In this document: one piece after another, positions 1 through 64,000 of the stretch
Layout of the letters: each line of letters starts with the position of its first letter
How positions within the stretch are numbered: the first letter of the stretch is position 1
IMG/VR virus record: IMGVR_UViG_3300028592_000004
Span: 62,001-126,000 of that record
Length of the DNA stretch: 64,000 bases
Reading direction: 5' to 3' (one strand)
Made by a program: the position numbers and the translations under genes
Notes under the pieces: model-generated
Database searches by the model: none
The model's input: only the letters and a program-made list of their open reading frames with translations
What the model was told of the DNA's origin: nothing

Positions 1-348
1 CTTGCGGCCGAAGATCGCGAACTCCAGACGCGGATCAACAGCGATCAGTTCGCCATCGACTGGAATCGCTGCACCAGACTTCGGCGCGCCGTACAGAGAC
101 TTGACCATGCGAGCCAGGAAGATCGGCGTCATGCCGAAGTTGATCGCCGTTGCGATTGCATTCGCCGCGGCCTGAACCAGCTGCAGGTCAGCTTCATCGT
201 CATTTGGCCCGTAGGTGGCAACGACAGCTTCCCTGCCGACTTCACCCTTCTCGTTCGTGTGGACCAGAAGTAGCGTCCGGTAGCCTTCGGCCTCCGGTCG
301 AATCAGGCTCGACCACCCCACCAGGTGCAGATTGGGCTGCTGCCGCAT
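1..348 (-). CDS. hypothetical protein, runs off the window edge
   Basis: Manually translated open frame from ATG 348 (MRQQPNLHLVGWSSLIRPEAEGYRTLLLVH...), AAGGAAG upstream, no stop before base 1. Confidence 0.6.
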   Translation of the reverse strand, partial: MRQQPNLHLVGWSSLIRPEAEGYRTLLLVHTNEKGEVGREAVVATYGPNDDEADLQLVQAAANAIATAINFGMTPIFLARMVKSLYGAPKSGAAIPVDGELIAVDPRLEFAIFGRK

Positions 349-646
349 CGATCGCTTCCTTAAAGGCCTGACGCATGTCTGCTGCGGTAGACTCAACGAG
401 TTCGATTGCCGCGTCGACATCCGCCAAGCATTTCTCTTGAATTCTCACGACGAGATCCTGAGTGGCCGCGTCACTCAGATTTGTAATGCGAATCGAAGTG
501 CCGCCAACGTCGATATCGGCGTACCGACCACTCGCCAGCTTCTTGAGCAAGTCCGGCAAGCGCATGCCGGTTGTGATCGCGACCTCCAGGCGCCGTGCGG
601 CAGAACACACGCTCTCCTGATGGACTTTGATGGATCGAATGTTCAT
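242..646 (-). CDS. hypothetical protein
   Basis: 134-aa ORF, start overlaps upstream stop (ATGA-type coupling). Confidence 0.6.
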   Translation of the reverse strand: MNIRSIKVHQESVCSAARRLEVAITTGMRLPDLLKKLASGRYADIDVGGTSIRITNLSDAATQDLVVRIQEKCLADVDAAIELVESTAADMRQAFKEAIDAAAAQSAPGGVVEPDSTGGRRLPDATSGPHEREG

Positions 647-1023
647 TTCTTAAACGCGAACCCCAGGTAGAACCGGAAACGACCATCGCTGGTCTCTTCG
701 ATGTCTCCAGAAAGGAAGATGTGGATGTGGTTCGGCTGAACACCAGCCGCCGCAACTTCGAAGGCGAGCTGCAGCGCCAAGGAAGCCGCGTACGCGATCG
801 CGTGCGTCGGCTTGTTCACCGACAGGTACTCGAACATCTGTGCAACCGCCATCGCTTCCGTGCGACAGTGGGTGATCGACGTCTGGGCATCAGCTTTGAT
901 CGGCGAAGCGGCGATATACCACGTGTCACCGGGTTTCTTTCGAATGAACCCAGCAGGTGTCTCGCGACGACCAATGGTCGCCACAATGTCCTCAAGCGGA
1001 ATCTCAGAGTGTGTGACTCTCAT
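643..1023 (-). CDS. hypothetical protein
   Basis: Likely start ATG 1023 (MRVTHSEIPL), tightly packed with neighbours. Confidence 0.6.
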   Translation of the reverse strand: MRVTHSEIPLEDIVATIGRRETPAGFIRKKPGDTWYIAASPIKADAQTSITHCRTEAMAVAQMFEYLSVNKPTHAIAYAASLALQLAFEVAAAGVQPNHIHIFLSGDIEETSDGRFRFYLGFAFKK

Positions 1024-1798
1024 GGTCTCGGAACGGGATGATGGAAGTGACAGGCTGCGGATCGACATGATCCGGGTAAAGACCCAGCGGCCTCTGACTG
1101 GTGCCGCGGCGACTGGCCGAGCTCTCCTTCTCAGGAGCCTCCAATGATGCGTTAAAACCAACGAGGTCGCGATTGATGCCGATCACCGCCGCACAGAGCT
1201 CTCCAACGGCGATGGAAAAAGCAATGTCGCCACCGCAGTGATCCAACTCCTTCCAGGGAAAGCCGAGCCGACGAACGATGTCCATTCGAGCGGCCCAGAA
1301 GGCACCTGGCATGAATCGAATCTTCGGACGTGCCAGGTCTCGACCGTTGTACCACGGCTGGGCGCGAATCCACGCAATCTGCTCTGGACGCAGCTGACGA
1401 TACAGGTACTCCCGACCAAGCAAGCCCACGTGCTCCATCTTGAACAGCGAGTTCAGATGTCGGATCAGAGGTCCAGCCTGGCGAACGAACGAGTCGTCAT
1501 CTGCCCAGATTACGAAGGGTGTGTCGATCGGATGATCGCCGTCAAACATGTACCGCATCAGTGGGTACTTGTGAGCATTTCGTCCGGAGTCGTAGATCTC
1601 TTCCGGCGTGAGTTGCTCAGCTCGGATCAACCCAGACAGGTAAGATCGTGTCGCGCCGCACGCTTCGTTGAGCCCGATACGCAGCTGAGCCCCGAGGAGT
1701 CGCAGCTTCAACAAAGAAGAAACGCACCGTACTGCATAGAGGGTGTTGTCCCCGTACAGTACGGTGCATGCAGTGTAGGCCTGGGCGTTGGGCTCCAT
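1004..1798 (-). CDS. GT-A fold glycosyltransferase-like protein
   Basis: IWADDDSF DxD-type motif; clearly paralogous to the C-terminal domain of 52389..54224. Confidence 0.65.
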   Translation of the reverse strand: MEPNAQAYTACTVLYGDNTLYAVRCVSSLLKLRLLGAQLRIGLNEACGATRSYLSGLIRAEQLTPEEIYDSGRNAHKYPLMRYMFDGDHPIDTPFVIWADDDSFVRQAGPLIRHLNSLFKMEHVGLLGREYLYRQLRPEQIAWIRAQPWYNGRDLARPKIRFMPGAFWAARMDIVRRLGFPWKELDHCGGDIAFSIAVGELCAAVIGINRDLVGFNASLEAPEKESSASRRGTSQRPLGLYPDHVDPQPVTSIIPFRDHESHTL

Positions 1799-2802
1799 TA
1801 CCGACGCCGCGCCACTTCCCGACGACCGGCCTTGGTCGCCTTTGCCGGCGCTTCGGCCTTCTCGCCTTCTTCGGCTTCCGCGGCGGGAGCCTCCGCCGGC
1901 TGCTCTTCGGCCTTCTCGTCGACGATCTTGCGACCGGCGTTGATCGCGTCAACGACACGCTCGCGGTCCGCGTCGATCTGCTCGGCCATCTTGTCGAGGT
2001 TCGTCTTCAGCTCTTCGAGCTGAGGCAGGGCCGCTTCGACGACTTCCGCTTCGACTTCTCCTTCACCGATCGAGGCGAGCGTCGGGAACAAGCTCGCTTC
2101 CCATACGTTCTGCCGCGAGGTGAGCCACTTCCCGGAGATCGTCGCCATGTTGCCGATGGCGTTGGCGAGGATCTTCGGCGACCGGCCGGCGTTCTGCGTC
2201 CGGTTGCTCCGGTTCCCGAGCGACTTCTGGATCGCCTTGGTCAGCTCGCGCCAGCCCCAGTTCTGCTGGATCGCCCGAGCTTCCAGGTCCTTCCGCATCT
2301 TCTCGTCCGGCACACCGGCGAGGAGACGGAAGTGCGACCAGGTCAGACCACCCTTGATCGCCAGTTCGACGTCCTTCTTCGCGTACAGGGCGTGGAACGC
2401 GACCGCCTTGCGGCAGGTGTCGGCGTTGAGCGCGAGGGCGGTCGCCATATCGGCCAGTCCGTTCCGCTCGTACCGCTTGAACATCGTCGACAGCTTGGCG
2501 CCGAGCTCGTACATCGCGAGCAGCTGGCTGCCCTCCTGCTCGCGAGTGATGTCGATGATCTCCTTGTACAGCGAGAAGGCGTCGAAGTCCTCCGTCTTGT
2601 ACTTGGCGAGCAGGATCCGCGCCGATTCGTCCTGGGCCTGCCGAGACTTGCTCTGCTTTTCGACCGCGGACTTGATGTCGGCCACCTTGCCATTCGACGC
2701 GGCCTTGGCCGGCAGTTTCTTCCCGGCAGCCTTGGACGGCGCTGCCTTCCCGGAAGCGGCCTTCTTGGCGGAGGCCTTCTTGTTGGGAGCTTTCGTAACC
2801 AT
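1798..2802 (-). CDS. DUF1016 N-terminal (YhcG-N)-like DNA-binding protein with Lys/Ala-rich histone-like N-tail
   Basis: LTWSHFRLLAGV...AIQQNWGWRELTKAI resembles the DUF1016_N signature LSWSHY..L...W..REL; N-terminus KAPNKKASAKKAASGKAAPSK. Confidence 0.6.
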   Translation of the reverse strand: MVTKAPNKKASAKKAASGKAAPSKAAGKKLPAKAASNGKVADIKSAVEKQSKSRQAQDESARILLAKYKTEDFDAFSLYKEIIDITREQEGSQLLAMYELGAKLSTMFKRYERNGLADMATALALNADTCRKAVAFHALYAKKDVELAIKGGLTWSHFRLLAGVPDEKMRKDLEARAIQQNWGWRELTKAIQKSLGNRSNRTQNAGRSPKILANAIGNMATISGKWLTSRQNVWEASLFPTLASIGEGEVEAEVVEAALPQLEELKTNLDKMAEQIDADRERVVDAINAGRKIVDEKAEEQPAEAPAAEAEEGEKAEAPAKATKAGRREVARRR

Positions 2803-2807
2803 GAGAG

Positions 2808-3974
2808 TCAGCTTTCTACTACGAGGGAGGGTGGAACGAAGATGCGGCCGGTCAGAAGCCTGTAGGCGACCTGCTCAACATCCTCTCTTAGCTGGACGGG
2901 CAGCTCCACAGCAACGTGCATTGCTGCGGTGTATAGGTCAAACACAGTCCTGGATGCAACAGATCCCTTGCCAACATACGTCGGCAGCCGGGTCTGGTAG
3001 TTGTAGCTTCCGAAGTGCATGGCGGTCGCCACGATCTGATCACTGATCTCTTTCGTGATGCGACCAGTCTTGTAGAGCAGGCGAGAAATGGACTCCGCGC
3101 GCTCGGCCCTCTGATCGTCTTTTGCCGACAAGCCGAGGTTCTGCCCACGAAGGCGGTTGAGCCAGTCACCGGCCTTCGCCAGCCGCTCATAGTGCATGAA
3201 CGCTCGCTTGAACATGTTCGTCACGTTCCGGCGGAAGTCCTTCGACGTGTGCCGGACCTTTCCAGCGGAGCGGAGGGCTCCACAGGCTGAGGACGAATCG
3301 TAGAGACGATACAGCATGACACCGCCACGGACAGACTCACCAGCGCTGGAGCTATTCGAAAAGTAGAACCCGGGCTGGAAGACGTCAACGATCCGGGATG
3401 GCGCGGGGACTTCGCCAACAACCTCGTCGGCAACGTACTTGAGGGCCATACGGCGCCCAGCCAGCTCAGCCTCCAGAAGGCGAACAGGCGGACGAGCCGT
3501 CGAAAGGGAGCTACGAGCCCAGTCGAACAGGTCGCCGTTCTCGACGTAGACAGTCCGGGGTCCGAGGATTCCGTCAATGACCTTGGCTTTGACATCCCGG
3601 ATCGCAGAAAGCCGGTTGAGGACTCGGTTGCGAGCTCGAAGCCCGATCACCTCGTTGAACATCCGGATCGCGAGCGAGTACGAGAAGTCAGATATCGGCT
3701 GATCGGGCGTACGGAACACGCCGGAAAGATCCAGGAGCGTATTCTGCAGGCCGCGACAGGCAAAGGCACACAGCTGTCGAAACGCAAGCTGCGAGAAGCG
3801 GTAGCCGTGTGGCAGGAAGCCCTGGTTGTCGAGGGTGACCAGGGACAGGGAGTGGATCGGTTCGACCCGTGTCTTGGCCTTGGACTCTGCCAAGGCCTCG
3901 ATCAGTTCCTTCTCCTGTCCGGTCCCGAATCGTCGGAATTCCGGCTGCACGAACAGTGTCGGCTTGCCCATCAA
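2808..3974 (-). CDS. DUF932-like protein
   Basis: AFRQLC, IDGILG..YVENGDL and GFYFSNS..GESVRGGVMLYRL resemble DUF932 family motifs. Confidence 0.5.
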   Translation of the reverse strand: MMGKPTLFVQPEFRRFGTGQEKELIEALAESKAKTRVEPIHSLSLVTLDNQGFLPHGYRFSQLAFRQLCAFACRGLQNTLLDLSGVFRTPDQPISDFSYSLAIRMFNEVIGLRARNRVLNRLSAIRDVKAKVIDGILGPRTVYVENGDLFDWARSSLSTARPPVRLLEAELAGRRMALKYVADEVVGEVPAPSRIVDVFQPGFYFSNSSSAGESVRGGVMLYRLYDSSSACGALRSAGKVRHTSKDFRRNVTNMFKRAFMHYERLAKAGDWLNRLRGQNLGLSAKDDQRAERAESISRLLYKTGRITKEISDQIVATAMHFGSYNYQTRLPTYVGKGSVASRTVFDLYTAAMHVAVELPVQLREDVEQVAYRLLTGRIFVPPSLVVES

Positions 3975-3975
3975 T

Positions 3976-3993
3976 TCAATTCCCGCGTTTTGA
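3976..3993. promoter_or_regulatory. 18-bp palindromic operator-like motif
   Basis: TCAATTCCCGCGTTTTGA (16/18), immediately before the DUF932-like gene. Confidence 0.65.
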
Positions 3994-4578
3994 TTAGCAG
4001 TGTGCCTCCACGAAGGATTCTAGAGTCTCGATCGTGTAAATCGAGGTGAGATTGCCGACTTTGAGGGGCCGCACGAACATCGGCGCGCGGACCGAGAAGT
4101 CGACGTGCGAGTCGTGCAGGACGACAAACTTCGAAATCCGCGGCCAGTTGAAGACCATCGCCATCGACCCGTCCGGCTGCAGATTCCGCTGCAGTTCAGC
4201 ATAGGCCCTGAAGATCTTCGTCTTCGTAAACCGCTTGAAGAGGTCGCTCAGGTCGAGATCCGACAGGTGCCAGAGTTTGGCAATCCCCAGCGTCACCGGA
4301 AATTCGAAGTACTGGTGGAACCAAGCACAGGAGAGCTTCGGCTTCCGCTGCCCGGTCGCTTCCTGCAAAGCCTCAAACAGAGGCTTCAGATCACCCTGCC
4401 GGCCGAGCTTCGCGATGACCGATCTGACGACAGCATCTTCGTAGGTGTTCGACCGCTCGACGATCGTGTCCTGCCAGACGGTGTCTAAACGATCGAAGGC
4501 GTGCCGGGCGGGATCCGCTTTACGCGGTTCCATGTCCGGACGCCTTCGTTGGATGAGCCGACGTCGTGCGTCAGTCAC
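3994..4578 (-). CDS. hypothetical protein
   Basis: 194-aa ORF coupled to recA stop. Confidence 0.65.
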   Translation of the reverse strand: MTDARRRLIQRRRPDMEPRKADPARHAFDRLDTVWQDTIVERSNTYEDAVVRSVIAKLGRQGDLKPLFEALQEATGQRKPKLSCAWFHQYFEFPVTLGIAKLWHLSDLDLSDLFKRFTKTKIFRAYAELQRNLQPDGSMAMVFNWPRISKFVVLHDSHVDFSVRAPMFVRPLKVGNLTSIYTIETLESFVEAHC

Positions 4579-6097
4579 TGTAGTCCTTCAGTTCTGCTTC
4601 GGAGACTTGACGGTTCGGAACGGCGTCCATCGCAGCGTCAACGTCGCCCTCGAAGTTGTCCGCCACGCTAGAATTGCCGACCAGAGCGCGATCCGTCTCA
4701 GCCATGTAGTAAGGCTTGTTGCGACCCTTCTCCAATCGCTTCAGCATCTTGTCGAAGTCGACTCCGGGTTCGTACGGACAGTACCGCGAGATCATGAACA
4801 GAGGATAGAGCTGATCCAGAAGATCAGGCCGATTCTCCAGCATGTTTCCCGCCACCGAGTACTTCACCGGGTGCGTCTTCGGAATGCCCAGCGCCTTGGA
4901 CCAGATCGTCTTCTGATTCGCGGGGTGCAGGTCGACAACGTCCTGAATCTGTTTCCACAGCGTCTTGTTAAACGTCTGCGTATGGAGCAGGATATCGATC
5001 GTCGCCTGATCCCAGTCCCAGTACGTCTGCTGACGGAACACCCCAGGCGAGTACTCGTAGGACCGCCACTTCATCTCAGCCTCGATCGACCGCTTGGACG
5101 GCGCGAGGCTGTTTTTGATGATCTGGAACTTGATGCGAACACCGCCGAACTGGTTCGTGTCGACGTCTTTCACGCGGACCATCTTCACCCGCAGTGACGC
5201 CATAAACTTCATGGCCTTGCCGCCCGGAACATTGTCCTGCGGCCGGCCGGCCGCGTCTGTGCCAGGCTTGAGGTGGTTCGTTGCAATGAACGACCAGGGC
5301 TTCTGCCGCATCCGGTCAGGCAACGTCTTGCAGTACTTTGAAATCTTGTAGGCCTCGATCGCGAACCCGCGATCGGCGTTTCCAGTGCTGTTGATCTTGT
5401 CGATGGTTTCTTCGTCAGCGGTGGCGGTGAGGCTGTCCAGCCCGAGACAGTACGGAAACAGCTTTCCGTGCTTGGCTTGAACGTCGGTGATCTGGTTCGT
5501 CCAGAACGTAATCGCCTTCTGCCAGTCCTGCAGCGAGTTAGTCGGATGCGACTTGACCCGCTTCGCAAATCGCGGATTTGCCAGCAGCGACTTCATCAGG
5601 ATCGCTGCATCCTTGTTCTCATTCTCAACGAGCGTGATCAGGGCTTCCTGGGCAGCATGCCACCGCATGATCTCGAACAGGAAGCTCGACTTGCAGGAGC
5701 CTTCCTGACCGAACAGTTCGGTGATGCGGCCCAACACCCACACGGTCATGCCGAAGAGGTACGACAGAGCGAACGACGGGAACGGGATCCCGACGATCCG
5801 CTTATCCATGTCGTCAGCACTGACGATGTCATCGCTGCCGGTCTCCTGGGCAACCTTCGCAACGATGGCGTCGATCAGGGTGTCAGAGAGAAACGCCTTC
5901 GGATCACTTCCCTTTTTCGTCCGGGCCTTGCCCTTCGCCGGCTTGGCATCTGCGTCGTCATCAGAAGCGGACGGATTGATCGGCCGGCGCTGCCTTTTCG
6001 GCGGTTGCCGAACAGGTGCTGCAACGTCTTCTTCGTCTTCGTCATCATCCTCGATGGCTGCGACAATTCGGTTGCGGTTTGTGCTTCGTGCAGTCAT
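4571..6097 (-). CDS. recA: RecA/UvsX-like recombinase
   Basis: GRITELFGQEGSCKS (Walker A), LGLDSLTA (Walker B), FIATNHLK, PGGKAMKFMASLRV; acidic N-terminal extension; start ATG 6097 or GTG 6109. Confidence 0.9.
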   Translation of the reverse strand: MTARSTNRNRIVAAIEDDDEDEEDVAAPVRQPPKRQRRPINPSASDDDADAKPAKGKARTKKGSDPKAFLSDTLIDAIVAKVAQETGSDDIVSADDMDKRIVGIPFPSFALSYLFGMTVWVLGRITELFGQEGSCKSSFLFEIMRWHAAQEALITLVENENKDAAILMKSLLANPRFAKRVKSHPTNSLQDWQKAITFWTNQITDVQAKHGKLFPYCLGLDSLTATADEETIDKINSTGNADRGFAIEAYKISKYCKTLPDRMRQKPWSFIATNHLKPGTDAAGRPQDNVPGGKAMKFMASLRVKMVRVKDVDTNQFGGVRIKFQIIKNSLAPSKRSIEAEMKWRSYEYSPGVFRQQTYWDWDQATIDILLHTQTFNKTLWKQIQDVVDLHPANQKTIWSKALGIPKTHPVKYSVAGNMLENRPDLLDQLYPLFMISRYCPYEPGVDFDKMLKRLEKGRNKPYYMAETDRALVGNSSVADNFEGDVDAAMDAVPNRQVSEAELKDYSD

Positions 6098-6111
6098 GCG
6101 CGTGCTCACAG

Positions 6112-6144
6112 AAAAGAAGCCCGGACCACAAGGATCCGGGCTTC
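6112..6144 (-). terminator. intrinsic terminator-like hairpin after the SSB-like gene
   Basis: Minus strand GAAGCCCGGA-9nt-TCCGGGCTTC followed by TTTT. Confidence 0.75.
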
Positions 6145-6168
6145 GGGTTCAGAACAGTATCGGACCGG

Positions 6169-7758
6169 CTACTTCTTCTTCTTGCCGGCCGCGGAACGGA
6201 GACTGCGGAGCTTGTCGAGGGTCGACGACTTCTTCGGTTCGTCGTCCTCTTCATCGTCCGGAACGGTCAGGTCCTTGCGGTTGCGCGGACTCTTCGGATT
6301 GCGTGGCCCCTTGGGCTTCGCCGCTTCACCGTCCTCTTCCTCCTCATCATCCTCCTGGTCGTCTTCTTCGTCACGAGCCTTCGAGCGAGACGAATTGGAA
6401 GACTTGCGGCCCTTGGGAGCCTCGTCTTCCTCATCGTCTTCTTCGTCCTCCTCGTACTTCTCGACGCTCAGGTCCTTCTTGCTACGGCTGCGAGTCCGGT
6501 CGTCGTCTTCGTCGCCGTCCTCGTCCTCACGATCCTCCTGATCTTCGTCGTCCTCGTCATCCTTCTGACCTTTCCGCCAGCCAGAGGAGACGGCACCGCG
6601 ACCTTCCCGTGCGTCGTCCGAGTCGTGCTCAGGGATCCACTCGGGGTGGTCCCGCCAGCAGTACTCCATCAGATTGAACGGAATGCCGCGGCCTTGGAGC
6701 AGCTTGGCCTGCTCTTCCAGGGTCGGGAAGAGGAAGACCTGATCCCAGGGAACGACCTTCTTCTGCAGCTTCTCGCGGATCTCGCCCTTCGGGATCACCG
6801 CCGACATGTCGTTGAACTCGCGCTCAGCGAACAGGTCGAAGCCCTTCCGATCGTTCCCGCCCTTGTCGGCGCCGGCCTGTCGCGAACCACCGCTCATCGA
6901 GCGGGACCGCTGACGTTCACGGCCGCGTTCCGCCAGCACACGGGGATCGTGTCCGACCGGGAAGAACCGCAGGAACAACCCGCGAGCCCAGCTGATCGGG
7001 TCACGACCGATCTTGTGCCAGTTGATCGGATCGTCCGGGTCCAGCTTGTGCTTGACCATCTCCTCCTCGGTCCAACGCTCTTCGAACAGATTCATCATCT
7101 GCACGCCAGCGTCGGCACCCAGGTCGATCAGCGGAATCCGCTTGTCCTCGTCCGCGAGGCCCTTGGGGACCTCCATCGTCTTCGAGCCGTGCTCGAACAC
7201 GAGGGCCTGGATGAAGCTGATCTTCTTCGGCGGAATGATGATCGCACCGGACTGATCGCCACGTTCGAGGAGTCCGGCCCAGCCGCGCTTCTCCTTCTTG
7301 TTCTTGATGGCGTTCTTCAGTCCGGCGTACAACAGGCCACCGGGCGACTCGGCGTAGGCGAAGTCCTTGCCCTTGTTCTCGTTCCCGTCTTCGAGCGGAT
7401 CGAAGATCAGGTACGTGATTCCGTTCTTGCCACCAATCCCGCGCATCGCCCAGTACGAGCGAATGAAGTCACCGAAGTCTTCTTCGTCAGGGAGGAGGAA
7501 CGGATCCCACTTCGGGAGATCGCTGCCCTCTTCGTAGTCGACGTTGTAGTTCGGCAGAACGCGGAGCGTGGTGGTAGACGCTTCTCCTTCCTTGAAGGTG
7601 AACGAGAGCTTGCTCGGTTCAACGAGCTTCTCGTCACAGAAATGGTTGCCCCGATAGGATCCGTATCCTTCGGTTTGGCCGTGCTCACCGTGACGGTAGC
7701 GACGACCCTTCTTTTGTTGACCGGACTTGGGTTGAGACCGGCCAGAAAGCCTACTCAT
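6169..7758 (-). CDS. probable single-stranded DNA-binding protein (gp32-like) with very long acidic tail
   Basis: TLRVLP motif, position next to recA, D/E-rich C-terminus. Confidence 0.5.
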   Translation of the reverse strand: MSRLSGRSQPKSGQQKKGRRYRHGEHGQTEGYGSYRGNHFCDEKLVEPSKLSFTFKEGEASTTTLRVLPNYNVDYEEGSDLPKWDPFLLPDEEDFGDFIRSYWAMRGIGGKNGITYLIFDPLEDGNENKGKDFAYAESPGGLLYAGLKNAIKNKKEKRGWAGLLERGDQSGAIIIPPKKISFIQALVFEHGSKTMEVPKGLADEDKRIPLIDLGADAGVQMMNLFEERWTEEEMVKHKLDPDDPINWHKIGRDPISWARGLFLRFFPVGHDPRVLAERGRERQRSRSMSGGSRQAGADKGGNDRKGFDLFAEREFNDMSAVIPKGEIREKLQKKVVPWDQVFLFPTLEEQAKLLQGRGIPFNLMEYCWRDHPEWIPEHDSDDAREGRGAVSSGWRKGQKDDEDDEDQEDREDEDGDEDDDRTRSRSKKDLSVEKYEEDEEDDEEDEAPKGRKSSNSSRSKARDEEDDQEDDEEEEDGEAAKPKGPRNPKSPRNRKDLTVPDDEEDDEPKKSSTLDKLRSLRSAAGKKKK

Positions 7759-7839
7759 TTAGAGGGTCCTTCTGAGTGGTGCCAGCAAAGAAATGCCAGC
7801 AGGAAAGGTACTGGATTGAGGGTATTTTCTCAACGCCAG

Positions 7840-8361
7840 TTAGAGGCCGTTCTGAGCCACAAACACACCCAAACGACGCTCAAAATCGTCGGTGGAGGTG
7901 TGGTTCAGAATGACGTCCAAGACGATCTCTTTCTGGCTCCGCGCAATCGCATAGGCGCAGAAGTTGAGATCGAACTTGAGGGTTGGATCGTTGGGAACAT
8001 CCCGCTCAATCCAGACGATCCGATCGACAAGGTGATTATCGCAAGCAGCGACAATCTCCTGAGCATCGCGCAGGCCGGCGACCAGATTTCCATTCGCCAA
8101 CGCTTCGCGGAGGAGGACTCCAGGGTCGTGAGCACGTAACTCATTACCCGTCTCGTACCAGAGCATCTTGTACTCGTGACGGACGCGATACGCCTCTTCG
8201 GTCGTAAGGCCCTGGCGCCTCGCTACGTGGGGACACAGATAGAGACTGGTTGTCCCTCCGTACTTCAGCCGCCCGGCAGTCAGCCGGGGCAGAATCTCAC
8301 CAGCGGTATCCTTACCGCACCGACTGGGTCCGACCAGCAGGATCTTCTGAGACATGATCAC
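7840..8361 (-). CDS. deoxynucleoside monophosphate kinase-like P-loop protein
   Basis: ILLVGPSRCGKDTA P-loop, VAGLRDAQE. Confidence 0.7.
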   Translation of the reverse strand: MIMSQKILLVGPSRCGKDTAGEILPRLTAGRLKYGGTTSLYLCPHVARRQGLTTEEAYRVRHEYKMLWYETGNELRAHDPGVLLREALANGNLVAGLRDAQEIVAACDNHLVDRIVWIERDVPNDPTLKFDLNFCAYAIARSQKEIVLDVILNHTSTDDFERRLGVFVAQNGL

Positions 8362-9056
8362 TCCACGTCGAGGCTTCGAGCCCCGACAACGACTTCTTGA
8401 TTGAGTTGGTTTTCGAGATAGCGGACTTGGGCAGTTGTCGTCCTGAGTTCGTCCAGCAGGGCGCTGGAGAGACGACCCGGGTTCTCCTTGGTATAGGTCA
8501 TCCCGCCAGAGAAGAGCTCACGTTGGACGTAGAGCATAGCCTCTGCCGGATTTGGGAACTTCAACTGCCTCGTCTCAGGGCGAAAGTCATTCGAGTCGGC
8601 TGGTATGCACAGACCTACCCCAAAGGCTTTCGACCCGGGCTCTCCCTGGTAGTTCGGGATCGCCCAGACGATCACCCGCACACTGACCGGCTCCGAACCT
8701 TCAGCACTGAGGTAGCCAGTCAGCATCCGGTTACCCGACTTCGTCGGACCCCACCGAATGAGCCATCCCAGCTCTTCATCGGTGGGTCGACGATGCAGGA
8801 CCTCACCCCAGTACCGCCTGGGCGAACTCACTGGAGCACTGAGAACGCGCACCGTGAACTCGTCCATCTCATCATCAAAATTGCTCATCTCCTTTCGACG
8901 TGCGAGAGCAGCTGCGCTGTCATCGCGGGACAGAATGTCACTGAGACGGTATCGCTTCTTCTTCTTGCCATCCGGCTCAGGTTTCGGCCGACGCGACTCT
9001 TCTACGCGCCGTCTCAATTCGCGTAGTTCTTTCACTTTGTCACTTCGACTGGCCAT
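8358..9056 (-). CDS. hypothetical protein
   Basis: Start MASRSDK at 9056, immediately after polymerase stop. Confidence 0.65.
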   Translation of the reverse strand: MASRSDKVKELRELRRRVEESRRPKPEPDGKKKKRYRLSDILSRDDSAAALARRKEMSNFDDEMDEFTVRVLSAPVSSPRRYWGEVLHRRPTDEELGWLIRWGPTKSGNRMLTGYLSAEGSEPVSVRVIVWAIPNYQGEPGSKAFGVGLCIPADSNDFRPETRQLKFPNPAEAMLYVQRELFSGGMTYTKENPGRLSSALLDELRTTTAQVRYLENQLNQEVVVGARSLDVE

Positions 9057-9057
9057 C

Positions 9058-12000
9058 TCACTTCGCTTTCGGACAGAACTTATCCGGAATGCCCAGAGAC
9101 CGGACCTGGTCCTGGGTGAGCTCCTCACCCCAGTGCGTCATAATCTCGGCATCAAAGCCGAAATGGTAGGGCTTGGCGATCTCAATGTCGTCTCCGTGCA
9201 GCGTCTTCGGCCACACGTCAACGCCATAGACCAAGCAGGCCGGCAGAACCTCCTCAATCAACCACGGCAACGCCTTCGGGCTCAACTCGAACATCAGGGC
9301 GTCGTGGATCTGCAGCACCAGATGGAACCACTTCTTCGGACGCGACCCGTACTTTTCCCGGTACGCCAGCAAGTTATGGATGCCGATCGAAATCGCGTCC
9401 GCCACCGTCGACTGAATCGGGAAGTTGCAAGCCTGACGCTCCTGCTCAGCCAACTTTGCGCGATCGTCTGTGATCGCGAACCGCCGGTGTCGCATGAACG
9501 GATTGCAGATCCATCCCGGCTCGCTCACGCTGAACTTGCATTCCTCCAGGTACGGATAGGTCTCGGGGTAGAGGGTGAAGTAACCGTCGATCAGGCCCTG
9601 GGCCTCCTCGACTGTCAGCTCCGTCCCTTCTTCCTTCGACTTCCGCGCAATGGCGTCCGGACCAGACTGGTACGGAACACCGAAGTTCACGGTCTTCGCC
9701 CCGGTTCGCAGGTGGAGCTTGTTGATGCTCTTCAGTCCGCTCTTGTTCGGTGGGCAGTTCAGTTTGAACGCGGCCACAGCCGTTTGGGAGTGAAGATCGA
9801 GGTAGTCCTTGTGGTCCTCTGGCAGCAAGTTCCGCGACACGTCCGAGATCATCCGCGGATCCTGCGAAAGCCATGCCATCACGCACAGCTCCGCCGACTT
9901 CAAGTCGACTTCGACCAGGATCTTTCCGGGCGACGCACAGAGCATGCTCCGAATCGGGAAGGTGTACTTCGGGCCGACGATACGGGCATAGTCGCCCTCT
10001 CGCCGTTTTGAATTCCCGCAGATTGAAATCTTCCCCTCGCGGCGAACCACCAAATACGACGTCGGCACCTCCACGCAGTACACCGGACCCGAAAACGATT
10101 CGACAGTCTTCCTGATCGTCGACGTGAGCGTTGTGTTGCTCTTCATCGCCCGAACCCGATCGCTGTCGGCGTTGACGACGGCCTGCAGATTGTTCAGCGC
10201 GAAGATCGTCTGGACCCAGACCACCTGATCCTCATCAGCGGTGGTAAAGTCCCAATGGCGTCCCTTCCGAAACCAACGCTGGATCAGCTTCGGCAGAGCT
10301 GCAAATACCTCAGCCCGAAGCTGGAACACCCAGGAGCCGAATTCCAAGCCGGTCTTCGCCGCAAGATCACAGAGCCCCGGACTGTCCTCAAACTCGAAGA
10401 TCACCTGACGGTTCTCGCGAGTGAAGCGGTGTCGGAAGCCACTGAGGAAGGACAGGGCGGTGACGAGAGGTGTGATCAGATTGGACGCACAGGGAAGCGA
10501 AATTTTTCCGTTTCCCTTGGCGTCAAACTCCCCATAGCGCAGGAACGCCAGGAGAACGGTCAGAGATTCCGGCGAAAGCTCGACAGCCTCGGCTGGATCG
10601 ACCCCCTTGTACTGACCGCTGTGGAGATGAAGAAACCGCCAGTCTGTAGGGAAGTCCTTTGCTTCCACCTCACGAACACCGCCCTCATCGGTCCGGACAA
10701 GGCACCGGTGATTCGGCGTCACCCGAAGCGAGGTCGATCGAGACTCCAGTCGAACCAGATCGCCACGGTGGCTGAACTTCAGCAGATTCGTCTTGGCGAA
10801 GGAGATCTCACCCGTCTCGGAATCGTACTGAGCCACATGGAACGGTTTGCTCTTCGGCAGGTCGCAGACACGGCGCCAGCCGTCAGGCGTCAGAAACTCC
10901 GTGAAGTCGTCATAGCAGAGGTTCTGTAGATTCGGCCGGCTGGACGACACCCGTCCCGTTTCCACGGGATAGAAGTGCGTTCGCACACGACCGTCTGAGG
11001 CCACCGCAGCGAGCAGACCACCGGGGAAGACTTCGAAGTCGTCTTCGACGATGACCTGGCCCATGTCGTCCGTCTTTGGCGGGCGGAGCACACCCTTGAG
11101 CACCTGCGACACGAATCGGACGTCACGGAGCAAGCCGACCGTACCAGAGGTGTCCTGGTACGAGAGGATCCCCAGAACTTCCTTGTCGGTGCTGGGTGCG
11201 TACTCATGGGTCTTCTTCTGCTTGACAATCTTCTCCCAAGGCTGGGGACGCTTCCCCGCGGCCTTGATCGGAGTGAACTTCAGCGATTTGACCGTGAGCG
11301 GCAGGAACCGTTTTGCACCCTGAGTGCCGTTGTACTCCTCACCAAACAGCAGCTCGCGACACTGTGGCGCCGAGTTCGCATTGAACTCGTCGTATCTCAC
11401 CTTGTTCCGAAGCTCCTGCAGTTTGATGTCCTTCGCCTCCATGAAGATCTTCGTCAGGTAGCTGCCTCGCTCGCGGTCGACGTTCAGCCCACGCATCTCC
11501 ATCTCCAGGTAACCCGGGGAGGACATCATCGTGTGCAGGAACGCCTGACGAGAGCTACGACCGTACCGATCCTTGTCGAGCATGCCGGGCTTCTTGCCGC
11601 GGCCGTTGTACGCGCTGAACAGCCGACGTGTCCCGTCAGCGTCGTACATGCCGTAGGGATGAAGAATCCAGTTCGGACACTCGCCATATCCCTCCATGTT
11701 CTTCGCGGTCAGGTTATGCTTCTTGCAGAACCACTCCTTCCACTTCTGCAGAGCGTGGTCATACCGCGGCGTACCGACGTGCCGGACACACAGCGTCTCC
11801 AGCTTGAACTCGGCCGTCTCGCAGTGCGCATGCGCTGCAGCTCCTGTGTCGAAACCGCCGGACCACTTCGTCTGCTCTCCGCGCTCTTCGTCCGTGGCAT
11901 CATCATCAATCAGGTCGACCGCGAACTCGTCGCGAATGTCGATCCCGATGCTGAGGAGCCACGGAATGTCGGCACGGAGGAAGTGGCCGATGATCCGGAC

Positions 12001-13146
12001 CTTCCGCTTCTTCGTCGATTTCAGCAGACGATTGAGGTGATAGACAGCACGCGACAGCCCAGGCCGAAACGCGGGAACGCCACCCTGACTATGCAGGACC
12101 ACACAGACCGCCGACTTCGGCTTGTGGGAGAACTGGATGGTACGCAGGTAGGCTCCGGCGTCCTGGGGTCTCTCTCCGTGCCACTCGGCGTCGATTGCGA
12201 TGTTGAGCGACTCAGGATCCGGGTCGTTGATGATCTCGTCGACGATTGCTTCCAGATGGCGCTCCTTGAAGCACACAACGTGGCGAATGTCGTCTTCGAC
12301 GCGACCAGCGTACTTGCCGTTGACCAGGCCCCAGAACTGAGCCAAACCGTCGCGATGGTTTTCGTACTGCTCCGGTTGATGGAACACCGCAGACGGATGC
12401 GTAACGACCATCACCTTGGCCGTGTGGTATTTCGGCTCTTCGCCTTCCTGGTGCAGCGGGATGTTGTAGTCGGCGGTCATGCCGAACATCGTCCCAACGG
12501 CACCCGTCTTCCCGAGGAGCAGCTTGCCGGCCTCCGAACCGAAGCACAGGATGAACTTCGGCAGGATCAGCCGCATCTCCATTTCCAGGAGAGGCCGACA
12601 GTTCTTGACCCAATCCGTGGCCAAACCATCCGACGCCGGGTCGAGCTTCATGTGGTGGCAGATGTTGGTGACGTACCAGTTCTGCCAGTCCTCCGGCGGG
12701 ATCTGCACTTCGTCCAGAGCCCGATAGAGGTCAGACGCAGCCTGCCCAACGAAGTTCCGAAACTTGTCCACCTCGTCGATGCCGGGATGCTTGCCGATCA
12801 CCATCACGTCCGCCGGCCGCGGGCCATCCGGGTTTTCTTGTCCCCAGATATGGCCCGCGACGAACGGGACGTCTTTCACTGTCCGGGTCTTCTTGACCAC
12901 GATGTCCAGACAGAACTCGGGGTCGTACAAAGCTCGCCGGTACAGGTACTCCAGCCACTTGCCGTTTTCAACGACACGCTTCTTGTCGGACTTCCCATCC
13001 ACCTTGAGGGGAGCATCCCCGAGCAACTCTGCCGCACGAACAAAGTCCGGACCAGGCAGAGGCATCCCAGGCGCCGTGAACGGCACAATGGGGAACTCCT
13101 CCTCATCCATGAAGGGGAGGTCATTCTTGTCTGCTTTGGCAATCAT
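9058..13146 (-). CDS. polA: family A DNA polymerase with N-terminal UDG-like domain, 3'-5' exonuclease and an intein (SPO1-type architecture)
   Basis: UDG-like VMVIGKHPG..E...FVG and HPSAV; Exo IDAEW and YGMYDA; GRVSSSRPNLQN; motif A VDLKSAEL, motif B RTGAKTVNFGVPY, motif C LQIHDAL. Confidence 0.92.
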   Translation of the reverse strand: MIAKADKNDLPFMDEEEFPIVPFTAPGMPLPGPDFVRAAELLGDAPLKVDGKSDKKRVVENGKWLEYLYRRALYDPEFCLDIVVKKTRTVKDVPFVAGHIWGQENPDGPRPADVMVIGKHPGIDEVDKFRNFVGQAASDLYRALDEVQIPPEDWQNWYVTNICHHMKLDPASDGLATDWVKNCRPLLEMEMRLILPKFILCFGSEAGKLLLGKTGAVGTMFGMTADYNIPLHQEGEEPKYHTAKVMVVTHPSAVFHQPEQYENHRDGLAQFWGLVNGKYAGRVEDDIRHVVCFKERHLEAIVDEIINDPDPESLNIAIDAEWHGERPQDAGAYLRTIQFSHKPKSAVCVVLHSQGGVPAFRPGLSRAVYHLNRLLKSTKKRKVRIIGHFLRADIPWLLSIGIDIRDEFAVDLIDDDATDEERGEQTKWSGGFDTGAAAHAHCETAEFKLETLCVRHVGTPRYDHALQKWKEWFCKKHNLTAKNMEGYGECPNWILHPYGMYDADGTRRLFSAYNGRGKKPGMLDKDRYGRSSRQAFLHTMMSSPGYLEMEMRGLNVDRERGSYLTKIFMEAKDIKLQELRNKVRYDEFNANSAPQCRELLFGEEYNGTQGAKRFLPLTVKSLKFTPIKAAGKRPQPWEKIVKQKKTHEYAPSTDKEVLGILSYQDTSGTVGLLRDVRFVSQVLKGVLRPPKTDDMGQVIVEDDFEVFPGGLLAAVASDGRVRTHFYPVETGRVSSSRPNLQNLCYDDFTEFLTPDGWRRVCDLPKSKPFHVAQYDSETGEISFAKTNLLKFSHRGDLVRLESRSTSLRVTPNHRCLVRTDEGGVREVEAKDFPTDWRFLHLHSGQYKGVDPAEAVELSPESLTVLLAFLRYGEFDAKGNGKISLPCASNLITPLVTALSFLSGFRHRFTRENRQVIFEFEDSPGLCDLAAKTGLEFGSWVFQLRAEVFAALPKLIQRWFRKGRHWDFTTADEDQVVWVQTIFALNNLQAVVNADSDRVRAMKSNTTLTSTIRKTVESFSGPVYCVEVPTSYLVVRREGKISICGNSKRREGDYARIVGPKYTFPIRSMLCASPGKILVEVDLKSAELCVMAWLSQDPRMISDVSRNLLPEDHKDYLDLHSQTAVAAFKLNCPPNKSGLKSINKLHLRTGAKTVNFGVPYQSGPDAIARKSKEEGTELTVEEAQGLIDGYFTLYPETYPYLEECKFSVSEPGWICNPFMRHRRFAITDDRAKLAEQERQACNFPIQSTVADAISIGIHNLLAYREKYGSRPKKWFHLVLQIHDALMFELSPKALPWLIEEVLPACLVYGVDVWPKTLHGDDIEIAKPYHFGFDAEIMTHWGEELTQDQVRSLGIPDKFCPKAK
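10012..10917 (-). mobile_element. intein (~302 aa) in DNA polymerase with probably degenerate LAGLIDADG core
   Basis: Starts CYDDFTEFLTPDGW directly after PNLQNL; ends VYCVEVPTSYLVVRREGKISICGN followed by Ser. Confidence 0.9.
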
Positions 13147-14258
13147 GCAGCGCGATACCTTTCAAGGTCGAAGCCAGCCCGACTGGCGCTCGTTTCCGCC
13201 AACTCCCAGAAGAAGTCGCGGTCGATATCGCCAGGGTCGTGGTTGTCGGGAAGGGAGACATTGCAGATGCGATCATGCACGTGAGGACGCAGCTCCCGAA
13301 GCGTCCCCTCTACGTTGTCCTGAGCATCAGGGTCCAGAGCTACGACGATCGCACACTCGCCATCGAGTTGACCAGCCCACTGCCGGATGAGCGACAGGTG
13401 CTGAGCGGACAGCTTCTTGCCGAGGAGAGCAATCCCGTGCTCGGGACTAGCGTTCCACACGCCCGGCGCCCCTTCAACGATAACGAGCAGGGGCGTCCGA
13501 GAAGCGTGGTCCCAGTTGTAGAGCATCTTGCCCTTGGGCATACCCGGCATCCCGTAGTACTTCGGAATGACGGACCAGTTCTTCTCGCCCACGAACCGTC
13601 CCTGCCAGCCGACCCGCATCCCGTTCATATAGATGGGAATGATCAGCCGGCTGTCGCACGGAGCCCAACGATCGTCAGCCTCAGTGCAGAAACCGAGCAT
13701 GAACCGTCGCGAGACGTTCCACACATCGAATCCGCGGCTGGCCATGTACTTGAAGGCTTCGTGGTCTCGATCGAGTTTGTGGAGCGGGGTCACCGCACCA
13801 GGCAGGTCGACATAGGAGAGCTTCCGGCGATCCGTATCCGGCTTCTCCCCCTCTTCAACGCGGATCTTGCTTCGCACATTGCGGTTGACGTGCGCGAAGA
13901 CCGCCTCATTGAGCAGAGTCCGATTCTTCGTCTCCAGCATGCACTCTTCGTTGTAGCACCAGGCGACCCACCAGAGTGTCCGCCGCTCCCCGTTGTCCTG
14001 CCAGGGCTCCTCCAGTCCGTACCGATGGTTCACCCACAACCGCTTGCGGGTATCGTTACAGAATGGGCAGTTGACGCGGTAGTACTCGCCACTGGAGACG
14101 ATTTCCAACCGCATCTCATTCAACACTGGATCTCGCTTCCGAACGGCGACCATCGCCTGCCGTTCGTTTGCGACGATGATCTCCCCGAACCTGCGTTTCA
14201 GCCTTCCGTAGAGGAAGGAGTTCAGGGGCTTCGCAGTCTCCATCAGATCCCACTCCAC
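13143..14258 (-). CDS. DNA primase (Zn finger + TOPRIM)
   Basis: CPFCND, WC..EEC, LIIPIY..G..VGWQGR, VIVEGAPG, VVALDPDA. Confidence 0.85.
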   Translation of the reverse strand: MEWDLMETAKPLNSFLYGRLKRRFGEIIVANERQAMVAVRKRDPVLNEMRLEIVSSGEYYRVNCPFCNDTRKRLWVNHRYGLEEPWQDNGERRTLWWVAWCYNEECMLETKNRTLLNEAVFAHVNRNVRSKIRVEEGEKPDTDRRKLSYVDLPGAVTPLHKLDRDHEAFKYMASRGFDVWNVSRRFMLGFCTEADDRWAPCDSRLIIPIYMNGMRVGWQGRFVGEKNWSVIPKYYGMPGMPKGKMLYNWDHASRTPLLVIVEGAPGVWNASPEHGIALLGKKLSAQHLSLIRQWAGQLDGECAIVVALDPDAQDNVEGTLRELRPHVHDRICNVSLPDNHDPGDIDRDFFWELAETSASRAGFDLERYRAA

Positions 14259-15982
14259 GGTGTGCTGTCGTCAGTCGAACTTTCGGTGCGGCGCCGCCGG
14301 GTTCGCCCAGCTCGCCGGTGCCGTTCGCTCGGCCCGGAGTCCTCGTCATCGTCGATCACGCCGTGGATCGACTCAAAGGAGGTCCGCGGCACAATCTGGT
14401 TCGCTTCGTGGTCCAGAACGTACGCGTTCCGAACATCAAGCACGCGAGCGAACGCCCCGTCGAGGAGCATAAGAGTCTCTTGGCCGTCCGTTCCGGCACG
14501 GCGCGCCTTCGTACACTGCACCCGAGCTACACGGGTCTGCGGGTCCTTTTGCCCGATGCAGATACAGAAGTCGCAGTTTTCGCCGAAGGCTTTCGCGCCG
14601 CCGGCATCAGTGTGGTGCATGTCCCGGGTGGGGCCACGCTTGTTAGCCTCCCCGGTGTACTGGTGCAGCAACCAGAGCGGGGAGTTGAAGCGACGAGCAA
14701 CAGCCTTGCACTGCAAGGGCAGGCGGTTGATCGCCGCGTACATGTCAGAGGTCGTGTGCTGCTTGTTGGAGGCTTCGAGATGCCGGCGGGCCAGGGTGCC
14801 TGCGTAGTCAACGATGATGATCCCTGGTTCGACGCCGAGTTGATGGATGTCGCGCTCAATGATGCCTGCGATCTCATCCACGCCGCCAAAGCCGCGGCCA
14901 TCTGCACCCATGTCCCGAATCTGACAATTCTGGTTCAGTTCAGTCATGGCCTGTTGAGCACGTTCGTACTCACCGAGCATCAGGCTTTCATCGGCGTCGT
15001 CGATTCCGGCGAGCGCCATCTGCCAGTATTCCTGCTCGTACGGCTCCAGCTCGCTGCCGGTCCGTGTCAGGGTCTCCCAATCCGTATCTGCCTCCAGCCG
15101 ATCACGAAGGATGTGAGCGGCATTGGACAGGAGCCGAACGCGATACGCGTCGAGTCCGTCCTCATATCCGAAGTAGTAGGCATGCTTCAGCGGAGCTCCC
15201 GTCTCAAGATGCTCCTGCAGAAACGCCCGCGCCGATGCCACAGCCAACGCCAAGGCAATCGTCGTCTTTCCACCACCGTACGGTCCCAGGAGTCCGAAGA
15301 CTTCGCCAGGAATCTGTCCTCCGTTCAGGAACGCGTCCAGGAACGTGAGGTAGGTTGGCAGCCCGATCAGTCGCTTGGGCGACCAGTTCTTCGGGAAGAG
15401 CTCCTTGTTACTGCCCCGTACATCCAGCGATTCCACCAGCTGAGCCGAGATCTGTGCGGTCGCCAGGAACTGGCTGAGGTTCCGCGGAGTACTCTCGTGC
15501 AGCTGATCGTCGGTCAAAACCCGCCGCAGCGGATCCATCACGGCGTGTTTGGTCATGAACCGCTTCAACAGTTGCGCACCGTAGTCGTACTGAACATCCT
15601 CAGCGGCAATCCGCTTGAAGGCGTGAAACAGCAGACCAGGCTTCTTCTTGTTGGACGAGCGAGGGTCGTCCAGCAGCTTCGCAATCAGACGGCTGTCGAT
15701 CGCCGAATCCGAGTCATTCAGCAGGGACTCCACTTCATCGCGAACTGCGAGGTAGCGGATCCCGGGCTCCCCATACTCCTCCATCAGATCGCCGAGAGCG
15801 GTCCACAGGACGGCATACTCCGGGTGACCGGCGTCGTCCCAGTGGTGCGACTCGACCGTTCCGAGTGCTTGCCGCAGAAGCGACGGCATTCGAACCAGAT
15901 GGATGATCAGGGTCTGGAGCTCGCGATCGGTGATGTTGCGAGTGAGCCGCAGTTCCCTCTTTGCGTCCTCAATTCCCGCCAT
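14243..15982 (-). CDS. dnaB: DnaB-like replicative helicase (SF4)
   Basis: GPYGGGKTT Walker A, IIVDYAG Walker B, WLLHQ, KARR arginine finger; adjacent to primase. Confidence 0.85.
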   Translation of the reverse strand: MAGIEDAKRELRLTRNITDRELQTLIIHLVRMPSLLRQALGTVESHHWDDAGHPEYAVLWTALGDLMEEYGEPGIRYLAVRDEVESLLNDSDSAIDSRLIAKLLDDPRSSNKKKPGLLFHAFKRIAAEDVQYDYGAQLLKRFMTKHAVMDPLRRVLTDDQLHESTPRNLSQFLATAQISAQLVESLDVRGSNKELFPKNWSPKRLIGLPTYLTFLDAFLNGGQIPGEVFGLLGPYGGGKTTIALALAVASARAFLQEHLETGAPLKHAYYFGYEDGLDAYRVRLLSNAAHILRDRLEADTDWETLTRTGSELEPYEQEYWQMALAGIDDADESLMLGEYERAQQAMTELNQNCQIRDMGADGRGFGGVDEIAGIIERDIHQLGVEPGIIIVDYAGTLARRHLEASNKQHTTSDMYAAINRLPLQCKAVARRFNSPLWLLHQYTGEANKRGPTRDMHHTDAGGAKAFGENCDFCICIGQKDPQTRVARVQCTKARRAGTDGQETLMLLDGAFARVLDVRNAYVLDHEANQIVPRTSFESIHGVIDDDEDSGPSERHRRAGRTRRRRTESSTDDSTPWSGI

Positions 15983-16754
15983 AGCGCTTAGCTCCTTGCT
16001 GCAAGTTGCGTCGTGCAGCGTCGCGAAGGACCTTCGGAATCAAGTCGCCCCAGATCTGGTCGTACTGATCCCGCAGTGGTGTGTATTCGAGCAGAGCCGC
16101 GTTCTGAAACTGGGCCGCGATCTTGGCGTAGTTGCCAGCGTAGGCCATGCAGTATCGGAACAGCGGAGACAGCTCAATGCGGATGTCGAGCAGGGCGCGG
16201 ATCGCAGCCTGTTCTTCATCCATGTGATGATGCAGCGTGTTGAGCGAGAACCGCTGCCGAAGCAAGCGGTCGCACATCTCCAGCTTGCGCTGAAGCTCGT
16301 CCGGCACCCGACGCATCTCGTCTTCGTAGAGACCGAGCGCCTGAGCCGACATCAGATGGTTGACCTGAGGCGGCGTCGGTGAACGCCACTTCCGGAAAAT
16401 GCACTGCATGTATGGCAGCGGCTCGATCTGCCGATCCAGGAAAAAGTCCGCCAGCCGCAACATGGGCGACGGGACGTGGACCCTTCGATCAGAGATGTAG
16501 CCACCGTAGAGTTGAAGCTCCGTCCCCTTCTGGCCGTACGTGGATTCCTTGCCCGTCCGCGCGTAGTAAAACTCCCGGACCATCGAAGCGTACAGCCTCT
16601 GGAGCTGGACCACGAACGGATGCGACGTTCCGTCATCGTATTCATCGGACGAAGAGGAGTTTTTGACGGCCCGTGAGGTTCGGCCACCGCTGCTCGTATC
16701 CCTTCTTCCGGTAGATCCTCTTCCGCGTTTCGCCGGCACGTTTGAACCCCTCAT
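15969..16754 (-). CDS. hypothetical protein (start uncertain)
   Basis: Open frame between the two helicase genes; helicase-loader role possible from position only. Confidence 0.55.
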   Translation of the reverse strand: MRGSNVPAKRGRGSTGRRDTSSGGRTSRAVKNSSSSDEYDDGTSHPFVVQLQRLYASMVREFYYARTGKESTYGQKGTELQLYGGYISDRRVHVPSPMLRLADFFLDRQIEPLPYMQCIFRKWRSPTPPQVNHLMSAQALGLYEDEMRRVPDELQRKLEMCDRLLRQRFSLNTLHHHMDEEQAAIRALLDIRIELSPLFRYCMAYAGNYAKIAAQFQNAALLEYTPLRDQYDQIWGDLIPKVLRDAARRNLQQGAKRYGGN

Positions 16755-18189
16755 CCCAGAGATCGACAAAGTCGTCCAGTTCCCCAATCTGCTTTCCACT
16801 GTCCGGGTCGAGTCGATCGACACGGCCAGGCAACTGTTCGTCGTAGATCTCGCTTCCATTTCGAGCGTCAGCTCGACTGATCCTTGCCAGCTGCTCAAAG
16901 CTCACACCCTGAGACCAGCAGTTGGTCGAGATAACCTTCTTGAGCGTCCCGCGACGGAAGTCCTTGTACATCTCCTCGCGGTCGACTTCGGTCAGCTTGA
17001 CGTAGTCCTCCGGCAGGAGGCCCATCTTGTAGAACTTCTCCTGCTTCTTCCGATCGAGCGTGGAGTACATCAAGCTGTAGTGCGGCAGCATCTCGTGCAG
17101 GTGCAGGACATGCTCCAGAGCGTCGCACATGATGAGATGTTGCGACTTGGCCGGGATGCTTCGGGCGACGTTTGCAATCGCCTGATTGCGGAACTCATTC
17201 CGCCAGATCCCGAACCGTTTGGCCTCAATGCCCATCATCCGAGACCCGTCGCTGCCAACGATCGGGTTGTACCTCGAATGGACGTTGTGCCAGTTGACGA
17301 CAATCGGCAAGACGAGGCCCATGTCGCGGGCCTCAGCGTAGCGGATCGAGAAGATCTGCCGGCCGAATATCGCTTCGATGCGGATGTCCGTGCCGTCCTT
17401 ACGGCCCTCCGGAGTGGCCGTGAAGCCGAAGCATCGAGCCGAGCCTGTAATCTGAGCAAGGGACTCCGCGTGCTTGTCAGACACCAGAGCATGCACCTCG
17501 TCCACGATCAGGATGTCGATCTCCTCCTCATCCAGATGGTGCATCGAGTCTGCGCTGCAGACTGTGACGCGTCCCCGGCTCTTCTCGGTGCCGGTGATCA
17601 TCCCGACCGATGGCAGATACTCACACAGGTGGGAGTACGTCTTTCGAACGTTCGCCAGCCCGGGAATAACGATCGCGATCTTGGCCCAGCGGTACGCCAG
17701 GCAGAACGCCGCGAAACCATAGCTCTTACCGAAACCAGCCGCAGCGACAAGCACGCCGCACTCGTTGTCGATCATCGCCGCCAGCATCTCATCCTGGCGT
17801 TCCTTGAATTCGAAGTTCGCGACACAGTGCTCCAGATCCACCTCGAACGCACGCTTCCGCGGTGAGGGTGGAGTCGAGTCCTGGTAGTCGAGTTCGAAGC
17901 CGTGCCGCTCAATCTCTTCGAAGATGCGGAAGCGGAAGCCAGCAGGACAAAGGAGCCGATCGTTCCGCCCGAAGCGGTACATGTCGACCGCCTCAGTTCG
18001 AACCGGAACGTAGTCCCCTGCCTCTGTGTAGGCCTCTTTCCCATGCAGCGTCTGCACGTAGGTGTAGACGAGCTGGCGCCGCAGCGAAGCGTTCAGATCG
18101 GCCGGCAGGACGCCGCCGTTGTACGACACGTCGAGAGCGTTTTTGCGCCGGCGGACACAAATGGTCTTTGGCAAATTTCCGGTCTCCAT
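16642..18189 (-). CDS. superfamily 2 helicase (UvsW/Rad25-like)
   Basis: AAAGFGKS, IVDEVH, FTATPEGR, STNCWSQGV, QLPGRVDR. Confidence 0.85.
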   Translation of the reverse strand: METGNLPKTICVRRRKNALDVSYNGGVLPADLNASLRRQLVYTYVQTLHGKEAYTEAGDYVPVRTEAVDMYRFGRNDRLLCPAGFRFRIFEEIERHGFELDYQDSTPPSPRKRAFEVDLEHCVANFEFKERQDEMLAAMIDNECGVLVAAAGFGKSYGFAAFCLAYRWAKIAIVIPGLANVRKTYSHLCEYLPSVGMITGTEKSRGRVTVCSADSMHHLDEEEIDILIVDEVHALVSDKHAESLAQITGSARCFGFTATPEGRKDGTDIRIEAIFGRQIFSIRYAEARDMGLVLPIVVNWHNVHSRYNPIVGSDGSRMMGIEAKRFGIWRNEFRNQAIANVARSIPAKSQHLIMCDALEHVLHLHEMLPHYSLMYSTLDRKKQEKFYKMGLLPEDYVKLTEVDREEMYKDFRRGTLKKVISTNCWSQGVSFEQLARISRADARNGSEIYDEQLPGRVDRLDPDSGKQIGELDDFVDLWDEGFKRAGETRKRIYRKKGYEQRWPNLTGRQKLLFVR

Positions 18190-18268
18190 AGATGGAGACG
18201 CGCTTGCCTACGCCCGGTACAGAGTCTAAAGTACCCGCGCACACAGCACGTCCCCACGTCGCTGAAAC

Positions 18269-18299
18269 AGGCCCGGCAAGTTGGTCGCTTGCCGGGCCT
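18269..18299. terminator. perfect 12-bp hairpin downstream of the RAMP gene (terminator or processing site)
   Basis: AGGCCCGGCAAG-ttggtcg-CTTGCCGGGCCT; only short T-tracts on either side. Confidence 0.6.
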
Positions 18300-18302
18300 T
18301 CT

Positions 18303-18794
18303 TTATTGCTCTGCTTGTTCTTCAGCCACTGCTGACAGGTCTATCACCTCGAAGTTTCCGAACTGGCCAGGCTTGTAGGGGCTGATCCCCCTGTACTTGC
18401 CCGCCGTGTTGAGCAGGTCTCGGAGCTGAGCATCCGAGAGTTCCCGCGGTGCCATCAGCCCTATCTCGATCACTGCATCAATCGCGAAAGCCTCGTGGAT
18501 CGCGTACCGCTTCCTCCTCCCGGGTTCGGGGGCCTCTCGCAGGTAACGCCGTAGCTCGCTGACTGGCCCAGATACGACAGGGTCCCAGGACACGTTGCGA
18601 ACGACCGCCTGCGGCAGATTCAATCCTTTGGCTGCGAACAGTGTGATGGCACGCCACCAGGTAGGTGCGAAGAGCACCCGACCCTTGGAATCCCTGGGCA
18701 TACGGAAGACCACTTGCGTACCCTGTTCGGAGCGCACGTCTCCGTAACATGGCTGCAAAAATCGCAGTCTAGCCTTCAACTCCCGCATGACCAT
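18303..18794 (-). CDS. stand-alone RAMP (Cas7/Csm3-like) RNA-binding protein
   Basis: Beta1 RLRFLQPCYG, RDSKGRVLFAPTWW (cf. RD..G.P.IPGSS), HEAF..DAVIEI, and C-terminal G-rich loop AGKYRGISPYKPGQFGNFEV. Confidence 0.65.
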   Translation of the reverse strand: MVMRELKARLRFLQPCYGDVRSEQGTQVVFRMPRDSKGRVLFAPTWWRAITLFAAKGLNLPQAVVRNVSWDPVVSGPVSELRRYLREAPEPGRRKRYAIHEAFAIDAVIEIGLMAPRELSDAQLRDLLNTAGKYRGISPYKPGQFGNFEVIDLSAVAEEQAEQ

Positions 18795-18806
18795 CCATCC
18801 GTGGAT
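18793..18806 (-). promoter_or_regulatory. CsrA-type binding hairpin at RAMP gene start
   Basis: AUCCA-CGGA-UGGAU overlapping the start at 18794; another ACGGA 9 nt upstream. Confidence 0.6.
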
Positions 18807-18878
18807 TCCGTCGAGGAGCCGATGTTAAGCGCCGGCTCGATTCTGGTCAAACACACCTTCACCAACCGTCGCAGCGGC

Positions 18879-19820
18879 CTATGAATGGTGGGTTTCCGGC
18901 TTCCAGGACTCAACATGCTGTGTGAACGCTTTACACACCAGCGGATCGTGGAAGAAGTAGTCCGGCACAAACAGCCGATCCCCCTTCCGTTCCACAACCG
19001 CGTCAGTCCACGTCCGGCACAGGAAGCTCATGAGGAGCTTGCAGACCCGCAGCTCGGCATGCGTCTTGTTCAGCCGGCACTGCCGCCAGAGGAAGTTCCG
19101 GGGATCCTCCAGCTGCGCGGCGGTCGGACCCGGCTGCCACTGCCAGGAGTTCAACACCAGCTTGGCTCGATCATTCGGCCCGTACGGTCGCTTCGCTCTC
19201 CCTAGCACCCACGCCATCGTCTGAGGGTTCATCCCCATGTACTGCATGACGCAGGACAGACTGTCAGGCTTGTCCCGCTTCACGTACCACCGGGGATCCC
19301 GGATCGCAGCCACGATACGAGCCAGAGCCGCTGTATCGTGATACCGGAAGAAGCTCCACATCTTCGCCGCCGGATGCGTCCAGAGCATGTTCCGGAGCTC
19401 ACTCTCCGGACGCTTCTGGGCGATCGCATCGGCGAGCGCGTAGGGGACATATTCGACAGCGGACATGACGTGCCACCCTCCCATCGAAGAGGGGAGGCCT
19501 TCGAGCTCACGAGCACGAAGAATAGCAATCCGCGGGTCGTCCATCTCAGCCGCGGTCAAAGACAGTCGTGGCGTGCACAGCTCAATAGGAGCCTGCGTCG
19601 CCACGAACAGTCTGGCAATCAGGACCGAGTTCGATGCAGAGGCAATCACCCGAAACCGCTTGCCACGGCTAATCGTGGGCGTCTCCATGAGAGCGTCCAC
19701 ATTCTCAGCGGCAAGGACCGGCGGGTGTTCGCCGTTCGCGCACCAAACTTGGCCCGTGGGGCACACATGCAGCTTCACGCTCGCGACGTCCGTCACTGCA
19801 CGGCTCGACTTAATCGACAT
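18879..19820 (-). CDS. IS110/Nop-domain-derived protein (Tas-like) with eroded RuvC-like N-domain
   Basis: ARIVAAIRDPRWY...CVMQYMGMNP (cf. AA.I.AEIGD..RF...L.SY.GL.P) and HAELRVCKLLMSFLCRTW (cf. HA..R..K.FL..LW); no DEDD acids and no catalytic SG. Confidence 0.55.
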   Translation of the reverse strand: MSIKSSRAVTDVASVKLHVCPTGQVWCANGEHPPVLAAENVDALMETPTISRGKRFRVIASASNSVLIARLFVATQAPIELCTPRLSLTAAEMDDPRIAILRARELEGLPSSMGGWHVMSAVEYVPYALADAIAQKRPESELRNMLWTHPAAKMWSFFRYHDTAALARIVAAIRDPRWYVKRDKPDSLSCVMQYMGMNPQTMAWVLGRAKRPYGPNDRAKLVLNSWQWQPGPTAAQLEDPRNFLWRQCRLNKTHAELRVCKLLMSFLCRTWTDAVVERKGDRLFVPDYFFHDPLVCKAFTQHVESWKPETHHS

Positions 19821-22062
19821 CAACTTTCCTTCTCCGACGACGTTCTTCTTTGATTCGTGCGACGGGGTGCAGGTCAATCATGTGGTCGAACATAGCCGAA
19901 AGACGCGGTTCGTGCGTCACGATCAAGCACTGAAGGCCTGTGGAAGCGGAAAGCTCCCTCAGACGCTCCACTGTCGGTGCCAGAGCCAGCACGTTCTCCT
20001 CGTCGAGGAACTGCGTGGGCTCATCCAGCGTCAACAGACCCAGGTCCTGGGTGAACAACGTGATGCGGGCTACACGAACCAGAATTCCGAGCAGGACTTT
20101 CTGGCCACCTGAGATTCGATCTGCAACTTGCTCCCGGCCGTCAAGGAACCGAGCAGCAAAGGTGAGTCCATCCGCTTGCCCGATCCTGAAATTCGCATCG
20201 ATCCGATGCAGAAGGTCGTTCGTGTCCTCCGCAATCATCGACAAGTAATCGGCAGCCACGATCTTCGGCAGTTCGAGCATCACCTCCCTCACGGAAGAGA
20301 TGTCCCGCTTCAACCGGATCAGGGCATTGCCGTTCTCCGCCCGAACCTTTGCAGATTCCAGGCGGGCCGTCAGAGTCTTCCGCGTCTTGTCCAGGGACGT
20401 GATCTCCCCTTCCAGACCAGATCGCTCCAGCAGTCGCTTCTTCTTTTCTTCGATCTTCTCCCGAGCTTCAGTCAGCTTCTTGGGATCGACCGCCTTTGGC
20501 TGACCGGCCAGCAACTTGTGCCTCCGGTCCTTCAAGGACTTGAGCGTCGCCTTTGCAGCGGTCACGTCCTTGTCGTGAGTCTGAACGTCCTTCTCGGCCT
20601 CCTGAATTTCGAGGAACACGTCCGAGTGATCCTCCTTCTTCTGAGCGAGAGTCTCTGTCAGCTCTTCATAGGTTGAGACCAGCTCTTCGAGCGTCTCCTT
20701 GTCGCCCTTCGGCGCGGCGGGGACGACAGTCTCTTCCAGTTGATCCTTCGTTCGATGGAAGTCCCTCTGGAGCTCCGCCAGCGCACGGTGCCGCTCAGCG
20801 AAGGCCTGATCGTGCTTACGAGATTTGGCCAGGACCTGCTCCGCAGTGCCGAGCTTGAAAACGAGTTCCTCAACACGATCGTCAGCAGAGTCTGCAATCT
20901 CATAGATTTTCGCCAGCAGCCCAGTCGGATTCCGGACCCGGACATACTGATTGACCAGATCCGAAATATACCTCGTGCTGGCGTATTCCCTGTCGAGCGT
21001 TTCTGTGTAGCTGTCGCGCTCTTCCTCAGGAACATAGTTTTTCGGGCGTTCGGGATCGCCAGCCTCTCGCAGAGTCTTGAGCTGCGCCTGCAACTCCTTG
21101 AGGCGCTTGGCAACCTTCTCTTTGGCCTCAGCAGCACGCTGGTAGGCGGAGAAGTTCTTGAGCACAGCCCGGGCGTCATCAACGTCCGCCTGCGACTCAG
21201 CGAGACCCTGCTCAGTGGCCGTGATCTCGTTATCGATGGCACGGATCTTAGTCCGAAGCTGATCCACCTCATCGGCTGCAGAGGTGTCCTCTTCCAGCTC
21301 CTGGACCTTCTTCTCCTGGGCTGCAATGTCGCGTAGCAGCTGGTCGGCATCGGCCTGAATCCGATCGTACGACTCCTGCTGCTTGATCAACGTCTGAAGC
21401 GGGTCCGCTTCGACGTCGTACCCTTCGACATCCCGATACCGCTTGAGGCTTGAGCCGGCCTTACGAGCGGACGCCTCGTTCTCCGCGAGGGAGCCCTCAA
21501 TCGTTCGGATCTCCACATCGGGATCTCCGATCTCAATTGAGGGGAGCCAGTCAGCAATCGCTTTTGCGACGAGCTCAGCCGCCTTAGTGCCGAACATCGA
21601 CTGGAAGGACTGAAGCCGAACCGCGGGCGTCTGATCGATGAAGTCGTACAGCCGACCCTGCCCGATAAAGCAGTTGTCGGAGATGAGCCGCATGTCGGCT
21701 CCGAGAATACGACCGATCTCAGCCGAGACTTCCGTCTCGCCGAACAGGGGCTTGCCGCCGTTGACCGTCATCTGGGTCTTGCACTTCTGCAAGCCCCGGA
21801 CAATCTCCAGGCGGTCGCCGGCGTGGGTCATGTTCAGAACACCGTAGGACTTCGCACCCTCGGGCGCGAGCGTACAGATGTTCGACTCCTTGACACCGGC
21901 GTTGGTGGTGAAGTCGCCAGTGATCAGCCACTGGACGATCTTCAGGATGCTGCTCTTCCCTGAGCCGTTTGGGCCGACGATTCCATTGATCCCCGGCTTG
22001 AAGTCCACCGACAGCTTGCGGTGGTAGCAGACTTCGAAAGCATCCAGGTGCTCAAGATTCAT
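19810..22062 (-). CDS. sbcC: SbcC/Rad50-like SMC ATPase
   Basis: GPNGSGKSS, long coiled coil, ISGGQK, LDEPTQFLD, IVTHE. Confidence 0.9.
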   Translation of the reverse strand: MNLEHLDAFEVCYHRKLSVDFKPGINGIVGPNGSGKSSILKIVQWLITGDFTTNAGVKESNICTLAPEGAKSYGVLNMTHAGDRLEIVRGLQKCKTQMTVNGGKPLFGETEVSAEIGRILGADMRLISDNCFIGQGRLYDFIDQTPAVRLQSFQSMFGTKAAELVAKAIADWLPSIEIGDPDVEIRTIEGSLAENEASARKAGSSLKRYRDVEGYDVEADPLQTLIKQQESYDRIQADADQLLRDIAAQEKKVQELEEDTSAADEVDQLRTKIRAIDNEITATEQGLAESQADVDDARAVLKNFSAYQRAAEAKEKVAKRLKELQAQLKTLREAGDPERPKNYVPEEERDSYTETLDREYASTRYISDLVNQYVRVRNPTGLLAKIYEIADSADDRVEELVFKLGTAEQVLAKSRKHDQAFAERHRALAELQRDFHRTKDQLEETVVPAAPKGDKETLEELVSTYEELTETLAQKKEDHSDVFLEIQEAEKDVQTHDKDVTAAKATLKSLKDRRHKLLAGQPKAVDPKKLTEAREKIEEKKKRLLERSGLEGEITSLDKTRKTLTARLESAKVRAENGNALIRLKRDISSVREVMLELPKIVAADYLSMIAEDTNDLLHRIDANFRIGQADGLTFAARFLDGREQVADRISGGQKVLLGILVRVARITLFTQDLGLLTLDEPTQFLDEENVLALAPTVERLRELSASTGLQCLIVTHEPRLSAMFDHMIDLHPVARIKEERRRRRKVDVD

Positions 22063-23206
22063 CGTCTTCCTCTTCCTCCTCATCGACCGTAGTGATCACC
22101 TCGGTCTGGATTTTCTTCAGCTCATCGAGCACGGCGTTCTTGCTTTCTGCAATCTCCAGCAAGCGCCGGCACAGCCTGTACTCATCGGATCCCTTCGGCG
22201 TCGCTCGCTCAAGGAACGAGAGCAGACTGGTGCGTTGACCGACGCGGTCCTTCGTCTTCTCGATCCGAACGACCTTTGAACCTGTCGGCCGCGGAGAGAG
22301 GAACACGTGGGCCTGATTGTCGAACGCCGTCATCAGGCGGTCGTACACGTCAGGCAGGTTATCGGGATAGTCCACGTGGATGATCGGCGTACGGACCACC
22401 TCCGGAATATCGTCGTCGTAGAAGTTGCCCTCCTTCGCGTCCTCGCACAGATCGTCCAGTCCACCGATGTCATCGAGGCTGAAGGTGTGGAAGGGGCGAG
22501 TGATGAGCTTCACCGACTTGTAGTCGACGAGCTTGTTCCTGTTGAACTCCAGCTCCCAGAAGGCCTTTTCGGGCGGCTCGTCGATCGACTGCATGCACGT
22601 CGATCCTGGAGAGAAGACACGCAACGTCGAGCCGTCCTCGCGCTTCAGCTTCACCGTCTTGTGCTGATGGAGATCCCCAGTCAGAACGACCGGAGCAGGG
22701 CAGTCTTCGAGTTGACCTTCGACGCCGGGCAGGGTGCCCATGAAGTCAGGTCCACCCCAAACCTGGTGACAGACGAACAGACCGATCTGGAGGTCAGCAG
22801 CCTCTTCAAGCTCGGTGAGAAGCTGGTGAGACGCCTGCCAGTCCAGGCCGTACATCTTCAGGCCACCGATAGTGACGAGCCTGCGATGAAAGTGACGCGG
22901 CCAGGGATGAGCATCGAACCGGGCGCGAACCGCGTTCCGCTCGTGCTGACCCTGAATGAAGTAGAACGGAATCCCAGCTTCCTGCAGCCTGTCGAACTGC
23001 TCGTGAGCCTGGACCTGAATGCTGGGAGTCGGATCCACCGTATCGATCAGGTCACCGGCGCCGATGACGGCGTCGACCTTCTCTTCAACGGCCCGATCCA
23101 CGATTTGCTTCAGAGAGAAAACTGCATCGCCAGCCAGATCCGGGTGACGACGCCAGGCACGCTCCTGAAGGTGCCAGTCTGAGGTGGACAGGAGACGAAT
23201 CGACAC
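22052..23206 (-). CDS. sbcD: SbcD/Mre11-like metallophosphoesterase nuclease
   Basis: SDWHL, GAGDLID, QGQHE, TGDLHQH; coupled to sbcC. Confidence 0.9.
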   Translation of the reverse strand: MSIRLLSTSDWHLQERAWRRHPDLAGDAVFSLKQIVDRAVEEKVDAVIGAGDLIDTVDPTPSIQVQAHEQFDRLQEAGIPFYFIQGQHERNAVRARFDAHPWPRHFHRRLVTIGGLKMYGLDWQASHQLLTELEEAADLQIGLFVCHQVWGGPDFMGTLPGVEGQLEDCPAPVVLTGDLHQHKTVKLKREDGSTLRVFSPGSTCMQSIDEPPEKAFWELEFNRNKLVDYKSVKLITRPFHTFSLDDIGGLDDLCEDAKEGNFYDDDIPEVVRTPIIHVDYPDNLPDVYDRLMTAFDNQAHVFLSPRPTGSKVVRIEKTKDRVGQRTSLLSFLERATPKGSDEYRLCRRLLEIAESKNAVLDELKKIQTEVITTVDEEEEEDDES

Positions 23207-23481
23207 TAGCTCCCTTTCAGAGTGATGACGGGACCAATAAGACCAAGATCGCGCTCGGCAATCTTCTGACCGATCGAGTTCTCGAACTCAACCGAGGCCG
23301 CAGCCAAAGACCTGGCGAGCCGAACACTGGCAAGCCCGCCCATCTTTTCAAGATACGACCGAACGCAGTGAAAGCGATCGCAGATCGGTCGTTCCTTCTC
23401 AACAACAGTCGTGTAGACCGTCAGAAACCTGCGAATGTCGGACTGCCTGGTAGTGCTCACGGATGGTGACCTCATCGACAC
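23206..23481 (-). CDS. hypothetical protein
   Basis: 91-aa ORF filling the gap, stop abuts sbcD start. Confidence 0.5.
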   Translation of the reverse strand: MSMRSPSVSTTRQSDIRRFLTVYTTVVEKERPICDRFHCVRSYLEKMGGLASVRLARSLAAASVEFENSIGQKIAERDLGLIGPVITLKGS

Positions 23482-24238
23482 CGGAACAACCGCGAATGGA
23501 GTGATAGATCTTGAAGTTCGGATGGAGGATCATCGGCGCGGGGGACCAACGCTGATGCTCCTTCGGATGATTCGCATAGACCGGAGCCTCGGGGTTCTCC
23601 ATCGATCCAGCGAACTGCGTCTGAAATCCAAGGGCCTGGCAAAGCCAGGAGATGTAGACATCAGGCCAGAGATCCCACGTCTCGTACTTCTCCGGCGCCA
23701 GGAAGCGTCGCTCAACAAGGCGGTCTACGAACTTCCGCGACATCCAGTGAGATGCGAAGAAGATCGTTTCTGCGGTCGGAGCAAAGTCCGCGGGCAGCTC
23801 GGTACAGAGGTCGCGAACGAACGCACCTCGGGACGGCCACCACATCTGATAGTTGACGCGATCCCGGACCCCGAGCAGATCGACATCGCACTTCTCCATC
23901 TCCAGGCGAGCCCAGATATCAAGATGCAGACCGATGGGCAGAGCATCATCGTCGAGGACGAGAACGCGATCGAAGGTGATGCCCTGATCGATCGCCCACT
24001 GGATGCCCTGGTAGGTGATGAAGCCAGACAGGTTCAGCTTCGGCATCAGCTTGTTGGGAATGACAGCGTACTCACGCGGGCCGGGCTCCGGCCCGAATGG
24101 CGAGTCGATGGCGCCGCCGCCGTCGACGATCACCATCAGGAATGACTCGCTGTGAGACCACTCGATCGCCTCGAACTGGTCTGTGGCGATGAACTGGCCC
24201 CGGTTCGTCGCCATCACGACCAAGGTTTTGACGTGCAT
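23399..24238 (-). CDS. GT-A fold glycosyltransferase-like protein
   Basis: LMVIVDGG, RVLVLDDDALP, WPDVYISW; TAATG coupling to upstream gene. Confidence 0.6.
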   Translation of the reverse strand: MHVKTLVVMATNRGQFIATDQFEAIEWSHSESFLMVIVDGGGAIDSPFGPEPGPREYAVIPNKLMPKLNLSGFITYQGIQWAIDQGITFDRVLVLDDDALPIGLHLDIWARLEMEKCDVDLLGVRDRVNYQMWWPSRGAFVRDLCTELPADFAPTAETIFFASHWMSRKFVDRLVERRFLAPEKYETWDLWPDVYISWLCQALGFQTQFAGSMENPEAPVYANHPKEHQRWSPAPMILHPNFKIYHSIRGCSGVDEVTIREHYQAVRHSQVSDGLHDCC

Positions 24239-25296
24239 TATCGGCTTTCGATCAGCCGGACCCACTGTTGAAGGTAAAGGCCCAGCTTAGGAACGTAGTT
24301 GCGGGTGTCTTCGTAGACAGAGTCGGCGGGTACGTCCTTGACCGCCACGGGATTCATGAGGAACTCACCGAGCTCCATCGCGCACGAAGAGAACGTGTTC
24401 GACGTCAGCTTCGCGTTGTCGATGATATCGACCAGGAACTCGTTGGCCAGGACACCCGGCGCCTCGCGGACCAGGTTGATCATGGGCTTGCTGGCGCGGG
24501 AGTGGTGGATGACCGGGTTACCCACGGCAATCGACCATCCAAGCTGGCGACAGATCCGTTGCAGAATCCAGCCGCCCCAGATGTCGTCGAATCGGAAGAA
24601 GGGCGTCCCGTTCCCCATCTTGGGGAAGTACGAGGCCGGCGCCGCTTCGGTGTTGATGGCAAAGTTCATCCCGCAGAGCGGAGTGAGCTGCCGCGGATTG
24701 AGCAGCTGGGTCATGACACGCGGGCAGCGATAGCCACCCGGCGTCTCCATACCGGACCGTTCTTTCGTCGGAGCCAGGGAGTGGATGGCGTCAAAGTCCG
24801 GGATCCCATCCCACAGGCCCACACTGGCTGCGACCTGATTCAAGTCTTTCTGCCGCTCATAAGGCAGGCCACGAACATGCAGGTGGCCAAGCGGAGACGA
24901 GAAGCGGGGGAAACCGCTGAGCTGGGCCAGGTGAGCCCGCGCCACGAAATCCGGATTCCGTTCGTCGACCGGGAAACAGTCGTCGTCCAGAATCAGGACC
25001 CGCTTCTCGTTGCTCCGCACAGCCTTCAGCAGGGCTGCCATTTTGATGCCGGGATCGCCGATCGAGATACACTCGGCGTCCGGTCCCCAGCTCTGAATCT
25101 CGTCGACCGTGATGATCTCGCAGTCGATGAAGGAGTAACGTTCGACCAACTCCCTCGCCTTGGGCAGCGTGGCGGTGTCCGCGTACACCAGATAGAAGGT
25201 GCCGAAAGGCCAACTTCGTTCTGAGCTGTCGCACCACTTCTCCAGAAACCACTCCAGATGCTTGATGCGGTTCGAGGCCATCGCCAGAGCAATCAT
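24238..25296 (-). CDS. reversibly glycosylated polypeptide / UDP-arabinopyranose mutase-like protein (GT75)
   Basis: ILDDDCFP, VRGLPY, VGLWDGIPDFDA, PLCGMNFA, RFDDIWGGW, HHSRAS, NLVREAPG follow the RGP/UAM motif series. Confidence 0.8.
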   Translation of the reverse strand: MIALAMASNRIKHLEWFLEKWCDSSERSWPFGTFYLVYADTATLPKARELVERYSFIDCEIITVDEIQSWGPDAECISIGDPGIKMAALLKAVRSNEKRVLILDDDCFPVDERNPDFVARAHLAQLSGFPRFSSPLGHLHVRGLPYERQKDLNQVAASVGLWDGIPDFDAIHSLAPTKERSGMETPGGYRCPRVMTQLLNPRQLTPLCGMNFAINTEAAPASYFPKMGNGTPFFRFDDIWGGWILQRICRQLGWSIAVGNPVIHHSRASKPMINLVREAPGVLANEFLVDIIDNAKLTSNTFSSCAMELGEFLMNPVAVKDVPADSVYEDTRNYVPKLGLYLQQWVRLIESR

Positions 25297-25305
25297 TGCT
25301 TCGCC

Positions 25306-26094
25306 TTACAGTACATCCCGTACTGACTGTGGGATCGGTTCGAGGGGCTGCATTGCCCCGATGTTGTCCACGTTTGTCCGGAACCACTTCTCGAACTCTT
25401 CGTCCGAACAGCGGTTCTGGAAGCCGGCACCTGCGGCAATGTCTGCCTTGCTCCACTTCCGATTCCGGAAGCGTTCCAGGCGACGACGGGCGACAGCATA
25501 ATCCAGCTTGTGCAGGTGGACAAGAAGGAGGTTCGGGTCGACCGAAATCGTCTTGTGCGGGACGAGGATCGACTCGTGGAAACCCTTGCACCACATCATC
25601 GGTACACGGCTCAAAAGCGGCTTGCTGTACTGCGTGGTCGGATACCACCAACCGCGGTGTTCCAGCATCCGACTCTGGATCAGAGCCTGATCCTCTTCAC
25701 CGATCTGATGCACAACCTCAAAGCCAGTGCATCGCACGACAGGCTGAACCATGTCGGCCGCGTACTCGACCAGATTCGTGTAGTGCGAGGCCGGATCAGT
25801 CAGGACGAACTCGTCGACCTCGACGAAGAGGACCGCCTCATAGCTGTTCAGCAGGAAGTGCTGGAAGTCCTGAACCGTCTTCAGCATCCAGTCGTGATCG
25901 ACCTCGTCGTTGAAGACCGACACGACACGGATATCGCGTGCAACCGCATCCTCCAGCGCCAGGTTGTCGTCCGAGTGGTTGTCCAGAATGAACAGGTCCG
26001 AACCATACCCATGATTGATGTAGTGGTCGCACCAGACCGGCAGAAACTCCGGCTCATCCTTGACGATCGTGAAGATGGCTAGGGGTTTTCGCAT
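25306..26094 (-). CDS. GT2-like glycosyltransferase (Glyco_tranf_2_4 type)
   Basis: IVKDEPEFLPVWCDHY, ILDNHSDD, VLFVEVDEF, LLLVHL. Confidence 0.75.
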   Translation of the reverse strand: MRKPLAIFTIVKDEPEFLPVWCDHYINHGYGSDLFILDNHSDDNLALEDAVARDIRVVSVFNDEVDHDWMLKTVQDFQHFLLNSYEAVLFVEVDEFVLTDPASHYTNLVEYAADMVQPVVRCTGFEVVHQIGEEDQALIQSRMLEHRGWWYPTTQYSKPLLSRVPMMWCKGFHESILVPHKTISVDPNLLLVHLHKLDYAVARRRLERFRNRKWSKADIAAGAGFQNRCSDEEFEKWFRTNVDNIGAMQPLEPIPQSVRDVL

Positions 26095-27515
26095 CCAAGG
26101 GCTTTCAGAATCTGCGTCGTGCTGTACTCTGGCAGACGCGGGACGTAGTAGGTCTCCTTGACCAGGTCACTGCCCACGGCTCCGCCGGGCAGGTCGATGT
26201 CATCCGCGACGCGGACAAGCACGTCAGGACGGATCAAGCGAATCAGCTCGCTCGGCGTCTGCTCGTTGAAGACGACGACGAGATCGACGCAGCCCAAGGC
26301 AGCGACCATCTCAGCGCGATCGCCCTGCTTTGTCTTCGGACGATTCGGCCCCTTGCTGGCCGACACGCTGCTGTCGGTGTTCACCGCGCCGATCAAACGG
26401 GTGCCGCGGCGGCGGGCCTCCACGAGAACGTGGACGTGCCCGGGATGCAGCATGTCAAAGCACCCGTTGCTGAAGACGACCTTCTCGCCGGCAGCCTGCC
26501 ACTGAGCACAGGCCAGGGCCGCAACCTCTGCACTGACGATCTTGAAGTACGGATGAATCGCGGCAGCCTTCGCCAGCCGCAGTTCGAGGGGATCGACGAC
26601 AGACGTCCCGGGCTTCGTCACAACCGTACCTGCCGCCAGGTTCGCAATCTGAATCGCCAGCGGAAGGTTGTCGTGAGAGATAAGCTCGACCGCCAGTGTT
26701 GCCGTAAACGTGTCGCCGGCACCGCAGACGTCATAGACATGCGAAACCCGCGTCGGAAATCGACTGACGCCAGCTTGATCGAACAGAATCGCTCCGTTCC
26801 GGCCGTTGGTGCAGACAACGTTGCTGACGATTCCGTCGAGCCCAAGGTCGACCAGGCTCTCGGAACCATTCTCAATCTCATCAACCTCCAGACCGGAAAT
26901 CTGAGCCAACTCAGTTTCATTCGGAGTGATGACGAACGCGCCACGGAGGTACGAAAAATGGACCGGCCGCGGATCGACGATGACCTTGGCGCCGGCAGCG
27001 TTCGCGTACTTGATCACTTCGGAGAGCAGGCTGTGCCTCGTACCGAGGGCACCTTTCGCGTAGTCGGAGATCAGGACGATCTTGTACGAATTCGCGTTCA
27101 GGACTGCCTTCAAGCGAGTCAGGTAGTCCGCGGCGCTGGCCGGTGCGTGCGGCTGATCGTTGTCCTCCCGGGTCAGCAGACGGGTGCCACTCCAGATCCG
27201 ACGCTTAACGGTCGGGCCAGCGAAGCGACGCTCGCTGCCCACCGAGTAGATGTCGATGGCGTGATGGCCGCACAGTGCGACGAGGTCCGAACGATGCGTC
27301 TCGTCGGACATCACAGTGAACAGGTCGCAACGGCCATGCAGGGCGGCGACATTGGCAGCGACGTTTGCAGCTCCGCCGAGGGAGCGAGTCACTGACTGGC
27401 GCTGGTAGACCGGAATCGGGGCCTCGGCCGCGATCCGAGTGGGCTCGACGAAGACTGCCTCGTCGATCATGACATCGCCGATCACGAGAATCTGCGATGG
27501 ATCCTGCTGGGGCAT
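26079..27515 (-). CDS. hldE: bifunctional heptose-7-phosphate kinase / heptose-1-phosphate adenylyltransferase
   Basis: VIGDVMID...EAPIPV, GGAANVA, VYDVCGAGDTF (PfkB) plus VFSNGCFDMLHPGH, NTDSSV..SKGPNRP. Confidence 0.9.
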   Translation of the reverse strand: MPQQDPSQILVIGDVMIDEAVFVEPTRIAAEAPIPVYQRQSVTRSLGGAANVAANVAALHGRCDLFTVMSDETHRSDLVALCGHHAIDIYSVGSERRFAGPTVKRRIWSGTRLLTREDNDQPHAPASAADYLTRLKAVLNANSYKIVLISDYAKGALGTRHSLLSEVIKYANAAGAKVIVDPRPVHFSYLRGAFVITPNETELAQISGLEVDEIENGSESLVDLGLDGIVSNVVCTNGRNGAILFDQAGVSRFPTRVSHVYDVCGAGDTFTATLAVELISHDNLPLAIQIANLAAGTVVTKPGTSVVDPLELRLAKAAAIHPYFKIVSAEVAALACAQWQAAGEKVVFSNGCFDMLHPGHVHVLVEARRRGTRLIGAVNTDSSVSASKGPNRPKTKQGDRAEMVAALGCVDLVVVFNEQTPSELIRLIRPDVLVRVADDIDLPGGAVGSDLVKETYYVPRLPEYSTTQILKALGCENP

Positions 27516-27516
27516 T

Positions 27517-27534
27517 TCAATTCCCGGGGATTAA
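27517..27534. promoter_or_regulatory. 18-bp palindromic operator-like motif
   Basis: TCAATTCCCGGGGATTAA (16/18), 1 nt before hldE ATG. Confidence 0.65.
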
Positions 27535-27737
27535 TTTCCATCGAAACCGCGAGAGGTATGCGGTGGAGCAATTTCGCCTGTGAGACCTCGGCCTCGATCG
27601 CGAACGCTGACGTCGCGATTGCTCTGGTTGCAAGGCGGGCAGATGAAGTTGAACCGGCCGATCTTTGGGAACGGCTTTCGACATTTCAAACACAGCCGGG
27701 TCTCACGACCCGGCTGCGATTCATTCTCTTTGGACAT
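27531..27737 (-). CDS. small C4 zinc-finger protein
   Basis: CLKCRKPF...FICPPC. Confidence 0.7.
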   Translation of the reverse strand: MSKENESQPGRETRLCLKCRKPFPKIGRFNFICPPCNQSNRDVSVRDRGRGLTGEIAPPHTSRGFDGN

Positions 27738-27744
27738 CCTTGTC
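27733..27744 (-). promoter_or_regulatory. CsrA-type binding hairpin on start codon
   Basis: GACA-AGGA-UGUC containing the AUG at 27737. Confidence 0.65.
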
Positions 27745-27768
27745 TAACCTGCGACCATCCGGGTCGGC

Positions 27769-28995
27769 TTATTCGGCGGCTTTCGTCAGCTCCACAACGA
27801 ACGTCGCCTTCTTGTATTCGATCAGGTGTTTCCCGATCAACTTCGTGGGCATTTCCTTGCCCTCGGCGACGACCTTGCCCTTCTCGTTCACGACGTAGAC
27901 GTCGATGTAGGGCGCTTCGTTGCCGTCTTCGGACGCGCCACCATTGGTGATGGCGACGACGACCTTGTCGGTCGTATCCGGGATCGTCTTCTGGATCGTC
28001 AGCAGCGCTTCACCGTCGCCGACGTCCTTGACCTTCTTCTTCATCGTGAGGAACTTCTGAGCCTGCGCGAGCTTCTCGGCCTTGACCTTGATGGTCATGT
28101 TGGCCTCGACGTCCTTCTCGGGCTCTTCTTCGTACTCCGCGTCCTGCTCCGGCGTCGTCCGGGACTTCTTGCCCTTGGACTTCGCCTTCGCCGGCTTCGG
28201 ATCTTCCTCTTCTTCGTCCTCGTCCTTGGACGCCTTCGAGGACTTGCTGGACTTCGACGACTTGTTGGACTTGGAGCTCTTGCCCTTGGGGGCTTCCTCC
28301 TCTTCATCCTCTTCGTCTTCCTGCTCCTCCTCGTCCTCCTCTTCTTCGGCAGGCTTCTTGGACGACTTGGAGCTCTTCGAGGACTTACCCTTTGCCGGCT
28401 TCGGATCCTCTTCTTCCTCTTCGTCGTCCTCTTCTTCGTCCTCGTCCTCTTCCTCATCCTCCTCTTCTTCGGCAGGCTTCTTGGACGACTTGGAGGACTT
28501 GCCCTTGGCGGGCTTCGGATCCTCTTCCTCTTCGTCTTCGGACTCGTCGTCCTCCTGCTCATCCTCTTCTTCGTCCTCTTCCTCCTTCGAGGCCTTAGAC
28601 GACTTGGAGGACTTGCCGGCCTTGGCTTTGCCCTTCGCTTCGGCCTCTTCGACCGCGGCGAGACGGAGCTCGACGAACTCACTGAACTTGAGGTCCGGCT
28701 TCTCCAGCAGGAAGTCGAGGTACTCGATGTACGCCGCGGCCTGGCCTTCGGCGTCGAGCCCTTCCTCTTCCGCGAGGTTGCCCATCAGGTACGAGGGCAG
28801 ATCGATCGTCGGCTCTCCGTCGACAACGGAGTCCTTGAAGAACTGCTCGAACGTCAGGTCTTCGTTGTACTGCGAGGCGATCACGAACGCCTCACAGAGC
28901 GCGATGTCGCCGCCGGCCTGGACAAGCTCCGCCGGGAGCGATTCGAGAAGCTCCTTCGGAGTGAGGACCTTCGTCGACTTCTTCTTCGGTGCCAT
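27769..28995 (-). CDS. protein with long disordered acidic / Lys-Ser block repeats
   Basis: Repeated EEEDPKPAKGKSSKSSK units between two folded-looking ends. Confidence 0.75.
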   Translation of the reverse strand: MAPKKKSTKVLTPKELLESLPAELVQAGGDIALCEAFVIASQYNEDLTFEQFFKDSVVDGEPTIDLPSYLMGNLAEEEGLDAEGQAAAYIEYLDFLLEKPDLKFSEFVELRLAAVEEAEAKGKAKAGKSSKSSKASKEEEDEEEDEQEDDESEDEEEEDPKPAKGKSSKSSKKPAEEEEDEEEDEDEEEDDEEEEEDPKPAKGKSSKSSKSSKKPAEEEEDEEEQEDEEDEEEEAPKGKSSKSNKSSKSSKSSKASKDEDEEEEDPKPAKAKSKGKKSRTTPEQDAEYEEEPEKDVEANMTIKVKAEKLAQAQKFLTMKKKVKDVGDGEALLTIQKTIPDTTDKVVVAITNGGASEDGNEAPYIDVYVVNEKGKVVAEGKEMPTKLIGKHLIEYKKATFVVELTKAAE

Positions 28996-29036
28996 GCTTC
29001 ATTCTTCCTTCGAGTGGGTGCTCAGAGCAGAGCGAA

Positions 29037-29228
29037 CTAGGACTGGATCTCGGCCGCGGGGCCGGCAATTTTCGGCTGAAGTTCATCACGCCAGATACGG
29101 CAGTTGCTCGGCGCGTTGACGCCGATCCGTGCCTTATCCTGGCGGCTGTCGCAGAGGACGATCTCAATCAGACCATCACTGGTCTCGATGACGATCTTTT
29201 CGTTTTTCTTACGGGACAGGACGAGCAT
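29037..29228 (-). CDS. csrA: carbon storage regulator CsrA/RsmA homologue
   Basis: MLVLSRKKNEKIVI...ARIGVNAP..CRIWRDEL; start ATG 29228. Confidence 0.92.
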   Translation of the reverse strand: MLVLSRKKNEKIVIETSDGLIEIVLCDSRQDKARIGVNAPSNCRIWRDELQPKIAGPAAEIQS

Positions 29229-29311
29229 TTTCGAATCCTTCTTTTGACGTGGTGATAGCCCTCCTGGGCGTAGGGTAACTGGTCCGGGAAACCGACTACA
29301 AGGGCCGGAAT

Positions 29312-30277
29312 CTACCGAAGAAATTCGCCAAACGCCGCGACGTTGCGTCGGCGGCACATGGCGTTGTAGAGGTCGACGACCTGATTCAGATCTCTCGATC
29401 GAAGAAGATACGTCGGGTAGCGCTGGACGCTGGCCAGGGCCTTGACTGCGTCCATCGGCGTGGGCTGCTCAATGCGCCGCACTTGGATTCGACCCAGACC
29501 GGACCGACTCGGATCACCGTAGACGGCTTCAGGAATCTGGGCACCAGCCGGATACAGCAACAACTGTCGGAACCGCATTGTCGGATGGGTTCCCTGTTTG
29601 TCGCCAGACAGGCTCATCACCTCAATCGCGCCGCTAGCCTCGAACTGGCGCATCATCTTCCGGGCTCGCCAGCGGTCGATCCGCGTGTCGATGAACTGTG
29701 TGAACGACATCTTCAGGCCGGCACGACGAATCGAGTAGAACTGCGGATCGTGCAGAACATGCTCATACACGGCATGTGAGTACGTTTCCGATCGAACAAC
29801 GAGGTCGTACTTCGTACAAGGCTGGGCAAGTCTCTGCCGGAACATCGACCAACCGTCGTCCTCTGGGTAGAGGTACGTGTCAGCCAGCTGCGGAAAGAGA
29901 ACTCGTTCGATCTGTTGCCAGCTGTTGCCAACGCGACGGGACCAACACCAGGGGCAGATGTTGGCGAGATTGCAATGTCGAAGGTTAAACGACTTGCCAC
30001 CCTCTTTGAGTCCGATGTCGCAACAGACGGGCATGCAGTTCAGAACATACGAGAGGTGATCTTCCCGATTGCCAGTGGTCTCCTCCCACCCGTTCTTCGT
30101 CAGCAACCCGACCCGAGCCCTCCAAATCGAAAGCACGGACGCCAGAGCCTCCTTAGTCGCCTGCTTGCCGGAAACAGGGTGACCGACGATCGTCGAAATG
30201 ACGGCGTAGATCTGAGAGAGGCTGAACGGACTCGCAATTTTCGGGTAGAGGATCTTGAGCGGCAGAATTTTCGGCAC
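29312..30277 (-). CDS. remote rolling-circle Rep (HUH family)-like protein with Zn knuckle, HUH motif lost
   Basis: CNLANICPWCWSRR (cf. Rep_1 C..RLCP.C.WRR), GAIEV, SVQRYP (cf. AKY), C-terminal AMCRRRNVAAFGEF. Confidence 0.45.
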   Translation of the reverse strand: MPKILPLKILYPKIASPFSLSQIYAVISTIVGHPVSGKQATKEALASVLSIWRARVGLLTKNGWEETTGNREDHLSYVLNCMPVCCDIGLKEGGKSFNLRHCNLANICPWCWSRRVGNSWQQIERVLFPQLADTYLYPEDDGWSMFRQRLAQPCTKYDLVVRSETYSHAVYEHVLHDPQFYSIRRAGLKMSFTQFIDTRIDRWRARKMMRQFEASGAIEVMSLSGDKQGTHPTMRFRQLLLYPAGAQIPEAVYGDPSRSGLGRIQVRRIEQPTPMDAVKALASVQRYPTYLLRSRDLNQVVDLYNAMCRRRNVAAFGEFLR

Positions 30278-30287
30278 GGTCTTCCTT

Positions 30288-30305
30288 TCAATTCCCGCGG
30301 ATTGA
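30288..30305. promoter_or_regulatory. 18-bp palindromic operator-like motif
   Basis: TCAATTCCCGCGGATTGA, 10 nt before the GTG at 30277; identical inverted copy at 36838. Confidence 0.7.
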
Positions 30306-30338
30306 ACCGGACGCAGAATAGCCAGTCGGAGGAGCCTG

Positions 30339-30412
30339 CACTACGTTATGTCGTCGAAAAACCCCCACTACGTTATGTCGACATAACCCAGTTACCTATT
30401 ACAAGGTAATAG
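30339..30412. repeat. direct repeat and palindrome cluster (iteron/origin-like)
   Basis: CACTACGTTATGTCG at 30339 and 30366; perfect palindrome GTTATGTCGACATAAC 30372-30387; CTATTAC-aag-GTAATAG 30396-30412. Confidence 0.75.
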
Positions 30413-30571
30413 TGCGCCTCCACGGACGGCCGCTCCGCTCGAAGAGCGGCGGAGCGTATGCCGTCGTGTCGGCGGAATGGGATCAAAATCACGCCACGAA
30501 TGAATAGTGGCCCGGTGTCACGATCCTTCGATCAACCGGGCCACGCTCCGCCACCGGGCGATTCGATTCCG

Positions 30572-30856
30572 TCATCCACGACGTCGACACGATGCCAGCG
30601 CAGGTCTGAGTGTCTCCTCATCCGCGATCACCAGTCGTGCTCTGTCAGCTTCGAGCCAGACCGTGGCCCCGCACTTCAGGGGATCATCCGGCTGATACTT
30701 CAGCGTAGCGATCACCTTTCCCTGATCATCCACGATCTGGATCTTCTGCGCCTTCTCAATGCTCCGGTAGGTGCGAAGAGAGAGCGGCGGGTTACGACTG
30801 CCGGTCTTGCGATTACCGCGAAGGATGTGCTGATCGACGTGAATGATCGCCTTCAC
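30572..30856 (-). CDS. conserved phage hypothetical protein
   Basis: IHVDQH..R.N.K.G...P and PLKCGATVWLE pattern, which I recognise from many phage genomes. Confidence 0.7.
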   Translation of the reverse strand: MKAIIHVDQHILRGNRKTGSRNPPLSLRTYRSIEKAQKIQIVDDQGKVIATLKYQPDDPLKCGATVWLEADRARLVIADEETLRPALASCRRRG

Positions 30857-31470
30857 GACTTCCCTTTCCGAAGTTTCGGGAGCACGAAGTTGCTCCCCTT
30901 CTTCTTCGAGACACGGTTGAACTTCTCAACGATCGACTGCGCAAGGTTGATGCCGCCGGCACTAGCAACCAAGACGGCGTAGATCACCGTATCGGCGAGT
31001 TCTTCGCCCAGACGCTCGAACGTGCCGCCCTTCGACTCCGTGACGATCTTCTTGGCGACATTCGAGGCTTCGCCGGACTCACCACAGAGCGCGCCAGTCC
31101 ATTCGAGCAGGCTCCATTCGGCGCTCTTGCTGAACGATTCCATGCTGCGGGCCGTGCAAATCGACTGGAGGGTGTCCAGATCGAGTACAGTAGGCGCCTG
31201 CTCTGCGAGCCGATCCAGCACCTTCTCCGCGACGGCCGTCATGAGCATGCCGTTTGACGAATTGGGGTTGAACTTGCGGGTGTCCTTCCGCGTCTCGTAC
31301 CCGAAGCTCGGGGCGAGCTTCTCGTACGTCTTGTGGAAGAACTCCGCCAGTCCGCGGCAGGCGAGTTCCTTCTCAGTCAGCGCGCTTGCCGAGCTTTCGC
31401 TGGAGTCTTTCGAGCTCGGCTTCGTCTTTGGCTCTTTGGACTTTTTCGGCTGCTTTCTTTCTTTTGGCAT
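30853..31470 (-). CDS. MazG-like NTP pyrophosphohydrolase
   Basis: LCGESGEASNVAKK, LGEELADTVIY, IVEKFN. Confidence 0.85.
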   Translation of the reverse strand: MPKERKQPKKSKEPKTKPSSKDSSESSASALTEKELACRGLAEFFHKTYEKLAPSFGYETRKDTRKFNPNSSNGMLMTAVAEKVLDRLAEQAPTVLDLDTLQSICTARSMESFSKSAEWSLLEWTGALCGESGEASNVAKKIVTESKGGTFERLGEELADTVIYAVLVASAGGINLAQSIVEKFNRVSKKKGSNFVLPKLRKGKS

Positions 31471-32122
31471 CTCGCTTTTCTTTCAGGGAAGTGAGGTTGA
31501 GGGACTTCCGTTGTGCGACTTCCAAGACCACGGCGTCTTCGATCCGACTCGTGCCAAATGCGAAGACTGTCTTGATGGCCGCATGCTGTGCGGAGTCCCA
31601 GTCTTTTGCTTTCAACGGGATAATTCGCTGGTTGCAGCCGATCGTGTGGTCGCAACCGTGGCCGCAGCCGAACAGCAGCAGCACGAATTTGGAGTTTCTC
31701 GCCGGATCCTGCGCCCGGCGGCGTTTGGCTGCCTTCGCATATTCCTTCTCCTGGGCCAGGTGCTGCTGTCGACGTTGCTCCGTGACCCAGGTCTTGAACT
31801 CGTCCCTGTATCCGGTCGGGGACAGGCCCTCGATCGGATAGTAGGCGACGATCGTCCAACCGGCGCCGCGCAGGACGACGTGGTTGGTTCCGAAAGTGAA
31901 CTTGACGCTTTTGTCGTCAGGTGCTTTCAGTCGGAAGATCGTCTCGTCGTCATCGCGGACGAAGGTCGGAATGCCGAAACCGTCGATCCCTGAGAACTCC
32001 GACACGAACTGCTTGGCATCGTTGTTCGGCAGCTCTCGCTGAAACCACTCGAAACAGATCAGGCGATCAAACTGCCCAGACCGCAGACACTCTGTGAGCT
32101 GGGCCTCTGTCTTTGGTTTCAC
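31373..32122 (-). CDS. hypothetical protein
   Basis: 249-aa ORF with GGAGG RBS and GTG start. Confidence 0.65.
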   Translation of the reverse strand: MKPKTEAQLTECLRSGQFDRLICFEWFQRELPNNDAKQFVSEFSGIDGFGIPTFVRDDDETIFRLKAPDDKSVKFTFGTNHVVLRGAGWTIVAYYPIEGLSPTGYRDEFKTWVTEQRRQQHLAQEKEYAKAAKRRRAQDPARNSKFVLLLFGCGHGCDHTIGCNQRIIPLKAKDWDSAQHAAIKTVFAFGTSRIEDAVVLEVAQRKSLNLTSLKEKRDAKRKKAAEKVQRAKDEAELERLQRKLGKRAD

Positions 32123-32135
32123 AGAGACCTCCTAG

Positions 32136-32531
32136 CTAGGGTTCGATATTCGCGGCGATGTTGGCAAATGCCGTAAGGATCTCAGTGAACGCTTCTCGCG
32201 TCTGCCGCAGATTGTGGACCAGCGTCGACGTTGACGCCGGATCCCCTGAGGCGGCGTTAAGACTGCCGCCTGCAGTCTTCTCGGCCTGAGGCGGTCGCTG
32301 ATATCGGGCTGTCGCCGTATTCAGCATCTCGACGATCTTCCATCCGTCGGAGATCAGTGATGCGGCCATACTGAACTCGACATCGACAGGTCTATCTGGT
32401 GGTGGAGCACCGCCGATACCGGCTGGAGGGGCCGCTCCCGGCGCGTCGGACTTGTCGGCGTATCCGCCAAGCCTCCCGCCCTCAGAAGGGCCGGTGGGAA
32501 TTCCGTGAAGTGAACGAAACACAGCGGACAT
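32136..32531 (-). CDS. hypothetical protein
   Basis: 131-aa ORF packed between thyX and the next gene. Confidence 0.55.
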   Translation of the reverse strand: MSAVFRSLHGIPTGPSEGGRLGGYADKSDAPGAAPPAGIGGAPPPDRPVDVEFSMAASLISDGWKIVEMLNTATARYQRPPQAEKTAGGSLNAASGDPASTSTLVHNLRQTREAFTEILTAFANIAANIEP

Positions 32532-32534
32532 GGT

Positions 32535-33656
32535 TCAAACTGCCTGTGTGGTGGAACGGGGACGGGTCTTGAGGTAGCGGGTCAGCTCTTCGTCGCTCAT
32601 CTCGTCGAGCGCCATCTGAGCCGACAGCTCGTACGGCTGCATCCGCATGCCGTACACCTCGGGGATGCCTTCGATCATGCGCGTCTTCGCGCCGTAGAAG
32701 GCCAGGGGATACTTCGCCTTGACCATCTCGAAGATCTTGGCGAAGACAAAGCGGATCTCCCACTCCGCGAACTTGGCGGTCCGCATCAGCACGGTGTGCC
32801 GAAGCGTCCGCAAGTTGCACGAGAACGCGATCTCATTCGACTGACCGTTGGGAGCGATCCGCCGAATGGCGCTGGTCATCTTCTTCCGGATGTCGAAGTT
32901 GAAGGAGTTGTCCGGCTCCCACTTCAGGTGATGGGCCAGCTCAGCGACAACTTCACCACTCCAGTCTCCCGCGGCATCCTTTGGCGTACTGAGCAGCGCC
33001 TTGATGACGTCGGGTACGTGATCCCGGTAAGACTTCTCGATCAGGAGACCGGCATTCCGCACGGCGTTGTAGTTGCCGAAGGTGAGGTCTTCGGCGAACA
33101 GGTGCTTCGACAGACCGCCAGGCGGCTTCCGAAGACCGAGCCGGCACTCAGCCAGGTAGACCGTCTTCTCGATCTGGGCGGCGCACGTCTCGAACAGGTC
33201 CCGCACCGGATTCAGGATCGGGTCCCACACGAGCTGCATGTTCTCGATCCGACAGTAACGGCCGGACGTCTGACTGAACGCCGTGCCGATCCGATGTCGA
33301 ACGAGCTCATGGGTGAAGACCCGACTGCAGTCCCGAATCAGGAAGTTGAACTGGACGTGCTCGAAGATCGACCCGTGGGCCGTATCGAAGCATCCGACCA
33401 GGTTGTCCCAGATATCCCGGGTCCGCGACACGTTCGAGTTCTTCCCAAGCGTGAGGCTCTTGTAGCAGAGCTTCGCGAACATCGAGCAGAGGATCTCCGC
33501 CCACGACAGACCCTGCTTGAGGGCCAGGTCCACTGACTCCAGGAACTGCTGATTCCCGGTGTCGATCAGGTAGCGGCTGACCTCGTTCTCGTCGACCTGG
33601 GTGAAGCCAACGAAGTAGACGCTGGGCTGCACGAAACGTTCAAACTCATCATCCAT
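32535..33656 (-). CDS. thyX: flavin-dependent thymidylate synthase
   Basis: AKLCYKS, HGSIFEH, SRVFTHELVRHR, SQTSGRY. Confidence 0.92.
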   Translation of the reverse strand: MDDEFERFVQPSVYFVGFTQVDENEVSRYLIDTGNQQFLESVDLALKQGLSWAEILCSMFAKLCYKSLTLGKNSNVSRTRDIWDNLVGCFDTAHGSIFEHVQFNFLIRDCSRVFTHELVRHRIGTAFSQTSGRYCRIENMQLVWDPILNPVRDLFETCAAQIEKTVYLAECRLGLRKPPGGLSKHLFAEDLTFGNYNAVRNAGLLIEKSYRDHVPDVIKALLSTPKDAAGDWSGEVVAELAHHLKWEPDNSFNFDIRKKMTSAIRRIAPNGQSNEIAFSCNLRTLRHTVLMRTAKFAEWEIRFVFAKIFEMVKAKYPLAFYGAKTRMIEGIPEVYGMRMQPYELSAQMALDEMSDEELTRYLKTRPRSTTQAV

Positions 33657-33669
33657 TGTGAGGGTCCTT

Positions 33670-33687
33670 TCAAAACCCGCGGATTGG
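33670..33687. promoter_or_regulatory. 18-bp palindromic operator-like motif
   Basis: TCAAAACCCGCGGATTGG (15/18), 13 nt before thyX ATG. Confidence 0.65.
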
Positions 33688-33688
33688 A

Positions 33689-34888
33689 TTACGCCTCTTC
33701 CCGGAAGCGGAGCGCGATCGGCATCCGCAGGGAGGGAGGTGTGGAAGTCGTCCGGCCGAAGTGCTTGACTGTCAGCAGGCGACCCTTGTACTGGTCACCC
33801 TCAATGAGGAACTTCCGTTTCTCGTTGTGGGTGCCAGGCGCCAGGATGTCGAACTCGCGTCCGCCGTCCGGCATCTTGCAGATGAAGACGCACATTCCCT
33901 TGTGCGTGCCACGGCCTTCCTTGAAGCCGGTAACGAGGAACTCCTCGTCCTTCCATGTCTTGACCTTCAGCAGCTCGCGGGACCGCTTGCCGGGCAGGTA
34001 CAGACCTGATCCAGCGCGGTACATCGCACCTTCGAAGCCCTGCTCGACCCACTCGCTTTGGACTTTCAGCAACTGGTCCTCATTAGAGACCGGCACGGTC
34101 TCGACGAGTTTGAAGAAGTCCGGAGACTTCCGCAGCAACTTCGCGAGCTTTTCGCTTCGCTCACGGAAGGGGGTATCTGGCATCGCAAGATCGTAGGCGT
34201 GGAAGTGGATCTTCTCGCTGTTGTCTTGCTTCCGCTTGATCGCGGAGGTGATCGCCTGGAACGAGAGCTCGTGGCTGTACAGCTCACCGTCGACGACCAG
34301 CTCTTCGCTCATGAAGCTGTGAGCCGAACTCTCGATGTGGGCCATCGTGAGGATGGCCTTTCCTTCGCGGCTCGTCAGGGTGATCTGGCCGTCAACCAGG
34401 CGCAGGTTGCAGCGGTGTCCGTCGAACTTCGGCTGAGCGAGCGCGTCGTCCCAGTCGATCTTCGCCTTGTGGTCTTCGTACTTCTCGGCCAGCATCGGAC
34501 CGGCCATGCGCTTCGCCGCGGACTCGTTGGCGTCCGGGTCGAGCCCGTAATGCTTGCGGTCCTTCTTCACGTTCCACTTCGACTGGGCCTCGTTGTAGGC
34601 CTGCTGCAGCGGAGTGGTGGCGTTCTTCCTGCCCTCGTTCTTGCCTTCCTTGATGACCTCCTCTTCGGTCCGCATCTTCCCGTTCACGAGGCCGTACTGA
34701 ACGATGATCCTGCCGTACCCTTCCTTTGTCTGCTCGACAGAGATCTTCCAGACCTGGACCTCCTGACTGGAAGTCCGCTTGAAGAGGGGAGGGAACTGGG
34801 GGAGAGAGTCTTTACCCACGGGAGGGTCCTTCTGGTTTGGGAGGGGAAAAATTTTCAGAAATCTTTCCCTGTTTGGATTCAAGAGCAT
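33689..34888 (-). CDS. ATP-dependent DNA ligase
   Basis: QPKFDGHR (KxDG), DGELY, FHAYD, EGAMYR, LLKVK. Confidence 0.9.
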   Translation of the reverse strand: MLLNPNRERFLKIFPLPNQKDPPVGKDSLPQFPPLFKRTSSQEVQVWKISVEQTKEGYGRIIVQYGLVNGKMRTEEEVIKEGKNEGRKNATTPLQQAYNEAQSKWNVKKDRKHYGLDPDANESAAKRMAGPMLAEKYEDHKAKIDWDDALAQPKFDGHRCNLRLVDGQITLTSREGKAILTMAHIESSAHSFMSEELVVDGELYSHELSFQAITSAIKRKQDNSEKIHFHAYDLAMPDTPFRERSEKLAKLLRKSPDFFKLVETVPVSNEDQLLKVQSEWVEQGFEGAMYRAGSGLYLPGKRSRELLKVKTWKDEEFLVTGFKEGRGTHKGMCVFICKMPDGGREFDILAPGTHNEKRKFLIEGDQYKGRLLTVKHFGRTTSTPPSLRMPIALRFREEA

Positions 34889-35153
34889 TCGCTCTCACGA
34901 TGAGCCGCAGTTTGTCGGTGCTGGAGAGTCGTTTCACTGCGATCTCCAGCTGAGCCGCCTCCCGGTGCGGCATGCCAGGAGAACAGCAGACCAACCGGAG
35001 CGGTCGACCCCAGCCGCGAACACACTTAGCGCCCTTACCACTTTGGTGCTGGGCCAGCCGACGTGGGACGTTGGTGGAGATGCCGGTGTACCGCAGAACG
35101 CCCAGCGAGTCGGTCAGGATGTAGACGTGCCACGTCTTTCGCTCTGGAGGCAC
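34812..35153 (-). CDS. small GIY-YIG nuclease (UPF0213-like)
   Basis: WHVYIL...YTGISTNVPRRLAQHQSGKGAK; GTG start with GGAGG. Confidence 0.85.
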   Translation of the reverse strand: MPPERKTWHVYILTDSLGVLRYTGISTNVPRRLAQHQSGKGAKCVRGWGRPLRLVCCSPGMPHREAAQLEIAVKRLSSTDKLRLIVRANALESKQGKISENFSPPKPEGPSRG

Positions 35154-35185
35154 CGGAACGGCCCTCCAGAGCCCCAGGACAGCGT

Positions 35186-35713
35186 CTAACGCAGAAAGTC
35201 CCGCCACAGGCCTGACTCCTTGGGCCGGGCTCCCTGGTTGGCGTACTTGCCCGCGTAGGGCTGACGCTCTCCCAGGAGAGTCGTATAAGCGATCTGACAT
35301 ATTTCGATCCCTGCATAGATCTTGATCGGTTTGACCGTGAAGATCTCCAGGGTCCAGTGCCCGGCGAATCCGTCGTCGCCGAAGCCGGCTGTGGCGTGCA
35401 CAGACAGGCCCAAACGCCCGACCGAGGACCTCCCCTCAAGGAAAGGGGCAAAGCCTTCAGTCCGCGTGTATTCGATTGTGGCGCCCAGGTAGAAATCTCC
35501 GGGATAAATCCAGAATCCCTCCTCAGGAATCTTGATTTCCTTCACCGGGTTCGACGTCGCCATGTCGAGGTGGGTCTGCTCATATCGGATCAGCGTGTCC
35601 GACAGGCAGAGGTTGTACGAGTTCGGGTTGAGGCGTTTCTCCTCAAAAGGGGCAATCTGAATCGTCCCCTTCCGAATCTCTTCGCGAATCTGGGGTCCTG
35701 TCAGGACGGACAT
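35186..35713 (-). CDS. dcd: dCTP deaminase
   Basis: LNPNSYNL, EGRSSVGRLGL, AGFGDDGFAGHWTLEI, EICQI. Confidence 0.92.
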   Translation of the reverse strand: MSVLTGPQIREEIRKGTIQIAPFEEKRLNPNSYNLCLSDTLIRYEQTHLDMATSNPVKEIKIPEEGFWIYPGDFYLGATIEYTRTEGFAPFLEGRSSVGRLGLSVHATAGFGDDGFAGHWTLEIFTVKPIKIYAGIEICQIAYTTLLGERQPYAGKYANQGARPKESGLWRDFLR

Positions 35714-36419
35714 GGGCCTGGGCTTTCTTTCTGGCCCCGCGGAGCTGGCGCCTTTCGCGAACGCCGCGCGGGTGGGGGTTAAGGTCAAAGACCGAGAGAG
35801 GTTCGTTGGTCGTCGGGTCGGAGGGAACCTGTACCTCCTGAATCCCAAGCCGCGATTGCCGAGACAGATGGTCGCAGTAGACGTTGAGGGCCAGGCTCTC
35901 CCGAGGGATCCAGTGCCACTCGATTCCGAACCCGCGACGGTCCAGTTCCATGACGCCGGCCCACAGTGCAGCGTTCTTCACGTCGCTGAGGGCGGTATGA
36001 CCCGAACGGAGCGCGGTGCCTGTGTCGGCAACGTACTCTGAGTCGGTGAGGACGTGGATCCGAAGAGGACGGCCGTACTGCTTGCGCAGTGCCCGGCCGT
36101 CGTTTTCCGAAAACCAAAGAAGGGCATGGATCGTCGGAATCAGCTCCCCGATTCCGATCGTGCCCGTGTTGAAAGCGCCGCTGAAGATCTTCCGGGTCCG
36201 GTTGTGGCGGTCGATCAGAACCGCGGCCCAACCGCACCCGAGCGTCCAGCCTGTCCCACTGCCGTCACTGACAATGATCACGTCCCAATTCGCAATGTTG
36301 AGACGAAGAGCGACGGCGTTGATGTCGCTCTCGTCAGTGACGACCTTGGGCTTCTTCGGCTTGACGGCCTTATCCGGGGTTTGACACCGGCGGCTGTTCT
36401 TTGGGTGGAAGTTTGTCAC
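35643..36419 (-). CDS. rnhA: ribonuclease HI
   Basis: VSDGSG, IGELIP, VLTDSEYV, WIPR...N..CDHLS; probable GTG start 36419. Confidence 0.85.
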   Translation of the reverse strand: MTNFHPKNSRRCQTPDKAVKPKKPKVVTDESDINAVALRLNIANWDVIIVSDGSGTGWTLGCGWAAVLIDRHNRTRKIFSGAFNTGTIGIGELIPTIHALLWFSENDGRALRKQYGRPLRIHVLTDSEYVADTGTALRSGHTALSDVKNAALWAGVMELDRRGFGIEWHWIPRESLALNVYCDHLSRQSRLGIQEVQVPSDPTTNEPLSVFDLNPHPRGVRERRQLRGARKKAQAHVRPDRTPDSRRDSEGDDSDCPF

Positions 36420-36813
36420 GAATGTCCTTTGCGAGGGACTCGAAAACGGACTCCATCTCGTCCATGCTGTTTCGGAGCATGCCGAGCTGGAATTCGAGAA
36501 GCGCGACCGTTTCACGTGCGAGTCGCAGGAGACGAGCCGGTTGAGTGATCGGGGTGCCGTTTCCGATCATGAGACTGGCGACAGGCCCGCCGGGGTTGGG
36601 GAACTTCCACGAGAGGACGAAGGCGACTCCGTCAATCTCGGGTATCTTCTCCATCACTGCTTTTGCTGCGGCTTGCAGCTCGCCGACCGCCTGCTGATCG
36701 ACTGGTAGTCTTTCCTCCATCGTCGTTTTCTTTCTCGTGCTGGTTCTGCAGCTCTTCGGTGAACTCCTGCTCTGTCCGTCGCTGTTGAACTTCAAGTTCG
36801 TAGTCGTGGCCAA
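36370..36813 (-). CDS. hypothetical protein
   Basis: ORF downstream of operator motif; alternative start ATG 36720. Confidence 0.6.
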   Translation of the reverse strand: MATTTNLKFNSDGQSRSSPKSCRTSTRKKTTMEERLPVDQQAVGELQAAAKAVMEKIPEIDGVAFVLSWKFPNPGGPVASLMIGNGTPITQPARLLRLARETVALLEFQLGMLRNSMDEMESVFESLAKDIRDKLPPKEQPPVSNPG

Positions 36814-37282
36814 TGCTGTCCAGACCGGAGAAGCCTTTCAATCCGCGGGAATTGACCAGGTCGTCGATAGCCAGGCACGTTCTCGCGGCTGCGAAAGCGC
36901 ATGTCAATGGCCAGAAGAACGAGCCAAAGAGGAACATCACCAGTCCCGGCAGGTAGAGGATCGTCATCACGAGCCAGACAGCAGCAGTCTGAGCTTGATA
37001 CGTCATGAGATTCCAGCCGGCGTGGTAGAACCAGCTGTCGACGACGATTCCGAGTCCGAGCAGAACGGGGACTGAGAAGGTCAGGCAGAACTTGCAGAGC
37101 AGTCCCTCGCCCAGAAGTGCGAGGGCACTTTCGCGGACCCGGGCAAACCCCTTGTCGGAGTCTTCCGGTCCTTGCCACGTTTCGACCCTCGCCCGCCAGG
37201 GAGCGAAGAGGGAGCCTTTGAGCCAAACAGTGATCAAGCCTGAGCTGGCCAGGACAACGATCAGGAATTCGAAAACCGTCAT
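36632..37282 (-). CDS. membrane protein, DUF1360-like
   Basis: N-terminal TM helix, LGEGLLCKFCL (cf. GELL.CPWC), further TM helices. Confidence 0.55.
   Translation of the reverse strand: MTVFEFLIVVLASSGLITVWLKGSLFAPWRARVETWQGPEDSDKGFARVRESALALLGEGLLCKFCLTFSVPVLLGLGIVVDSWFYHAGWNLMTYQAQTAAVWLVMTILYLPGLVMFLFGSFFWPLTCAFAAARTCLAIDDLVNSRGLKGFSGLDSIGHDYELEVQQRRTEQEFTEELQNQHEKENDDGGKTTSRSAGGRRAASRSKSSDGEDTRD
36838..36855. promoter_or_regulatory. 18-bp palindromic operator-like motif
   Basis: TCAATCCGCGGGAATTGA, exact reverse complement of the 30288 site, inside a CDS 24 nt before the next gene. Confidence 0.65.
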
Positions 37283-37473
37283 TGCTTTCGCTTTCGATTT
37301 GCCGGCGGTGTGTGGCCGGTCAGGTTGTTGATGAAGACGATGCAGAGGTACGTTCCGTAACCCACAACGAGCAGCAAGCCGAGCACAGGATAGCCCAGTC
37401 CCGGCAGAATTGAGAGCAACAGGAACGCAACCAGCATCAGGCCAACGGCGAAATTCAGTTGGCTTTTACCCAT
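37279..37473 (-). CDS. small two-helix membrane protein
   Basis: Hydrophobic 64 aa, GGAGG RBS. Confidence 0.65.
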   Translation of the reverse strand: MGKSQLNFAVGLMLVAFLLLSILPGLGYPVLGLLLVVGYGTYLCIVFINNLTGHTPPANRKRKQ

Positions 37474-37750
37474 GCGGCCACACCTCCGATTGCACGCGGT
37501 CAGGCGGCGGATTGCCGTTCGTGTCCTGCAGCAAGTACGGCAGGGGATACGGCGCCGTGAGAGACAAAAAGTGGGCCGGGTGGAGAGTAATGGAGAGTTT
37601 CGGGATTGGACCGCGACGCGTCGGCGTAATGCCTGCTCGCTCCAAGAAGTAAGAAGAGGCTTTGGAGATGATCATCCTATCGTCCCGAGAGAAGGCGTGC
37701 GGGCTCTGACCGCACGCGAATTCATTGACACGACTCATTCTGTCCGACAT
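37466..37750 (-). CDS. hypothetical protein
   Basis: 94-aa ORF, start lies in an ACAAGGATGT hairpin. Confidence 0.55.
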   Translation of the reverse strand: MSDRMSRVNEFACGQSPHAFSRDDRMIISKASSYFLERAGITPTRRGPIPKLSITLHPAHFLSLTAPYPLPYLLQDTNGNPPPDRVQSEVWPHG

Positions 37751-37923
37751 CCTTGTTCATCGCGACTGTCTTTGAAGACGGCTTTGACGATCAGAGCGCA
37801 AGCACTGAAAAACAACCCGCCGGCCACCTCGAAGGCGAACTGCAGGAAGCCCAACTCAGTGCCGTGTGTCGGCGGACACGCTCGCAAACGAATGACTCGC
37901 TCGCGACGGAATTGATTACGCAT
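37735..37923 (-). CDS. possible small membrane protein
   Basis: MRNQFRR...FLQFAFEVAGGLFFSACALIVKAVF, one hydrophobic helix. Confidence 0.4.
   Translation of the reverse strand: MRNQFRRERVIRLRACPPTHGTELGFLQFAFEVAGGLFFSACALIVKAVFKDSRDEQGCRTE
37747..37756 (-). promoter_or_regulatory. CsrA-type binding hairpin on start codon
   Basis: ACA-AGGA-UGU containing the AUG at 37750. Confidence 0.55.
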
Positions 37924-39856
37924 GGAAGCGTTGACCCTTTCGGAACGTGCTGCACGTGCTCCCGCACGAGAGTGCAACCGCTATGACCGGCTGAAAGCCG
38001 ATTTGGATCGCCTGTTCGCCGACAGCCGGCGGGACAAGCGTGAAGTTGTCCGGATCGTCCGGGAGTACGTCGAGGAAGAGGAGCTTCCAACTCTTGAGCC
38101 CATTCTCCCTCTCCTACTGAATCTCAAGGGCAAGCCGTTCACGCTGTTTGAACACTTGCCCTTCTCACCGCTGTTCTTTACTCACTGCGCGCGGTCAGTG
38201 ATTTTCAAAACAGGGCGTCAGTGCGGTAAGTCAACCTCCATTTCTGCGTCGGGGATCCTGCAGGCGAACACGATCCCGAACTTCACAAATCTGTTCGTCA
38301 CGCCTCTGTACGAGCAGGCGCGTCGTCTGTCGAACAACTCGGTGCGGCCGTTCATCGACGAATCGCCGATGCGGCACCTGATGACGGGTGTGGGGATCGA
38401 GCAGAGCGTTCTGCAGCGATCGTTCCTGAACAAGTCGAAGCTCATGTTCTCGTTCGCGCTGATGGACGCGGACCGGACCCGCGGTATCTCCGCGGACCGG
38501 CTGTCCATCGACGAACTGCAGGACATGGATGCGGCGCATATCCCGATCATGATTGAAACCATGTCCCACTCCGATTGGGGCTGGCTGCAAATGACGGGTA
38601 CGCCGAAGACATTGGACAACACGCTTGAAGAAAAGTGGATCCGATCGTCCCAGGCAGAGTGGTTCATTCCCTGCACGCATTGCACGACCGGCGGGCAGCC
38701 GACGCTGAATATCCCGGCCCGTGAGCACCACCTGCTCGACATGATCGGGCCGTACCACGACTTCATCTCGGAACAGAATCCGGCGATCATTTGCCACAAG
38801 TGCCGCAAACCGATCAACGCACTGTACGGCCGGTGGGTACACCGCTATCCGGAGCGTCGCTGGACCAGTGCTGGATACCACATCCCGCAGCTGATCCTTC
38901 CGCTGCACTACGCCCGTCCGGACAAATGGCAGGTCTTCCTGTCGAAGATGCAGGGCGGAACCACCAGCCCCGCCACGTTCTTCAACGAAGTGCTCGGGGA
39001 ATCGTACGACAAGGGCACCAAGCTCATCAGCTTGACTGAGCTGCAGTCTGCGGCCTGCCTCGACTACGAGAACAGTGGTCGAATGCCGAGTGCCAAGGTG
39101 ATCGAAGCAGCCAACGACAGCCGGTACGTCTGCCGTGTTCTAGCAATCGACTGGGGTGGTGGCGGTGAGGACGAAATCAGCTTCACGACGATGGCCTTCC
39201 TGGGCATGCGGCACAACGGCCAGATCGAGGTGATCTGGGGTCGCCGTCTGCTCACGCCGAACGATCACCTTCGGGAAGCCGAGCAGGTCTTCGCGGTCTG
39301 GCAGATGCTCCGGCCGGACGTTGTCGCGCACGACTTCACCGGTGCCGGCGCCTTCCGAGAAGACTTCATGGTCTCCGCCGGGGTGCCGCTGGAGACCATC
39401 ATGCCCGTCGCATATGTGCGGGCTGCCAGCTCCCGGATCATCCAGCACGTCCCAGCCACCATCCACCTGCCGCGGGACCACTACCGCGTCGACAAGACGC
39501 ACACGCTGCTGTTGACCAGCCAGTGCATCCGTCGCCAGATGGTCCGCTTCTTCAAGTGGGACAACAAGGGCGAAGAGGATCGCGGTCTGCTGTTCGACTT
39601 CATGTCCCTCATCGAAGAGAAGATCCACGGTCGGACGGCCGGCGACGTCTACCTCATCAAGCGCGGAACCGGCCCGGACGACTTCGCCCAGGCCGTCAAC
39701 ATCGGTTGTTTGGCGATCTGGCACACCCAGGACGCCTGGCCGAACTTCGTCAGCGGCGCTAAGTGGCACGTCAAGAAGGAGCAGGAGTGGGCCACGGGCA
39801 GCCGCGACCACGGCTGGGAGAACGACCGAGGCGACAGCTACTTCCAGACGCCCTAG
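37922..39856 (+). CDS. terL: terminase large subunit (lambda GpA-type with Zn finger)
   Basis: KTGRQCGKST, SIDELQD, TGTPK, CTHC/CHKC, GYHIPQL, nuclease LAIDWG and DDFAQA. Confidence 0.9.
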   Translation: MEALTLSERAARAPARECNRYDRLKADLDRLFADSRRDKREVVRIVREYVEEEELPTLEPILPLLLNLKGKPFTLFEHLPFSPLFFTHCARSVIFKTGRQCGKSTSISASGILQANTIPNFTNLFVTPLYEQARRLSNNSVRPFIDESPMRHLMTGVGIEQSVLQRSFLNKSKLMFSFALMDADRTRGISADRLSIDELQDMDAAHIPIMIETMSHSDWGWLQMTGTPKTLDNTLEEKWIRSSQAEWFIPCTHCTTGGQPTLNIPAREHHLLDMIGPYHDFISEQNPAIICHKCRKPINALYGRWVHRYPERRWTSAGYHIPQLILPLHYARPDKWQVFLSKMQGGTTSPATFFNEVLGESYDKGTKLISLTELQSAACLDYENSGRMPSAKVIEAANDSRYVCRVLAIDWGGGGEDEISFTTMAFLGMRHNGQIEVIWGRRLLTPNDHLREAEQVFAVWQMLRPDVVAHDFTGAGAFREDFMVSAGVPLETIMPVAYVRAASSRIIQHVPATIHLPRDHYRVDKTHTLLLTSQCIRRQMVRFFKWDNKGEEDRGLLFDFMSLIEEKIHGRTAGDVYLIKRGTGPDDFAQAVNIGCLAIWHTQDAWPNFVSGAKWHVKKEQEWATGSRDHGWENDRGDSYFQTP

Positions 39857-40242
39857 TCGCCTTTGGCGATTCGAATCGAGTCATCGTCCATGTGGTGGGT
39901 CGAGATCTCGATCAGCTCGTTGTAGAAGTCCATACCCCGGAAGCGGTGGCGGAGCCCGGTTGGGATCCGCACGCACTCTCCGGGGCTGAGGACTCGCGTC
40001 ACCAGGTCTGGGGAGCTCAGATCGAGCCCGCCGTCCGGACCCAGGCAGTCTTTCGGCGACGTGAACAACAGAACGTGACCCGCGCGGACGAAGAAGCACT
40101 CGTCCTTGAGCCGGTGGTAGTGGAAGCTGCATTGCTTCCCCTGTTCAATCACCAGGCTCTTGCCGCAATAGCCGGGCTGGTTGCACATGATCAGCTCATG
40201 GCCCCAGCCCTTCTCCACACGTTCCGTTTCGATGGCTTCCAT
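39853..40242 (-). CDS. cupin-fold sugar isomerase-like protein
   Basis: KGWGHE...YCGK.L....G..CSFHYH..KDECF, PTGLRHRF. Confidence 0.8.
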   Translation of the reverse strand: MEAIETERVEKGWGHELIMCNQPGYCGKSLVIEQGKQCSFHYHRLKDECFFVRAGHVLLFTSPKDCLGPDGGLDLSSPDLVTRVLSPGECVRIPTGLRHRFRGMDFYNELIEISTHHMDDDSIRIAKGD

Positions 40243-40261
40243 GCCGCACCGTCCTTAGGGC

Positions 40262-40651
40262 CTAATCGTCCTCGTCGTCGAGGAACTCCTCGTTCTCGTC
40301 GTCCTCGTCGTCGAAATCTTCGTCGTCGAGCTCTTCGTCATCGAACTCTTCGTCGTCGAGTTCCTCATCATCGAACTCTTCGTCGTCCTCTTCGTCGTCG
40401 AACTCTTCGTCCTCAAATTCCTCTTCGTCGTCGAACTCTTCGTCGTCGAGCTCTCCTTCGAAGTCATCCGCCAGCGCGGCAGGAGAAGGGATCCCAAGCC
40501 GAGCGTAGAGATCTTCCTCACGGTCAAACGCGACTCCGGTTGTATGAAGCACTGGTCCGATCCTTTTGGCTTTGTTCGGGCTCAAGTTGATATTTGCGTC
40601 GCTGGGATACCCACCACTCGGCTGACACGGCCCAGTGTGGCGAATCACCAT
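40262..40651 (-). CDS. small protein with extremely acidic C-terminus
   Basis: DDEEFDDEEL-type repeats over ~60 aa. Confidence 0.6.
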   Translation of the reverse strand: MVIRHTGPCQPSGGYPSDANINLSPNKAKRIGPVLHTTGVAFDREEDLYARLGIPSPAALADDFEGELDDEEFDDEEEFEDEEFDDEEDDEEFDDEELDDEEFDDEELDDEDFDDEDDENEEFLDDEDD

Positions 40652-43172
40652 CTTCGTTGATAGAGGCGAACGACGACTGCAGAAGCTCTGCGATCGTCTT
40701 CGAAGGGATGGAGACTCCGCATCGCTGCATGAGGCTCCGGTTGAGGGCCGTCTTCGAAATGAAGGTCGAGCCCTCGACGCTCTTCCGACCTCGCGTCTGA
40801 GGGATGATGGCCTCTCCGTCCCGGTGCAGACACACCAGGAGTTGAGCCAGTCGGTCTTCGGGCCGAATCGAATCTGGCGAAGTCAGCCGTGCAGCGCCCT
40901 CATCGAACGCAACAGGGCTGCCGCCCAACCTTGTCCACCAGCGACGGATGTCGAGCGACACCCGCTCCTGAACCGATCCTTCCCCGATCAGCATAAAACG
41001 TCGGCGACAGACGTCCTGCAGGTAGCCGGCGAGAACGGCCGGAATGTGATCAATCAGGGCGGAGCAGTCAACGGTGGATGGAAGCCGAGCGATCGACCAG
41101 GGCGACAGGATCGCCAACGCCCTGGCCTGAAGAAGCTGAACCGACGCTGCCAGCGTTGCCTTCGGCTGCTGCAGGAGTTGGCCTTGGTCTTTCAACATGC
41201 CATCTAGCTGCAGGTGAACCGGCCAGGTGTTGCCGTCCGCGTATTCCTTCAGGTCGCGGCTCTTGAGAGAAGCCACGCCCATGAGCTTCAGGAGGCCAGC
41301 TCCCATCGTACCGGCGCCGCGGCCGACCATCGCCAGACTGGACCGTGTCGAACCTGTCGCAGTCAGGACGGCGTCTGACAACACGTACGTCGCGAGACTC
41401 CAGAACGCGCGGACGTCTTCACGCTCGCACGAGAGCTCACGGAGGCACGCGTCTGTCATGACGCTGTACGGAAGGTCGCTGGCTTGAAACTCGGCTGGAA
41501 TCGCCCGATGGACGAACTCCACCTCACCAGCACTGCTGATGATGAACCTCGGGAAGGCAAAGGCAGCCTTCTTGGGATGCCACCCGACACCAGCTACGCC
41601 AGTTTCGAATGCAGGCTCGTGGAACTGTTTGGCGAGCGCCATGAGGGACGGCTTGGGGATCCCGTTTAGGATCAGCGGCCCGTGTCCGGCTTCTGCCATC
41701 AGCTCCCGCATCCATTCGAAGGTGTTGCGGGTGTCCGCTTCCGGTACTTGAAATGGAATCTGCTTTCCGCGGAATCCAATGAAGCCGGCATAGACGTAGG
41801 ACTTCCGCTGTGGATCGAAGATCTCCCGCTCGATGACCAGTCGCGCGGTCAGAACCGGCGACGAGGTCTCTTCGTGGATCCACATATCGTCACGCTCGAT
41901 CAGCGTCTTGCCGGCGTTGATCCGGATACGCGGACAGAGCGGGGTTTTGCCAAAGCACCCATCCAGGATCTCCATGACTGTCCCTCCGGCAGCAGTGGCC
42001 ATAGCGGACAGATCAGCTTCCGGGAGAGCGGAGGAGTACATGGCTGTTTCAGCCTGACTTCGACTGAGCCCACTCAAGTACTCGGTCAGGCAGACTTGCC
42101 ACGGACGAGCAGACCGGCCGACTCCGGCCAGTGCTACCCGAGCAGGCAAACCACGATCGGGACGTCCGGTGCAGACGAAGCCCTGGGCCTTGAACCCACG
42201 GGCGATCGCCAGCATGTCGAGACGGTCGCTGATCACGGTGAATTCGCGAGCTTCGTCCAGGCGATGCACGTCGAGCGACTGCATCGTGGACGTGTTGTAC
42301 GCCATCAGGATCGGCAGCATGTTCGGATTGCTGGCGATGTGGCGGATCTGCAGGTCCAGCGCTAGCAACGGATCGCTGACGATGAACATGCGGTTGTCGG
42401 CGGCGTCATCGAACGACGACACCATGCCGAAGCCGGCTTCGCTAAACAGCATTGACCGGCCGCGGCGATCGACGGTGGAGAGGAGGGCAAAGGTCGGCGT
42501 CTCGTCTCGCTCCAACGTGATGCAAAGGAACGAGCGGATCCGGCCCGGGACATCCTCGAATGGAAGGACGAGATGGTGGTTCCAGATGGCTCTTGCGAGC
42601 TCAGGAATGAGCGGTTTGCTGCTGGTCGCAAAGCACGGCTCGACGGCGAGCGAGGTCTCCCGGCCAGTGGACAGACCAACGAACCGGCCGAAGCGATTCT
42701 GCCAGTTCACCAGTTGTCGCGGGAAGCCGCATTTCGTGAGGAGCTTCTCCCAGGGGATCCTGTCGTCCACGGACGGCAGTTGCCGAACCTTGTTCCAGAA
42801 CGCATTCGTACGAGCGCGATCGGCGACCGGCCCTTGTACGAACTTCTGGATGGCATCAGCACTGGTTTCCTCACCTTTTGGCAAGGCCTCCAGCGCCAGC
42901 AACTTACGGACCGCCGTGAAAACGTCCGTCTTCCAGGTAGTTGCCGCAAGTGTTATCGTGTCCTCAGCGACACGGCACCGGCGACAGTAGAACCAGAACC
43001 CAGCGGGACGGTCCCGGTACACCGACAACGCCTTCTGCGTCAGGCATACCGGACACTGAACTCGCGCTGGAAACTGCTGATTCGGATCCGTTTCAACTGA
43101 CACCCCAAGTGCCCGAAGAACAGTTGCCCAATCGGCGACGTGGTTGGGCGCTTCCAAGCTGAGAATTGACAC
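40524..43172 (-). CDS. DnaG-like Zn finger + degenerate TOPRIM + DUF927-like multidomain protein
   Basis: CPVC...FYCRRC, LVLPFEDVPGRIRSF (cf. DnaG FPI.D..GRVIGF), FIVSDPLLAL (catalytic Glu absent), VGWHPKKAAFAFP; probable GTG start 43172. Confidence 0.5.
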   Translation of the reverse strand: MSILSLEAPNHVADWATVLRALGVSVETDPNQQFPARVQCPVCLTQKALSVYRDRPAGFWFYCRRCRVAEDTITLAATTWKTDVFTAVRKLLALEALPKGEETSADAIQKFVQGPVADRARTNAFWNKVRQLPSVDDRIPWEKLLTKCGFPRQLVNWQNRFGRFVGLSTGRETSLAVEPCFATSSKPLIPELARAIWNHHLVLPFEDVPGRIRSFLCITLERDETPTFALLSTVDRRGRSMLFSEAGFGMVSSFDDAADNRMFIVSDPLLALDLQIRHIASNPNMLPILMAYNTSTMQSLDVHRLDEAREFTVISDRLDMLAIARGFKAQGFVCTGRPDRGLPARVALAGVGRSARPWQVCLTEYLSGLSRSQAETAMYSSALPEADLSAMATAAGGTVMEILDGCFGKTPLCPRIRINAGKTLIERDDMWIHEETSSPVLTARLVIEREIFDPQRKSYVYAGFIGFRGKQIPFQVPEADTRNTFEWMRELMAEAGHGPLILNGIPKPSLMALAKQFHEPAFETGVAGVGWHPKKAAFAFPRFIISSAGEVEFVHRAIPAEFQASDLPYSVMTDACLRELSCEREDVRAFWSLATYVLSDAVLTATGSTRSSLAMVGRGAGTMGAGLLKLMGVASLKSRDLKEYADGNTWPVHLQLDGMLKDQGQLLQQPKATLAASVQLLQARALAILSPWSIARLPSTVDCSALIDHIPAVLAGYLQDVCRRRFMLIGEGSVQERVSLDIRRWWTRLGGSPVAFDEGAARLTSPDSIRPEDRLAQLLVCLHRDGEAIIPQTRGRKSVEGSTFISKTALNRSLMQRCGVSIPSKTIAELLQSSFASINEDGDSPHWAVSAEWWVSQRRKYQLEPEQSQKDRTSASYNRSRV

Positions 43173-44345
43173 ATGACCATCCTTGATCAGACCTCGGATC
43201 TCTCCGGCATCGAGACTGCGCGTGTGATGCAGGCCTACAGGGCTCCGGGTTACGTGAAGCAGGCATCTGTCTCCACGGCTCCCGAGAACGCTGCAGACTC
43301 GCGCCTCTACGCCGACTCCGTGCAGCGGAAGTTTCCGGTGCACACCAAGGCAGCGACGTGGCTGTCGAACGCATTCTGGTGCGAGAAGCGGGCGAATGTC
43401 CAGCCCGCCGATCGGCAACGCATCCAGACCGCTCTTCTCAAGGCCGCAGACTTCTACGGCATCCGTGCCGAAGTCGACTCGCTATACAAGCAGGCCGAAG
43501 TCGACAACGATGAGAACAAGCTGCCGGATGACGCCTTCGCCTTCCTTGGGGAAGACGCCAGTGGTAATCGTACGCGGCACATGCCGATGCGTACGGCCCT
43601 GGAAACGAAAACCGCTGCAGCTTTCTTCGTCGAGCACCGTGACCGTTTCACCTTTCCACAGCAGCAGAAGGTCGCAGTCCGGATCCTCGACAAGGCCGCA
43701 TCCCAGGGAGCAGGCCTGACGAACGAGGTCGATCAGATCCTTTCCCGGTGTGCAGGCTTCGGGATGTGCGCTGCCTCCCGAACGGCGGAATTCGTAGAGA
43801 AGCGGGCCGCGATGATCAAGTACTCGGATGGGAAGCTCTCGCAGCAGCTCATCGACACCGCGCAGGCCATCCGGAATAACCCGGAGCACGCCCGCCAGCC
43901 GGCCATCCTGGTCAAGCTCGCTGAGCAGCTCGACGTTCTCGATCGCCGCTTCCAGTTCAACAAGCGGTATCACCAGGACATTGAGCGTCCGGCGGATGTG
44001 CTGTTCGAGGTCAACGAGTTTTCGGTCAAGCAGGCCGCGGCCGATCACATCCAGATGACGAGCGGCTCGGTCTACCGGATCTCCGACCTGAACCACGTCA
44101 AGCTGGCGGACGTTCGCGACTACCTCGGCACCGACCTGGCTGACGCCCTCACGGACGACGGCATGACTGTCAGCCTGGAGAAGGCTGCCACGATCCTCCC
44201 GACGTTGCCCCGCGGTGACGCGGAGACGTTCGATCGGGTGGTCGAGTCGGTCATCCGGCCGGTGACGAAGATGGCAGCTGCCCGTGCCGGTCTCAGCCGG
44301 ACGGAGATGTGGGACCTGGCGATGCAGGCGTCTGGCAACCGCTAG
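43173..44345 (+). CDS. hypothetical protein, probably virion-associated
   Basis: 390-aa ORF with strong codon bias, YADSVQRKFPVHTKAATWLS and repeated KxAA/KQAS motifs. Confidence 0.75.
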   Translation: MTILDQTSDLSGIETARVMQAYRAPGYVKQASVSTAPENAADSRLYADSVQRKFPVHTKAATWLSNAFWCEKRANVQPADRQRIQTALLKAADFYGIRAEVDSLYKQAEVDNDENKLPDDAFAFLGEDASGNRTRHMPMRTALETKTAAAFFVEHRDRFTFPQQQKVAVRILDKAASQGAGLTNEVDQILSRCAGFGMCAASRTAEFVEKRAAMIKYSDGKLSQQLIDTAQAIRNNPEHARQPAILVKLAEQLDVLDRRFQFNKRYHQDIERPADVLFEVNEFSVKQAAADHIQMTSGSVYRISDLNHVKLADVRDYLGTDLADALTDDGMTVSLEKAATILPTLPRGDAETFDRVVESVIRPVTKMAAARAGLSRTEMWDLAMQASGNR

Positions 44346-45077
44346 TCACTTACGCCAGCAGATGCCGCAACGGGCGCAGGTCATCTTGGTCTTGAAGTTG
44401 ATCCCAGCTTCGACCGGACAGACCTGCACCCCGTTCATCTTCTTCAGGACCGACTTCGGCGAATCGCGGAAGACCAGGTCCACGTCAGATGGGGCCACCA
44501 GCTCATCCAGCGGGTCGATGCACATGTAAGCGCGTCGCGTGCTGGGGCTCTTTGGCGCCGGACCTGTCTCTCGGTCCTCGCTGAGCCACATGCGCCAGTT
44601 CGGCAAGAGGGCCAGCTTTTCGATTTCTGTCAGGATCTCAGGATCTCGCCAGGACCGTGTGTAGCTAAAGAACCGCACATTGCGTAGCCGTGTGGCGATC
44701 TGGCCCCAGGCGGCGGTATAGGAAGCGCTAAAGAAGTCTCCAGAGACATGGACCCGAAGGACCGATATCCCTTTGAGACGAATGGCCTGAACCATCAATT
44801 CGGCAAACCTGGGATCCTGTACGGCCTCCCAGTTCTTCATGTAGCGCTCTTGGATGCTCGGCATGTGGAACAGGCCGGAGCGGGCATAACAGTGACGACG
44901 GCAGTGAGCCGTCGACCCGGGGCAGGTGTCAACCGCTGGCAGGCTGAAGGAGAAGATGGCTTCCCCCAGCTTCGTGTTTCCCACGCACAGCGATCGAAGA
45001 AGATCCTCCCCGACATTTCGATTCTCAAGGACAACCACGTCTGCTCCTTCCAGGAGTGGGTGTCCGCAGTGGCTCAA
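44346..45077 (-). CDS. GP88-like (radical-SAM-related Fe-S) protein
   Basis: GNTKL..FSFSLP..TCPG...C...CYA, LRVHVSGDF, YTRSW, C-terminal CP...CARCGICW. Confidence 0.75.
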   Translation of the reverse strand: MSHCGHPLLEGADVVVLENRNVGEDLLRSLCVGNTKLGEAIFSFSLPAVDTCPGSTAHCRRHCYARSGLFHMPSIQERYMKNWEAVQDPRFAELMVQAIRLKGISVLRVHVSGDFFSASYTAAWGQIATRLRNVRFFSYTRSWRDPEILTEIEKLALLPNWRMWLSEDRETGPAPKSPSTRRAYMCIDPLDELVAPSDVDLVFRDSPKSVLKKMNGVQVCPVEAGINFKTKMTCARCGICWRK

Positions 45078-45496
45078 TCGATGTCGAGCTTCCTCGCGTG
45101 ATCCTGCGGCTTCGGCGCCGCCGGCAGCGAGTTCGAGCCGGTCTGCGGCTGATTGATGAGTGAGTCCTGACTCATCGTCAGGACCTTTCTGGAGTGCTTG
45201 CACTCCTTGCGATTCGACCATCCCGGACAGTTACAGCTCGCTGTATTGTCCGGCCACTTGATGGCGGTGTAGATCGTCGTGCCATTGGAGCTGTACTCCT
45301 GCAGCGTGACGGAGGCCGATGCAGGTCGGCCGTTGATGAGCTTGCGGCCGTTCTGGAACGACCAGGAGGCAGTTGGCACGTGCATTATCTCCGGCTGGCG
45401 TAAAAATGGACCCGTCCGCTGCGGCTTTACCCACCACAGGACGTTGAGCAGCACCAGGACGGTCCACCCTATGACGATGACGAGACTGTAGTCCAT
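45074..45496 (-). CDS. SWIM zinc-finger protein with N-terminal TM helix
   Basis: SCNCPGW...CKH. Confidence 0.7.
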   Translation of the reverse strand: MDYSLVIVIGWTVLVLLNVLWWVKPQRTGPFLRQPEIMHVPTASWSFQNGRKLINGRPASASVTLQEYSSNGTTIYTAIKWPDNTASCNCPGWSNRKECKHSRKVLTMSQDSLINQPQTGSNSLPAAPKPQDHARKLDID

Positions 45497-46560
45497 CAGT
45501 CGAGATCCAGGCTGCGAGCCTCCAGACCCATACTGTCACGGACGACTTGCATCGCCGCTGTGTCGAGACAGTGGTCCTTCAGAGCGTTGGCCACGGTCGC
45601 CAGCTGCTTGGCGTACGGCGCGATCGAAGCCGAGAACCCGACACCTCGGTCCTGTCCGGCTCGACCCGTCTCCACGACGTGCTCGACTTCCGTGCGGAGC
45701 TTGGCTGCCTTCTGCAGGAGCTCCTTATCGCCGATGTCAGCGAACGCTTCGACGCGACGGATCGCATCGCGGACTTCGTTGAAGGTGGCGTCCTTCACGA
45801 ACTTGGCGTCCGTCAGCTTCTTGACCATGTTGTCGAGCGAAGCCGCCAGCAGTCGCCGCGGCTCCTCCAGCATCGACGCCATCGCCGTGTTGATCTCGGT
45901 CCGGGCCGATGCACGGGCCGCTTCGATCTCCGCCCGCATCGTGGAGTCGGTCACGGAGCCGATTGACGCTTCGCCGATCTTGAAGATCCCCCACGACACG
46001 CGAAAGCGGTTCGTGATGTTCTTCTTCTCCGGCAGCCGGCCGAGGATCTTGATCTTGCAGTCCTGCTCGCCGAGCAGGGGCTCCCAGATGTCCTTGTTGT
46101 ACTGGACGACGTCGTACTCCCAGGCCGCGTAGAGTTCCGCGGCCAGCCGATTGACGGCGCCCTGGATCTGTCGCAGTTCCTTGAACACGTCGGTCGAGGC
46201 TCGCACCGGCAGCACCCGCATGTTGAGGATGCTGGGACCTGCCTGGAGCGGATCAGCTTCGTCTTCGGTTTGCTCCGTCATGCGAAGCGCAGCCGTATAG
46301 ACGTCCAGGATCTTGGCGACCTTGCCGAACTCTGCCTGGAACTTGTCGTGCCACTTGTCCGGGATGAGGTTCACCCGACCCTTGCTCACGGCCTGTTTCG
46401 GGACGTTCTGTCCGTCGACCGTGATCTGCAGGTTGGGCAGCGTGTGAATGCCGCGGTACTGGCTCCGCCGGACCGACAGCATGTAGAACTTCTTGTCGAG
46501 ATCACTACTCGGCGCCGGCGGGAGTTCCACCTTCGGCTTGGTCTTGGTCATTGTGGGCAT
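45496..46560 (-). CDS. DUF3150-like helical protein
   Basis: FRVSWGIF, KFVKDATFNEV and C-terminal ARSLDL follow the family pattern; context with DUF1257/DUF2997. Confidence 0.5.
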   Translation of the reverse strand: MPTMTKTKPKVELPPAPSSDLDKKFYMLSVRRSQYRGIHTLPNLQITVDGQNVPKQAVSKGRVNLIPDKWHDKFQAEFGKVAKILDVYTAALRMTEQTEDEADPLQAGPSILNMRVLPVRASTDVFKELRQIQGAVNRLAAELYAAWEYDVVQYNKDIWEPLLGEQDCKIKILGRLPEKKNITNRFRVSWGIFKIGEASIGSVTDSTMRAEIEAARASARTEINTAMASMLEEPRRLLAASLDNMVKKLTDAKFVKDATFNEVRDAIRRVEAFADIGDKELLQKAAKLRTEVEHVVETGRAGQDRGVGFSASIAPYAKQLATVANALKDHCLDTAAMQVVRDSMGLEARSLDLD

Positions 46561-46915
46561 CTTTCCGCTCGCAGAACACGTTGTCATGCAACCACCGCAG
46601 TTCAGCTTCGATGGCTTGCTGATGGAGATCGAACGGACCGAGAACCGGTCCAGCGCTAGGAGTCATGTCGGCCCACCAGGCGGCGGGAAAGTGAAAGAGG
46701 AGAAACGCAAGACCCAGGTCGAGACCGGTCTCGGGCATGACCTTCTGCGTCATGAGGCTGTGTATCGCCTCATCCGACAGCTCCTCGGTTGGCTCGACGC
46801 GGCTGGCTCGGGACCGCGTCATAGAACCCATCTTGTTGAAAAACGGCACGAGCGAATCAGCGTGAACCGACTCGATCGTACCGTCCGGACGAATCACAAG
46901 GTCGACAGTCTTCAC
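46505..46915 (-). CDS. small conserved protein of the DUF1257/DUF2997 module
   Basis: LVIRPDGTIESVH...RASRVEP and LGPF...QAIEAELRWL. Confidence 0.65.
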   Translation of the reverse strand: MKTVDLVIRPDGTIESVHADSLVPFFNKMGSMTRSRASRVEPTEELSDEAIHSLMTQKVMPETGLDLGLAFLLFHFPAAWWADMTPSAGPVLGPFDLHQQAIEAELRWLHDNVFCERKDAHNDQDQAEGGTPAGAE

Positions 46916-47091
46916 TGCGACACACGCTCCCGTTCCGTCTCCGTGGGCGTCTTGTCTTCCCGGTTCTCGACCAGGCCCAGCTTCTCTTCGAGAGGCCGGG
47001 TGGCGATCTTACAGGCATCGCCGCTGAAGCCCACAGCGTTGATGTTGGTCTTCCCCTGCGGGCTGATCGTGATCTCGATGTACTTTTCCAT
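46912..47091 (-). CDS. DUF2997 protein
   Basis: Manually translated MEKYIEITISPQGKTNINAVGFSGDACKIATRPLEEKLG... (59 aa). Confidence 0.8.
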   Translation of the reverse strand: MEKYIEITISPQGKTNINAVGFSGDACKIATRPLEEKLGLVENREDKTPTETERERVSQ

Positions 47092-47127
47092 CCGAGTTCG
47101 CGCTTTCTGTTGAGGGTGAGGAATGGA

Positions 47128-47490
47128 TCAGAGGACGGGTACACGCATCCGGATTGAGCCGTCCGTGAGGACTTCTCGCTCCGAAATGAAGTAGCCCTGC
47201 TCCTGGACGTAGGCGAGGGCGCCTTCTTCCGCGTACCGGCAGACGACCTCATCAAAGGCCTTCTGCCCAGCACGCCGGGCGTCTGCGTCCGTCGACACCT
47301 GACCGGTGGTCAGATCGACGACGCACGGATAGTGCCAGCCGCGAGGCCAGAATCCCAGACCGTCGACGGTCTGGCTACCCCACAGCTTGTGCTTGCCCTG
47401 AACCGGGGCCTTGAGACCGAGAGCCGCACAAGCCTTCTCCAAAAGGACGCGGTCCTTGAACTCGGTCTGGACGTTCACACGATGCGACAT
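47128..47490 (-). CDS. DUF1257 (Ycf35-like) protein
   Basis: MSH...TEFKD...LEKAC..LG, GWHYP.V.D..TG, DGSI.M. Confidence 0.8.
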   Translation of the reverse strand: MSHRVNVQTEFKDRVLLEKACAALGLKAPVQGKHKLWGSQTVDGLGFWPRGWHYPCVVDLTTGQVSTDADARRAGQKAFDEVVCRYAEEGALAYVQEQGYFISEREVLTDGSIRMRVPVL

Positions 47491-47500
47491 GACGAACCTT

Positions 47501-49189
47501 TCAGTTGGTGTCGAGGTTACGAGCCCGGCTGGGCCGTCTCGTGCTCCTCGACTCTTTGGTGGCGGGACGGGCGAACGAGCTGCAGAACTTGCGGATTTCA
47601 TCCAGCATGTCCTTCTGGCTCTTGAAGATCGTACTCTCGCCGCGCTTGGCGGCGGCTTCTTCGATCATCTCCAGGGTGGGCACGTGACGGCCATGCTCGA
47701 AGGCCGTCAGCCGCGAGTTGATGACGACGTCCTCCAGTTCCGATCCGACGAAGTTTTCCGTCATATCGAGAACAGAGCGCCACTTGTCGCTGCCGAGCTC
47801 TTTTTCGAGCCGCTCGATGCTGACTCCGCGCTTGGCGAAGTGAACTTCCAGGATCTCCCTGCGAACGTTGGGCGAGGGGACATCCGTGAAGTACGTCTCA
47901 TCGAACCGCCGGAAGAACTCTGGCGCCACGCCGGCGACGGAGTTCATCGTGACGACGATGAACGTGTCGTTCCGCTCCTCCTGCATCCAGTTCAGGAGCC
48001 GGCCGCGGACGCGGTTGGCGACTTCGTGTCCGCCGTCCGCGCTCTGCCCCATCGTCTTTTCGAACTCGTCGAAAACGGCGACGCAGCCGCGGTGCGCAGA
48101 CAGCTTGGTCAGCACGTTCTCCAGCCGATTCTCTGACTGACCGACGTACTGTCCGAAGATCTCACCGACGTTCACCCAGTAGCTGGGGAACGCCTGGCCG
48201 CAGACCTCCTGGAAGATGCCTGCGATGATCTTCGCGAACTGCGACTTCCCGGAGCCCGGGACGCCGATCAGCGCGATGCCGCGAGGCGTGTCGAGCTTCG
48301 CTTCCTTGCCGCCGTCCGTGTAGGCGAGGGCTCGACGACGAATATCCGGGATGCAGTTGTCGAAGCCGCACACCTCGTCGAGGTTCGGGATTTGATTCGG
48401 CGAGATGTACTTGAGCACACCGCCGGAACCGACCAGCCGCGCCTTCTGATCCCGGATCGTGAGCATCATCTCGGGGCAGAACCCCTTCTGCTCGATGATG
48501 GCCAGCGACAGGGCGTCGGATGCCTGCTGTCGGGAGAGGCCCCGCAGCGACGCGGAGATGCTGTTCCGCATCCCCGGTTCGAGTTCCTTCGTCTTATCGC
48601 CCCGACCGTGCTGGAACGACGCATGGACGTAGTCCACGATCGATCCGAGCTCTTCCTGATTCGGATGCGGAAGCGGCAAGGGCTGCAGCAGGTGCTGCAG
48701 CTCCGGATGGAGCGTCGGCACCGACTGGATGAAGAAGATCGGCCGCGAGAACGTCGCGTTCGACAGTTGCTGCTCGACGATCAGGTTCTGGAGCAGCTGT
48801 CTGGCTGTGACCGACTGGTCCAGCACGGCATGCAGGTTGTGCATGACGACGATCGCCGACTGGATCATCGACGGGAGCGCTGTCAGGACGCTCAGTGCCT
48901 GGATTGGATCCCGGTACTTCGCTTCGCCCAGAAGATCCTTCTGCTGAGTCGCGGCGGCGCCCTTTACGATGAAGCCGCGGTGGACGTCCCACTGAATGAA
49001 GCTGTAGGTCGCCAGGTCCTTCTTCGTTTGCCGGCGAGCGTCCATCTCAGTGGCGACGCTCTCAAGAATCATGGCCGCGTTTCGCGGCTCTTCGGTCTGC
49101 ACGACGACGGCCTGAAAGCCGGCACGAACCAGATTCGTGGCCTGTCGCGTGAACTCAGTTTGATGCTGCTTGATCTTCAGATCGGCCAT
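47501..49189 (-). CDS. Ycf46-like AAA+ ATPase
   Basis: GVPGSGKS, VFDEFEK, TMN...PEFFRRFDE; inactive N-terminal AAA-like module. Confidence 0.85.
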   Translation of the reverse strand: MADLKIKQHQTEFTRQATNLVRAGFQAVVVQTEEPRNAAMILESVATEMDARRQTKKDLATYSFIQWDVHRGFIVKGAAATQQKDLLGEAKYRDPIQALSVLTALPSMIQSAIVVMHNLHAVLDQSVTARQLLQNLIVEQQLSNATFSRPIFFIQSVPTLHPELQHLLQPLPLPHPNQEELGSIVDYVHASFQHGRGDKTKELEPGMRNSISASLRGLSRQQASDALSLAIIEQKGFCPEMMLTIRDQKARLVGSGGVLKYISPNQIPNLDEVCGFDNCIPDIRRRALAYTDGGKEAKLDTPRGIALIGVPGSGKSQFAKIIAGIFQEVCGQAFPSYWVNVGEIFGQYVGQSENRLENVLTKLSAHRGCVAVFDEFEKTMGQSADGGHEVANRVRGRLLNWMQEERNDTFIVVTMNSVAGVAPEFFRRFDETYFTDVPSPNVRREILEVHFAKRGVSIERLEKELGSDKWRSVLDMTENFVGSELEDVVINSRLTAFEHGRHVPTLEMIEEAAAKRGESTIFKSQKDMLDEIRKFCSSFARPATKESRSTRRPSRARNLDTN

Positions 49190-49859
49190 TCGAACTTCCG
49201 TTGGCAGTGATGGATTGAATCAGCTGCTCGGTGGTTCCGTTCTCCAGAACCAGCGAGCTCAGTTGTCGGAGCAGGGCCTGAACCCCCTCACGGATGATGG
49301 CGTTGATCTCGTCGGTTTTCGACCGCTCCATGTCGAAAATTGCGTTGAACATGACGGGATCGTCGGCGAAGTCGCCTTGCACGTTGGCAGCCTCTGGCCG
49401 CACGGCAATCTTGAGCACATCCGGAGGGACCATGATGCCCTCCTGATCGAGCACGACCCCGATGTACCGGCAGATCTCCGGCGAGAAGGGGTCGTCTTCT
49501 TCCGGCGGATTGAGGAGCATGGCCTCGCTGATTCCCCAGGCACACTCCTCGGCATCCGCCGGGTCGAATGTGGTTGGGTCGAACGTGCTGCCGGAAAGCA
49601 CGTTGCACAGCATGATGAAGTCGGGGGTCAGCTTGAAGAAGCGGTCCGACGTCAGAATGGCGATCCCTGCCATCAGACGGTCGAGGATCCCGCGAGCTAG
49701 CTGGAGATTGAAATCCGACTGCAGCTCCATCCGGATCGTCTCAGCGTCCCACTGAAGACTCTCAGGACCGTACGTGTCCATCAGGATCACGACGAGCGGC
49801 GTCGCGTACGTGTCACGACTCTGGAGGAGTTTGCGCTTGCTGTCCTTGCTGCGACTCAT
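49155..49859 (-). CDS. conserved jumbo-phage hypothetical protein
   Basis: 234-aa ORF, YGPESLQWD and FIMLCNVLSG...ECAWGISEA. Confidence 0.7.
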   Translation of the reverse strand: MSRSKDSKRKLLQSRDTYATPLVVILMDTYGPESLQWDAETIRMELQSDFNLQLARGILDRLMAGIAILTSDRFFKLTPDFIMLCNVLSGSTFDPTTFDPADAEECAWGISEAMLLNPPEEDDPFSPEICRYIGVVLDQEGIMVPPDVLKIAVRPEAANVQGDFADDPVMFNAIFDMERSKTDEINAIIREGVQALLRQLSSLVLENGTTEQLIQSITANGSSNGRSEDQAASN

Positions 49860-50334
49860 TGACCGTTGCCCCTTGTTGGACGCGCCGGCACTCAGCCAGA
49901 CGTCGGATGAACAGGACGGTCACATTGTAGGCGATCGTTTCCAGCGGTTCATGCGGCAGCTCGTCTACAGTCGTCAGTGTCGTGTAGTCGAAGTACGCCT
50001 TGCTTCGGGTGCTTCGGACGAACCGACGATCCGCGAACCCGAGGTGCATCGCCTCGGTAGCTTTGCCTTCTCGGCTGGCCGCAAACAGCGTCAGCGCGTG
50101 CGTAACCAGCTCGCGGTGAAAGCGCTTCAGGATCATCAGACGCGCTTCGGGTGTGGACATGTTCAGCCGGGACAGCAGATCCGCTGTCCAGAGCATCATC
50201 CACTCCCCGGGCATCAACTCCTGGGTGTCCGGCGGCACGTGCTCGTAGCGGAGCACGAGAGTGAAGACCGACGCTATCTGACTGGGAGACAGCGCCGGGC
50301 AGGTTGGTCGAATCGATTCGAGAGTGACCATCAC
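49813..50334 (-). CDS. hypothetical protein
   Basis: 173-aa ORF coupled to neighbours. Confidence 0.65.
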   Translation of the reverse strand: MMVTLESIRPTCPALSPSQIASVFTLVLRYEHVPPDTQELMPGEWMMLWTADLLSRLNMSTPEARLMILKRFHRELVTHALTLFAASREGKATEAMHLGFADRRFVRSTRSKAYFDYTTLTTVDELPHEPLETIAYNVTVLFIRRLAECRRVQQGATVNESQQGQQAQTPPES

Positions 50335-50630
50335 TTGCAGTTGACGACGAAGTCCTGACGGTAAGCGGCCGGCGTCACTTCGCGGGACTGGAACTTTTCG
50401 AAGTCGATTTCCTTCCCCGCGGCGTCGACCGGGTACGAGCCCGACTGGTTGGTCGGGTCGAGGCTGATCTGGCCGGGCAGCTTGCTGTTCTTCATCGCGA
50501 AGTTGCGAGCGTCGGTCGTGGTGACTTCGGTGGGGTTGTCTCCCTCCACGCTGACGAGGGCGGAGTTCGGTCCGCGCTCTTCGATCTTTCCAATTCGCAG
50601 TGCCATCTTGGGTCTCCGGGATTCAGCCAA
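50331..50630 (-). CDS. hypothetical protein
   Basis: 99-aa ORF (start may be ATG 50606). Confidence 0.65.
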   Translation of the reverse strand: MAESRRPKMALRIGKIEERGPNSALVSVEGDNPTEVTTTDARNFAMKNSKLPGQISLDPTNQSGSYPVDAAGKEIDFEKFQSREVTPAAYRQDFVVNCK

Positions 50631-50673
50631 TAGCTAAAAGAAAGGCTGATGGTTAAGGGGCAGGGCATAGTAG

Positions 50674-50762
50674 GCACCTCACGCAGAATGCTCAATTCGG
50701 AATTCGCGGCCCGCCGGAACGGGCCTATTCGAAATTCGATATTGAGCACCCTGCGGAGGTGC
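50674..50762. other. long intergenic imperfect hairpin (~89 nt)
   Basis: GCACCTC/GAGGTGC, CGCAG/CTGCG, TGCTCAAT/ATTGAGCA and GGCCCG/CGGGCC nested arms. Confidence 0.75.
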
Positions 50763-50775
50763 GCGAGGACGTGCC

Positions 50776-50991
50776 TCAGACAGTGACCAGCAGACGCTGA
50801 TCGACCGTGTACGTGGGGTTCTCGGGGAACCGGAGTTCGGCTCGCTCAGCAGCAGCCGAATAGATTTCATGGGCCGCGGCGGTCAAAGGCACTTCAGCGA
50901 TCCGATCGCTGAGGCCGCGAAGGTGAAGGAGATTCAGTCCAGTTGATGCCAGCATGGCGTCAACGACGGGGTGCCAGGTGTGGGTGGCCAT
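50776..50991 (-). CDS. small hypothetical protein
   Basis: 71 aa from ATG 50991, downstream of operator motif. Confidence 0.55.
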   Translation of the reverse strand: MATHTWHPVVDAMLASTGLNLLHLRGLSDRIAEVPLTAAAHEIYSAAAERAELRFPENPTYTVDQRLLVTV

Positions 50992-51042
50992 TGCAGAAGT
51001 CCTCAAGTTGCCGGCTTCTCCGAGGTGCCGACGAGCCTCATT

Positions 51043-51060
51043 TCAATGCACGGGTATTAA
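51043..51060. promoter_or_regulatory. 18-bp palindromic operator-like motif (degenerate)
   Basis: TCAATGCACGGGTATTAA (14/18 on the reverse strand), directly after a strong terminator. Confidence 0.5.
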
Positions 51061-51062
51061 AC

Positions 51063-51096
51063 AAAAAAAAACCCGGTCAGGGGGTGCCTGACCGGG
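51063..51096 (-). terminator. strong intrinsic terminator
   Basis: Minus strand CCCGGTCAGG-5nt-CCTGACCGGG followed by 9 T. Confidence 0.9.
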
Positions 51097-51290
51097 CTCG
51101 CGCTCATGTGATTGGGATTACTTCATTGGAGCACCTGTACGAGTGGTTGTGTCGGATGGGTGAGGGAAAGTCTCAATCTTGTCGACCACTAACTGGTGGC
51201 CAACCACGGTCTCCGTCAGTCAGTGGTCAGTGCTAGAGCATGATACACCTCATTGTTCCTGGTCTTTCGCCAACGGCTAAGCTGACATCG
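51097..51290 (-). ncRNA. candidate structured non-coding RNA
   Basis: ORF-free ~200 nt ending in a strong terminator; three-way junction closed by GACCACTGACT/AGTTAGTGGTC (51183-51228). Confidence 0.35.
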
Positions 51291-51315
51291 AGCAAGTATA
51301 ATGACACAAAACCGC

Positions 51316-51630
51316 TCAAGATTTAGCGCGGCGGATTGTGATTTCCTTACGACGACTTCCGCGACGAACAACGACCCGGATCTGCCTCGCGTTCAGGGCC
51401 TCGAACACCGCCTCTTTTGCAGTCCCCGAAAGCGAGACGAGGCATTCCTTGGCATTCGAGTAGAGGTTGTCGAGCTGAGCTCTGACGGCACCACGCTTGC
51501 AGGGTCTGCAGCCAGACATCGAGGGCCGATTCTTGTGAGCCTGAAGTAGACATGGGACCGCCTCCCTGACAGTCGTGTTGGCGATGAGCGCGTCGATCGT
51601 CGCATCTTCGATGTAGACCAGGTTCTTCAT
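51316..51630 (-). CDS. hypothetical protein (Cys motif)
   Basis: 104 aa, GGAG RBS, GCRPC. Confidence 0.65.
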   Translation of the reverse strand: MKNLVYIEDATIDALIANTTVREAVPCLLQAHKNRPSMSGCRPCKRGAVRAQLDNLYSNAKECLVSLSGTAKEAVFEALNARQIRVVVRRGSRRKEITIRRAKS

Positions 51631-52058
51631 GCCGCATCTCCGATTCGAACTTCATCCTCCTCGCTGAGGTCTTCCATCAGCTTGATCGTGTCTCGCAGCG
51701 CAGACACTTCATCGACCAGAGTGCGGTAGGCCTCCTCCAGCTCGTGACGCGATCGGAAGACGAGGTCGACGTAGGCCAGACGGAACCAAGGCGGATCAGC
51801 CGTTGTGTACGGTTCGTTGATCGGAAATTCTTCCAGGTCGGCCGGCGAGCAGACGCCGTCGAAGACACCCCACTGCTCGCTCTCGACTTCCTCTTCTTCG
51901 TCATTGAGGGAGTTTGGCTGCAGAGGGATCGCCCGATATCGAAAGACCTCGTTGGGCATGTTGAGCCCATCCGAGGCTGTCACACGCATGCGGAACCCGT
52001 CAATGTTGCCGGCCTGGTAGGTCTGGAACTCTGGGGTCAGCGTGATGCCGTAGTTCAT
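51627..52058 (-). CDS. hypothetical protein, probably structural
   Basis: 143 aa, start lies in AGTTCATGGATGAACT hairpin. Confidence 0.7.
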   Translation of the reverse strand: MNYGITLTPEFQTYQAGNIDGFRMRVTASDGLNMPNEVFRYRAIPLQPNSLNDEEEEVESEQWGVFDGVCSPADLEEFPINEPYTTADPPWFRLAYVDLVFRSRHELEEAYRTLVDEVSALRDTIKLMEDLSEEDEVRIGDAA

Positions 52059-52067
52059 CCATGAACT
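52052..52067 (-). promoter_or_regulatory. CsrA-type binding hairpin on start codon
   Basis: AGUUCA-UGGA-UGAACU containing the AUG at 52058. Confidence 0.65.
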
Positions 52068-52068
52068 C

Positions 52069-52446
52069 CTAGAAGGTCACTTTGAGGTGCTTTCCATTCT
52101 TGCGGTAGAGGATGGCACAACCATCTACAGGGTATCCGATCTTGCCCTGGATGAAGAGACGCACTCGCTCTCGTACTTCAGGGCTCGCGTTGCTGATGAC
52201 TTCCACGAAGGAGTTCCGATAGCCGTCGATCGTCTTGCTGCCCGGCCCGCAGCACTGATTCGTGCTCAGCTCCGAGAGCATGACCTGATACGCCGGCACG
52301 GTGTAGACGCCGAACCCGCGGAACTCCGGGCAGGCCGCGAAAAAGGTGGGATCACCGAGTAGTTGCCGGAGCAGCTCCTTGGTGACGATCAGGAAGTTAG
52401 GCCCGGATGCTTCTCGCTCAGTCCGCGGCGGGGAACTGCCGACCAT
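52069..52446 (-). CDS. hypothetical protein, apparent paralogue of 51316..51630
   Basis: Start MVGSSPP at 52446; similar helix/Cys layout. Confidence 0.55.
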   Translation of the reverse strand: MVGSSPPRTEREASGPNFLIVTKELLRQLLGDPTFFAACPEFRGFGVYTVPAYQVMLSELSTNQCCGPGSKTIDGYRNSFVEVISNASPEVRERVRLFIQGKIGYPVDGCAILYRKNGKHLKVTF

Positions 52447-54224
52447 TCGATGACGTCCTTCCGCAGGGAGAACTGCTGAATCTTGAGGCCTTGCTGATAC
52501 ACCGCGGCGCCATTCATGACGTCTCCGCCGTTGTGACCGAGACGCAGGTCTGGGATGTTTGCTTGCCGCATTGCCGATGTCCGGATCGCCCAGAAGGCAC
52601 CAACAGGAAAGTGGACACGGTCGCCGCTCGCCTGGGTTCGTCCAAAGCTGTCCTGCCAGGGCCGGCCCGTGTACCACGAACCACCCGCGGCCCACGCTTT
52701 CTGCCCTGGCGTCAGCCGATAGTGCTTCACTGGACCGAGCATGTCCGCGTTAGTAGCGACGATCTTCTGCGCCAGGATCTGCATCCAGCGGGCATCCCGA
52801 TCGCAGAACGTGTCGTCGTCCATCCAGATCAGGTAAGGCGTCTCGATCGGCAGCTCCGGGTCGTAGAACATCTCCCGCATCACCGGGTACTTCTTGGCGT
52901 TCTCGACGTGCTGGTAGTGCTTGCGGATCAGGTTCTGGCTGACGAGTTCTTCCACCAGCTTCAACGACTCGGGTCCGAGTTCGTTGCTGCCGATCCGCAG
53001 ATCCATCCGATCGCGAGGCACGGTGCTGGTGATGGCGTGTAGGAACCGCCGGTGCATTTCGGGGTAGTCGCCATACAGCAGGCCGAAGATCGTAAAGCGT
53101 CCACCAATCTTGGGGTGATCGAAGATGGAGTGATCCACAGGCTGTCCGATGACTCTCAGCTGGAACTGGCTTGCCGGCGCCGGCTTCTTTGTCAGGCTGC
53201 GGCGGACCGTTCCATCGTTCTTGTGATCCAGGCTGGTCCGGTCAATCTGGAAGAGCGGCTCGGCCTTGTCGATCGCCTGAAGCGTGCCATCCGTGTAGTA
53301 CGACATGACAGCGTCTACGACCATCTCCGGCGAGATCATGTCGAGGCACTTCGGCACGGTCTCTTCGCCTTGCCGAATCGGATAGACGCAGTTCTGGCTC
53401 GGGTCGTCGCCGACGACTTTGCTTCGCCAGCAGCCGTGATGCTCGCAGCAGTCGAGCTGGCCGATCGTGTGCAGGAATCGGTGTGGGACCTGGATCTTCT
53501 CGGGACAGACCAGGCCGGAGTTCTCTCGGATGTAAGCCTCCCACCACCACGCCTCACGTCCGCCGGCCAGACAGACGCACGGCTTCTGCAGAGCTGCGGC
53601 GGCGTGCATCAGCATCGTCACACCGCAGATGGCGCCATCAGCGCCGTGGAGCAATCGCAGGACATCTCGAAGGGTCGTCTTGTTGACGAGGTTGATGACT
53701 CCCCTGAGTTCCGGGTGCCAGTTGTTCTTCGCGTCGGTTCCGATATGGACGACGTTGATGCCACGCTCCGCCAGCATGTCGACAACACGCTGAAAGCGAT
53801 CGATCCGCCACACCTTCGCAGGCATGTCGGCCTTCCCGCCCGAGATCATGATCCAGTACCGACCGCTGAAGATGCGCGTCTTTTCATACGCGCTCAGGTG
53901 GAGATCCGGATAGGGCTGTGTCACCGGAGCGACGAGGCCCGTCCGCTTCTGCAGGTCTCGGTGAAACCACGGCATGAAGTGGACGACTTCGTTCCGCTGG
54001 GCCTTGATCCCCTCGCCGTACTCCAGCTGGACAACTCGGCTCTCTTTCGGAAAGCCCGATCCCGTGTTGTGGAGGCGGATATGCGGGTTGTTCTCCCACA
54101 AGGCACTGTAGGTCGTCATCACGCCGATCTCGACATCCGGTCGAGCCAGGGCAAGATCCCGGACCACACCCGTCATGGCGATGATATCGCCGGGCGCCCG
54201 CCTATGCTTCAGCACCAGCTTCAC
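52389..54224 (-). CDS. GT9 (ADP-heptose heptosyltransferase-like) fused to a GT-A domain
   Basis: GDIIAM, PAKVW...F, NKTTLRDV, LMHAAAALQKP (GT9); C-terminal IWMDDDTF. Confidence 0.85.
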   Translation of the reverse strand: MKLVLKHRRAPGDIIAMTGVVRDLALARPDVEIGVMTTYSALWENNPHIRLHNTGSGFPKESRVVQLEYGEGIKAQRNEVVHFMPWFHRDLQKRTGLVAPVTQPYPDLHLSAYEKTRIFSGRYWIMISGGKADMPAKVWRIDRFQRVVDMLAERGINVVHIGTDAKNNWHPELRGVINLVNKTTLRDVLRLLHGADGAICGVTMLMHAAAALQKPCVCLAGGREAWWWEAYIRENSGLVCPEKIQVPHRFLHTIGQLDCCEHHGCWRSKVVGDDPSQNCVYPIRQGEETVPKCLDMISPEMVVDAVMSYYTDGTLQAIDKAEPLFQIDRTSLDHKNDGTVRRSLTKKPAPASQFQLRVIGQPVDHSIFDHPKIGGRFTIFGLLYGDYPEMHRRFLHAITSTVPRDRMDLRIGSNELGPESLKLVEELVSQNLIRKHYQHVENAKKYPVMREMFYDPELPIETPYLIWMDDDTFCDRDARWMQILAQKIVATNADMLGPVKHYRLTPGQKAWAAGGSWYTGRPWQDSFGRTQASGDRVHFPVGAFWAIRTSAMRQANIPDLRLGHNGGDVMNGAAVYQQGLKIQQFSLRKDVIEWSAVPRRGLSEKHPGLTS

Positions 54225-54236
54225 GATGAATCCTTT

Positions 54237-55166
54237 CTACTCGGCCAGCATGGTCTGGACCGTCTTGTCCGCCCACTCGTTCAAGGCCTCGGCGCCGTAC
54301 GCGAGATCGAACCAGGCTTTGCCCGTTTCAGCGACGTACTGGTAGGCCCCTGCCGAAAGCAGCGTCACAATCTGGTCGAAGGCTTCCTGGGGCGTCTCTG
54401 TCCACTCGACTCCGATCGGGCTCGCCCAGTCGAGGACCTTCTGCATGGGCTGTGCAATGCAGCAGCAGCCGGAGGCCAGCCCCTCGAACAGCCGAAAGCT
54501 GTAGTCGGCACATCCGCGGAGGCACAGCAGGATCTTCGACTGCTGGAGGAGGTTGGCGAATCCACCCTGCTGCCCGAGATGCTTCTCGTTCCGGAGGAAG
54601 CTGAACGGTTGGCCCGCCGCCTTCCAGATGGACTCAAACTCGTCGAGCCACGTCACCCGATAGACCATCGAGCTGCCCATGAACACGTTCTCGTTCCCGG
54701 ACCACACGACGTCATACGTGCGATCCTGGGACAGGGCCTCACGGATCTGCTGCAGCGGAATGGCCGGCACCCCGTACGGCATCTGCACGTCAACGATCCG
54801 CTCGTTTCGAAAGTGATCCATCGAGTAGTGCGGCTTCCAGAGACAGTTCTGGATCGAGCGGCAGGAATAGATCGCCGGGCAGTCGTCCTGTCGATAGGCC
54901 CATGCCTTCTTTGCCTGGAGCGGCACGTCGAAGGTGGGTGCCTGGTAGACCTGGCACAGCAGATGAAGGTCGAAGGGCAGATCGCGACCCGCTTCCGTCA
55001 GCAGTGCGGAGAGCTCGGCTTTGCCCCGGAGAGTGGCCTTCAGGAGAGCGAAGTCCACCGTGTGTCCGAGACGCTCGAAAGCCGCCTGCAGGAGCTTGTA
55101 GTGCTCGAAGTCGACGAGATGATTGTCGCGAACCGCGGTGATGCCGATGTGCATGGTCACTTCCAT
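54237..55166 (-). CDS. GT-B glycosyltransferase (Glyco_trans_1_2/CgeB-like)
   Basis: LLQQSKILLCLRG...SFRLFEGLASGCCCI. Confidence 0.7.
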   Translation of the reverse strand: MEVTMHIGITAVRDNHLVDFEHYKLLQAAFERLGHTVDFALLKATLRGKAELSALLTEAGRDLPFDLHLLCQVYQAPTFDVPLQAKKAWAYRQDDCPAIYSCRSIQNCLWKPHYSMDHFRNERIVDVQMPYGVPAIPLQQIREALSQDRTYDVVWSGNENVFMGSSMVYRVTWLDEFESIWKAAGQPFSFLRNEKHLGQQGGFANLLQQSKILLCLRGCADYSFRLFEGLASGCCCIAQPMQKVLDWASPIGVEWTETPQEAFDQIVTLLSAGAYQYVAETGKAWFDLAYGAEALNEWADKTVQTMLAE

Positions 55167-55534
55167 TTCGGCCCGTCAGGGTGCGGGCAAATCTCGGTCT
55201 TGAGGTAGATCTTGTTCAGAAAGGTCTGCTTTGAGTTGCAGTTGCAGCCGCAGGCCGTACACACGCCTGTGTTCAGCAGCTCGCAGCCCTCGCAGATCTG
55301 CAAGATGGCGTCGATCTCCTCCTGAGTTCGGTGCTCACCGCCACCCCAGCCCCATCGCAATAGCGCTCTCGTGAAGTTGTACCCTCGGACGAAGAGGTTG
55401 GGGATGGGGTGGTCGGGTTCGCCGTCGACGTTGTAGCCGTACTTCCGGAGAATTTCCACTTCTCGTTCAGAGAGCTTGCCGGCCCGTAGCTTGGCCTCTG
55501 CCAGTGGCGGTAGCTTCTTCTTGTGCTGAGGCAT
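55157..55534 (-). CDS. Cys-rich zinc-binding protein (DUF6171-like)
   Basis: ICEGC...CTACGC...K....CP...KW. Confidence 0.65.
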   Translation of the reverse strand: MPQHKKKLPPLAEAKLRAGKLSEREVEILRKYGYNVDGEPDHPIPNLFVRGYNFTRALLRWGWGGGEHRTQEEIDAILQICEGCELLNTGVCTACGCNCNSKQTFLNKIYLKTEICPHPDGPKWK

Positions 55535-55980
55535 CAGAAAGTTACTTTCCAGGTTGCACTAGCCGGACAGCAGGGACACGGCGTGGGTGTCACGAAGTTC
55601 GAATCCCACAGGCCGACGCCGGCCTGCCATAGGAATCCGTCAGGATGGTCACAGTTCTGGAGGATCGTTCCAGCGTAAGGACCGCCTGCGGCATAACAGG
55701 CGCCACCCTCCAACACAATGTTGCCAACGAATGCACTCAACGTTCCACAGAAGAATGAAACGGTAATCTTGCCACAGTCTGAGTCGTACTCTCCTTCCCA
55801 GCCGCCGAGATCGGGATCCCAGATCAGGGCGCAGCCACCGACAAGGCAGTCGTTCGTCTCCGGCAGGCTAATTGAGAACTCAGCATTCAGAACGAATGGG
55901 AGTTCGCAGTCCTCGTAACCCGGGCAGCGAACACCGTCCGGGCAGCAAGGGCAATCAGCAAAGAACGTTGTCGTGGGCAT
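55534..55980 (-). CDS. Cys-rich hypothetical virion-associated protein
   Basis: Start MPTTT at 55980; ~14 Cys; in structural cluster. Confidence 0.6.
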   Translation of the reverse strand: MPTTTFFADCPCCPDGVRCPGYEDCELPFVLNAEFSISLPETNDCLVGGCALIWDPDLGGWEGEYDSDCGKITVSFFCGTLSAFVGNIVLEGGACYAAGGPYAGTILQNCDHPDGFLWQAGVGLWDSNFVTPTPCPCCPASATWKVTF

Positions 55981-55982
55981 CG

Positions 55983-56660
55983 CTACGGGACTGTGGCCAT
56001 GATGGTAGTTTTCGTGACCTGCAGGCCTTGAGGACCGCAAGACACGTCGGTGACGACTTCGAGTTCTTCCCCACCACCGCCACCCTGACTGCCCTCACCG
56101 GGAGGTCCTTGCGGTCCTTGCGGGCCGGCAGGACCTTGCGTGCCTTCGCCTTGAGGGCCAGGAGGTCCCTGCGGGCCGTCCCCGCCCTGGGGACCCGGAG
56201 GCCCCTGCGGTCCACCGTAAGGCCCCTGCGGGCCGGCCGGACCGGGCGGACCTTGGGCGCCATCACCGCCGGCAGGACCGATCGGTCCCTGTGCACCGGT
56301 GAAGCCGATCGGACCGATCGGTCCGGGCTGCCCGGGTACGCCGATTGGCCCCTGGACGCCTTGCGGTCCTTGAGGACCCTGCGGTCCTTGTGGTCCTTGA
56401 GGCCCCTGCGGTCCTTGTGGTCCCTGAGGTCCCTGTGGACCTTGTGGTCCTTGAGGACCTTGAAGTCCCTGCGGACCTTGAGGGCCGTCGATCCCCTGCG
56501 GACCCTGCAGACCGGCTGCGCCGGAGGGCGGGATCTCCAGAGGCGGCGTAGTGCATCCGCGGATCGGATCCGGAATGTCAGGCTGTTCGCACGTGTCGAA
56601 CAGGTTGAAGTCCGTGACGCGTGCGAGATCGCATCCGGTACAGGGCTGGTCGGTGGACAC
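55983..56660 (-). CDS. collagen-like protein
   Basis: ~50 contiguous G-X-Y triplets dominated by GPQ. Confidence 0.9.
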
Positions 56661-57580
56661 TATTCACCTCCCAGCGAGAACTGTTCAACCTCTTGGCAGT
56701 AGTCGAGGTCACTGAGTCCGAAGTCGATAATCAGCTTCGACGGGTTGTCTTCGGCAACTGAGATCGAGACACCGCGGGCCGACAACAGCTGTATGTACCG
56801 GGCTGTGACGCCATTGAGCGAGGTAATCCGGTCATTGCACGCCGGACCGCCGGTCAGAAGGCTCGACAGGGACTCTTCATCATCGGAGATCGGGATCTCT
56901 TCGCAAGGGGCGCCGGCGCCGGCGCCGACACTCGCCGAGAACAGGAGGGAGTTCTCTGTCGTGTTCGTGCGGATCGCGCAGTTGTAGCCCTCCATGAAAC
57001 GGAGGCTTCCAGACAAGCATTGGCTGTCGACGAAGATCGGCGGTGAGTCGTCCAGGGAGAGGGACTCCTCAACACAGTCATCCGGCAGCGTTGCGCGGAC
57101 GCGGTCCTCGTTGCCGAGGCTGACCGATCGCAGAAAGGTGCCGTGCAGCGTCTGGATCCGGGAAGGCTCGATACGCACGCCCGTTTCGAACGTGAGGGCC
57201 TCGCTGATCTCCAGGTTGAGCTTCGACAGCCGGCCGACCTGCAGGTAGCCCTCCCAGAGAGGCGGCTCGTCGCAGGCGTTCTCCCCAGCAGCCGACTCAG
57301 CACTGTAGATGGTGAACTCGCCCGCGGCGACCGGTACTTCGAACGTCAGCCGCTCCGACAGGACCGAGCAGCCAAATTCGAACTCGAACGTGTCTGCGTC
57401 GACACGCCGGATCTCAACTAGCCAGACGTAATCATCGGCAGTGAAATCGACCTCGGGACCGAGCAGGCACCCGAAGTCAACGATGACAGCTTCCGGCGGG
57501 AACTCAATGCCGAGATCCTCCCGGTCAACGAGAGGATAGCTGCGGAACTCATTGTCATTGAGCCATCCTGGCTGCGACAT
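56660..57580 (-). CDS. putative baseplate/tail structural protein
   Basis: [24 protein letters not shown]; paralogous motifs shared with the next three genes. Confidence 0.65.
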
Positions 57581-57586
57581 CCTGTC
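57576..57586 (-). promoter_or_regulatory. CsrB-repeat-like CAGGAUG hairpin on start codon
   Basis: GAC-AGGAU-GUC containing the AUG at 57580. Confidence 0.5.
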
Positions 57587-58352
57587 AGGCTCCTGAGAGC
57601 GGCCGTCCAACAGCCGCGATGGTCAAACTGGATTCCCCGGACGGAGTGATTCGCAGAATCGTGTCGCCCTTCTGGGCGTCCACGACCAGCAGATTGAGAA
57701 TGCCGTACTCGTCCGGACCGATCCCGTTGATTGTCTGCAAAAACCGAGGCGCCTGGAAGAGCTCCAGGGGTCGACACAGCCGGCGCTTGAACAGCGGGTC
57801 ACCTACCACGTCGACGCGGATAACGCCGTCATCAACTTGGCGGAGCACGACACCGTCCGCCCCGACGAGCCAGACGTCTCCCGTGTGAAGCACGCCATCG
57901 TCAGTCAGAAACCCGCGGATCCCGACTTCGGGCGTCGGAATGATGCAGCTCGCGACGAAAGCTGCAGCGCCAAAGGCGAAGGCGTGATCACCAGTGGCCC
58001 AGGTCTGCAACTCCAGCGCTCGACTCGTATCCAGCACCAGCACACCGCCGGCCCGGCCGCGTGAGTCGGTCAGGTTGAGTACTTCCGGCGGATCCGCTGT
58101 GTCGATGGTGGCCGTCAGGACCGCTAGCGCGTTCGCCTGTCCGATGCTGATCGTGGCCGACTGCGGAGTGATTGCAATCTTCGTGATCTGGAGGTTGTCG
58201 TAGGACCCGATTGGGAACAACGAGGCGTCGAGGATCAGATCGTCCGGGATGGCGACTCCGCCGCTATCCAGCAGAGAGGCGTCATCTCGGAAGGGATACC
58301 GCCCGGGTCGGAGCTCTTCGCGATAGTCGGAGGTGCGGATTCGATTGCTCAT
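57585..58352 (-). CDS. putative baseplate/tail structural protein
   Basis: RYPFRDDASL, LQTINGIGPDEYG. Confidence 0.65.
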   Translation of the reverse strand: MSNRIRTSDYREELRPGRYPFRDDASLLDSGGVAIPDDLILDASLFPIGSYDNLQITKIAITPQSATISIGQANALAVLTATIDTADPPEVLNLTDSRGRAGGVLVLDTSRALELQTWATGDHAFAFGAAAFVASCIIPTPEVGIRGFLTDDGVLHTGDVWLVGADGVVLRQVDDGVIRVDVVGDPLFKRRLCRPLELFQAPRFLQTINGIGPDEYGILNLLVVDAQKGDTILRITPSGESSLTIAAVGRPLSGA

Positions 58353-60157
58353 ACGTCCTCCTCAAGGTGGAAGTAGCTGAACCGGGCTTCGGCCTTGATC
58401 GAGCCGATGCCGAACTTGCCGTTGGCGGGAAGATAACTGGCAGTGGTCAGCGTCACTTCCGCGGAGGGCAGTGATGGATTTGTGACCGATTCCAGCGTAG
58501 CGAAGATATCGACACTGCCAGAGACGTTCGAGAGGGTCGTCTGAACCGTAAGCCGATAGCAGTGGCCCACGATAACGCCCAGCGGCCCGGCCTGAACCAG
58601 CGGAGCACTCATGATCGTTCCGTTGAAGAACCGGATCTCCAATGCGTCGCTGTTCTTGTTCAGGCTGACGTAGTAGTACTGCTCGATCTGGCTCGTGCCC
58701 ACCAGGTGCCAGTTGACGATGATCCCGCCGTTCCGCTCGATTCCCTCGACAAGCTGGAAGACCGTCTCGCACCGCTTGTCGAGCGAGGACGTGTAAGCGC
58801 AGTTGTTCCAGATTGCGACGTTGCGGCGGCTGAGGTTGACGGCCGAGTAGGAGCGATTGATCGGGACCGGGAAGAGTCCGGACGCTGCCTCGTCGATTCC
58901 GTCGACACAGACCAGGAAGCGCCGGGTCAGCGCAAACAGCTCAAAGTGGGTCTCCCAGACAAGGATCGGCGGATCCTCTTCGTCGACCCCAGGCAGGGAG
59001 CTGACCAGCGACGAGACAAGACTGCTGACGCTGTCGATCGAGCTGTCGCTGTAGCAGGACTCCGAGGTGAAGACGGACGAGACGGAGTCGTACCCCGCGC
59101 CGAGCTCCTGCGGGCAGTCTGTGTTCCGGATCGCGAACGTACCAAACTTGACTTCCCAGTCCGGGTCCACCGCGTGATCGAAAGAGTCGGTGAACGGCAA
59201 GTTCCCGCAATCTTCCGCGCTGCTGGATTCGCTCGGATCTGGATCAGGCCCAGGTCCGCCGCCGTCCGAGGAGTCCTCAGAGATGGAGAAGGAATTCAGA
59301 CTGTCGCAAAGGTCATTGAAGTCGCCGTCGACCTGCGGCCTGCCGGCACAGACCTCCTCGATCCCGATCGGTAGGTTGAGCCCGATCCCGCCAACGTCAC
59401 CTTCGATCGGCAGCACTTCGATTCCGGTGAACTCGATCTCAATGTTGCCGTCGCAGTCCGGGATTGCCGGCCCGAGACGTTCAATCCCGGGACGCAGGCA
59501 AGTCTTTGACTCTGGCCGGTCACCGCACGGACCGCGGTAAAGGTCGAAGACGTTCCGGTTCAGCTGGTTTCGGAGGCGGAAGACAATCGCGTCGACTTCG
59601 TTGCCTTCGACTTCCAGCGTCTCGCTGACGATCTGCAGGTCCTGCCCGCCGCGGAGTCGCACAATCCCGGTCATGGCGGGATCGACATTCAGCTTGCCGA
59701 CTTCCGTTACGGGAATCGGGTTGTACGGGCGGGCACACCGCGGCAGCAGCATCGACTGGTTGGGCGACGAAAAGCGGCCGGAGTAGAGCGTGTGGAGAGC
59801 CTCTCCGAAGACAAGCCAGCCACCCACTCCGGGCACCTGACCCGTGATCGCATACGGTTTGCCAGCTACGAATGCAGACTTCAGAATCGTGACAGCCCCG
59901 AGTGGGGCGAGCGTTGGCGTGGATCCACCGGCCGGCTGGTCCGAGGCCACCAGGGCGACGGTCAGAAGCCGCTCGGTGGACGCGATGCCGCTGATGCAGA
60001 CGTACCGGCCAAGAGTCAGCGGAAATCGCAGCGCGCAGTCGACAATCAGACGACTCGGCAGGATCTGGCCGGCGTCGTCTCGACAGGTGGCATTGTCGTC
60101 AAGCGGGTAGGCGCGATTCGCATTCCGATTGAAGAACTGGTGTCCGCTCGTTCCCAT
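58349..60157 (-). CDS. putative baseplate/tail structural protein with C-terminal beta-sandwich (lectin-like) region
   Basis: FFNRNANRAYPLDD, IERLGPAIPDCDG; TGATG coupling at 60157. Confidence 0.65.
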   Translation of the reverse strand: MGTSGHQFFNRNANRAYPLDDNATCRDDAGQILPSRLIVDCALRFPLTLGRYVCISGIASTERLLTVALVASDQPAGGSTPTLAPLGAVTILKSAFVAGKPYAITGQVPGVGGWLVFGEALHTLYSGRFSSPNQSMLLPRCARPYNPIPVTEVGKLNVDPAMTGIVRLRGGQDLQIVSETLEVEGNEVDAIVFRLRNQLNRNVFDLYRGPCGDRPESKTCLRPGIERLGPAIPDCDGNIEIEFTGIEVLPIEGDVGGIGLNLPIGIEEVCAGRPQVDGDFNDLCDSLNSFSISEDSSDGGGPGPDPDPSESSSAEDCGNLPFTDSFDHAVDPDWEVKFGTFAIRNTDCPQELGAGYDSVSSVFTSESCYSDSSIDSVSSLVSSLVSSLPGVDEEDPPILVWETHFELFALTRRFLVCVDGIDEAASGLFPVPINRSYSAVNLSRRNVAIWNNCAYTSSLDKRCETVFQLVEGIERNGGIIVNWHLVGTSQIEQYYYVSLNKNSDALEIRFFNGTIMSAPLVQAGPLGVIVGHCYRLTVQTTLSNVSGSVDIFATLESVTNPSLPSAEVTLTTASYLPANGKFGIGSIKAEARFSYFHLEEDV

Positions 60158-61629
60158 CAGCATCCACTACCAACGGCCACAGTGATCGTCCTGACCTGTG
60201 GGGCTTCTGCGGACGGCTGTGGCACGCCGTTGACATAAGCCGTGGCGGTGATTGTCAGGCTTGTGCTCTCCTGAGTGCAAGGCACGATAGCCCGGAATCG
60301 GACCGTCGCCGGACGTCCCGGACTAAGATAGTCCCAGAACACCGAGTAGCCGCCGGTGGGGTTACCGTCGTCGTCCAGGATCGGTGCGACGTTCCCCAGG
60401 GTGCTGCCGCCCGTATCCGAGGACAAGACGACTGAGCAACTCGGGAAGGAAACCTCCTCATCGCAACCCTCTGCCGGGTTGTTGATGGTGAAGCCGAAGC
60501 GGATCTCGACGTTGCGATTGCAGCCGCTCTGCATGTTGCAGAAGGACGCCAGCACCTCAACATTGAAGCCGCCGCTCGCCCGAGCGACGAGATCGAGCAC
60601 ATCCAGTCGACGGCAATCCGCGACGGTCGTGAACCGCTGGATCTGATCCACAAGGCTGTCACGTGTCGACATGTAGTTGCTGCCGACGCCGACCCAACGG
60701 TTGTAGACCTGGCGGAAGTTCTCGTAGGTCGCAATGAAGTCTTCCTTCTTACAGCACGGCGAGCAGTCGTTTCCGATCTTGAGGGTCGCTGCGGTCGGTC
60801 GCACCTTGCCGTCGACGATTTCAGTCGGTTGCCGGACGTAGTGGCAGAGATCTGTCTCCAGCTTGAACTCCCCGTACGCATTCGGGCTCACACCGTTGAT
60901 ACGGCGGACAAGGATGTCCGGCTCCTGGCACGCCTCGAACCGGCCCAGCCCGCCGCCTGGCGCTGACGTGACCGTAATTCGCGTGATGTTGCGAAGCCCC
61001 TCTGTGCGCTGCGCAACGTCGAGCACTGTGTTGAAGCCGGCCTCCAGCACGATGTCGTTCGTTGCCGTGACCAATCCGGTGCGAACGGATGTGACCCGCT
61101 TCGGCCGCTTGTCCGCACAGCGGGCGTCAATGACAGCCGACTCCGGCTCAATGTAGAGCTCGTACTCGGTCGCGTCGTCGACGTTCATGACGGCCGTCCA
61201 CTGGACGACCCTCAATACCATCTCACCCAGGGACCACTCGTGAACCCGCAGCCGATCGCCGAAGTCCGCGGCGCTGTAGTAGGTCGCCTCCGTTGTGTCG
61301 AAGACCGTAACACCGTTGGCGTCCACGATTTTGATGTCGCAGTCGTGGGTTGGAGTAATCGGGAGATCCTCCGGTTCCTCGACCAGTGACTCTTCTTCAG
61401 CGATGTATTTTGCGAAGCCGTAAACCCACTCCACCCGGAGCGGCTCAGCAGCCGGATCCGGGTGGTTCAGGTACATGTCCGAGAGGAGACCCTTGATGTC
61501 CGAACTCGGTCGAATGAGCGGATAGTCCCGACCTTCGATGTTGACCGTGTACGACAGTCCGGACCGCTGGGCGGCGCCGTCAGGCGTGTCGAACTCGAAG
61601 TTGAACTCTTCGTTGAATTCGCCGGGCAT
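60157..61629 (-). CDS. putative baseplate/tail structural protein
   Basis: RDYPL, VRRINGVSPNAYGEF, DCSPCC. Confidence 0.65.
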   Translation of the reverse strand: MPGEFNEEFNFEFDTPDGAAQRSGLSYTVNIEGRDYPLIRPSSDIKGLLSDMYLNHPDPAAEPLRVEWVYGFAKYIAEEESLVEEPEDLPITPTHDCDIKIVDANGVTVFDTTEATYYSAADFGDRLRVHEWSLGEMVLRVVQWTAVMNVDDATEYELYIEPESAVIDARCADKRPKRVTSVRTGLVTATNDIVLEAGFNTVLDVAQRTEGLRNITRITVTSAPGGGLGRFEACQEPDILVRRINGVSPNAYGEFKLETDLCHYVRQPTEIVDGKVRPTAATLKIGNDCSPCCKKEDFIATYENFRQVYNRWVGVGSNYMSTRDSLVDQIQRFTTVADCRRLDVLDLVARASGGFNVEVLASFCNMQSGCNRNVEIRFGFTINNPAEGCDEEVSFPSCSVVLSSDTGGSTLGNVAPILDDDGNPTGGYSVFWDYLSPGRPATVRFRAIVPCTQESTSLTITATAYVNGVPQPSAEAPQVRTITVAVGSGC

Positions 61630-61631
61630 CG

Positions 61632-62102
61632 TTAGACCGGGTTGGAGGTGGACAGAGTGAGGGCTTCGCGGAACAGGTCGTCTACGTCGTTCTCGTCCTT
61701 CCCGAGGAACTGCTTGAACAGAAGCACCGAGGGATGATCGCGACGGACGTACGGGGCGTACTGTACGTCGTCCATGAGGTCCTCGTTGCCTGGAGCCAGA
61801 ATGTACTGATCAATCAGGTCTAGAGCAGTGACAATCTCCGGATCATCGTAAATGACCAGCCGCCGCAGAGCTTTCCGGAGGCCGTGCATGGCGACGGTGT
61901 CCGGCACAGGCGATGCGTTCCAGTCCCAGCCTGCAAGAACAGCGTTGGCGGCGGTCTGCTGTTCCTCCGTCGCTTCCGGAAGGAATGAGATCGATGACTG
62001 TGACACGCCTTCGATGGGAAGTCCCAGATCCAGGAGGTGCCGGTGAAGGTCCTGAAGGCGTCCACCCAGTTTTTCCAACTCAGCTGAGATGCTCACACCC
62101 AC
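61632..62102 (-). CDS. tail-fibre-associated small protein (chaperone-like)
   Basis: Directly downstream of fibre gene; LRKAL and DVDDLFREA resemble fibre-assembly proteins. Confidence 0.5.
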
Positions 62103-63967
62103 ACCAGTCCTTTGACATCGTAGTAGTAGAAGGTCGAGTTATTCGTTCCGGTCGCAGACTCGCTGACGTAGTAGATTACATAACCCGTGCTGGGTGCGAG
62201 TGGCAGCGCAAAGCCGTCTCCAACAGCGGCGGCAGCGCTATGGTCAATGACCAGGGCCGGCGTAGTCGACGTCGAGGTTCCGAGACCCAGACGAGCGCCC
62301 TGAGTACCAGCACCGGACGGCAACATCGCGCCGACGAGCGACAACATTGGAGCTCGGGACGGGAAAGTGGATACCCACTCCAAAGTCGCTCCGCTGCCGT
62401 TATTCCATCCGCGAATGGTCGTGGAGCTGTATGTGTGACTGTTCACATAGTCCGATCGAGCCAGCAACTTCGGCACAGGATTCAGCGCGTTCGACACGAA
62501 CCGCTTTGTCACAGAGTCTTCGGTCGTGGTCGTGCTGGTCGTACGAATCGTACCGAGCAGGATGGCTTGATTCGCACTAACGACGTTTCCGCTGATCACG
62601 CCGGTGATCTGGGACGCGTTGGTCTGTATACCGTGGAGCCATTCGATTGAAATGGCCCGGTCGGTATCGTTGGTCCACGCAACGTAGTCCAGGGTGAAGC
62701 TACCGCTGTTCACGTAGCCGTAGACGTCGTAGTTCTTGCCGCTCGTCAGGCCGGTCAGCGTTCGGCCGATCTGCGAAAAGACGTATGGCACCCACATGGT
62801 GCCGTTCCAGATGGTGACAAGGTTGCCGTTGTAGGGCGTGAAGAAGACGCTCGATGAGCCGGTGACGTCGCTCGTTGTGACGGGCACGCCGGTGGTCAGC
62901 GTCAGCCGTCCGGACATCGGAACGTTGGCCGCGTATCCCGCCACGGTCGAGTTGTTGGCGAACAGCCAGCCGGTGAGATTCGTCGTTGTCGATGACGTCA
63001 CCTGGTTCGGACCAACGGCGCCCTGAGCACCCTGGTTTCCCTGGGTGCCTTGCGGACCTTGAGTTCCTTGCGGACCGGCAGCGCCTTGGGCTCCCTGGTT
63101 TCCCTGGGGACCCTGTGCTCCGGCTGCTCCCTGGTTGCCTTGCGGACCTTGTGCTCCAGCCGCACCCTGATTCCCCTGGGGACCCTGCGCCCCAGCGGCA
63201 CCCTGATTGCCCTGATTGCCTTGGGTGCCCTGATTCCCCTGCGGTCCCTGCGGGCCAGCGGGTCCCTGGGGACCGGTCGCACCTACGGCCCCGGGTTCAC
63301 CCTGTGGGCCAATATCGCCCTGGGGTCCGACATCACCCTGCGGGCCGGTGTTGCCGGTCGCACCGGTAGCACCTTGCGGTCCCTGCGGGCCGGCAGGTCC
63401 CTGTGGACCAACCATCGACACAACGACGGCGTCGTTCCAGTTGTAGTCGACCAGCTTGGGGCCGAACATTACGTTGAGGTCGGTCCGGATGTAGAAGTCG
63501 CCGGTCTTGCCGTACAACGCGTCGGGATCGCCTACGCCACTGAGAACCGTGTTGCCGTCAGCGCCGGCTGCCCCGTTGGATCCTGCAGCCCCCTGGGGTC
63601 CGGTCGCACCCTGCGGACCCTGAGCGCCCGTTCCGCCGGCCGCGCCGGCAGCTCCCTGAGGTCCCTGCGGACCCGTGGCCCCTTGCGGACCCGTGTCCCC
63701 ATCATCCCCGTCGTTGCCGGCCGGACCTTCCGGACCTTGTGCACCAGTGGCGCCCTGAGGACCCGCCCCGCCAGTAGCACCGGCGGCACCCTGGGCGCCT
63801 TGGGCTCCCTGCGCTCCCTGTGGCCCGGAGAGGCCTTCTGCGATCTTGGCTTCGATCGTGACCACCAGGTCACGCATCGACTGCGCCTTGATCCACTTTC
63901 GGGTGCCATCCTTGAAGATCCCGTCCGGACCCAGGAAGTCATCCCATTCGCGAATTGTGTCAGGCAT
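62093..63967 (-). CDS. collagen-like tail fibre protein
   Basis: Two long G-X-Y tracts split by [17 protein letters not shown]; C-terminal [11 protein letters not shown]...FTPYNGN fibre domain. Confidence 0.85.
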
Positions 63968-63975
63968 CCTTGCCT
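63962..63975 (-). promoter_or_regulatory. CsrA-type binding hairpin on start codon
   Basis: AGGCA-AGGA-UGCCU containing the AUG at 63967. Confidence 0.65.
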
Positions 63976-64000
63976 CTCAACAGGAAACGCACCCCCGATC

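What the first reader, a model, noticed from the sequence alone, without database searches (positions are those of the whole stretch)
27733..63975. Phage-encoded CsrA with a built-in regulon: CA(N)GGAUG hairpins placed on start codons
Seen: csrA at 29037-29228 keeps the RNA-binding N-terminal LVLSR and the distal R of IWRDE. Five genes start with an AUG inside a self-complementary GGA-loop hairpin: GACA-AGGA-UGUC (27737), ACA-AGGA-UGU (37750), AGUUCA-UGGA-UGAACU (52058), GAC-AGGAU-GUC (57580) and AGGCA-AGGA-UGCCU (63967). The RAMP gene start overlaps AUCCA-CGGA-UGGAU. The GGA abuts the AUG, so it cannot act as a Shine-Dalgarno. Established: CsrA/RsmA binds (R)UACARGGAUGU / CANGGAUG with GGA in a loop, and CAGGAUG is the CsrB repeat. 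Inference: the phage uses its own (or host) CsrA as a translational switch for timing or stoichiometry of virion genes (fibre, baseplate) and the RAMP gene. I am not aware of phage CsrA targets having been defined this way.
Basis: partly seen in the sequence, partly recalled or inferred. Interest (0 to 1): 0.8.

Follow-up and report, generated by a model that had tools for sequence, protein, structure and literature searches.

The report
Phage CsrA with start-codon GGA hairpins
A 229-kb soil phage carries its own copy of the bacterial RNA-binding repressor CsrA, and far more of its genes than chance allows begin with an AUG set in a small GGA-loop hairpin of the kind CsrA binds, so the phage probably throttles translation of some of its own genes this way, though no binding has been measured.

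Summary
The csrA gene (29037-29228, minus strand) is a clear CsrA/RsmA family member.

I extended the phage to 122 kb and called genes without using the motif. Of 87 AUG starts, 14 are GGAUG, and 6 of those have the GGA in a 3-4 nt loop closed by at least 4 base pairs, with the A of AUG as the last loop base. Among 355 other GGAUG sites, only 6 do (Fisher p = 7e-7). Shuffling the upstream sequence predicts 0.08-0.15 such starts.

Hairpins in general are not enriched at starts; only GGA-loop hairpins are.

The sites fit the published Rsm/CsrA consensus (A/U)CANGGANG(U/A). Site 52058 differs from the high-affinity hcnA hairpin core only at the N position. An Rsm site spanning a start codon is already known in Pseudomonas putida cfcR.

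Distant relatives of the phage also show CANGGAUG at starts (6 of 91, against about 0.4% elsewhere). The hairpins themselves are mostly not conserved, and CsrA-encoding phages in general lack the pattern.

The feature is real and CsrA operators are the best explanation, but binding is untested.

The parts
29037..29228 (-). csrA, 63 aa, CsrA/RsmA family RNA-binding protein. Its own leader carries AAGAAGGAUUC 7 nt before the AUG.
   Evidence: Translation; Pfam PF02599 E=1.9e-15; alignment to RsmE/CsrA structures; also called and Pfam-labelled CsrA in the ENA record; leader sequence.
63962..63975 (-). Hairpin AGGCA-AGGA-UGCCU on the start codon (63967) of the collagen-like tail fibre gene 62093-63967.
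   Evidence: pairing probability of the closing C:G 0.76 in a 70-nt fold; fibre annotation.
57576..57586 (-). Hairpin GACA-GGA-UGUC on the start codon (57580) of a 306-aa gene, 56660-57580.
   Evidence: The same N-terminus is held letter for letter in the ESM Atlas. In the 70-nt fold this hairpin is outcompeted, P=0.04.
57561..57573 (-). Second hairpin AGCCA-GGA-UGGCU, 14 nt downstream of the 57580 start, inside codons 4-8.
   Evidence: formed in the minimum-energy fold.
52052..52067 (-). Hairpin AGUUCA-UGGA-UGAACU on the start codon (52058) of a 143-aa gene, 51627-52058. The core UUCAUGGAUGAA differs from the hcnA RsmE-binding hairpin only at the N position.
   Evidence: hcnA sequence from PMC13287468. 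The gene is conserved in relatives.
37747..37756 (-). ACA-AGGA-UGU (3 bp only) on the first AUG (37750) of a 94-aa ORF, 37466-37750, the first ORF of a minus-strand operon divergent from the terminase gene. Weakest site.
   Evidence: Not predicted to fold. ORF not called by the ENA gene caller.
27733..27744 (-). Hairpin GACA-AGGA-UGUC on the AUG (27737) of a 68-aa zinc-ribbon-like ORF, 27531-27737.
   Evidence: P(closing pair)=0.65. ORF not called by the ENA caller, but CxxC...CxxC is visible in the translation.
27752..27766 (-). Upstream companion hairpin CGACC-CGGAU-GGUCG, 21 nt before the 27737 AUG.
18793..18806 (-). Hairpin AUCCA-CGGA-UGGAU, 5 nt upstream of the probable start (18788) of a 161/163-aa protein with a RAMP-like predicted fold (18303-18794). 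A Shine-Dalgarno-position site.
   Evidence: start 18788 from the ENA call (27) and the Atlas record (65); RAMP-like fold TM 0.68.
25309..25325 (-). Hairpin CAGUAC-GGGAU-GUACUG, 13-29 nt upstream of the start at 25296. Possible further site; not part of the strict class.

Best explanation
The window is part of a 229-kb soil phage whose host is probably a planctomycete. The phage encodes a functional-looking CsrA.

Six AUG starts in the 122 kb examined are built into a short hairpin whose loop is (N)GGA and whose 3' arm begins with the UG of the AUG. Four are in the window: 63967, 57580, 52058 and 27737. Two are just outside: window-equivalent 66706 (contig 128706) and -10358 (contig 51642). 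There is also a 3-bp version at 37750 and a Shine-Dalgarno-position version at 18793-18806.

This is the shape and sequence that CsrA/RsmA proteins recognise. The most likely mechanism is that a CsrA dimer, from the phage and possibly also the host, clamps the GGA loop, covers the start codon and lowers translation of these genes until CsrA is titrated or diluted.

Shown: the gene, the sites, their non-random excess at starts, and their match to the published consensus. Inferred: binding, repression, which CsrA acts, and the purpose (timing or dosage of fibre and other virion-region genes).
For: - CsrA identity.
- Sites present.
- Excess at starts: 6/14 against 6/355, p=7e-7; shuffles expect 0.08-0.15.
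- Overall hairpin density at starts equals expectation (30 vs 31). Only one non-GGA hairpin sits in the same register, at 18189. So the signal is specific to GGA loops.
- GGA is the top trinucleotide of 20 tested for being in a loop near starts, but only modestly (OR 2.1, p=0.014).
- Folding puts GGA in the loop with high probability at 66706, -10358, 63967, 27737 and 52058.
- Consensus (A/U)CANGGANG(U/A), and a precedent of an Rsm site spanning a start codon (PMC6849547).
- hcnA high-affinity hairpin core UUCACGGAUGAA against the phage's UUCAUGGAUGAA (PMC13287468).
- Two companion GGA hairpins 14 and 21 nt away, within the spacing a CsrA dimer is known to bridge; the spacing range is from my own knowledge of the CsrA literature.
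- Relatives of the phage show CANGGAUG at 6/91 called starts against about 0.4% in 6,000 start-like AUGs of other phage loci.
- One orthologous pair (L246:722, L247:1049) keeps a 5-bp hairpin around A(G/A)GGAUG through a compensatory U-A to A-U change.
- Several members of this phage clade carry csrA.
Against: - No binding or expression data exist. The only public runs holding the phage are soil DNA.
- The hairpins are not conserved at the orthologues of 66706, 57580 and 52058 in relatives sharing 30-45% protein identity.
- Hairpins are not significantly enriched at GG-AUG starts of those relatives (2/9 vs 25/220).
- Other CsrA-encoding phages, including clade members L068, L041, L051 and L044, show no such sites near csrA.
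- The ordinary ribosome-binding site of this phage is itself (G)AAAGGA, so GGA is common near starts and some excess is expected.
- Two target ORFs are uncalled by an independent caller.
- Two sites (57580, 37750) are not favoured in thermodynamic folds.
- No CsrB-like sponge RNA was found.
- Most sites lie within 26 nt of an upstream stop codon, which also fits plain translational coupling.
Confidence: 0.5

Rival explanations
1. The hairpins are purely cis-acting structures for translational coupling or damping. The start codon is partly locked in a small stem and is opened by the ribosome finishing the upstream gene. No CsrA is involved, and the GGA loop is left over from Shine-Dalgarno-like sequence.
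For: Five of the six strict sites start within 26 nt of the upstream stop codon or overlap the upstream gene. Five of the six also have a separate upstream Shine-Dalgarno. Stems vary freely in sequence.
Against: Hairpins as such are not enriched at starts (30 vs 31 expected). In this exact register 6 of 7 have a GGA loop. A coupling stem has no need for a fixed loop, and such stems usually sequester the Shine-Dalgarno, which here is left free. The loop plus closing pairs reproduce the CsrA consensus and the hcnA hairpin.
Confidence: 0.2
2. Another trans-acting factor reads these hairpins: a phage endoribonuclease or hairpin-binding protein (for example the RAMP-fold protein at 18303-18788), or the host's CsrA alone with the phage CsrA aimed at host mRNAs.
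For: The phage encodes a small protein with a RAMP-like predicted fold, a fold class that includes hairpin-binding RNases. Published proposals for phage CsrA focus on host targets such as CRISPR-Cas (PMC8450108). The closest cellular CsrA proteins are planctomycete, so the host very likely has its own.
Against: Nothing links the RAMP-like protein to GGA loops. The motif matches CsrA specificity in detail. If host CsrA is the binder, the sites are still CsrA operators, so this differs from the best explanation only in who supplies the protein.
Confidence: 0.15
3. Chance, helped by purine-rich, GGA-rich sequence upstream of starts and by the reader having picked the pattern after seeing it.
For: The general test (GGA in any 3-6 nt loop within -30..+20 of starts) is only OR 2.1, p=0.014, and would not survive correction for 20 trinucleotides. 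The second hold-out block of 20 kb gave 0 of 3. The pattern is absent from most other CsrA phages.
Against: The strict class gives p=7e-7 against non-start GGAUG, and none of 100,000 composition-preserving shuffles came close. CANGGAUG also recurs at starts in independently fetched relatives.
Confidence: 0.12

Closest known systems
Rsm/CsrA repression of P. putida cfcR through a CANGGANG motif spanning the start codon (Huertas-Rosales et al. 2017, PMC6849547)
   Same: The GGA-containing motif includes the AUG itself. A separate Shine-Dalgarno lies upstream. Repression is by occluding the initiation region.
   Different: cfcR is a single chromosomal gene bound by host Rsm proteins. Here there is a set of 6-8 phage genes, with the regulator encoded on the same phage. 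Binding here is untested.
RsmE bound to the hcnA ribosome-binding-site hairpin (Schubert et al. 2007 as cited in PMC6849547; RNA sequence in PMC13287468)
   Same: A stem closed by C:G around an A-N-G-G-A-U loop. The phage site at 52058 has the same 12-nt core apart from the N position.
   Different: In hcnA the GGA is the Shine-Dalgarno. In the phage the GGA overlaps the start codon and the Shine-Dalgarno is elsewhere.
Phage- and plasmid-borne CsrA/RsmA homologues (Sobrero and Valverde 2020, PMC7366521; Campa et al. 2021, PMC8450108; plasmid RsmQ, PMC9928087)
   Same: A mobile element carries its own CsrA family protein. Such genes are known in about 1% of phage genomes and in IMG/VR contigs.
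   Different: Those studies surveyed presence or showed effects on host mRNAs. None that I found defines targets inside the phage's own genome.
Phage T4 RegA translational repressor (from my own knowledge; not checked in the paper library)
   Same: A phage-encoded small RNA-binding protein that represses a set of the phage's own mRNAs by binding at or next to their AUG.
   Different: The protein fold is unrelated. RegA recognises an A/U-rich linear site rather than a GGA hairpin. This is an analogy of logic only.

Membership tests
CsrA/RsmA protein family (Pfam PF02599) | Profile match above the curated threshold over the whole domain | tested here: met
   57 bits against a cut-off of 27, E=1.9e-15, residues 1-54 on profile 1-51 of 53. 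The ENA record's product also carries PF02599.
CsrA/RsmA protein family (Pfam PF02599) | Conserved RNA-contact residues: N-terminal strand (L2, L4, R6) and the last strand (R44 in the V-H-R-E-E stretch), plus the R-I-G-x-N-A-P core | tested here: met
   Alignment to RsmE 2JPP and E. coli CsrA 1Y00 gives MLVLSRK vs MLILTRK, RIGVNAP vs RIGINAP, and IWRDE vs VHREE with the arginine kept. Which residues contact RNA is from my knowledge of the RsmE-hcnA structure.
CsrA/RsmA protein family (Pfam PF02599) | Interleaved homodimer fold and binding of GGA RNA | not tested
CsrA/Rsm operator on an mRNA | Sequence fits (A/U)CANGGANG(U/A) or the SELEX core ACARGGAUGU | tested here: met
   CANGGAUG at starts 66706, 63967, 52058, 37750 and 27737. 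ACAAGGAUGU is exact at 27737 and 37750. CAGGAUG at 57580 and -10358. Consensus from PMC6849547.
CsrA/Rsm operator on an mRNA | GGA presented in the loop of a hairpin | tested here: met
   At least 4 Watson-Crick pairs at six starts. Fold probabilities are 0.56-1.0 at five of them. The first 57580 hairpin and the 37750 site do not meet this.
CsrA/Rsm operator on an mRNA | Overlaps the ribosome-binding region and is more frequent there than elsewhere | tested here: met
   6/14 GG-AUG starts against 6/355 other GGAUG, p=7e-7; shuffles expect 0.08-0.15.
CsrA/Rsm operator on an mRNA | Bound by CsrA with an effect on translation | not testable with these tools
   Needs gel shift, toeprint or reporter assays.
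CsrB/RsmZ-type sponge RNA | Non-coding RNA with many GGA hairpins in a row | tested here: not met
   No Rfam family at gathering score in the window. No cluster of more than four GGA-loop hairpins within 150 nt anywhere in 102 kb.

The most novel reading that the evidence does not exclude
A jumbo phage runs a self-contained post-transcriptional circuit. It carries its own CsrA plus a set of hcnA-like operators built onto the start codons of its own fibre and virion-region genes. This would be the first defined CsrA regulon inside a virus, a functional counterpart of T4 RegA that arose from a captured host regulator.
Probability: 0.4. Interest if true: 0.75.

Novelty: new variant of a known kind. 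Interest (0 to 1): 0.6.

Why it matters
CsrA genes are known on about 1% of phages and on many IMG/VR contigs. Published ideas about their role point at host mRNAs, and I found no paper that names a target on the phage's own genome. Here the candidate operators can be read directly from the sequence. They are few and short, and each comes with a built-in control: change the loop and keep the stem. That makes the question 'what does a phage CsrA do' testable with a handful of gel shifts and reporters. If confirmed, it would show a virus turning a captured global host regulator into a private translational switch for its own genes.

Tried and rejected
- Raw CANGGATG count against dinucleotide shuffles (19 vs 9.8). 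Rejected as evidence, because all internal coding-strand copies sit in one codon frame.
- Megablast of 12 kb against GenBank phages: no match.
- Close relatives for aligning the leaders: none. The terminase and the 408-aa protein found only the phage itself. The nearest relatives share 30-49% protein identity, so the leaders cannot be aligned.
- A collagen-rich query returned 79 unrelated loci. I reused them as a control set.
- Rfam and tRNA scans: nothing.
- Search for a sponge RNA: nothing.
- Other CsrA phage loci: no pattern.
- Planctomycete chromosomal csrA neighbourhoods: no such starts.
- Public reads: only soil DNA. One strain variant has 14 differences in 6 kb, none in a hairpin, which is uninformative.
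- Function of the targets: Pfam, PHROGs and Atlas gave only weak leads for the 306-aa and 590-aa proteins, so 'baseplate' is not supported.
- The ENA copy of the contig could not be read as DNA.
Full report
WHAT THE WINDOW IS

The 64-kb window is positions 62001-126000 of a 229,210-bp viral contig from a soil metagenome, IMGVR_UViG_3300028592_000004, also filed as Ga0247822_10000001. It is about 60% G+C, and almost all genes are on the minus strand.

It encodes a DNA polymerase, a helicase, a UvsX-like recombinase, an SbcC-like protein, ThyX, a DNA ligase, a large terminase, a collagen-like tail fibre and several sugar-handling enzymes. It is therefore a large tailed phage.

The nearest cellular relatives of its CsrA, at about 50% identity, are almost all from Planctomycetota. 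That makes a planctomycete the likeliest host.

The ordinary ribosome-binding site of the phage reads (G)AAAGGA or AGGAG, 5-9 nt before the start. GGA is therefore common upstream of genes here, and any test has to allow for that.

THE PROTEIN

29037-29228 (-) gives a 63-aa protein. It matches Pfam CsrA at 57 bits against a cut-off of 27. It aligns over its full length with RsmE and CsrA structures, keeping the N-terminal MLxLxRK strand, the RIGxNAP core and the arginine of the last strand. Membership of the CsrA/RsmA family is secure. Dimer formation and RNA binding were not tested.

THE SITES

Several details need correcting.

- The GGA shares its A with the AUG rather than abutting it.
- Three of the five quoted starts (52058, 57580, 63967) also have a normal Shine-Dalgarno upstream, as do the two hold-out sites 66706 and -10358.
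- The small ORFs at 27737 and 37750 were not called in the ENA copy of the contig. The first has a CxxC...CxxC zinc-ribbon pattern and the second overlaps the next gene's start by 8 nt, so both are plausible genes.
- The starts at 57580 and 66706 are backed by independent records that hold exactly the same proteins.
- The 163-aa protein does have a RAMP-like predicted fold (TM 0.68). Two independent records start it at 18788, which places the 18793-18806 hairpin at the Shine-Dalgarno position.

IS IT MORE THAN CHANCE?

The simple excess of CANGGATG (19 vs 9.8) is misleading. All nine internal coding-strand copies are in the frame xxC-ANG-GAU-Gxx, which is a codon-usage effect.

I therefore fetched more of the same phage, 121,970 bp in all. 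I called genes from codon usage alone, without using any ribosome-binding-site or hairpin information.

Results:
- There are 133 genes and 87 AUG starts. Fourteen starts are GGAUG.
- Six of the 14 have the GGA in a 3- or 4-nt loop, with the A of AUG as the last loop base and at least four Watson-Crick pairs.
- Among the 355 other GGAUG on both strands, six do (Fisher p = 7e-7).
- Shuffling the 14 nt upstream of every start predicts 0.08 such starts. Shuffling with the GG held fixed predicts 0.15. No shuffle gave more than four in 100,000 trials.
- In 2.4 Mb of other phage loci the rate among GGAUG is 1.6%.

Two of the six, at window-equivalent 66706 (UGCCA-AGGA-UGGCA, a 590-aa gene) and -10358 (GAUCA-GGA-UGAUC, a 54-aa gene), lie outside the window. 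Over the whole 58 kb of hold-out the score is 2 of 7 GG-AUG starts, which has roughly a 0.006 probability at a 1.7% base rate.

Hairpins in general are not enriched at starts (30 found, 31 expected). In this register only one start hairpin has a non-GGA loop, at 18189.

A looser test, GGA in any small loop within -30..+20 of a start, is only modestly positive (10.7% vs 5.4%, p = 0.014). GGA is nevertheless the top trinucleotide of the twenty tried.

Thermodynamic folding of 70-nt contexts puts the GGA in the loop at 66706, -10358, 63967, 27737 and 52058. It does not do so for the first 57580 hairpin or for 37750.

Four further GGAUG hairpins lie within 25 nt of a start: 27752-27766, 57561-57573, 25309-25325 and 18793-18806.

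WHAT THE SITES LOOK LIKE

The Rsm/CsrA contact consensus is (A/U)CANGGANG(U/A), and the SELEX consensus is RUACARGGAUGU (PMC6849547).
- Sites 27737 and 37750 carry ACAAGGAUGU exactly.
- The core of 52058 is UUCAUGGAUGAA. The high-affinity hcnA hairpin used for RsmE structures is UUCACGGAUGAA within GGGCUUCACGGAUGAAGCCC (PMC13287468).
- An Rsm site that spans a start codon, with a separate Shine-Dalgarno upstream, is documented for P. putida cfcR (PMC6849547).

The proposed mechanism is therefore an established one. What is unusual is a set of such sites on a phage that carries the regulator itself.

RELATIVES

No close relative exists in the collections searched. Distant relatives sharing 30-49% identity in structural proteins were reached through the 604-aa protein.

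- At their 91 called starts, nine are GGAUG and six of those are CANGGAUG. The rate is about 0.4% of start-like AUGs in 157 other phage loci.
- The hairpins at the orthologues of 66706 and 57580 are absent. The orthologue of 52058 in L247 keeps only a 3-bp version.
- Hairpins are not significantly enriched in these relatives (2/9 vs 25/220).
- One orthologous pair, L246:722 and L247:1049, has a 5-bp stem around A(G/A)GGAUG. A U-A pair in one is an A-U pair in the other, and the downstream change is a synonymous glycine codon.
- Several clade members carry csrA, but at different places in the genome, and their csrA neighbourhoods show no such starts.
- CsrA-encoding phages in general do not show the pattern (2/221). 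Planctomycete chromosomal csrA neighbourhoods do not either.

INTERPRETATION

The start-codon GGA hairpins are a real, non-random feature of this phage. The best explanation is that they are CsrA operators (confidence about 0.5).

Rivals:
- Plain coupling or damping stems without a protein partner. This fits their position just after upstream stop codons, but does not explain the constant loop.
- Another reader of the hairpins, or host CsrA alone.
- Chance.

I found no sponge RNA and no expression data. A strain variant in another soil sample has too few differences to test the stems.

NOVELTY

Phage csrA genes are known (PMC7366521; PMC8450108). So are plasmid copies acting on host mRNAs (PMC9928087, listed). 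I found no report of targets inside a phage genome. This is best described as a new variant of a known kind. In logic it resembles T4 RegA (my own knowledge). It is moderately to highly interesting because it is directly testable.

Noticed in passing
window 27516-27526, 3975-3985, 30287-30297 (minus strand); variant near 33656; also contig 57305 region (window-equivalent -4695): An 11-nt motif CGGGAAUUGAA, often preceded by AAUC(N)CGC, sits directly against or a few nt before at least four start codons: three exact copies in the window (7 matches with one mismatch allowed, vs 1.1 expected) and one more in the hold-out. It can form an imperfect hairpin with the GGA in the stem. It may be a second shared translation-initiation or promoter-proximal element.
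   Followed up: partly
window 18181-18198 (minus strand): A 7-bp hairpin GUCUCCA-UCUA-UGGAGAC in the same register on the start codon of the helicase gene (16642-18189). It is the only non-GGA start hairpin of this kind.
   Followed up: no
window 18303-18794 (minus strand): A 161/163-aa protein with no Pfam or PHROG hit. It belongs to virus-only clusters, and its predicted structure resembles RAMP-superfamily (Csm4-like) domains at TM 0.64-0.68.
   Followed up: partly
window 27693-27716 (minus strand): A perfect 10-bp GC-rich hairpin with a GUGA loop followed by UGUUUGAAAU, looking like an intrinsic terminator for the highly codon-biased 408-aa gene upstream. It lies inside codons 8-15 of the 68-aa zinc-ribbon ORF.
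   Followed up: no
window 26079-27515, 52389-54224, 54237-55166 (minus strand): A sugar-nucleotide toolkit: an HldE-like fused kinase/cytidylyltransferase-family protein, a family-9 heptosyltransferase fused to a family-2 glycosyltransferase, and a further glycosyltransferase-like protein. This suggests heptose-based glycosylation by the phage.
   Followed up: no
L033:7810-7850: In another CsrA-encoding viral contig, an 11-bp perfect stem encloses the loop UAGGAUG, whose AUG opens a 344-codon ORF.
   Followed up: no
window 27737-27711 and 37750-37725 (minus strand): The two small ORFs share ACAAGGAUGUC followed by a similar AGAAUGA(A/G)UCG a few nt later, about 22 of 27 positions alike. This hints at a duplicated leader rather than two independent sites.
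   Followed up: no
L068, L041, L051 around position 10001/4788; L044:10001: In relatives of this phage csrA sits at other genomic positions: after the homologue of gene 49155-49859, next to the homologue of 43173-44345. The gene has therefore moved or been gained more than once in the clade.
   Followed up: partly
window 56100-56520: Contigs from many unrelated soil organisms lay on this stretch at 85-90% likeness. It is probably a collagen-like or other low-complexity repeat in the ORF 55983-56660, which my gene caller dropped.
   Followed up: no

What the first reader, a model, noticed from the sequence alone, without database searches (positions are those of the whole stretch)
44346..49189. 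Complete AAA(Ycf46)-DUF1257-DUF2997-small-DUF3150-SWIM-GP88 operon of unknown function
Seen: seven co-oriented, closely packed and mostly overlapping genes, including DUF2997, which is missing from the supplied ORF track (46912-47091). Established: Ycf46-like AAA, DUF1257 and DUF2997 co-occur in cyanobacteria, planctomycetes and their mobile elements without a known function. Inference: a multi-component ATP-driven remodelling machine (AAA motor plus small adaptors, membrane-anchored SWIM finger and an Fe-S/radical-SAM-like enzyme) that acts on host or competing-element nucleoprotein complexes.
Basis: partly seen in the sequence, partly recalled or inferred. Interest (0 to 1): 0.65.

Follow-up and report, generated by a model that had tools for sequence, protein, structure and literature searches.

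The report
Phage AAA module with shared tails
A 229-kb phage carries a widely conserved gene set for an ATP-driven protein-pulling motor plus four small partners of unknown function. The motor, two partners and about seven other phage proteins all end in the same six-residue tail, which points to an undescribed address-tag system.

Summary
The seven minus-strand genes exist as described. The window is part of a complete 229-kb phage. AAA, DUF1257, DUF2997 and GP88 pass Pfam cut-offs. DUF3150 and SWIM do not pass for this protein, though DUF3150 holds at family level. A survey of about 160 viral, bacterial and plasmid loci shows a five-gene core: Ycf46-like AAA, DUF1257, DUF2997, an unnamed small protein and DUF3150. 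The core stays linked while gene order is permuted. SWIM and GP88 are optional. The unit probably starts further upstream, after a terminator at 51069-51099.

New finding: AAA, DUF3150 and SWIM all end in R-x-[LIV]-D-x-[DEN]. Ten ORFs in this phage end that way against 0.07 expected, including an SbcC-like ATPase. Related phages, bacteria and a cultured Rhizobium phage carry their own variants of the tail, which co-vary within each genome.

Best reading (about 0.4): a tag-addressed AAA+ remodelling system. The motor and a variable set of element-encoded proteins share a docking or recognition tail. DUF1257 and DUF2997, which never carry it, are the candidate receptor. The receptor and the biological role remain unproven: the complex prediction gave no answer and fold searches gave no informative match. 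No paper in the searched library describes the system.

The parts
47501..49189 (-). Ycf46-like classical AAA+ ATPase, 562 aa. It has an N-terminal domain of about 260 aa, an AAA core and a disordered C-terminal tail ending RARNLDTN.
   Evidence: PF00004 E 2.7e-18. phrog_8638 matches full length at 1.4e-64. Nearest PDB relatives are VAT, Cdc48/p97 and FtsH. Walker A G309-K315, Walker B D374-E375, pore-loop V349-G350 (YVG), sensor N416 and Arg fingers R427-R428 are invariant in the alignment of the five closest homologues A2; all but V349 also in the 13-sequence A1.
47504..47521 (-). Codons of the AAA C-terminal tail R-N-L-D-T-N.
   Evidence: Translation. Tail kept on AAA homologues of operon-bearing loci.
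47128..47490 (-). DUF1257 (Ycf35-like) protein, 120 aa, starting M-S-H. It carries no tail.
   Evidence: PF06868 29.2 bits, above cut-off. M-S-H start is near-invariant. AlphaFold model has pLDDT 92.8 with an alpha+beta fold. Best PDB match is only Z 6.2.
46912..47091 (-). DUF2997 protein, 59 aa, with invariant G21, G24 and C27. It carries no tail.
   Evidence: PF11211 E 3.2e-12. Alignment A5.
46505..46915 (-). Unnamed 'small' core protein, 136 aa. It has an N-terminal PDG beta-hairpin motif, an internal R-A-S-x-V-E motif that resembles the tail, and a C-terminal GPF...AE..WL helix.
   Evidence: No Pfam, PHROG or NCBIfam family. Homologues in 21 further viral loci and 17 bacterial loci. Invariants G12, R36, E41, E105; S38 near-invariant.
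45496..46587 (-). DUF3150-family protein, 363 aa (the start may be M10 or M13). It has an alpha/beta domain, a four-helix bundle and a disordered tail ending EARSLDLD.
   Evidence: Family-level match to PF11348 in 19 of 24 members. Model pLDDT 81 with tail residues 358-363 below 50. R358 is invariant.
45499..45516 (-). Codons of the DUF3150 tail R-S-L-D-L-D.
45074..45496 (-). Membrane-anchored SWIM-like zinc-finger protein, 140 aa, with tail HARKLDID. Optional component.
   Evidence: PF04434 18.8 bits, just under the 19.6 cut-off. CxCx9CxH and an N-terminal hydrophobic helix are visible. Homologues in 6 further viral loci and 6 bacterial loci.
45077..45094 (-). Codons of the SWIM protein tail R-K-L-D-I-D.
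44346..45038 (-). GP88-family Cys-rich protein, 230 aa from GTG 45038. Optional neighbour. It has no tail here, but the L041 homologue ends ERAISL.
   Evidence: PF17338 E 5.8e-34. Invariant C39, C46, C50, C207, C221, C224, C227. Stand-alone in 390 phage records.
8358..9128 (-). 256-aa ORF ending GARSLDVE, directly downstream of the 1362-aa DNA polymerase gene. Another carrier of the tail.
19810..22083 (-). SbcC/Rad50-like ATPase, 757 aa, ending RRRKVDVD, next to an SbcD-like gene. Another carrier of the tail.
   Evidence: PF02463. phrog_77. Tail. Homologues in G003 and G004 lack the tail.
51069..51099 (-). Intrinsic-terminator-like hairpin (13-bp stem plus T run) that probably ends the preceding unit. 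The transcription unit holding the module likely starts after it.
49155..49859 (-). 234-aa ORF overlapping the AAA start. Probably co-transcribed, but not part of the conserved system.
   Evidence: Conserved only in the phage clade. Lies about 100 kb from the AAA module in G001 and about 85 kb in G002.

Best explanation
The locus encodes a tag-addressed AAA+ protein-remodelling module of mobile elements.

Shown:
- The AAA is a classical-clade, pore-loop-bearing ATPase of the Ycf46 architecture.
- It is persistently linked with DUF1257, DUF2997, a small unnamed protein and a DUF3150 protein.
- The ATPase, DUF3150, the SWIM protein and a variable, lineage-specific set of other element-encoded proteins end in one short tail. 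The tail has the form basic residue, x, hydrophobic, polar or acidic, hydrophobic. Here it is R-x-[LIV]-D-x-[DEN].
- The sequence of the tail drifts between lineages but stays matched within each genome.

Inferred:
- The tail is a docking or recognition peptide for one common receptor.
- The best receptor candidate is the DUF1257/DUF2997 pair, the two core proteins that never carry the motif. The small protein carries an internal look-alike, R-A-S-x-V-E. This would bring the hexameric motor together with tailed partners or clients. The alternative receptor is the AAA pore or N-domain itself, as ClpX reads ssrA and MuA tails.
- The motor then unfolds, extracts or disassembles the tailed proteins or their assemblies.
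- Gene context suggests the process serves the replication and recombination phase of the element. The context includes an SbcC-like carrier, an ORF behind the DNA polymerase, SSB and primase in a Paenibacillus element, and Bet/Exo beside DUF3150 in IncC plasmids. That last step is the weakest.
For: Motor:
- AAA motifs are intact and the nearest relatives are unfoldases.
- In L030 and L031 a group I intron with an HNH gene sits exactly in Walker B, a typical homing site in a functionally critical sequence.

Linkage:
- The five core genes are linked in at least five different gene orders in IMG/VR phages.
- They are also linked in Verrucomicrobia, Lentisphaerae and Rokubacteria MAGs.
- They occur on the Ca. 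Manganitrophus plasmid CP114559, annotated AAA-DUF1257-DUF2997-DUF3150 plus an 84-aa small homologue.
- The triad is also present in Rhizobium phage L338C.

Tail:
- 10 ORFs in the 229-kb genome carry it against 0.067 expected. The Poisson probability is 5e-19, and the maximum in 500 shuffles was 2.
- The looser tail pattern R-x-[LIVM]-[DES]-[LIVMFT]-x(0-2)-end is found on 35 of 3077 ORFs in operon loci against 8 of 2275 in control loci, p = 0.0016.

Within-genome co-variation:
- G001 (the phage of L026) has KR[IV]VE[LV] on five proteins.
- G005 (the phage of L010) has R-x-[IV]-D-L on five proteins.
- L040 has KRSLEV and KRSLEF.
- Anaerolineae have SALEF/SAIEF and SVLEL/SVLEL.
- Verrucomicrobia have RKLAV, RKFHLAA and RRIVV.
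- L338C has four extra ORFs with [RK]-x-[IV]-x-L-[DS].
- Sources.

Other points:
- The tail is disordered in the DUF3150 model.
- Solo Ycf46-like AAAs of Armatimonadota and most cyanobacteria lack the tail.
- Extra carriers have no homologues between phages. This gives the pattern of a conserved apparatus with variable clients.
Against: - No physical evidence exists. The complex prediction of DUF1257 + DUF2997 + DUF3150 tail scored 0.00, which the tool calls no answer.
- No protease or other effector is in the module, so the output of the remodelling is unknown.
- The AAA carrying its own tail is awkward for a simple degron model.
- The SbcC-like homologues of related phages lack the tail, so the link to DNA metabolism may be incidental.
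- Many related phage loci share ancestry, so part of the linkage is inherited synteny.
- The loose motif used outside G000 has a non-trivial background of 2 to 4 expected per genome.
- G003 and G004 show few carriers.
Confidence: 0.4

Rival explanations
1. One reading: the AAA and its adaptors remodel host or competing-element nucleoprotein complexes, acting in anti-defence or takeover. The tails only hold the machine together.
For: - The module sits on phages, plasmids and mobile islands.
- The plasmid copy is flanked by JAB and Fic genes.
- Weak partial PADLOC and NCBIfam hits of the AAA core to IetA/IteA anti-phage ATPases.
Against: - The IetA hits cover only the generic AAA core, and no S8 protease partner is present.
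- No DNA-binding domain was found in the core.
- Clear homologues also sit in bacterial chromosomes and, as Ycf46/Ycf35, in cyanobacteria.
- Nothing ties the module to host targets.
Confidence: 0.15
2. The tail is a docking motif for a replication hub such as a sliding clamp or an SSB-like protein. The module is then a replisome or recombination accessory, for example a clamp- or complex-recycling ATPase.
For: - Carriers include an SbcC-like ATPase and an ORF directly behind the DNA polymerase.
- RSLDLD, RSLDFEE and RALDF resemble the T4-type clamp-binding C-terminus (S/T)LDFL and the core of bacterial QL[SD]LF (both from my own knowledge).
- In the Paenibacillus element the gene before the AAA ends QLSLFD, and the element carries dnaN, ssb and a primase zinc ribbon.
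- In IncC plasmids DUF3150, Bet, Exo and a neighbour all end in SSB-like acidic-aromatic tails.
Against: - No DnaN or gp45 family match in the phage genome.
- The DNA polymerase itself lacks the tail.
- Many lineage variants (RRIAA, RKLAV, KRIVEL) are unlike any clamp motif.
- Q and the terminal aromatic of the bacterial motif are absent here.
Confidence: 0.15
3. The tail is a sorting signal that loads a variable cargo set into the capsid, or into a recipient cell for plasmids, as with encapsulin cargo peptides or T4SS C-terminal signals. The AAA unfolds or loads that cargo.
For: - The pattern is a conserved apparatus plus a fast-evolving, ORFan-rich set of carriers with a common C-terminal peptide.
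- The module lies beside the terminase and the 964-aa and 390-aa conserved genes in this clade.
- DUF3150 is found on 814 conjugative plasmids.
Against: - In G001 and G002 the module is far from the genes that flank it here, up234 and conv390.
- Carriers lie among DNA and nucleotide metabolism genes, not virion genes.
- Bacterial chromosomal copies have no capsid or T4SS nearby.
Confidence: 0.1
4. The core is a redox or radical chemistry unit. DUF1257 (invariant N-terminal Ser-His) and DUF2997 (invariant Gly, Gly, Cys) form a metal- or radical-bearing pair. Fe-S enzymes mature or service it: NrdG-like radical SAM in sister systems, Cys-rich GP88 here, ferredoxin Fed7 in cyanobacteria. The AAA acts as its chaperone.
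For: - A 186-187-aa radical SAM with CxxxCxxC lies beside the triad in 15 loci. Its closest relatives are PFL activase (E 5e-20) and NrdG (109.6 bits).
- A DUF2997-ycf35-fed7 cluster occurs in cyanobacteria (PMC4284462).
- Invariant residues are listed.
Against: - The window has no radical SAM gene in the module.
- GP88 is optional and unrelated to radical SAM by profile comparison.
- This model does not explain the shared tails or DUF3150.
Confidence: 0.1
5. There is no functional unit. The genes are neighbours only through inherited synteny, and the tail is a compositional accident.
For: Many of the viral loci belong to one phage clade with shared flanking genes.
Against: - Linkage survives at least five gene orders and transfer between phages, a plasmid and several bacterial phyla.
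- The tail count is about 150-fold over expectation and co-varies within genomes.
Confidence: 0.03

Closest known systems
Cyanobacterial and plastid Ycf46 (AAA) with Ycf35 (DUF1257), DUF2997 and Fed7
   Same: - Same AAA architecture, with full-length matches to cyanobacterial loci at 26-28% identity.
- Same DUF1257 with the M-S-H start, and same DUF2997.
- The triad is contiguous in Cyanobium-type loci L167 and L171.
   Different: - Cellular Ycf46 lacks the C-terminal tail.
- It has no DUF3150, small, SWIM or GP88 partners.
- In Synechocystis-type genomes DUF2997-ycf35 sit with a ferredoxin rather than the AAA.
- Its function is itself unknown. Reported links are to CO2 use, KaiC and stress (PMC13683863).
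ClpX with ssrA- and MuA-type C-terminal tags and the SspB adaptor (own knowledge)
   Same: An AAA+ unfoldase recognises short C-terminal peptides on otherwise unrelated proteins, helped by a small adaptor. Some lineage tails here (HLAA, RRIAA, RRLAA) look like ssrA or MuA ends.
   Different: - The AAA clade differs: classical Cdc48/FtsH-like, not HCLR.
- There is no ClpP-type protease partner.
- The motor itself carries the tag.
- The tag sequence is private to each element.
Proteasome activators sharing C-terminal HbYX or GQYL tails (PAN, Mpa, Bpa, Cpa); Hsp70/Hsp90 EEVD tails on TPR adaptors (own knowledge)
   Same: An AAA ring and unrelated proteins share one C-terminal docking peptide for a common receptor. 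This logic best fits the AAA carrying the tail.
   Different: No 20S-like or TPR receptor was identified. The proposed receptor, DUF1257/DUF2997, is unproven.
IncC/SXT backbone: CobS-like AAA, Bet, Exo, DUF3150, VWA, DUF3085
   Same: A DUF3150 protein sits next to an AAA+ ATPase on a mobile element. DUF3150 and its neighbours again share a C-terminal tail.
   Different: - The AAA is MoxR/CobS-type with a VWA partner.
- There is no DUF1257 or DUF2997.
- The tail is acidic-aromatic (DYFF, DFFF, DHYY, TFYW).
IetAS / SgiAT (AAA+ with an S8 protease; defence or toxin-antitoxin)
   Same: A SpoVK/Ycf46/Vps4-superfamily AAA on mobile elements, with PADLOC IetA hits of E 9e-11.
   Different: The hits cover only the AAA core (residues 295-540). 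No S8 protease is present, and the partners are entirely different.

Membership tests
Classical-clade AAA+ ATPase (PF00004) | Walker A GxxGxGK[ST], Walker B hhhhDE, pore-loop aromatic-hydrophobic-Gly, sensor-1 Asn, second-region-of-homology Arg fingers | tested here: met
   GVPGSGKS, VAVFDEFE, YVG, N416 and R427-R428. These residues are invariant in the alignment of the five closest homologues A2; all but V349 are also invariant in the 13-sequence A1. PF00004 E 2.7e-18. Best PDB hits are VAT, p97 and FtsH.
Ycf46-like AAA | Single AAA module preceded by the family's N-terminal domain of about 250 aa, with full-length similarity to cyanobacterial Ycf46 | tested here: met
   tblastn covers residues 4-535 against cyanobacterial contigs L120, L153, L155, L163 and L176 at E 1e-41 to 1e-47. 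I did not verify the name 'Ycf46' for those records.
DUF1257 / Ycf35 (PF06868) | Score above Pfam gathering cut-off; conserved M-S-H N-terminus | tested here: met
   29.2 bits against a 22.2 cut-off. The M-S-H start is seen in phage and bacterial homologues.
DUF2997 (PF11211) | Score above Pfam cut-off | tested here: met
   46.5 bits against 24.1.
DUF3150 (PF11348) | Score above Pfam cut-off | tested here: inconclusive
   The window protein scores 16.2 bits against 24.9. However, 19 of 24 aligned homologues match PF11348, best 1e-24, and homologues are annotated DUF3150 on plasmids.
SWIM zinc finger (PF04434) | CxCxnCxH signature and a score above cut-off | tested here: inconclusive
   The signature C-N-C-x9-C-K-H is present. 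The score is 18.8 bits against a 19.6 cut-off.
GP88 (PF17338) | Score above Pfam cut-off | tested here: met
   118.4 bits against 24.4.
Radical SAM (as proposed for GP88) | CxxxCxxC cluster motif and profile similarity to radical SAM enzymes | tested here: not met
   GP88 has Cx6Cx3C. hhalign against the NrdG-like partner family gave probability 0.2%. The PDB profile search found nothing.
IetAS / IteA anti-phage system | IetA-type AAA paired with an S8 protease (IetS) | tested here: not met
   Only partial AAA-core hits, at 34.7 bits against a 510 cut-off for IteA. No protease is in the module.
Bacterial beta-clamp-binding motif | QL[SD]LF-type peptide, plus a clamp to bind | tested here: not met
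   The window's tails lack Q and the terminal aromatic. The phage genome has no PF00712, PF02768 or PF02916 match. Binding to the host clamp is not testable here.
Tag-directed AAA+ unfoldase (ClpX/ssrA-like logic) | Tag-dependent binding and unfolding of tagged proteins | not testable with these tools
   Only the shared tail and the intact pore loop are shown. The complex prediction gave no answer.

The most novel reading that the evidence does not exclude
Mobile elements from phages to plasmids carry a private protein-addressing code. A conserved apparatus (Ycf46-like AAA, DUF1257, DUF2997, small protein, DUF3150) reads an element-specific C-terminal hexapeptide. Each element attaches that peptide to its own changing set of proteins. 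This would be a new class of tag-and-motor system, comparable in logic to ssrA/ClpX or encapsulin cargo tags but encoded and diversified by the element itself. It could also give the first mechanistic handle on the unexplained Ycf46/Ycf35 proteins of cyanobacteria and plastids.
Probability: 0.3. Interest if true: 0.8.

Novelty: new variant of a known kind. Interest (0 to 1): 0.68.

Why it matters
Ycf46, Ycf35 (DUF1257), DUF2997 and DUF3150 are large families with no known mechanism. They occur in plastids, cyanobacteria, hundreds of conjugative resistance plasmids (DUF3150 on 847 PLSDB plasmids) and many phages.

The shared tail gives a concrete, cheap experimental entry point:
- A six-residue peptide can be deleted, transplanted or used as bait.
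- The client list can be read directly from each genome.
- A cultured phage-host pair carries the system: Rhizobium phage vB_RleS_L338C on R. leguminosarum 3841.

If the tail is an address tag, it defines a new way in which mobile elements organise or regulate their own proteins. It would also supply a sequence rule for finding functionally linked ORFans in phage genomes.

Tried and rejected
- Complex prediction on DUF1257 + DUF2997 + the last 34 residues of DUF3150, with my own alignments: score 0.00, verdict 'no answer'. This is neither support nor evidence against binding.
- Foldseek and VIA searches of the DUF3150 model: only generic four-helix bundles, Z about 10, below the level that is meaningful for helical proteins.
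- Foldseek and VIA searches of the DUF1257 model: best Z 6.2 (TA0095), then TBP and KA1-like half-barrels at about 5. No assignment was made.
- PDB sequence and profile searches found nothing usable for DUF1257, DUF3150, the small protein, GP88 or the AAA N-domain. Two designed TIM barrels at E 3e-4 were judged spurious.
- GP88 against the NrdG-like radical SAM by hhalign: no similarity.
- Paenibacillus DUF6744 against the DUF3150 profile: probability 4%, so I rejected it as a homologue.
- The PADLOC JetD hit of DUF1257 (E 3e-4) was not followed up, because the fold model shows no Toprim-like match.
- DnaN and gp45 clamp families in the phage genome: none found.
The five-sequence alignment worked.
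- tblastn of DUF1257 against cultured phages: no match at E 1e-3, although Pfam finds DUF1257 in L338C.
- The 234-aa and 390-aa conserved flanking genes were considered as extra members. I rejected them because they lie far from the module in G001 and G002.
- Literature searches for DUF1257, DUF2997, DUF3150, the Pfam accessions, Ycf46/Ycf35, 'Ycf46 with phage' and 'jumbo phage AAA+ unfoldase' returned no description of this system.
- No reads tools and no alternative genetic code were used.

Full report
**What is there**

The window is bases 62001-126000 of a 229,210-bp IMG/VR virus record that CheckV rates complete. It is a jumbo phage of about 60% G+C. It encodes a gpA-type terminase, RNase H, glycosyltransferases, a collagen-like fibre protein, a 1362-aa DNA polymerase and SbcCD-like genes.

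Seven co-oriented ORFs lie on the minus strand between 44346 and 49189. Four pass Pfam cut-offs:
- AAA: PF00004, E 2.7e-18.
- DUF1257: 29.2 bits.
- DUF2997: E 3.2e-12, at exactly 46912-47091.
- GP88: E 5.8e-34.

The 'DUF3150' protein (16.2 bits against 24.9) and the 'SWIM' protein (18.8 against 19.6) fall below cut-off. DUF3150 is secured at family level, because 19 of 24 aligned homologues match PF11348, best 1e-24. The SWIM protein shows CxCx9CxH behind an N-terminal hydrophobic helix.

Two gene starts need correction:
- DUF1257 begins at M38 of the long ORF, so the gene is 47128-47490. Phage and bacterial homologues nearly all begin M-S-H.
- GP88 begins at GTG 45038 behind a GGAAGGAG ribosome-binding site.

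The unit is probably longer than seven genes. The only strong minus-strand terminator upstream is at 51099-51069, and three further ORFs precede the AAA gene.

**Is it a functional unit?**

I collected 80 IMG/VR loci and 80 bacterial genome loci around full-length relatives of the AAA. I annotated their ORFs with HMMs iterated from the window's proteins.

About 35 viral loci carry the partners, in at least five different gene orders:
- AAA-DUF1257-DUF2997-small-DUF3150-(SWIM)-GP88
- AAA-DUF3150-DUF1257-DUF2997-small
- DUF1257-DUF2997-AAA-DUF3150-small
- AAA-DUF1257-DUF2997-DUF3150
- small-AAA-DUF1257-SWIM-DUF2997-DUF3150

The same five genes recur elsewhere:
- Verrucomicrobia, Lentisphaerae and Rokubacteria MAG contigs.
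- A Ca. Manganitrophus plasmid, where GenBank itself annotates AAA, DUF1257, DUF2997 and DUF3150 in a row, followed by an 84-aa homologue of the small protein.
- The cultured Rhizobium phage vB_RleS_L338C, which has AAA, DUF1257, DUF2997 and small.

The core is therefore five genes. SWIM occurs in the window, 6 further viral loci and 6 bacterial loci. GP88 occurs in the window and 7 further viral loci. Both are optional, and GP88 also stands alone in 390 actinophage and cyanophage records. Two other conserved flanking genes (49155-49859 and 43173-44345) belong to the phage clade's synteny. They lie about 100 kb from the module in G001 and about 85 kb in G002.

A sister variant ('type A') lacks DUF3150 and the small protein. 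Instead it places a 186-187-aa radical SAM enzyme of the NrdG/PFL-activase kind next to the triad. Examples are:
- A Paenibacillus mobile element that also carries SSB, a primase zinc ribbon, a methylase, a helicase and dnaN.
- Planctomycete loci with three AAA paralogues plus Hsp70/GrpE, FGE-sulfatase, kinase and FHA genes.

In cyanobacteria DUF2997 and ycf35 cluster with ferredoxin fed7 (PMC4284462).

**The motor**

All catalytic and pore motifs of a classical AAA+ are present: Walker A, Walker B D374-E375, the YVG pore loop, sensor-1 N416 and Arg fingers R427-R428. They are invariant in the alignment of the five closest homologues (A2), and all but V349 are also invariant in the 13-sequence A1. 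The nearest solved relatives are the unfoldases VAT, Cdc48/p97 and FtsH. NCBIfam places it nearest CDC48, FtsH, CdvC and PAN.

The N-terminal 260 residues are family-specific and have no detectable relative. No protease domain or protease gene accompanies the motor.

In phages L030 and L031 the gene is split exactly inside Walker B (LLMVD | EIDK). The insert is a group I intron (RF00028, 55.1 bits) carrying an HNH endonuclease ORF.

**The partners**

- DUF1257 gives a confident AlphaFold model (pLDDT 92.8). It is a beta-alpha-beta4-alpha sheet-on-helix fold with a C-terminal hairpin. The best PDB matches reach only Z 6.2 (TA0095) and about 5 (TBP and KA1-like half-barrels), so I assign no function from the fold.
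- DUF2997 is a unit of about 45 aa with invariant G21, G24 and C27.
- The small protein has an N-terminal PDG hairpin, an invariant internal R-A-S-x-V-E and a C-terminal GPF...AE..WL helix.
- DUF3150 models as an alpha/beta domain plus a four-helix bundle (pLDDT 81) ending in a disordered tail. Fold matches are generic.
- GP88 has seven invariant cysteines (Cx6Cx3C and Cx13Cx2Cx2C) but no detectable similarity to radical SAM.

**The unexpected feature: a shared C-terminal tail**

Three module proteins end in nearly the same six residues:
- AAA: ...RARNLDTN
- DUF3150: ...EARSLDLD
- SWIM: ...HARKLDID

A scan of all 1344 ORFs of at least 60 aa in the 229-kb genome finds ten that end in R-x-[LIV]-D-[LIVT]-[DENH]. 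All ten are on the main coding strand. The rate of the same pattern inside proteins predicts 0.067, and 500 shuffles of the C-terminal 30 residues gave at most 2. The Poisson probability is 5e-19.

The other carriers are:
- An SbcC/Rad50-like ATPase (window 19810-22083).
- A 256-aa ORF directly behind the DNA polymerase gene (8358-9128).
- A weak nucleotidyltransferase-like ORF and two ORFans next to NDK and NAMPT genes.
- An 83-aa ORF and a 304-aa ORF elsewhere in the genome.

The tail is a family trait. R358 of DUF3150 is the only invariant residue in the whole family alignment. AAA and SWIM homologues of operon-bearing loci carry matching tails. Solo Ycf46-like AAAs of Armatimonadota and most cyanobacteria do not.

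The sequence drifts between lineages but stays matched within a genome:
- G001, a complete 209-kb phage: KR[IV]VE[LV] on five proteins, and TRVVES on the AAA.
- G005: R-x-[IV]-D-L on five proteins.
- G002: GR[VI]IDIE on two proteins, plus GRVITL and GRRIDA.
- L040: KRSLEV and KRSLEF.
- Two Anaerolineae: SALEF with SAIEF in one, SVLEL with SVLEL in the other.
- Verrucomicrobia: RKLAV, RKFHLAA and RRIVV.
- Rhizobium phage L338C: MSLDS on the AAA and [RK]-x-[IV]-x-L-[DS] on four hypothetical proteins.

Across the first set of loci, a looser pattern (R-x-[LIVM]-[DES]-[LIVMFT], then up to two residues) ends 35 of 3077 ORFs in operon loci against 8 of 2275 in control loci, p = 0.0016.

The extra carriers have no homologues between phages, and the SbcC-like homologues of G003 and G004 lack the tail. 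The picture is a conserved apparatus with a variable set of tagged proteins.

DUF1257 and DUF2997 are the only core proteins that never carry the motif. The small protein carries an internal look-alike.

IncC plasmids show the same logic with different parts. DUF3150 sits between a CobS-like AAA and a VWA protein. DUF3150, Bet, Exo and a neighbour all end in acidic-aromatic tails: DYFF, DHYY, TFYW and DFFF.

**Interpretation**

The best-supported reading is a tag-addressed AAA+ remodelling module. The tail is a short, disordered docking or recognition peptide, with an alternating hydrophobic pattern typical of strand addition. It brings the motor and a set of element-encoded proteins to one receptor.

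Two arrangements are possible:
- Hub model. DUF1257/DUF2997 form the receptor, and the AAA and its clients dock on it. The logic matches the shared HbYX/GQYL tails of proteasome activators or the EEVD tails of Hsp70 and Hsp90 (own knowledge). This model explains why the AAA itself is tailed and why exactly these two proteins are not.
- Direct-read model. The AAA pore or N-domain reads the tail, as ClpX reads ssrA and MuA tails or CbbX pulls the RbcL tail (own knowledge).

My single complex prediction, for the hub model, returned no answer. The receptor is therefore inferred, not shown. What the remodelling achieves is unknown. Gene context leans toward replication and recombination, but weakly.

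Rivals are set out with their evidence in the report sections:
- A clamp- or SSB-type replisome docking motif.
- A capsid or transfer sorting signal.
- A redox or radical unit centred on DUF1257/DUF2997.

**Comparison and novelty**

Annotation already records that AAA, DUF1257 and DUF2997 occur together. No paper in the searchable library describes the five-gene module, its two variants or the shared tail.

It works like a tag-plus-adaptor AAA+ system, but it is not a member of any characterised one:
- It is not ClpX-like in clade.
- It has no protease.
- It fails the IetAS and radical SAM membership tests.
- Its tails do not meet the bacterial clamp-motif definition.

I rate it a new variant of a known kind, with a 0.3 chance that it is a genuinely new class of element-private protein-addressing system.

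**Limits**

- Many viral loci are related by descent.
- The loose tail pattern has a background of 2 to 4 hits per genome.
- HMM E-values within my small databases include self-hits.
- The host is unknown.

Noticed in passing
L030 8944-9773 (and the identical L031), IMG/VR contigs 3300025133_006513 and 3300025066_000032: The AAA gene of these phages is split inside Walker B (LLMVD | EIDK). The insert is a group I intron (RF00028, 55.1 bits, E 5e-13) that carries an HNH homing-endonuclease ORF.
   Followed up: yes
L183 (IncC plasmid NZ_CP092067.1, record 20942-35571): In the IncC backbone, DUF3150, Bet, the lambda-type exonuclease and a 297-aa neighbour all end in acidic-aromatic tails (DYFF, DHYY, TFYW, DFFF) reminiscent of the SSB C-terminus. 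DUF3150 there sits between a CobS-like AAA and a VWA protein. DUF3150 is on 847 PLSDB plasmids, 814 of them conjugative.
   Followed up: partly
L181 (Tepidisphaeraceae MAG contig CAYQTE010000014.1) and L110, L121, L115, L125: Planctomycete loci hold three Ycf46-like AAA paralogues, one fused to a protein kinase, around DUF1257-DUF2997. They also hold Hsp70/GrpE, three FGE-sulfatase-domain proteins ending ARTLTT, an NrdG-like radical SAM and an FHA protein. This looks like a large signalling or conflict-type island.
   Followed up: partly
L180 (Paenibacillus GCA_000499205.1, AWUK01000016.1): A mobile-element-like region reads RES, primase zinc ribbon, SSB, DUF6744, AAA, DUF1257, DUF2997, NrdG-like radical SAM, LysM, methylase, DEAD helicase and DnaN. 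The DUF6744 protein ends QLSLFD, a canonical beta-clamp-binding motif.
   Followed up: partly
Genome G000 38282-40496 (outside the window; L099 282-2496): The phage encodes a nicotinamide phosphoribosyltransferase (NAMPT; PF04095 1e-28) and a nucleoside diphosphate kinase (PF00334 4e-30) next to three tail-carrying ORFs. This may be an NAD-salvage or nucleotide-supply function.
   Followed up: no
window 52389-54224 (-): A 611-aa protein combines a heptosyltransferase (GT9) domain with a weak GT2 match. It is conserved in 10 related phage loci and followed by further glycosyltransferase-like genes, so the phage may glycosylate something.
   Followed up: no
window 62093-63967 (-): A 624-aa protein has five stretches of collagen triple-helix repeats (PF01391 8e-34). 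It is probably a fibre.
   Followed up: no
Genome G000 7047-9714 and 35299-35835 (outside the window): A small paralogous family of 156-216-aa proteins is present, four in tandem and one distant. Identity is 31-39%, and all end in L-K-x-x-G/E-[LIV]. No function is known.
   Followed up: no
window 9058-13146 (-): The DNA polymerase gene is unusually long (1362 aa). The polymerase match covers only the last 300 or so residues, and there is a weak ribonucleotide-reductase-like hit at 1012-1050. The large N-terminal part is unexplained and could hold an intein or fused domains.
   Followed up: no
KF614509.1 3996-10916 and 81374-81649 (Rhizobium phage vB_RleS_L338C): Four hypothetical proteins of this cultured phage end in [RK]-x-[IV]-[NSD]-L-[DS], like its AAA (MSLDS). 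Three of them lie among dUTPase, glutaredoxin and ThyX genes between terminase and portal. This gives a tractable model for testing the tail.
   Followed up: partly
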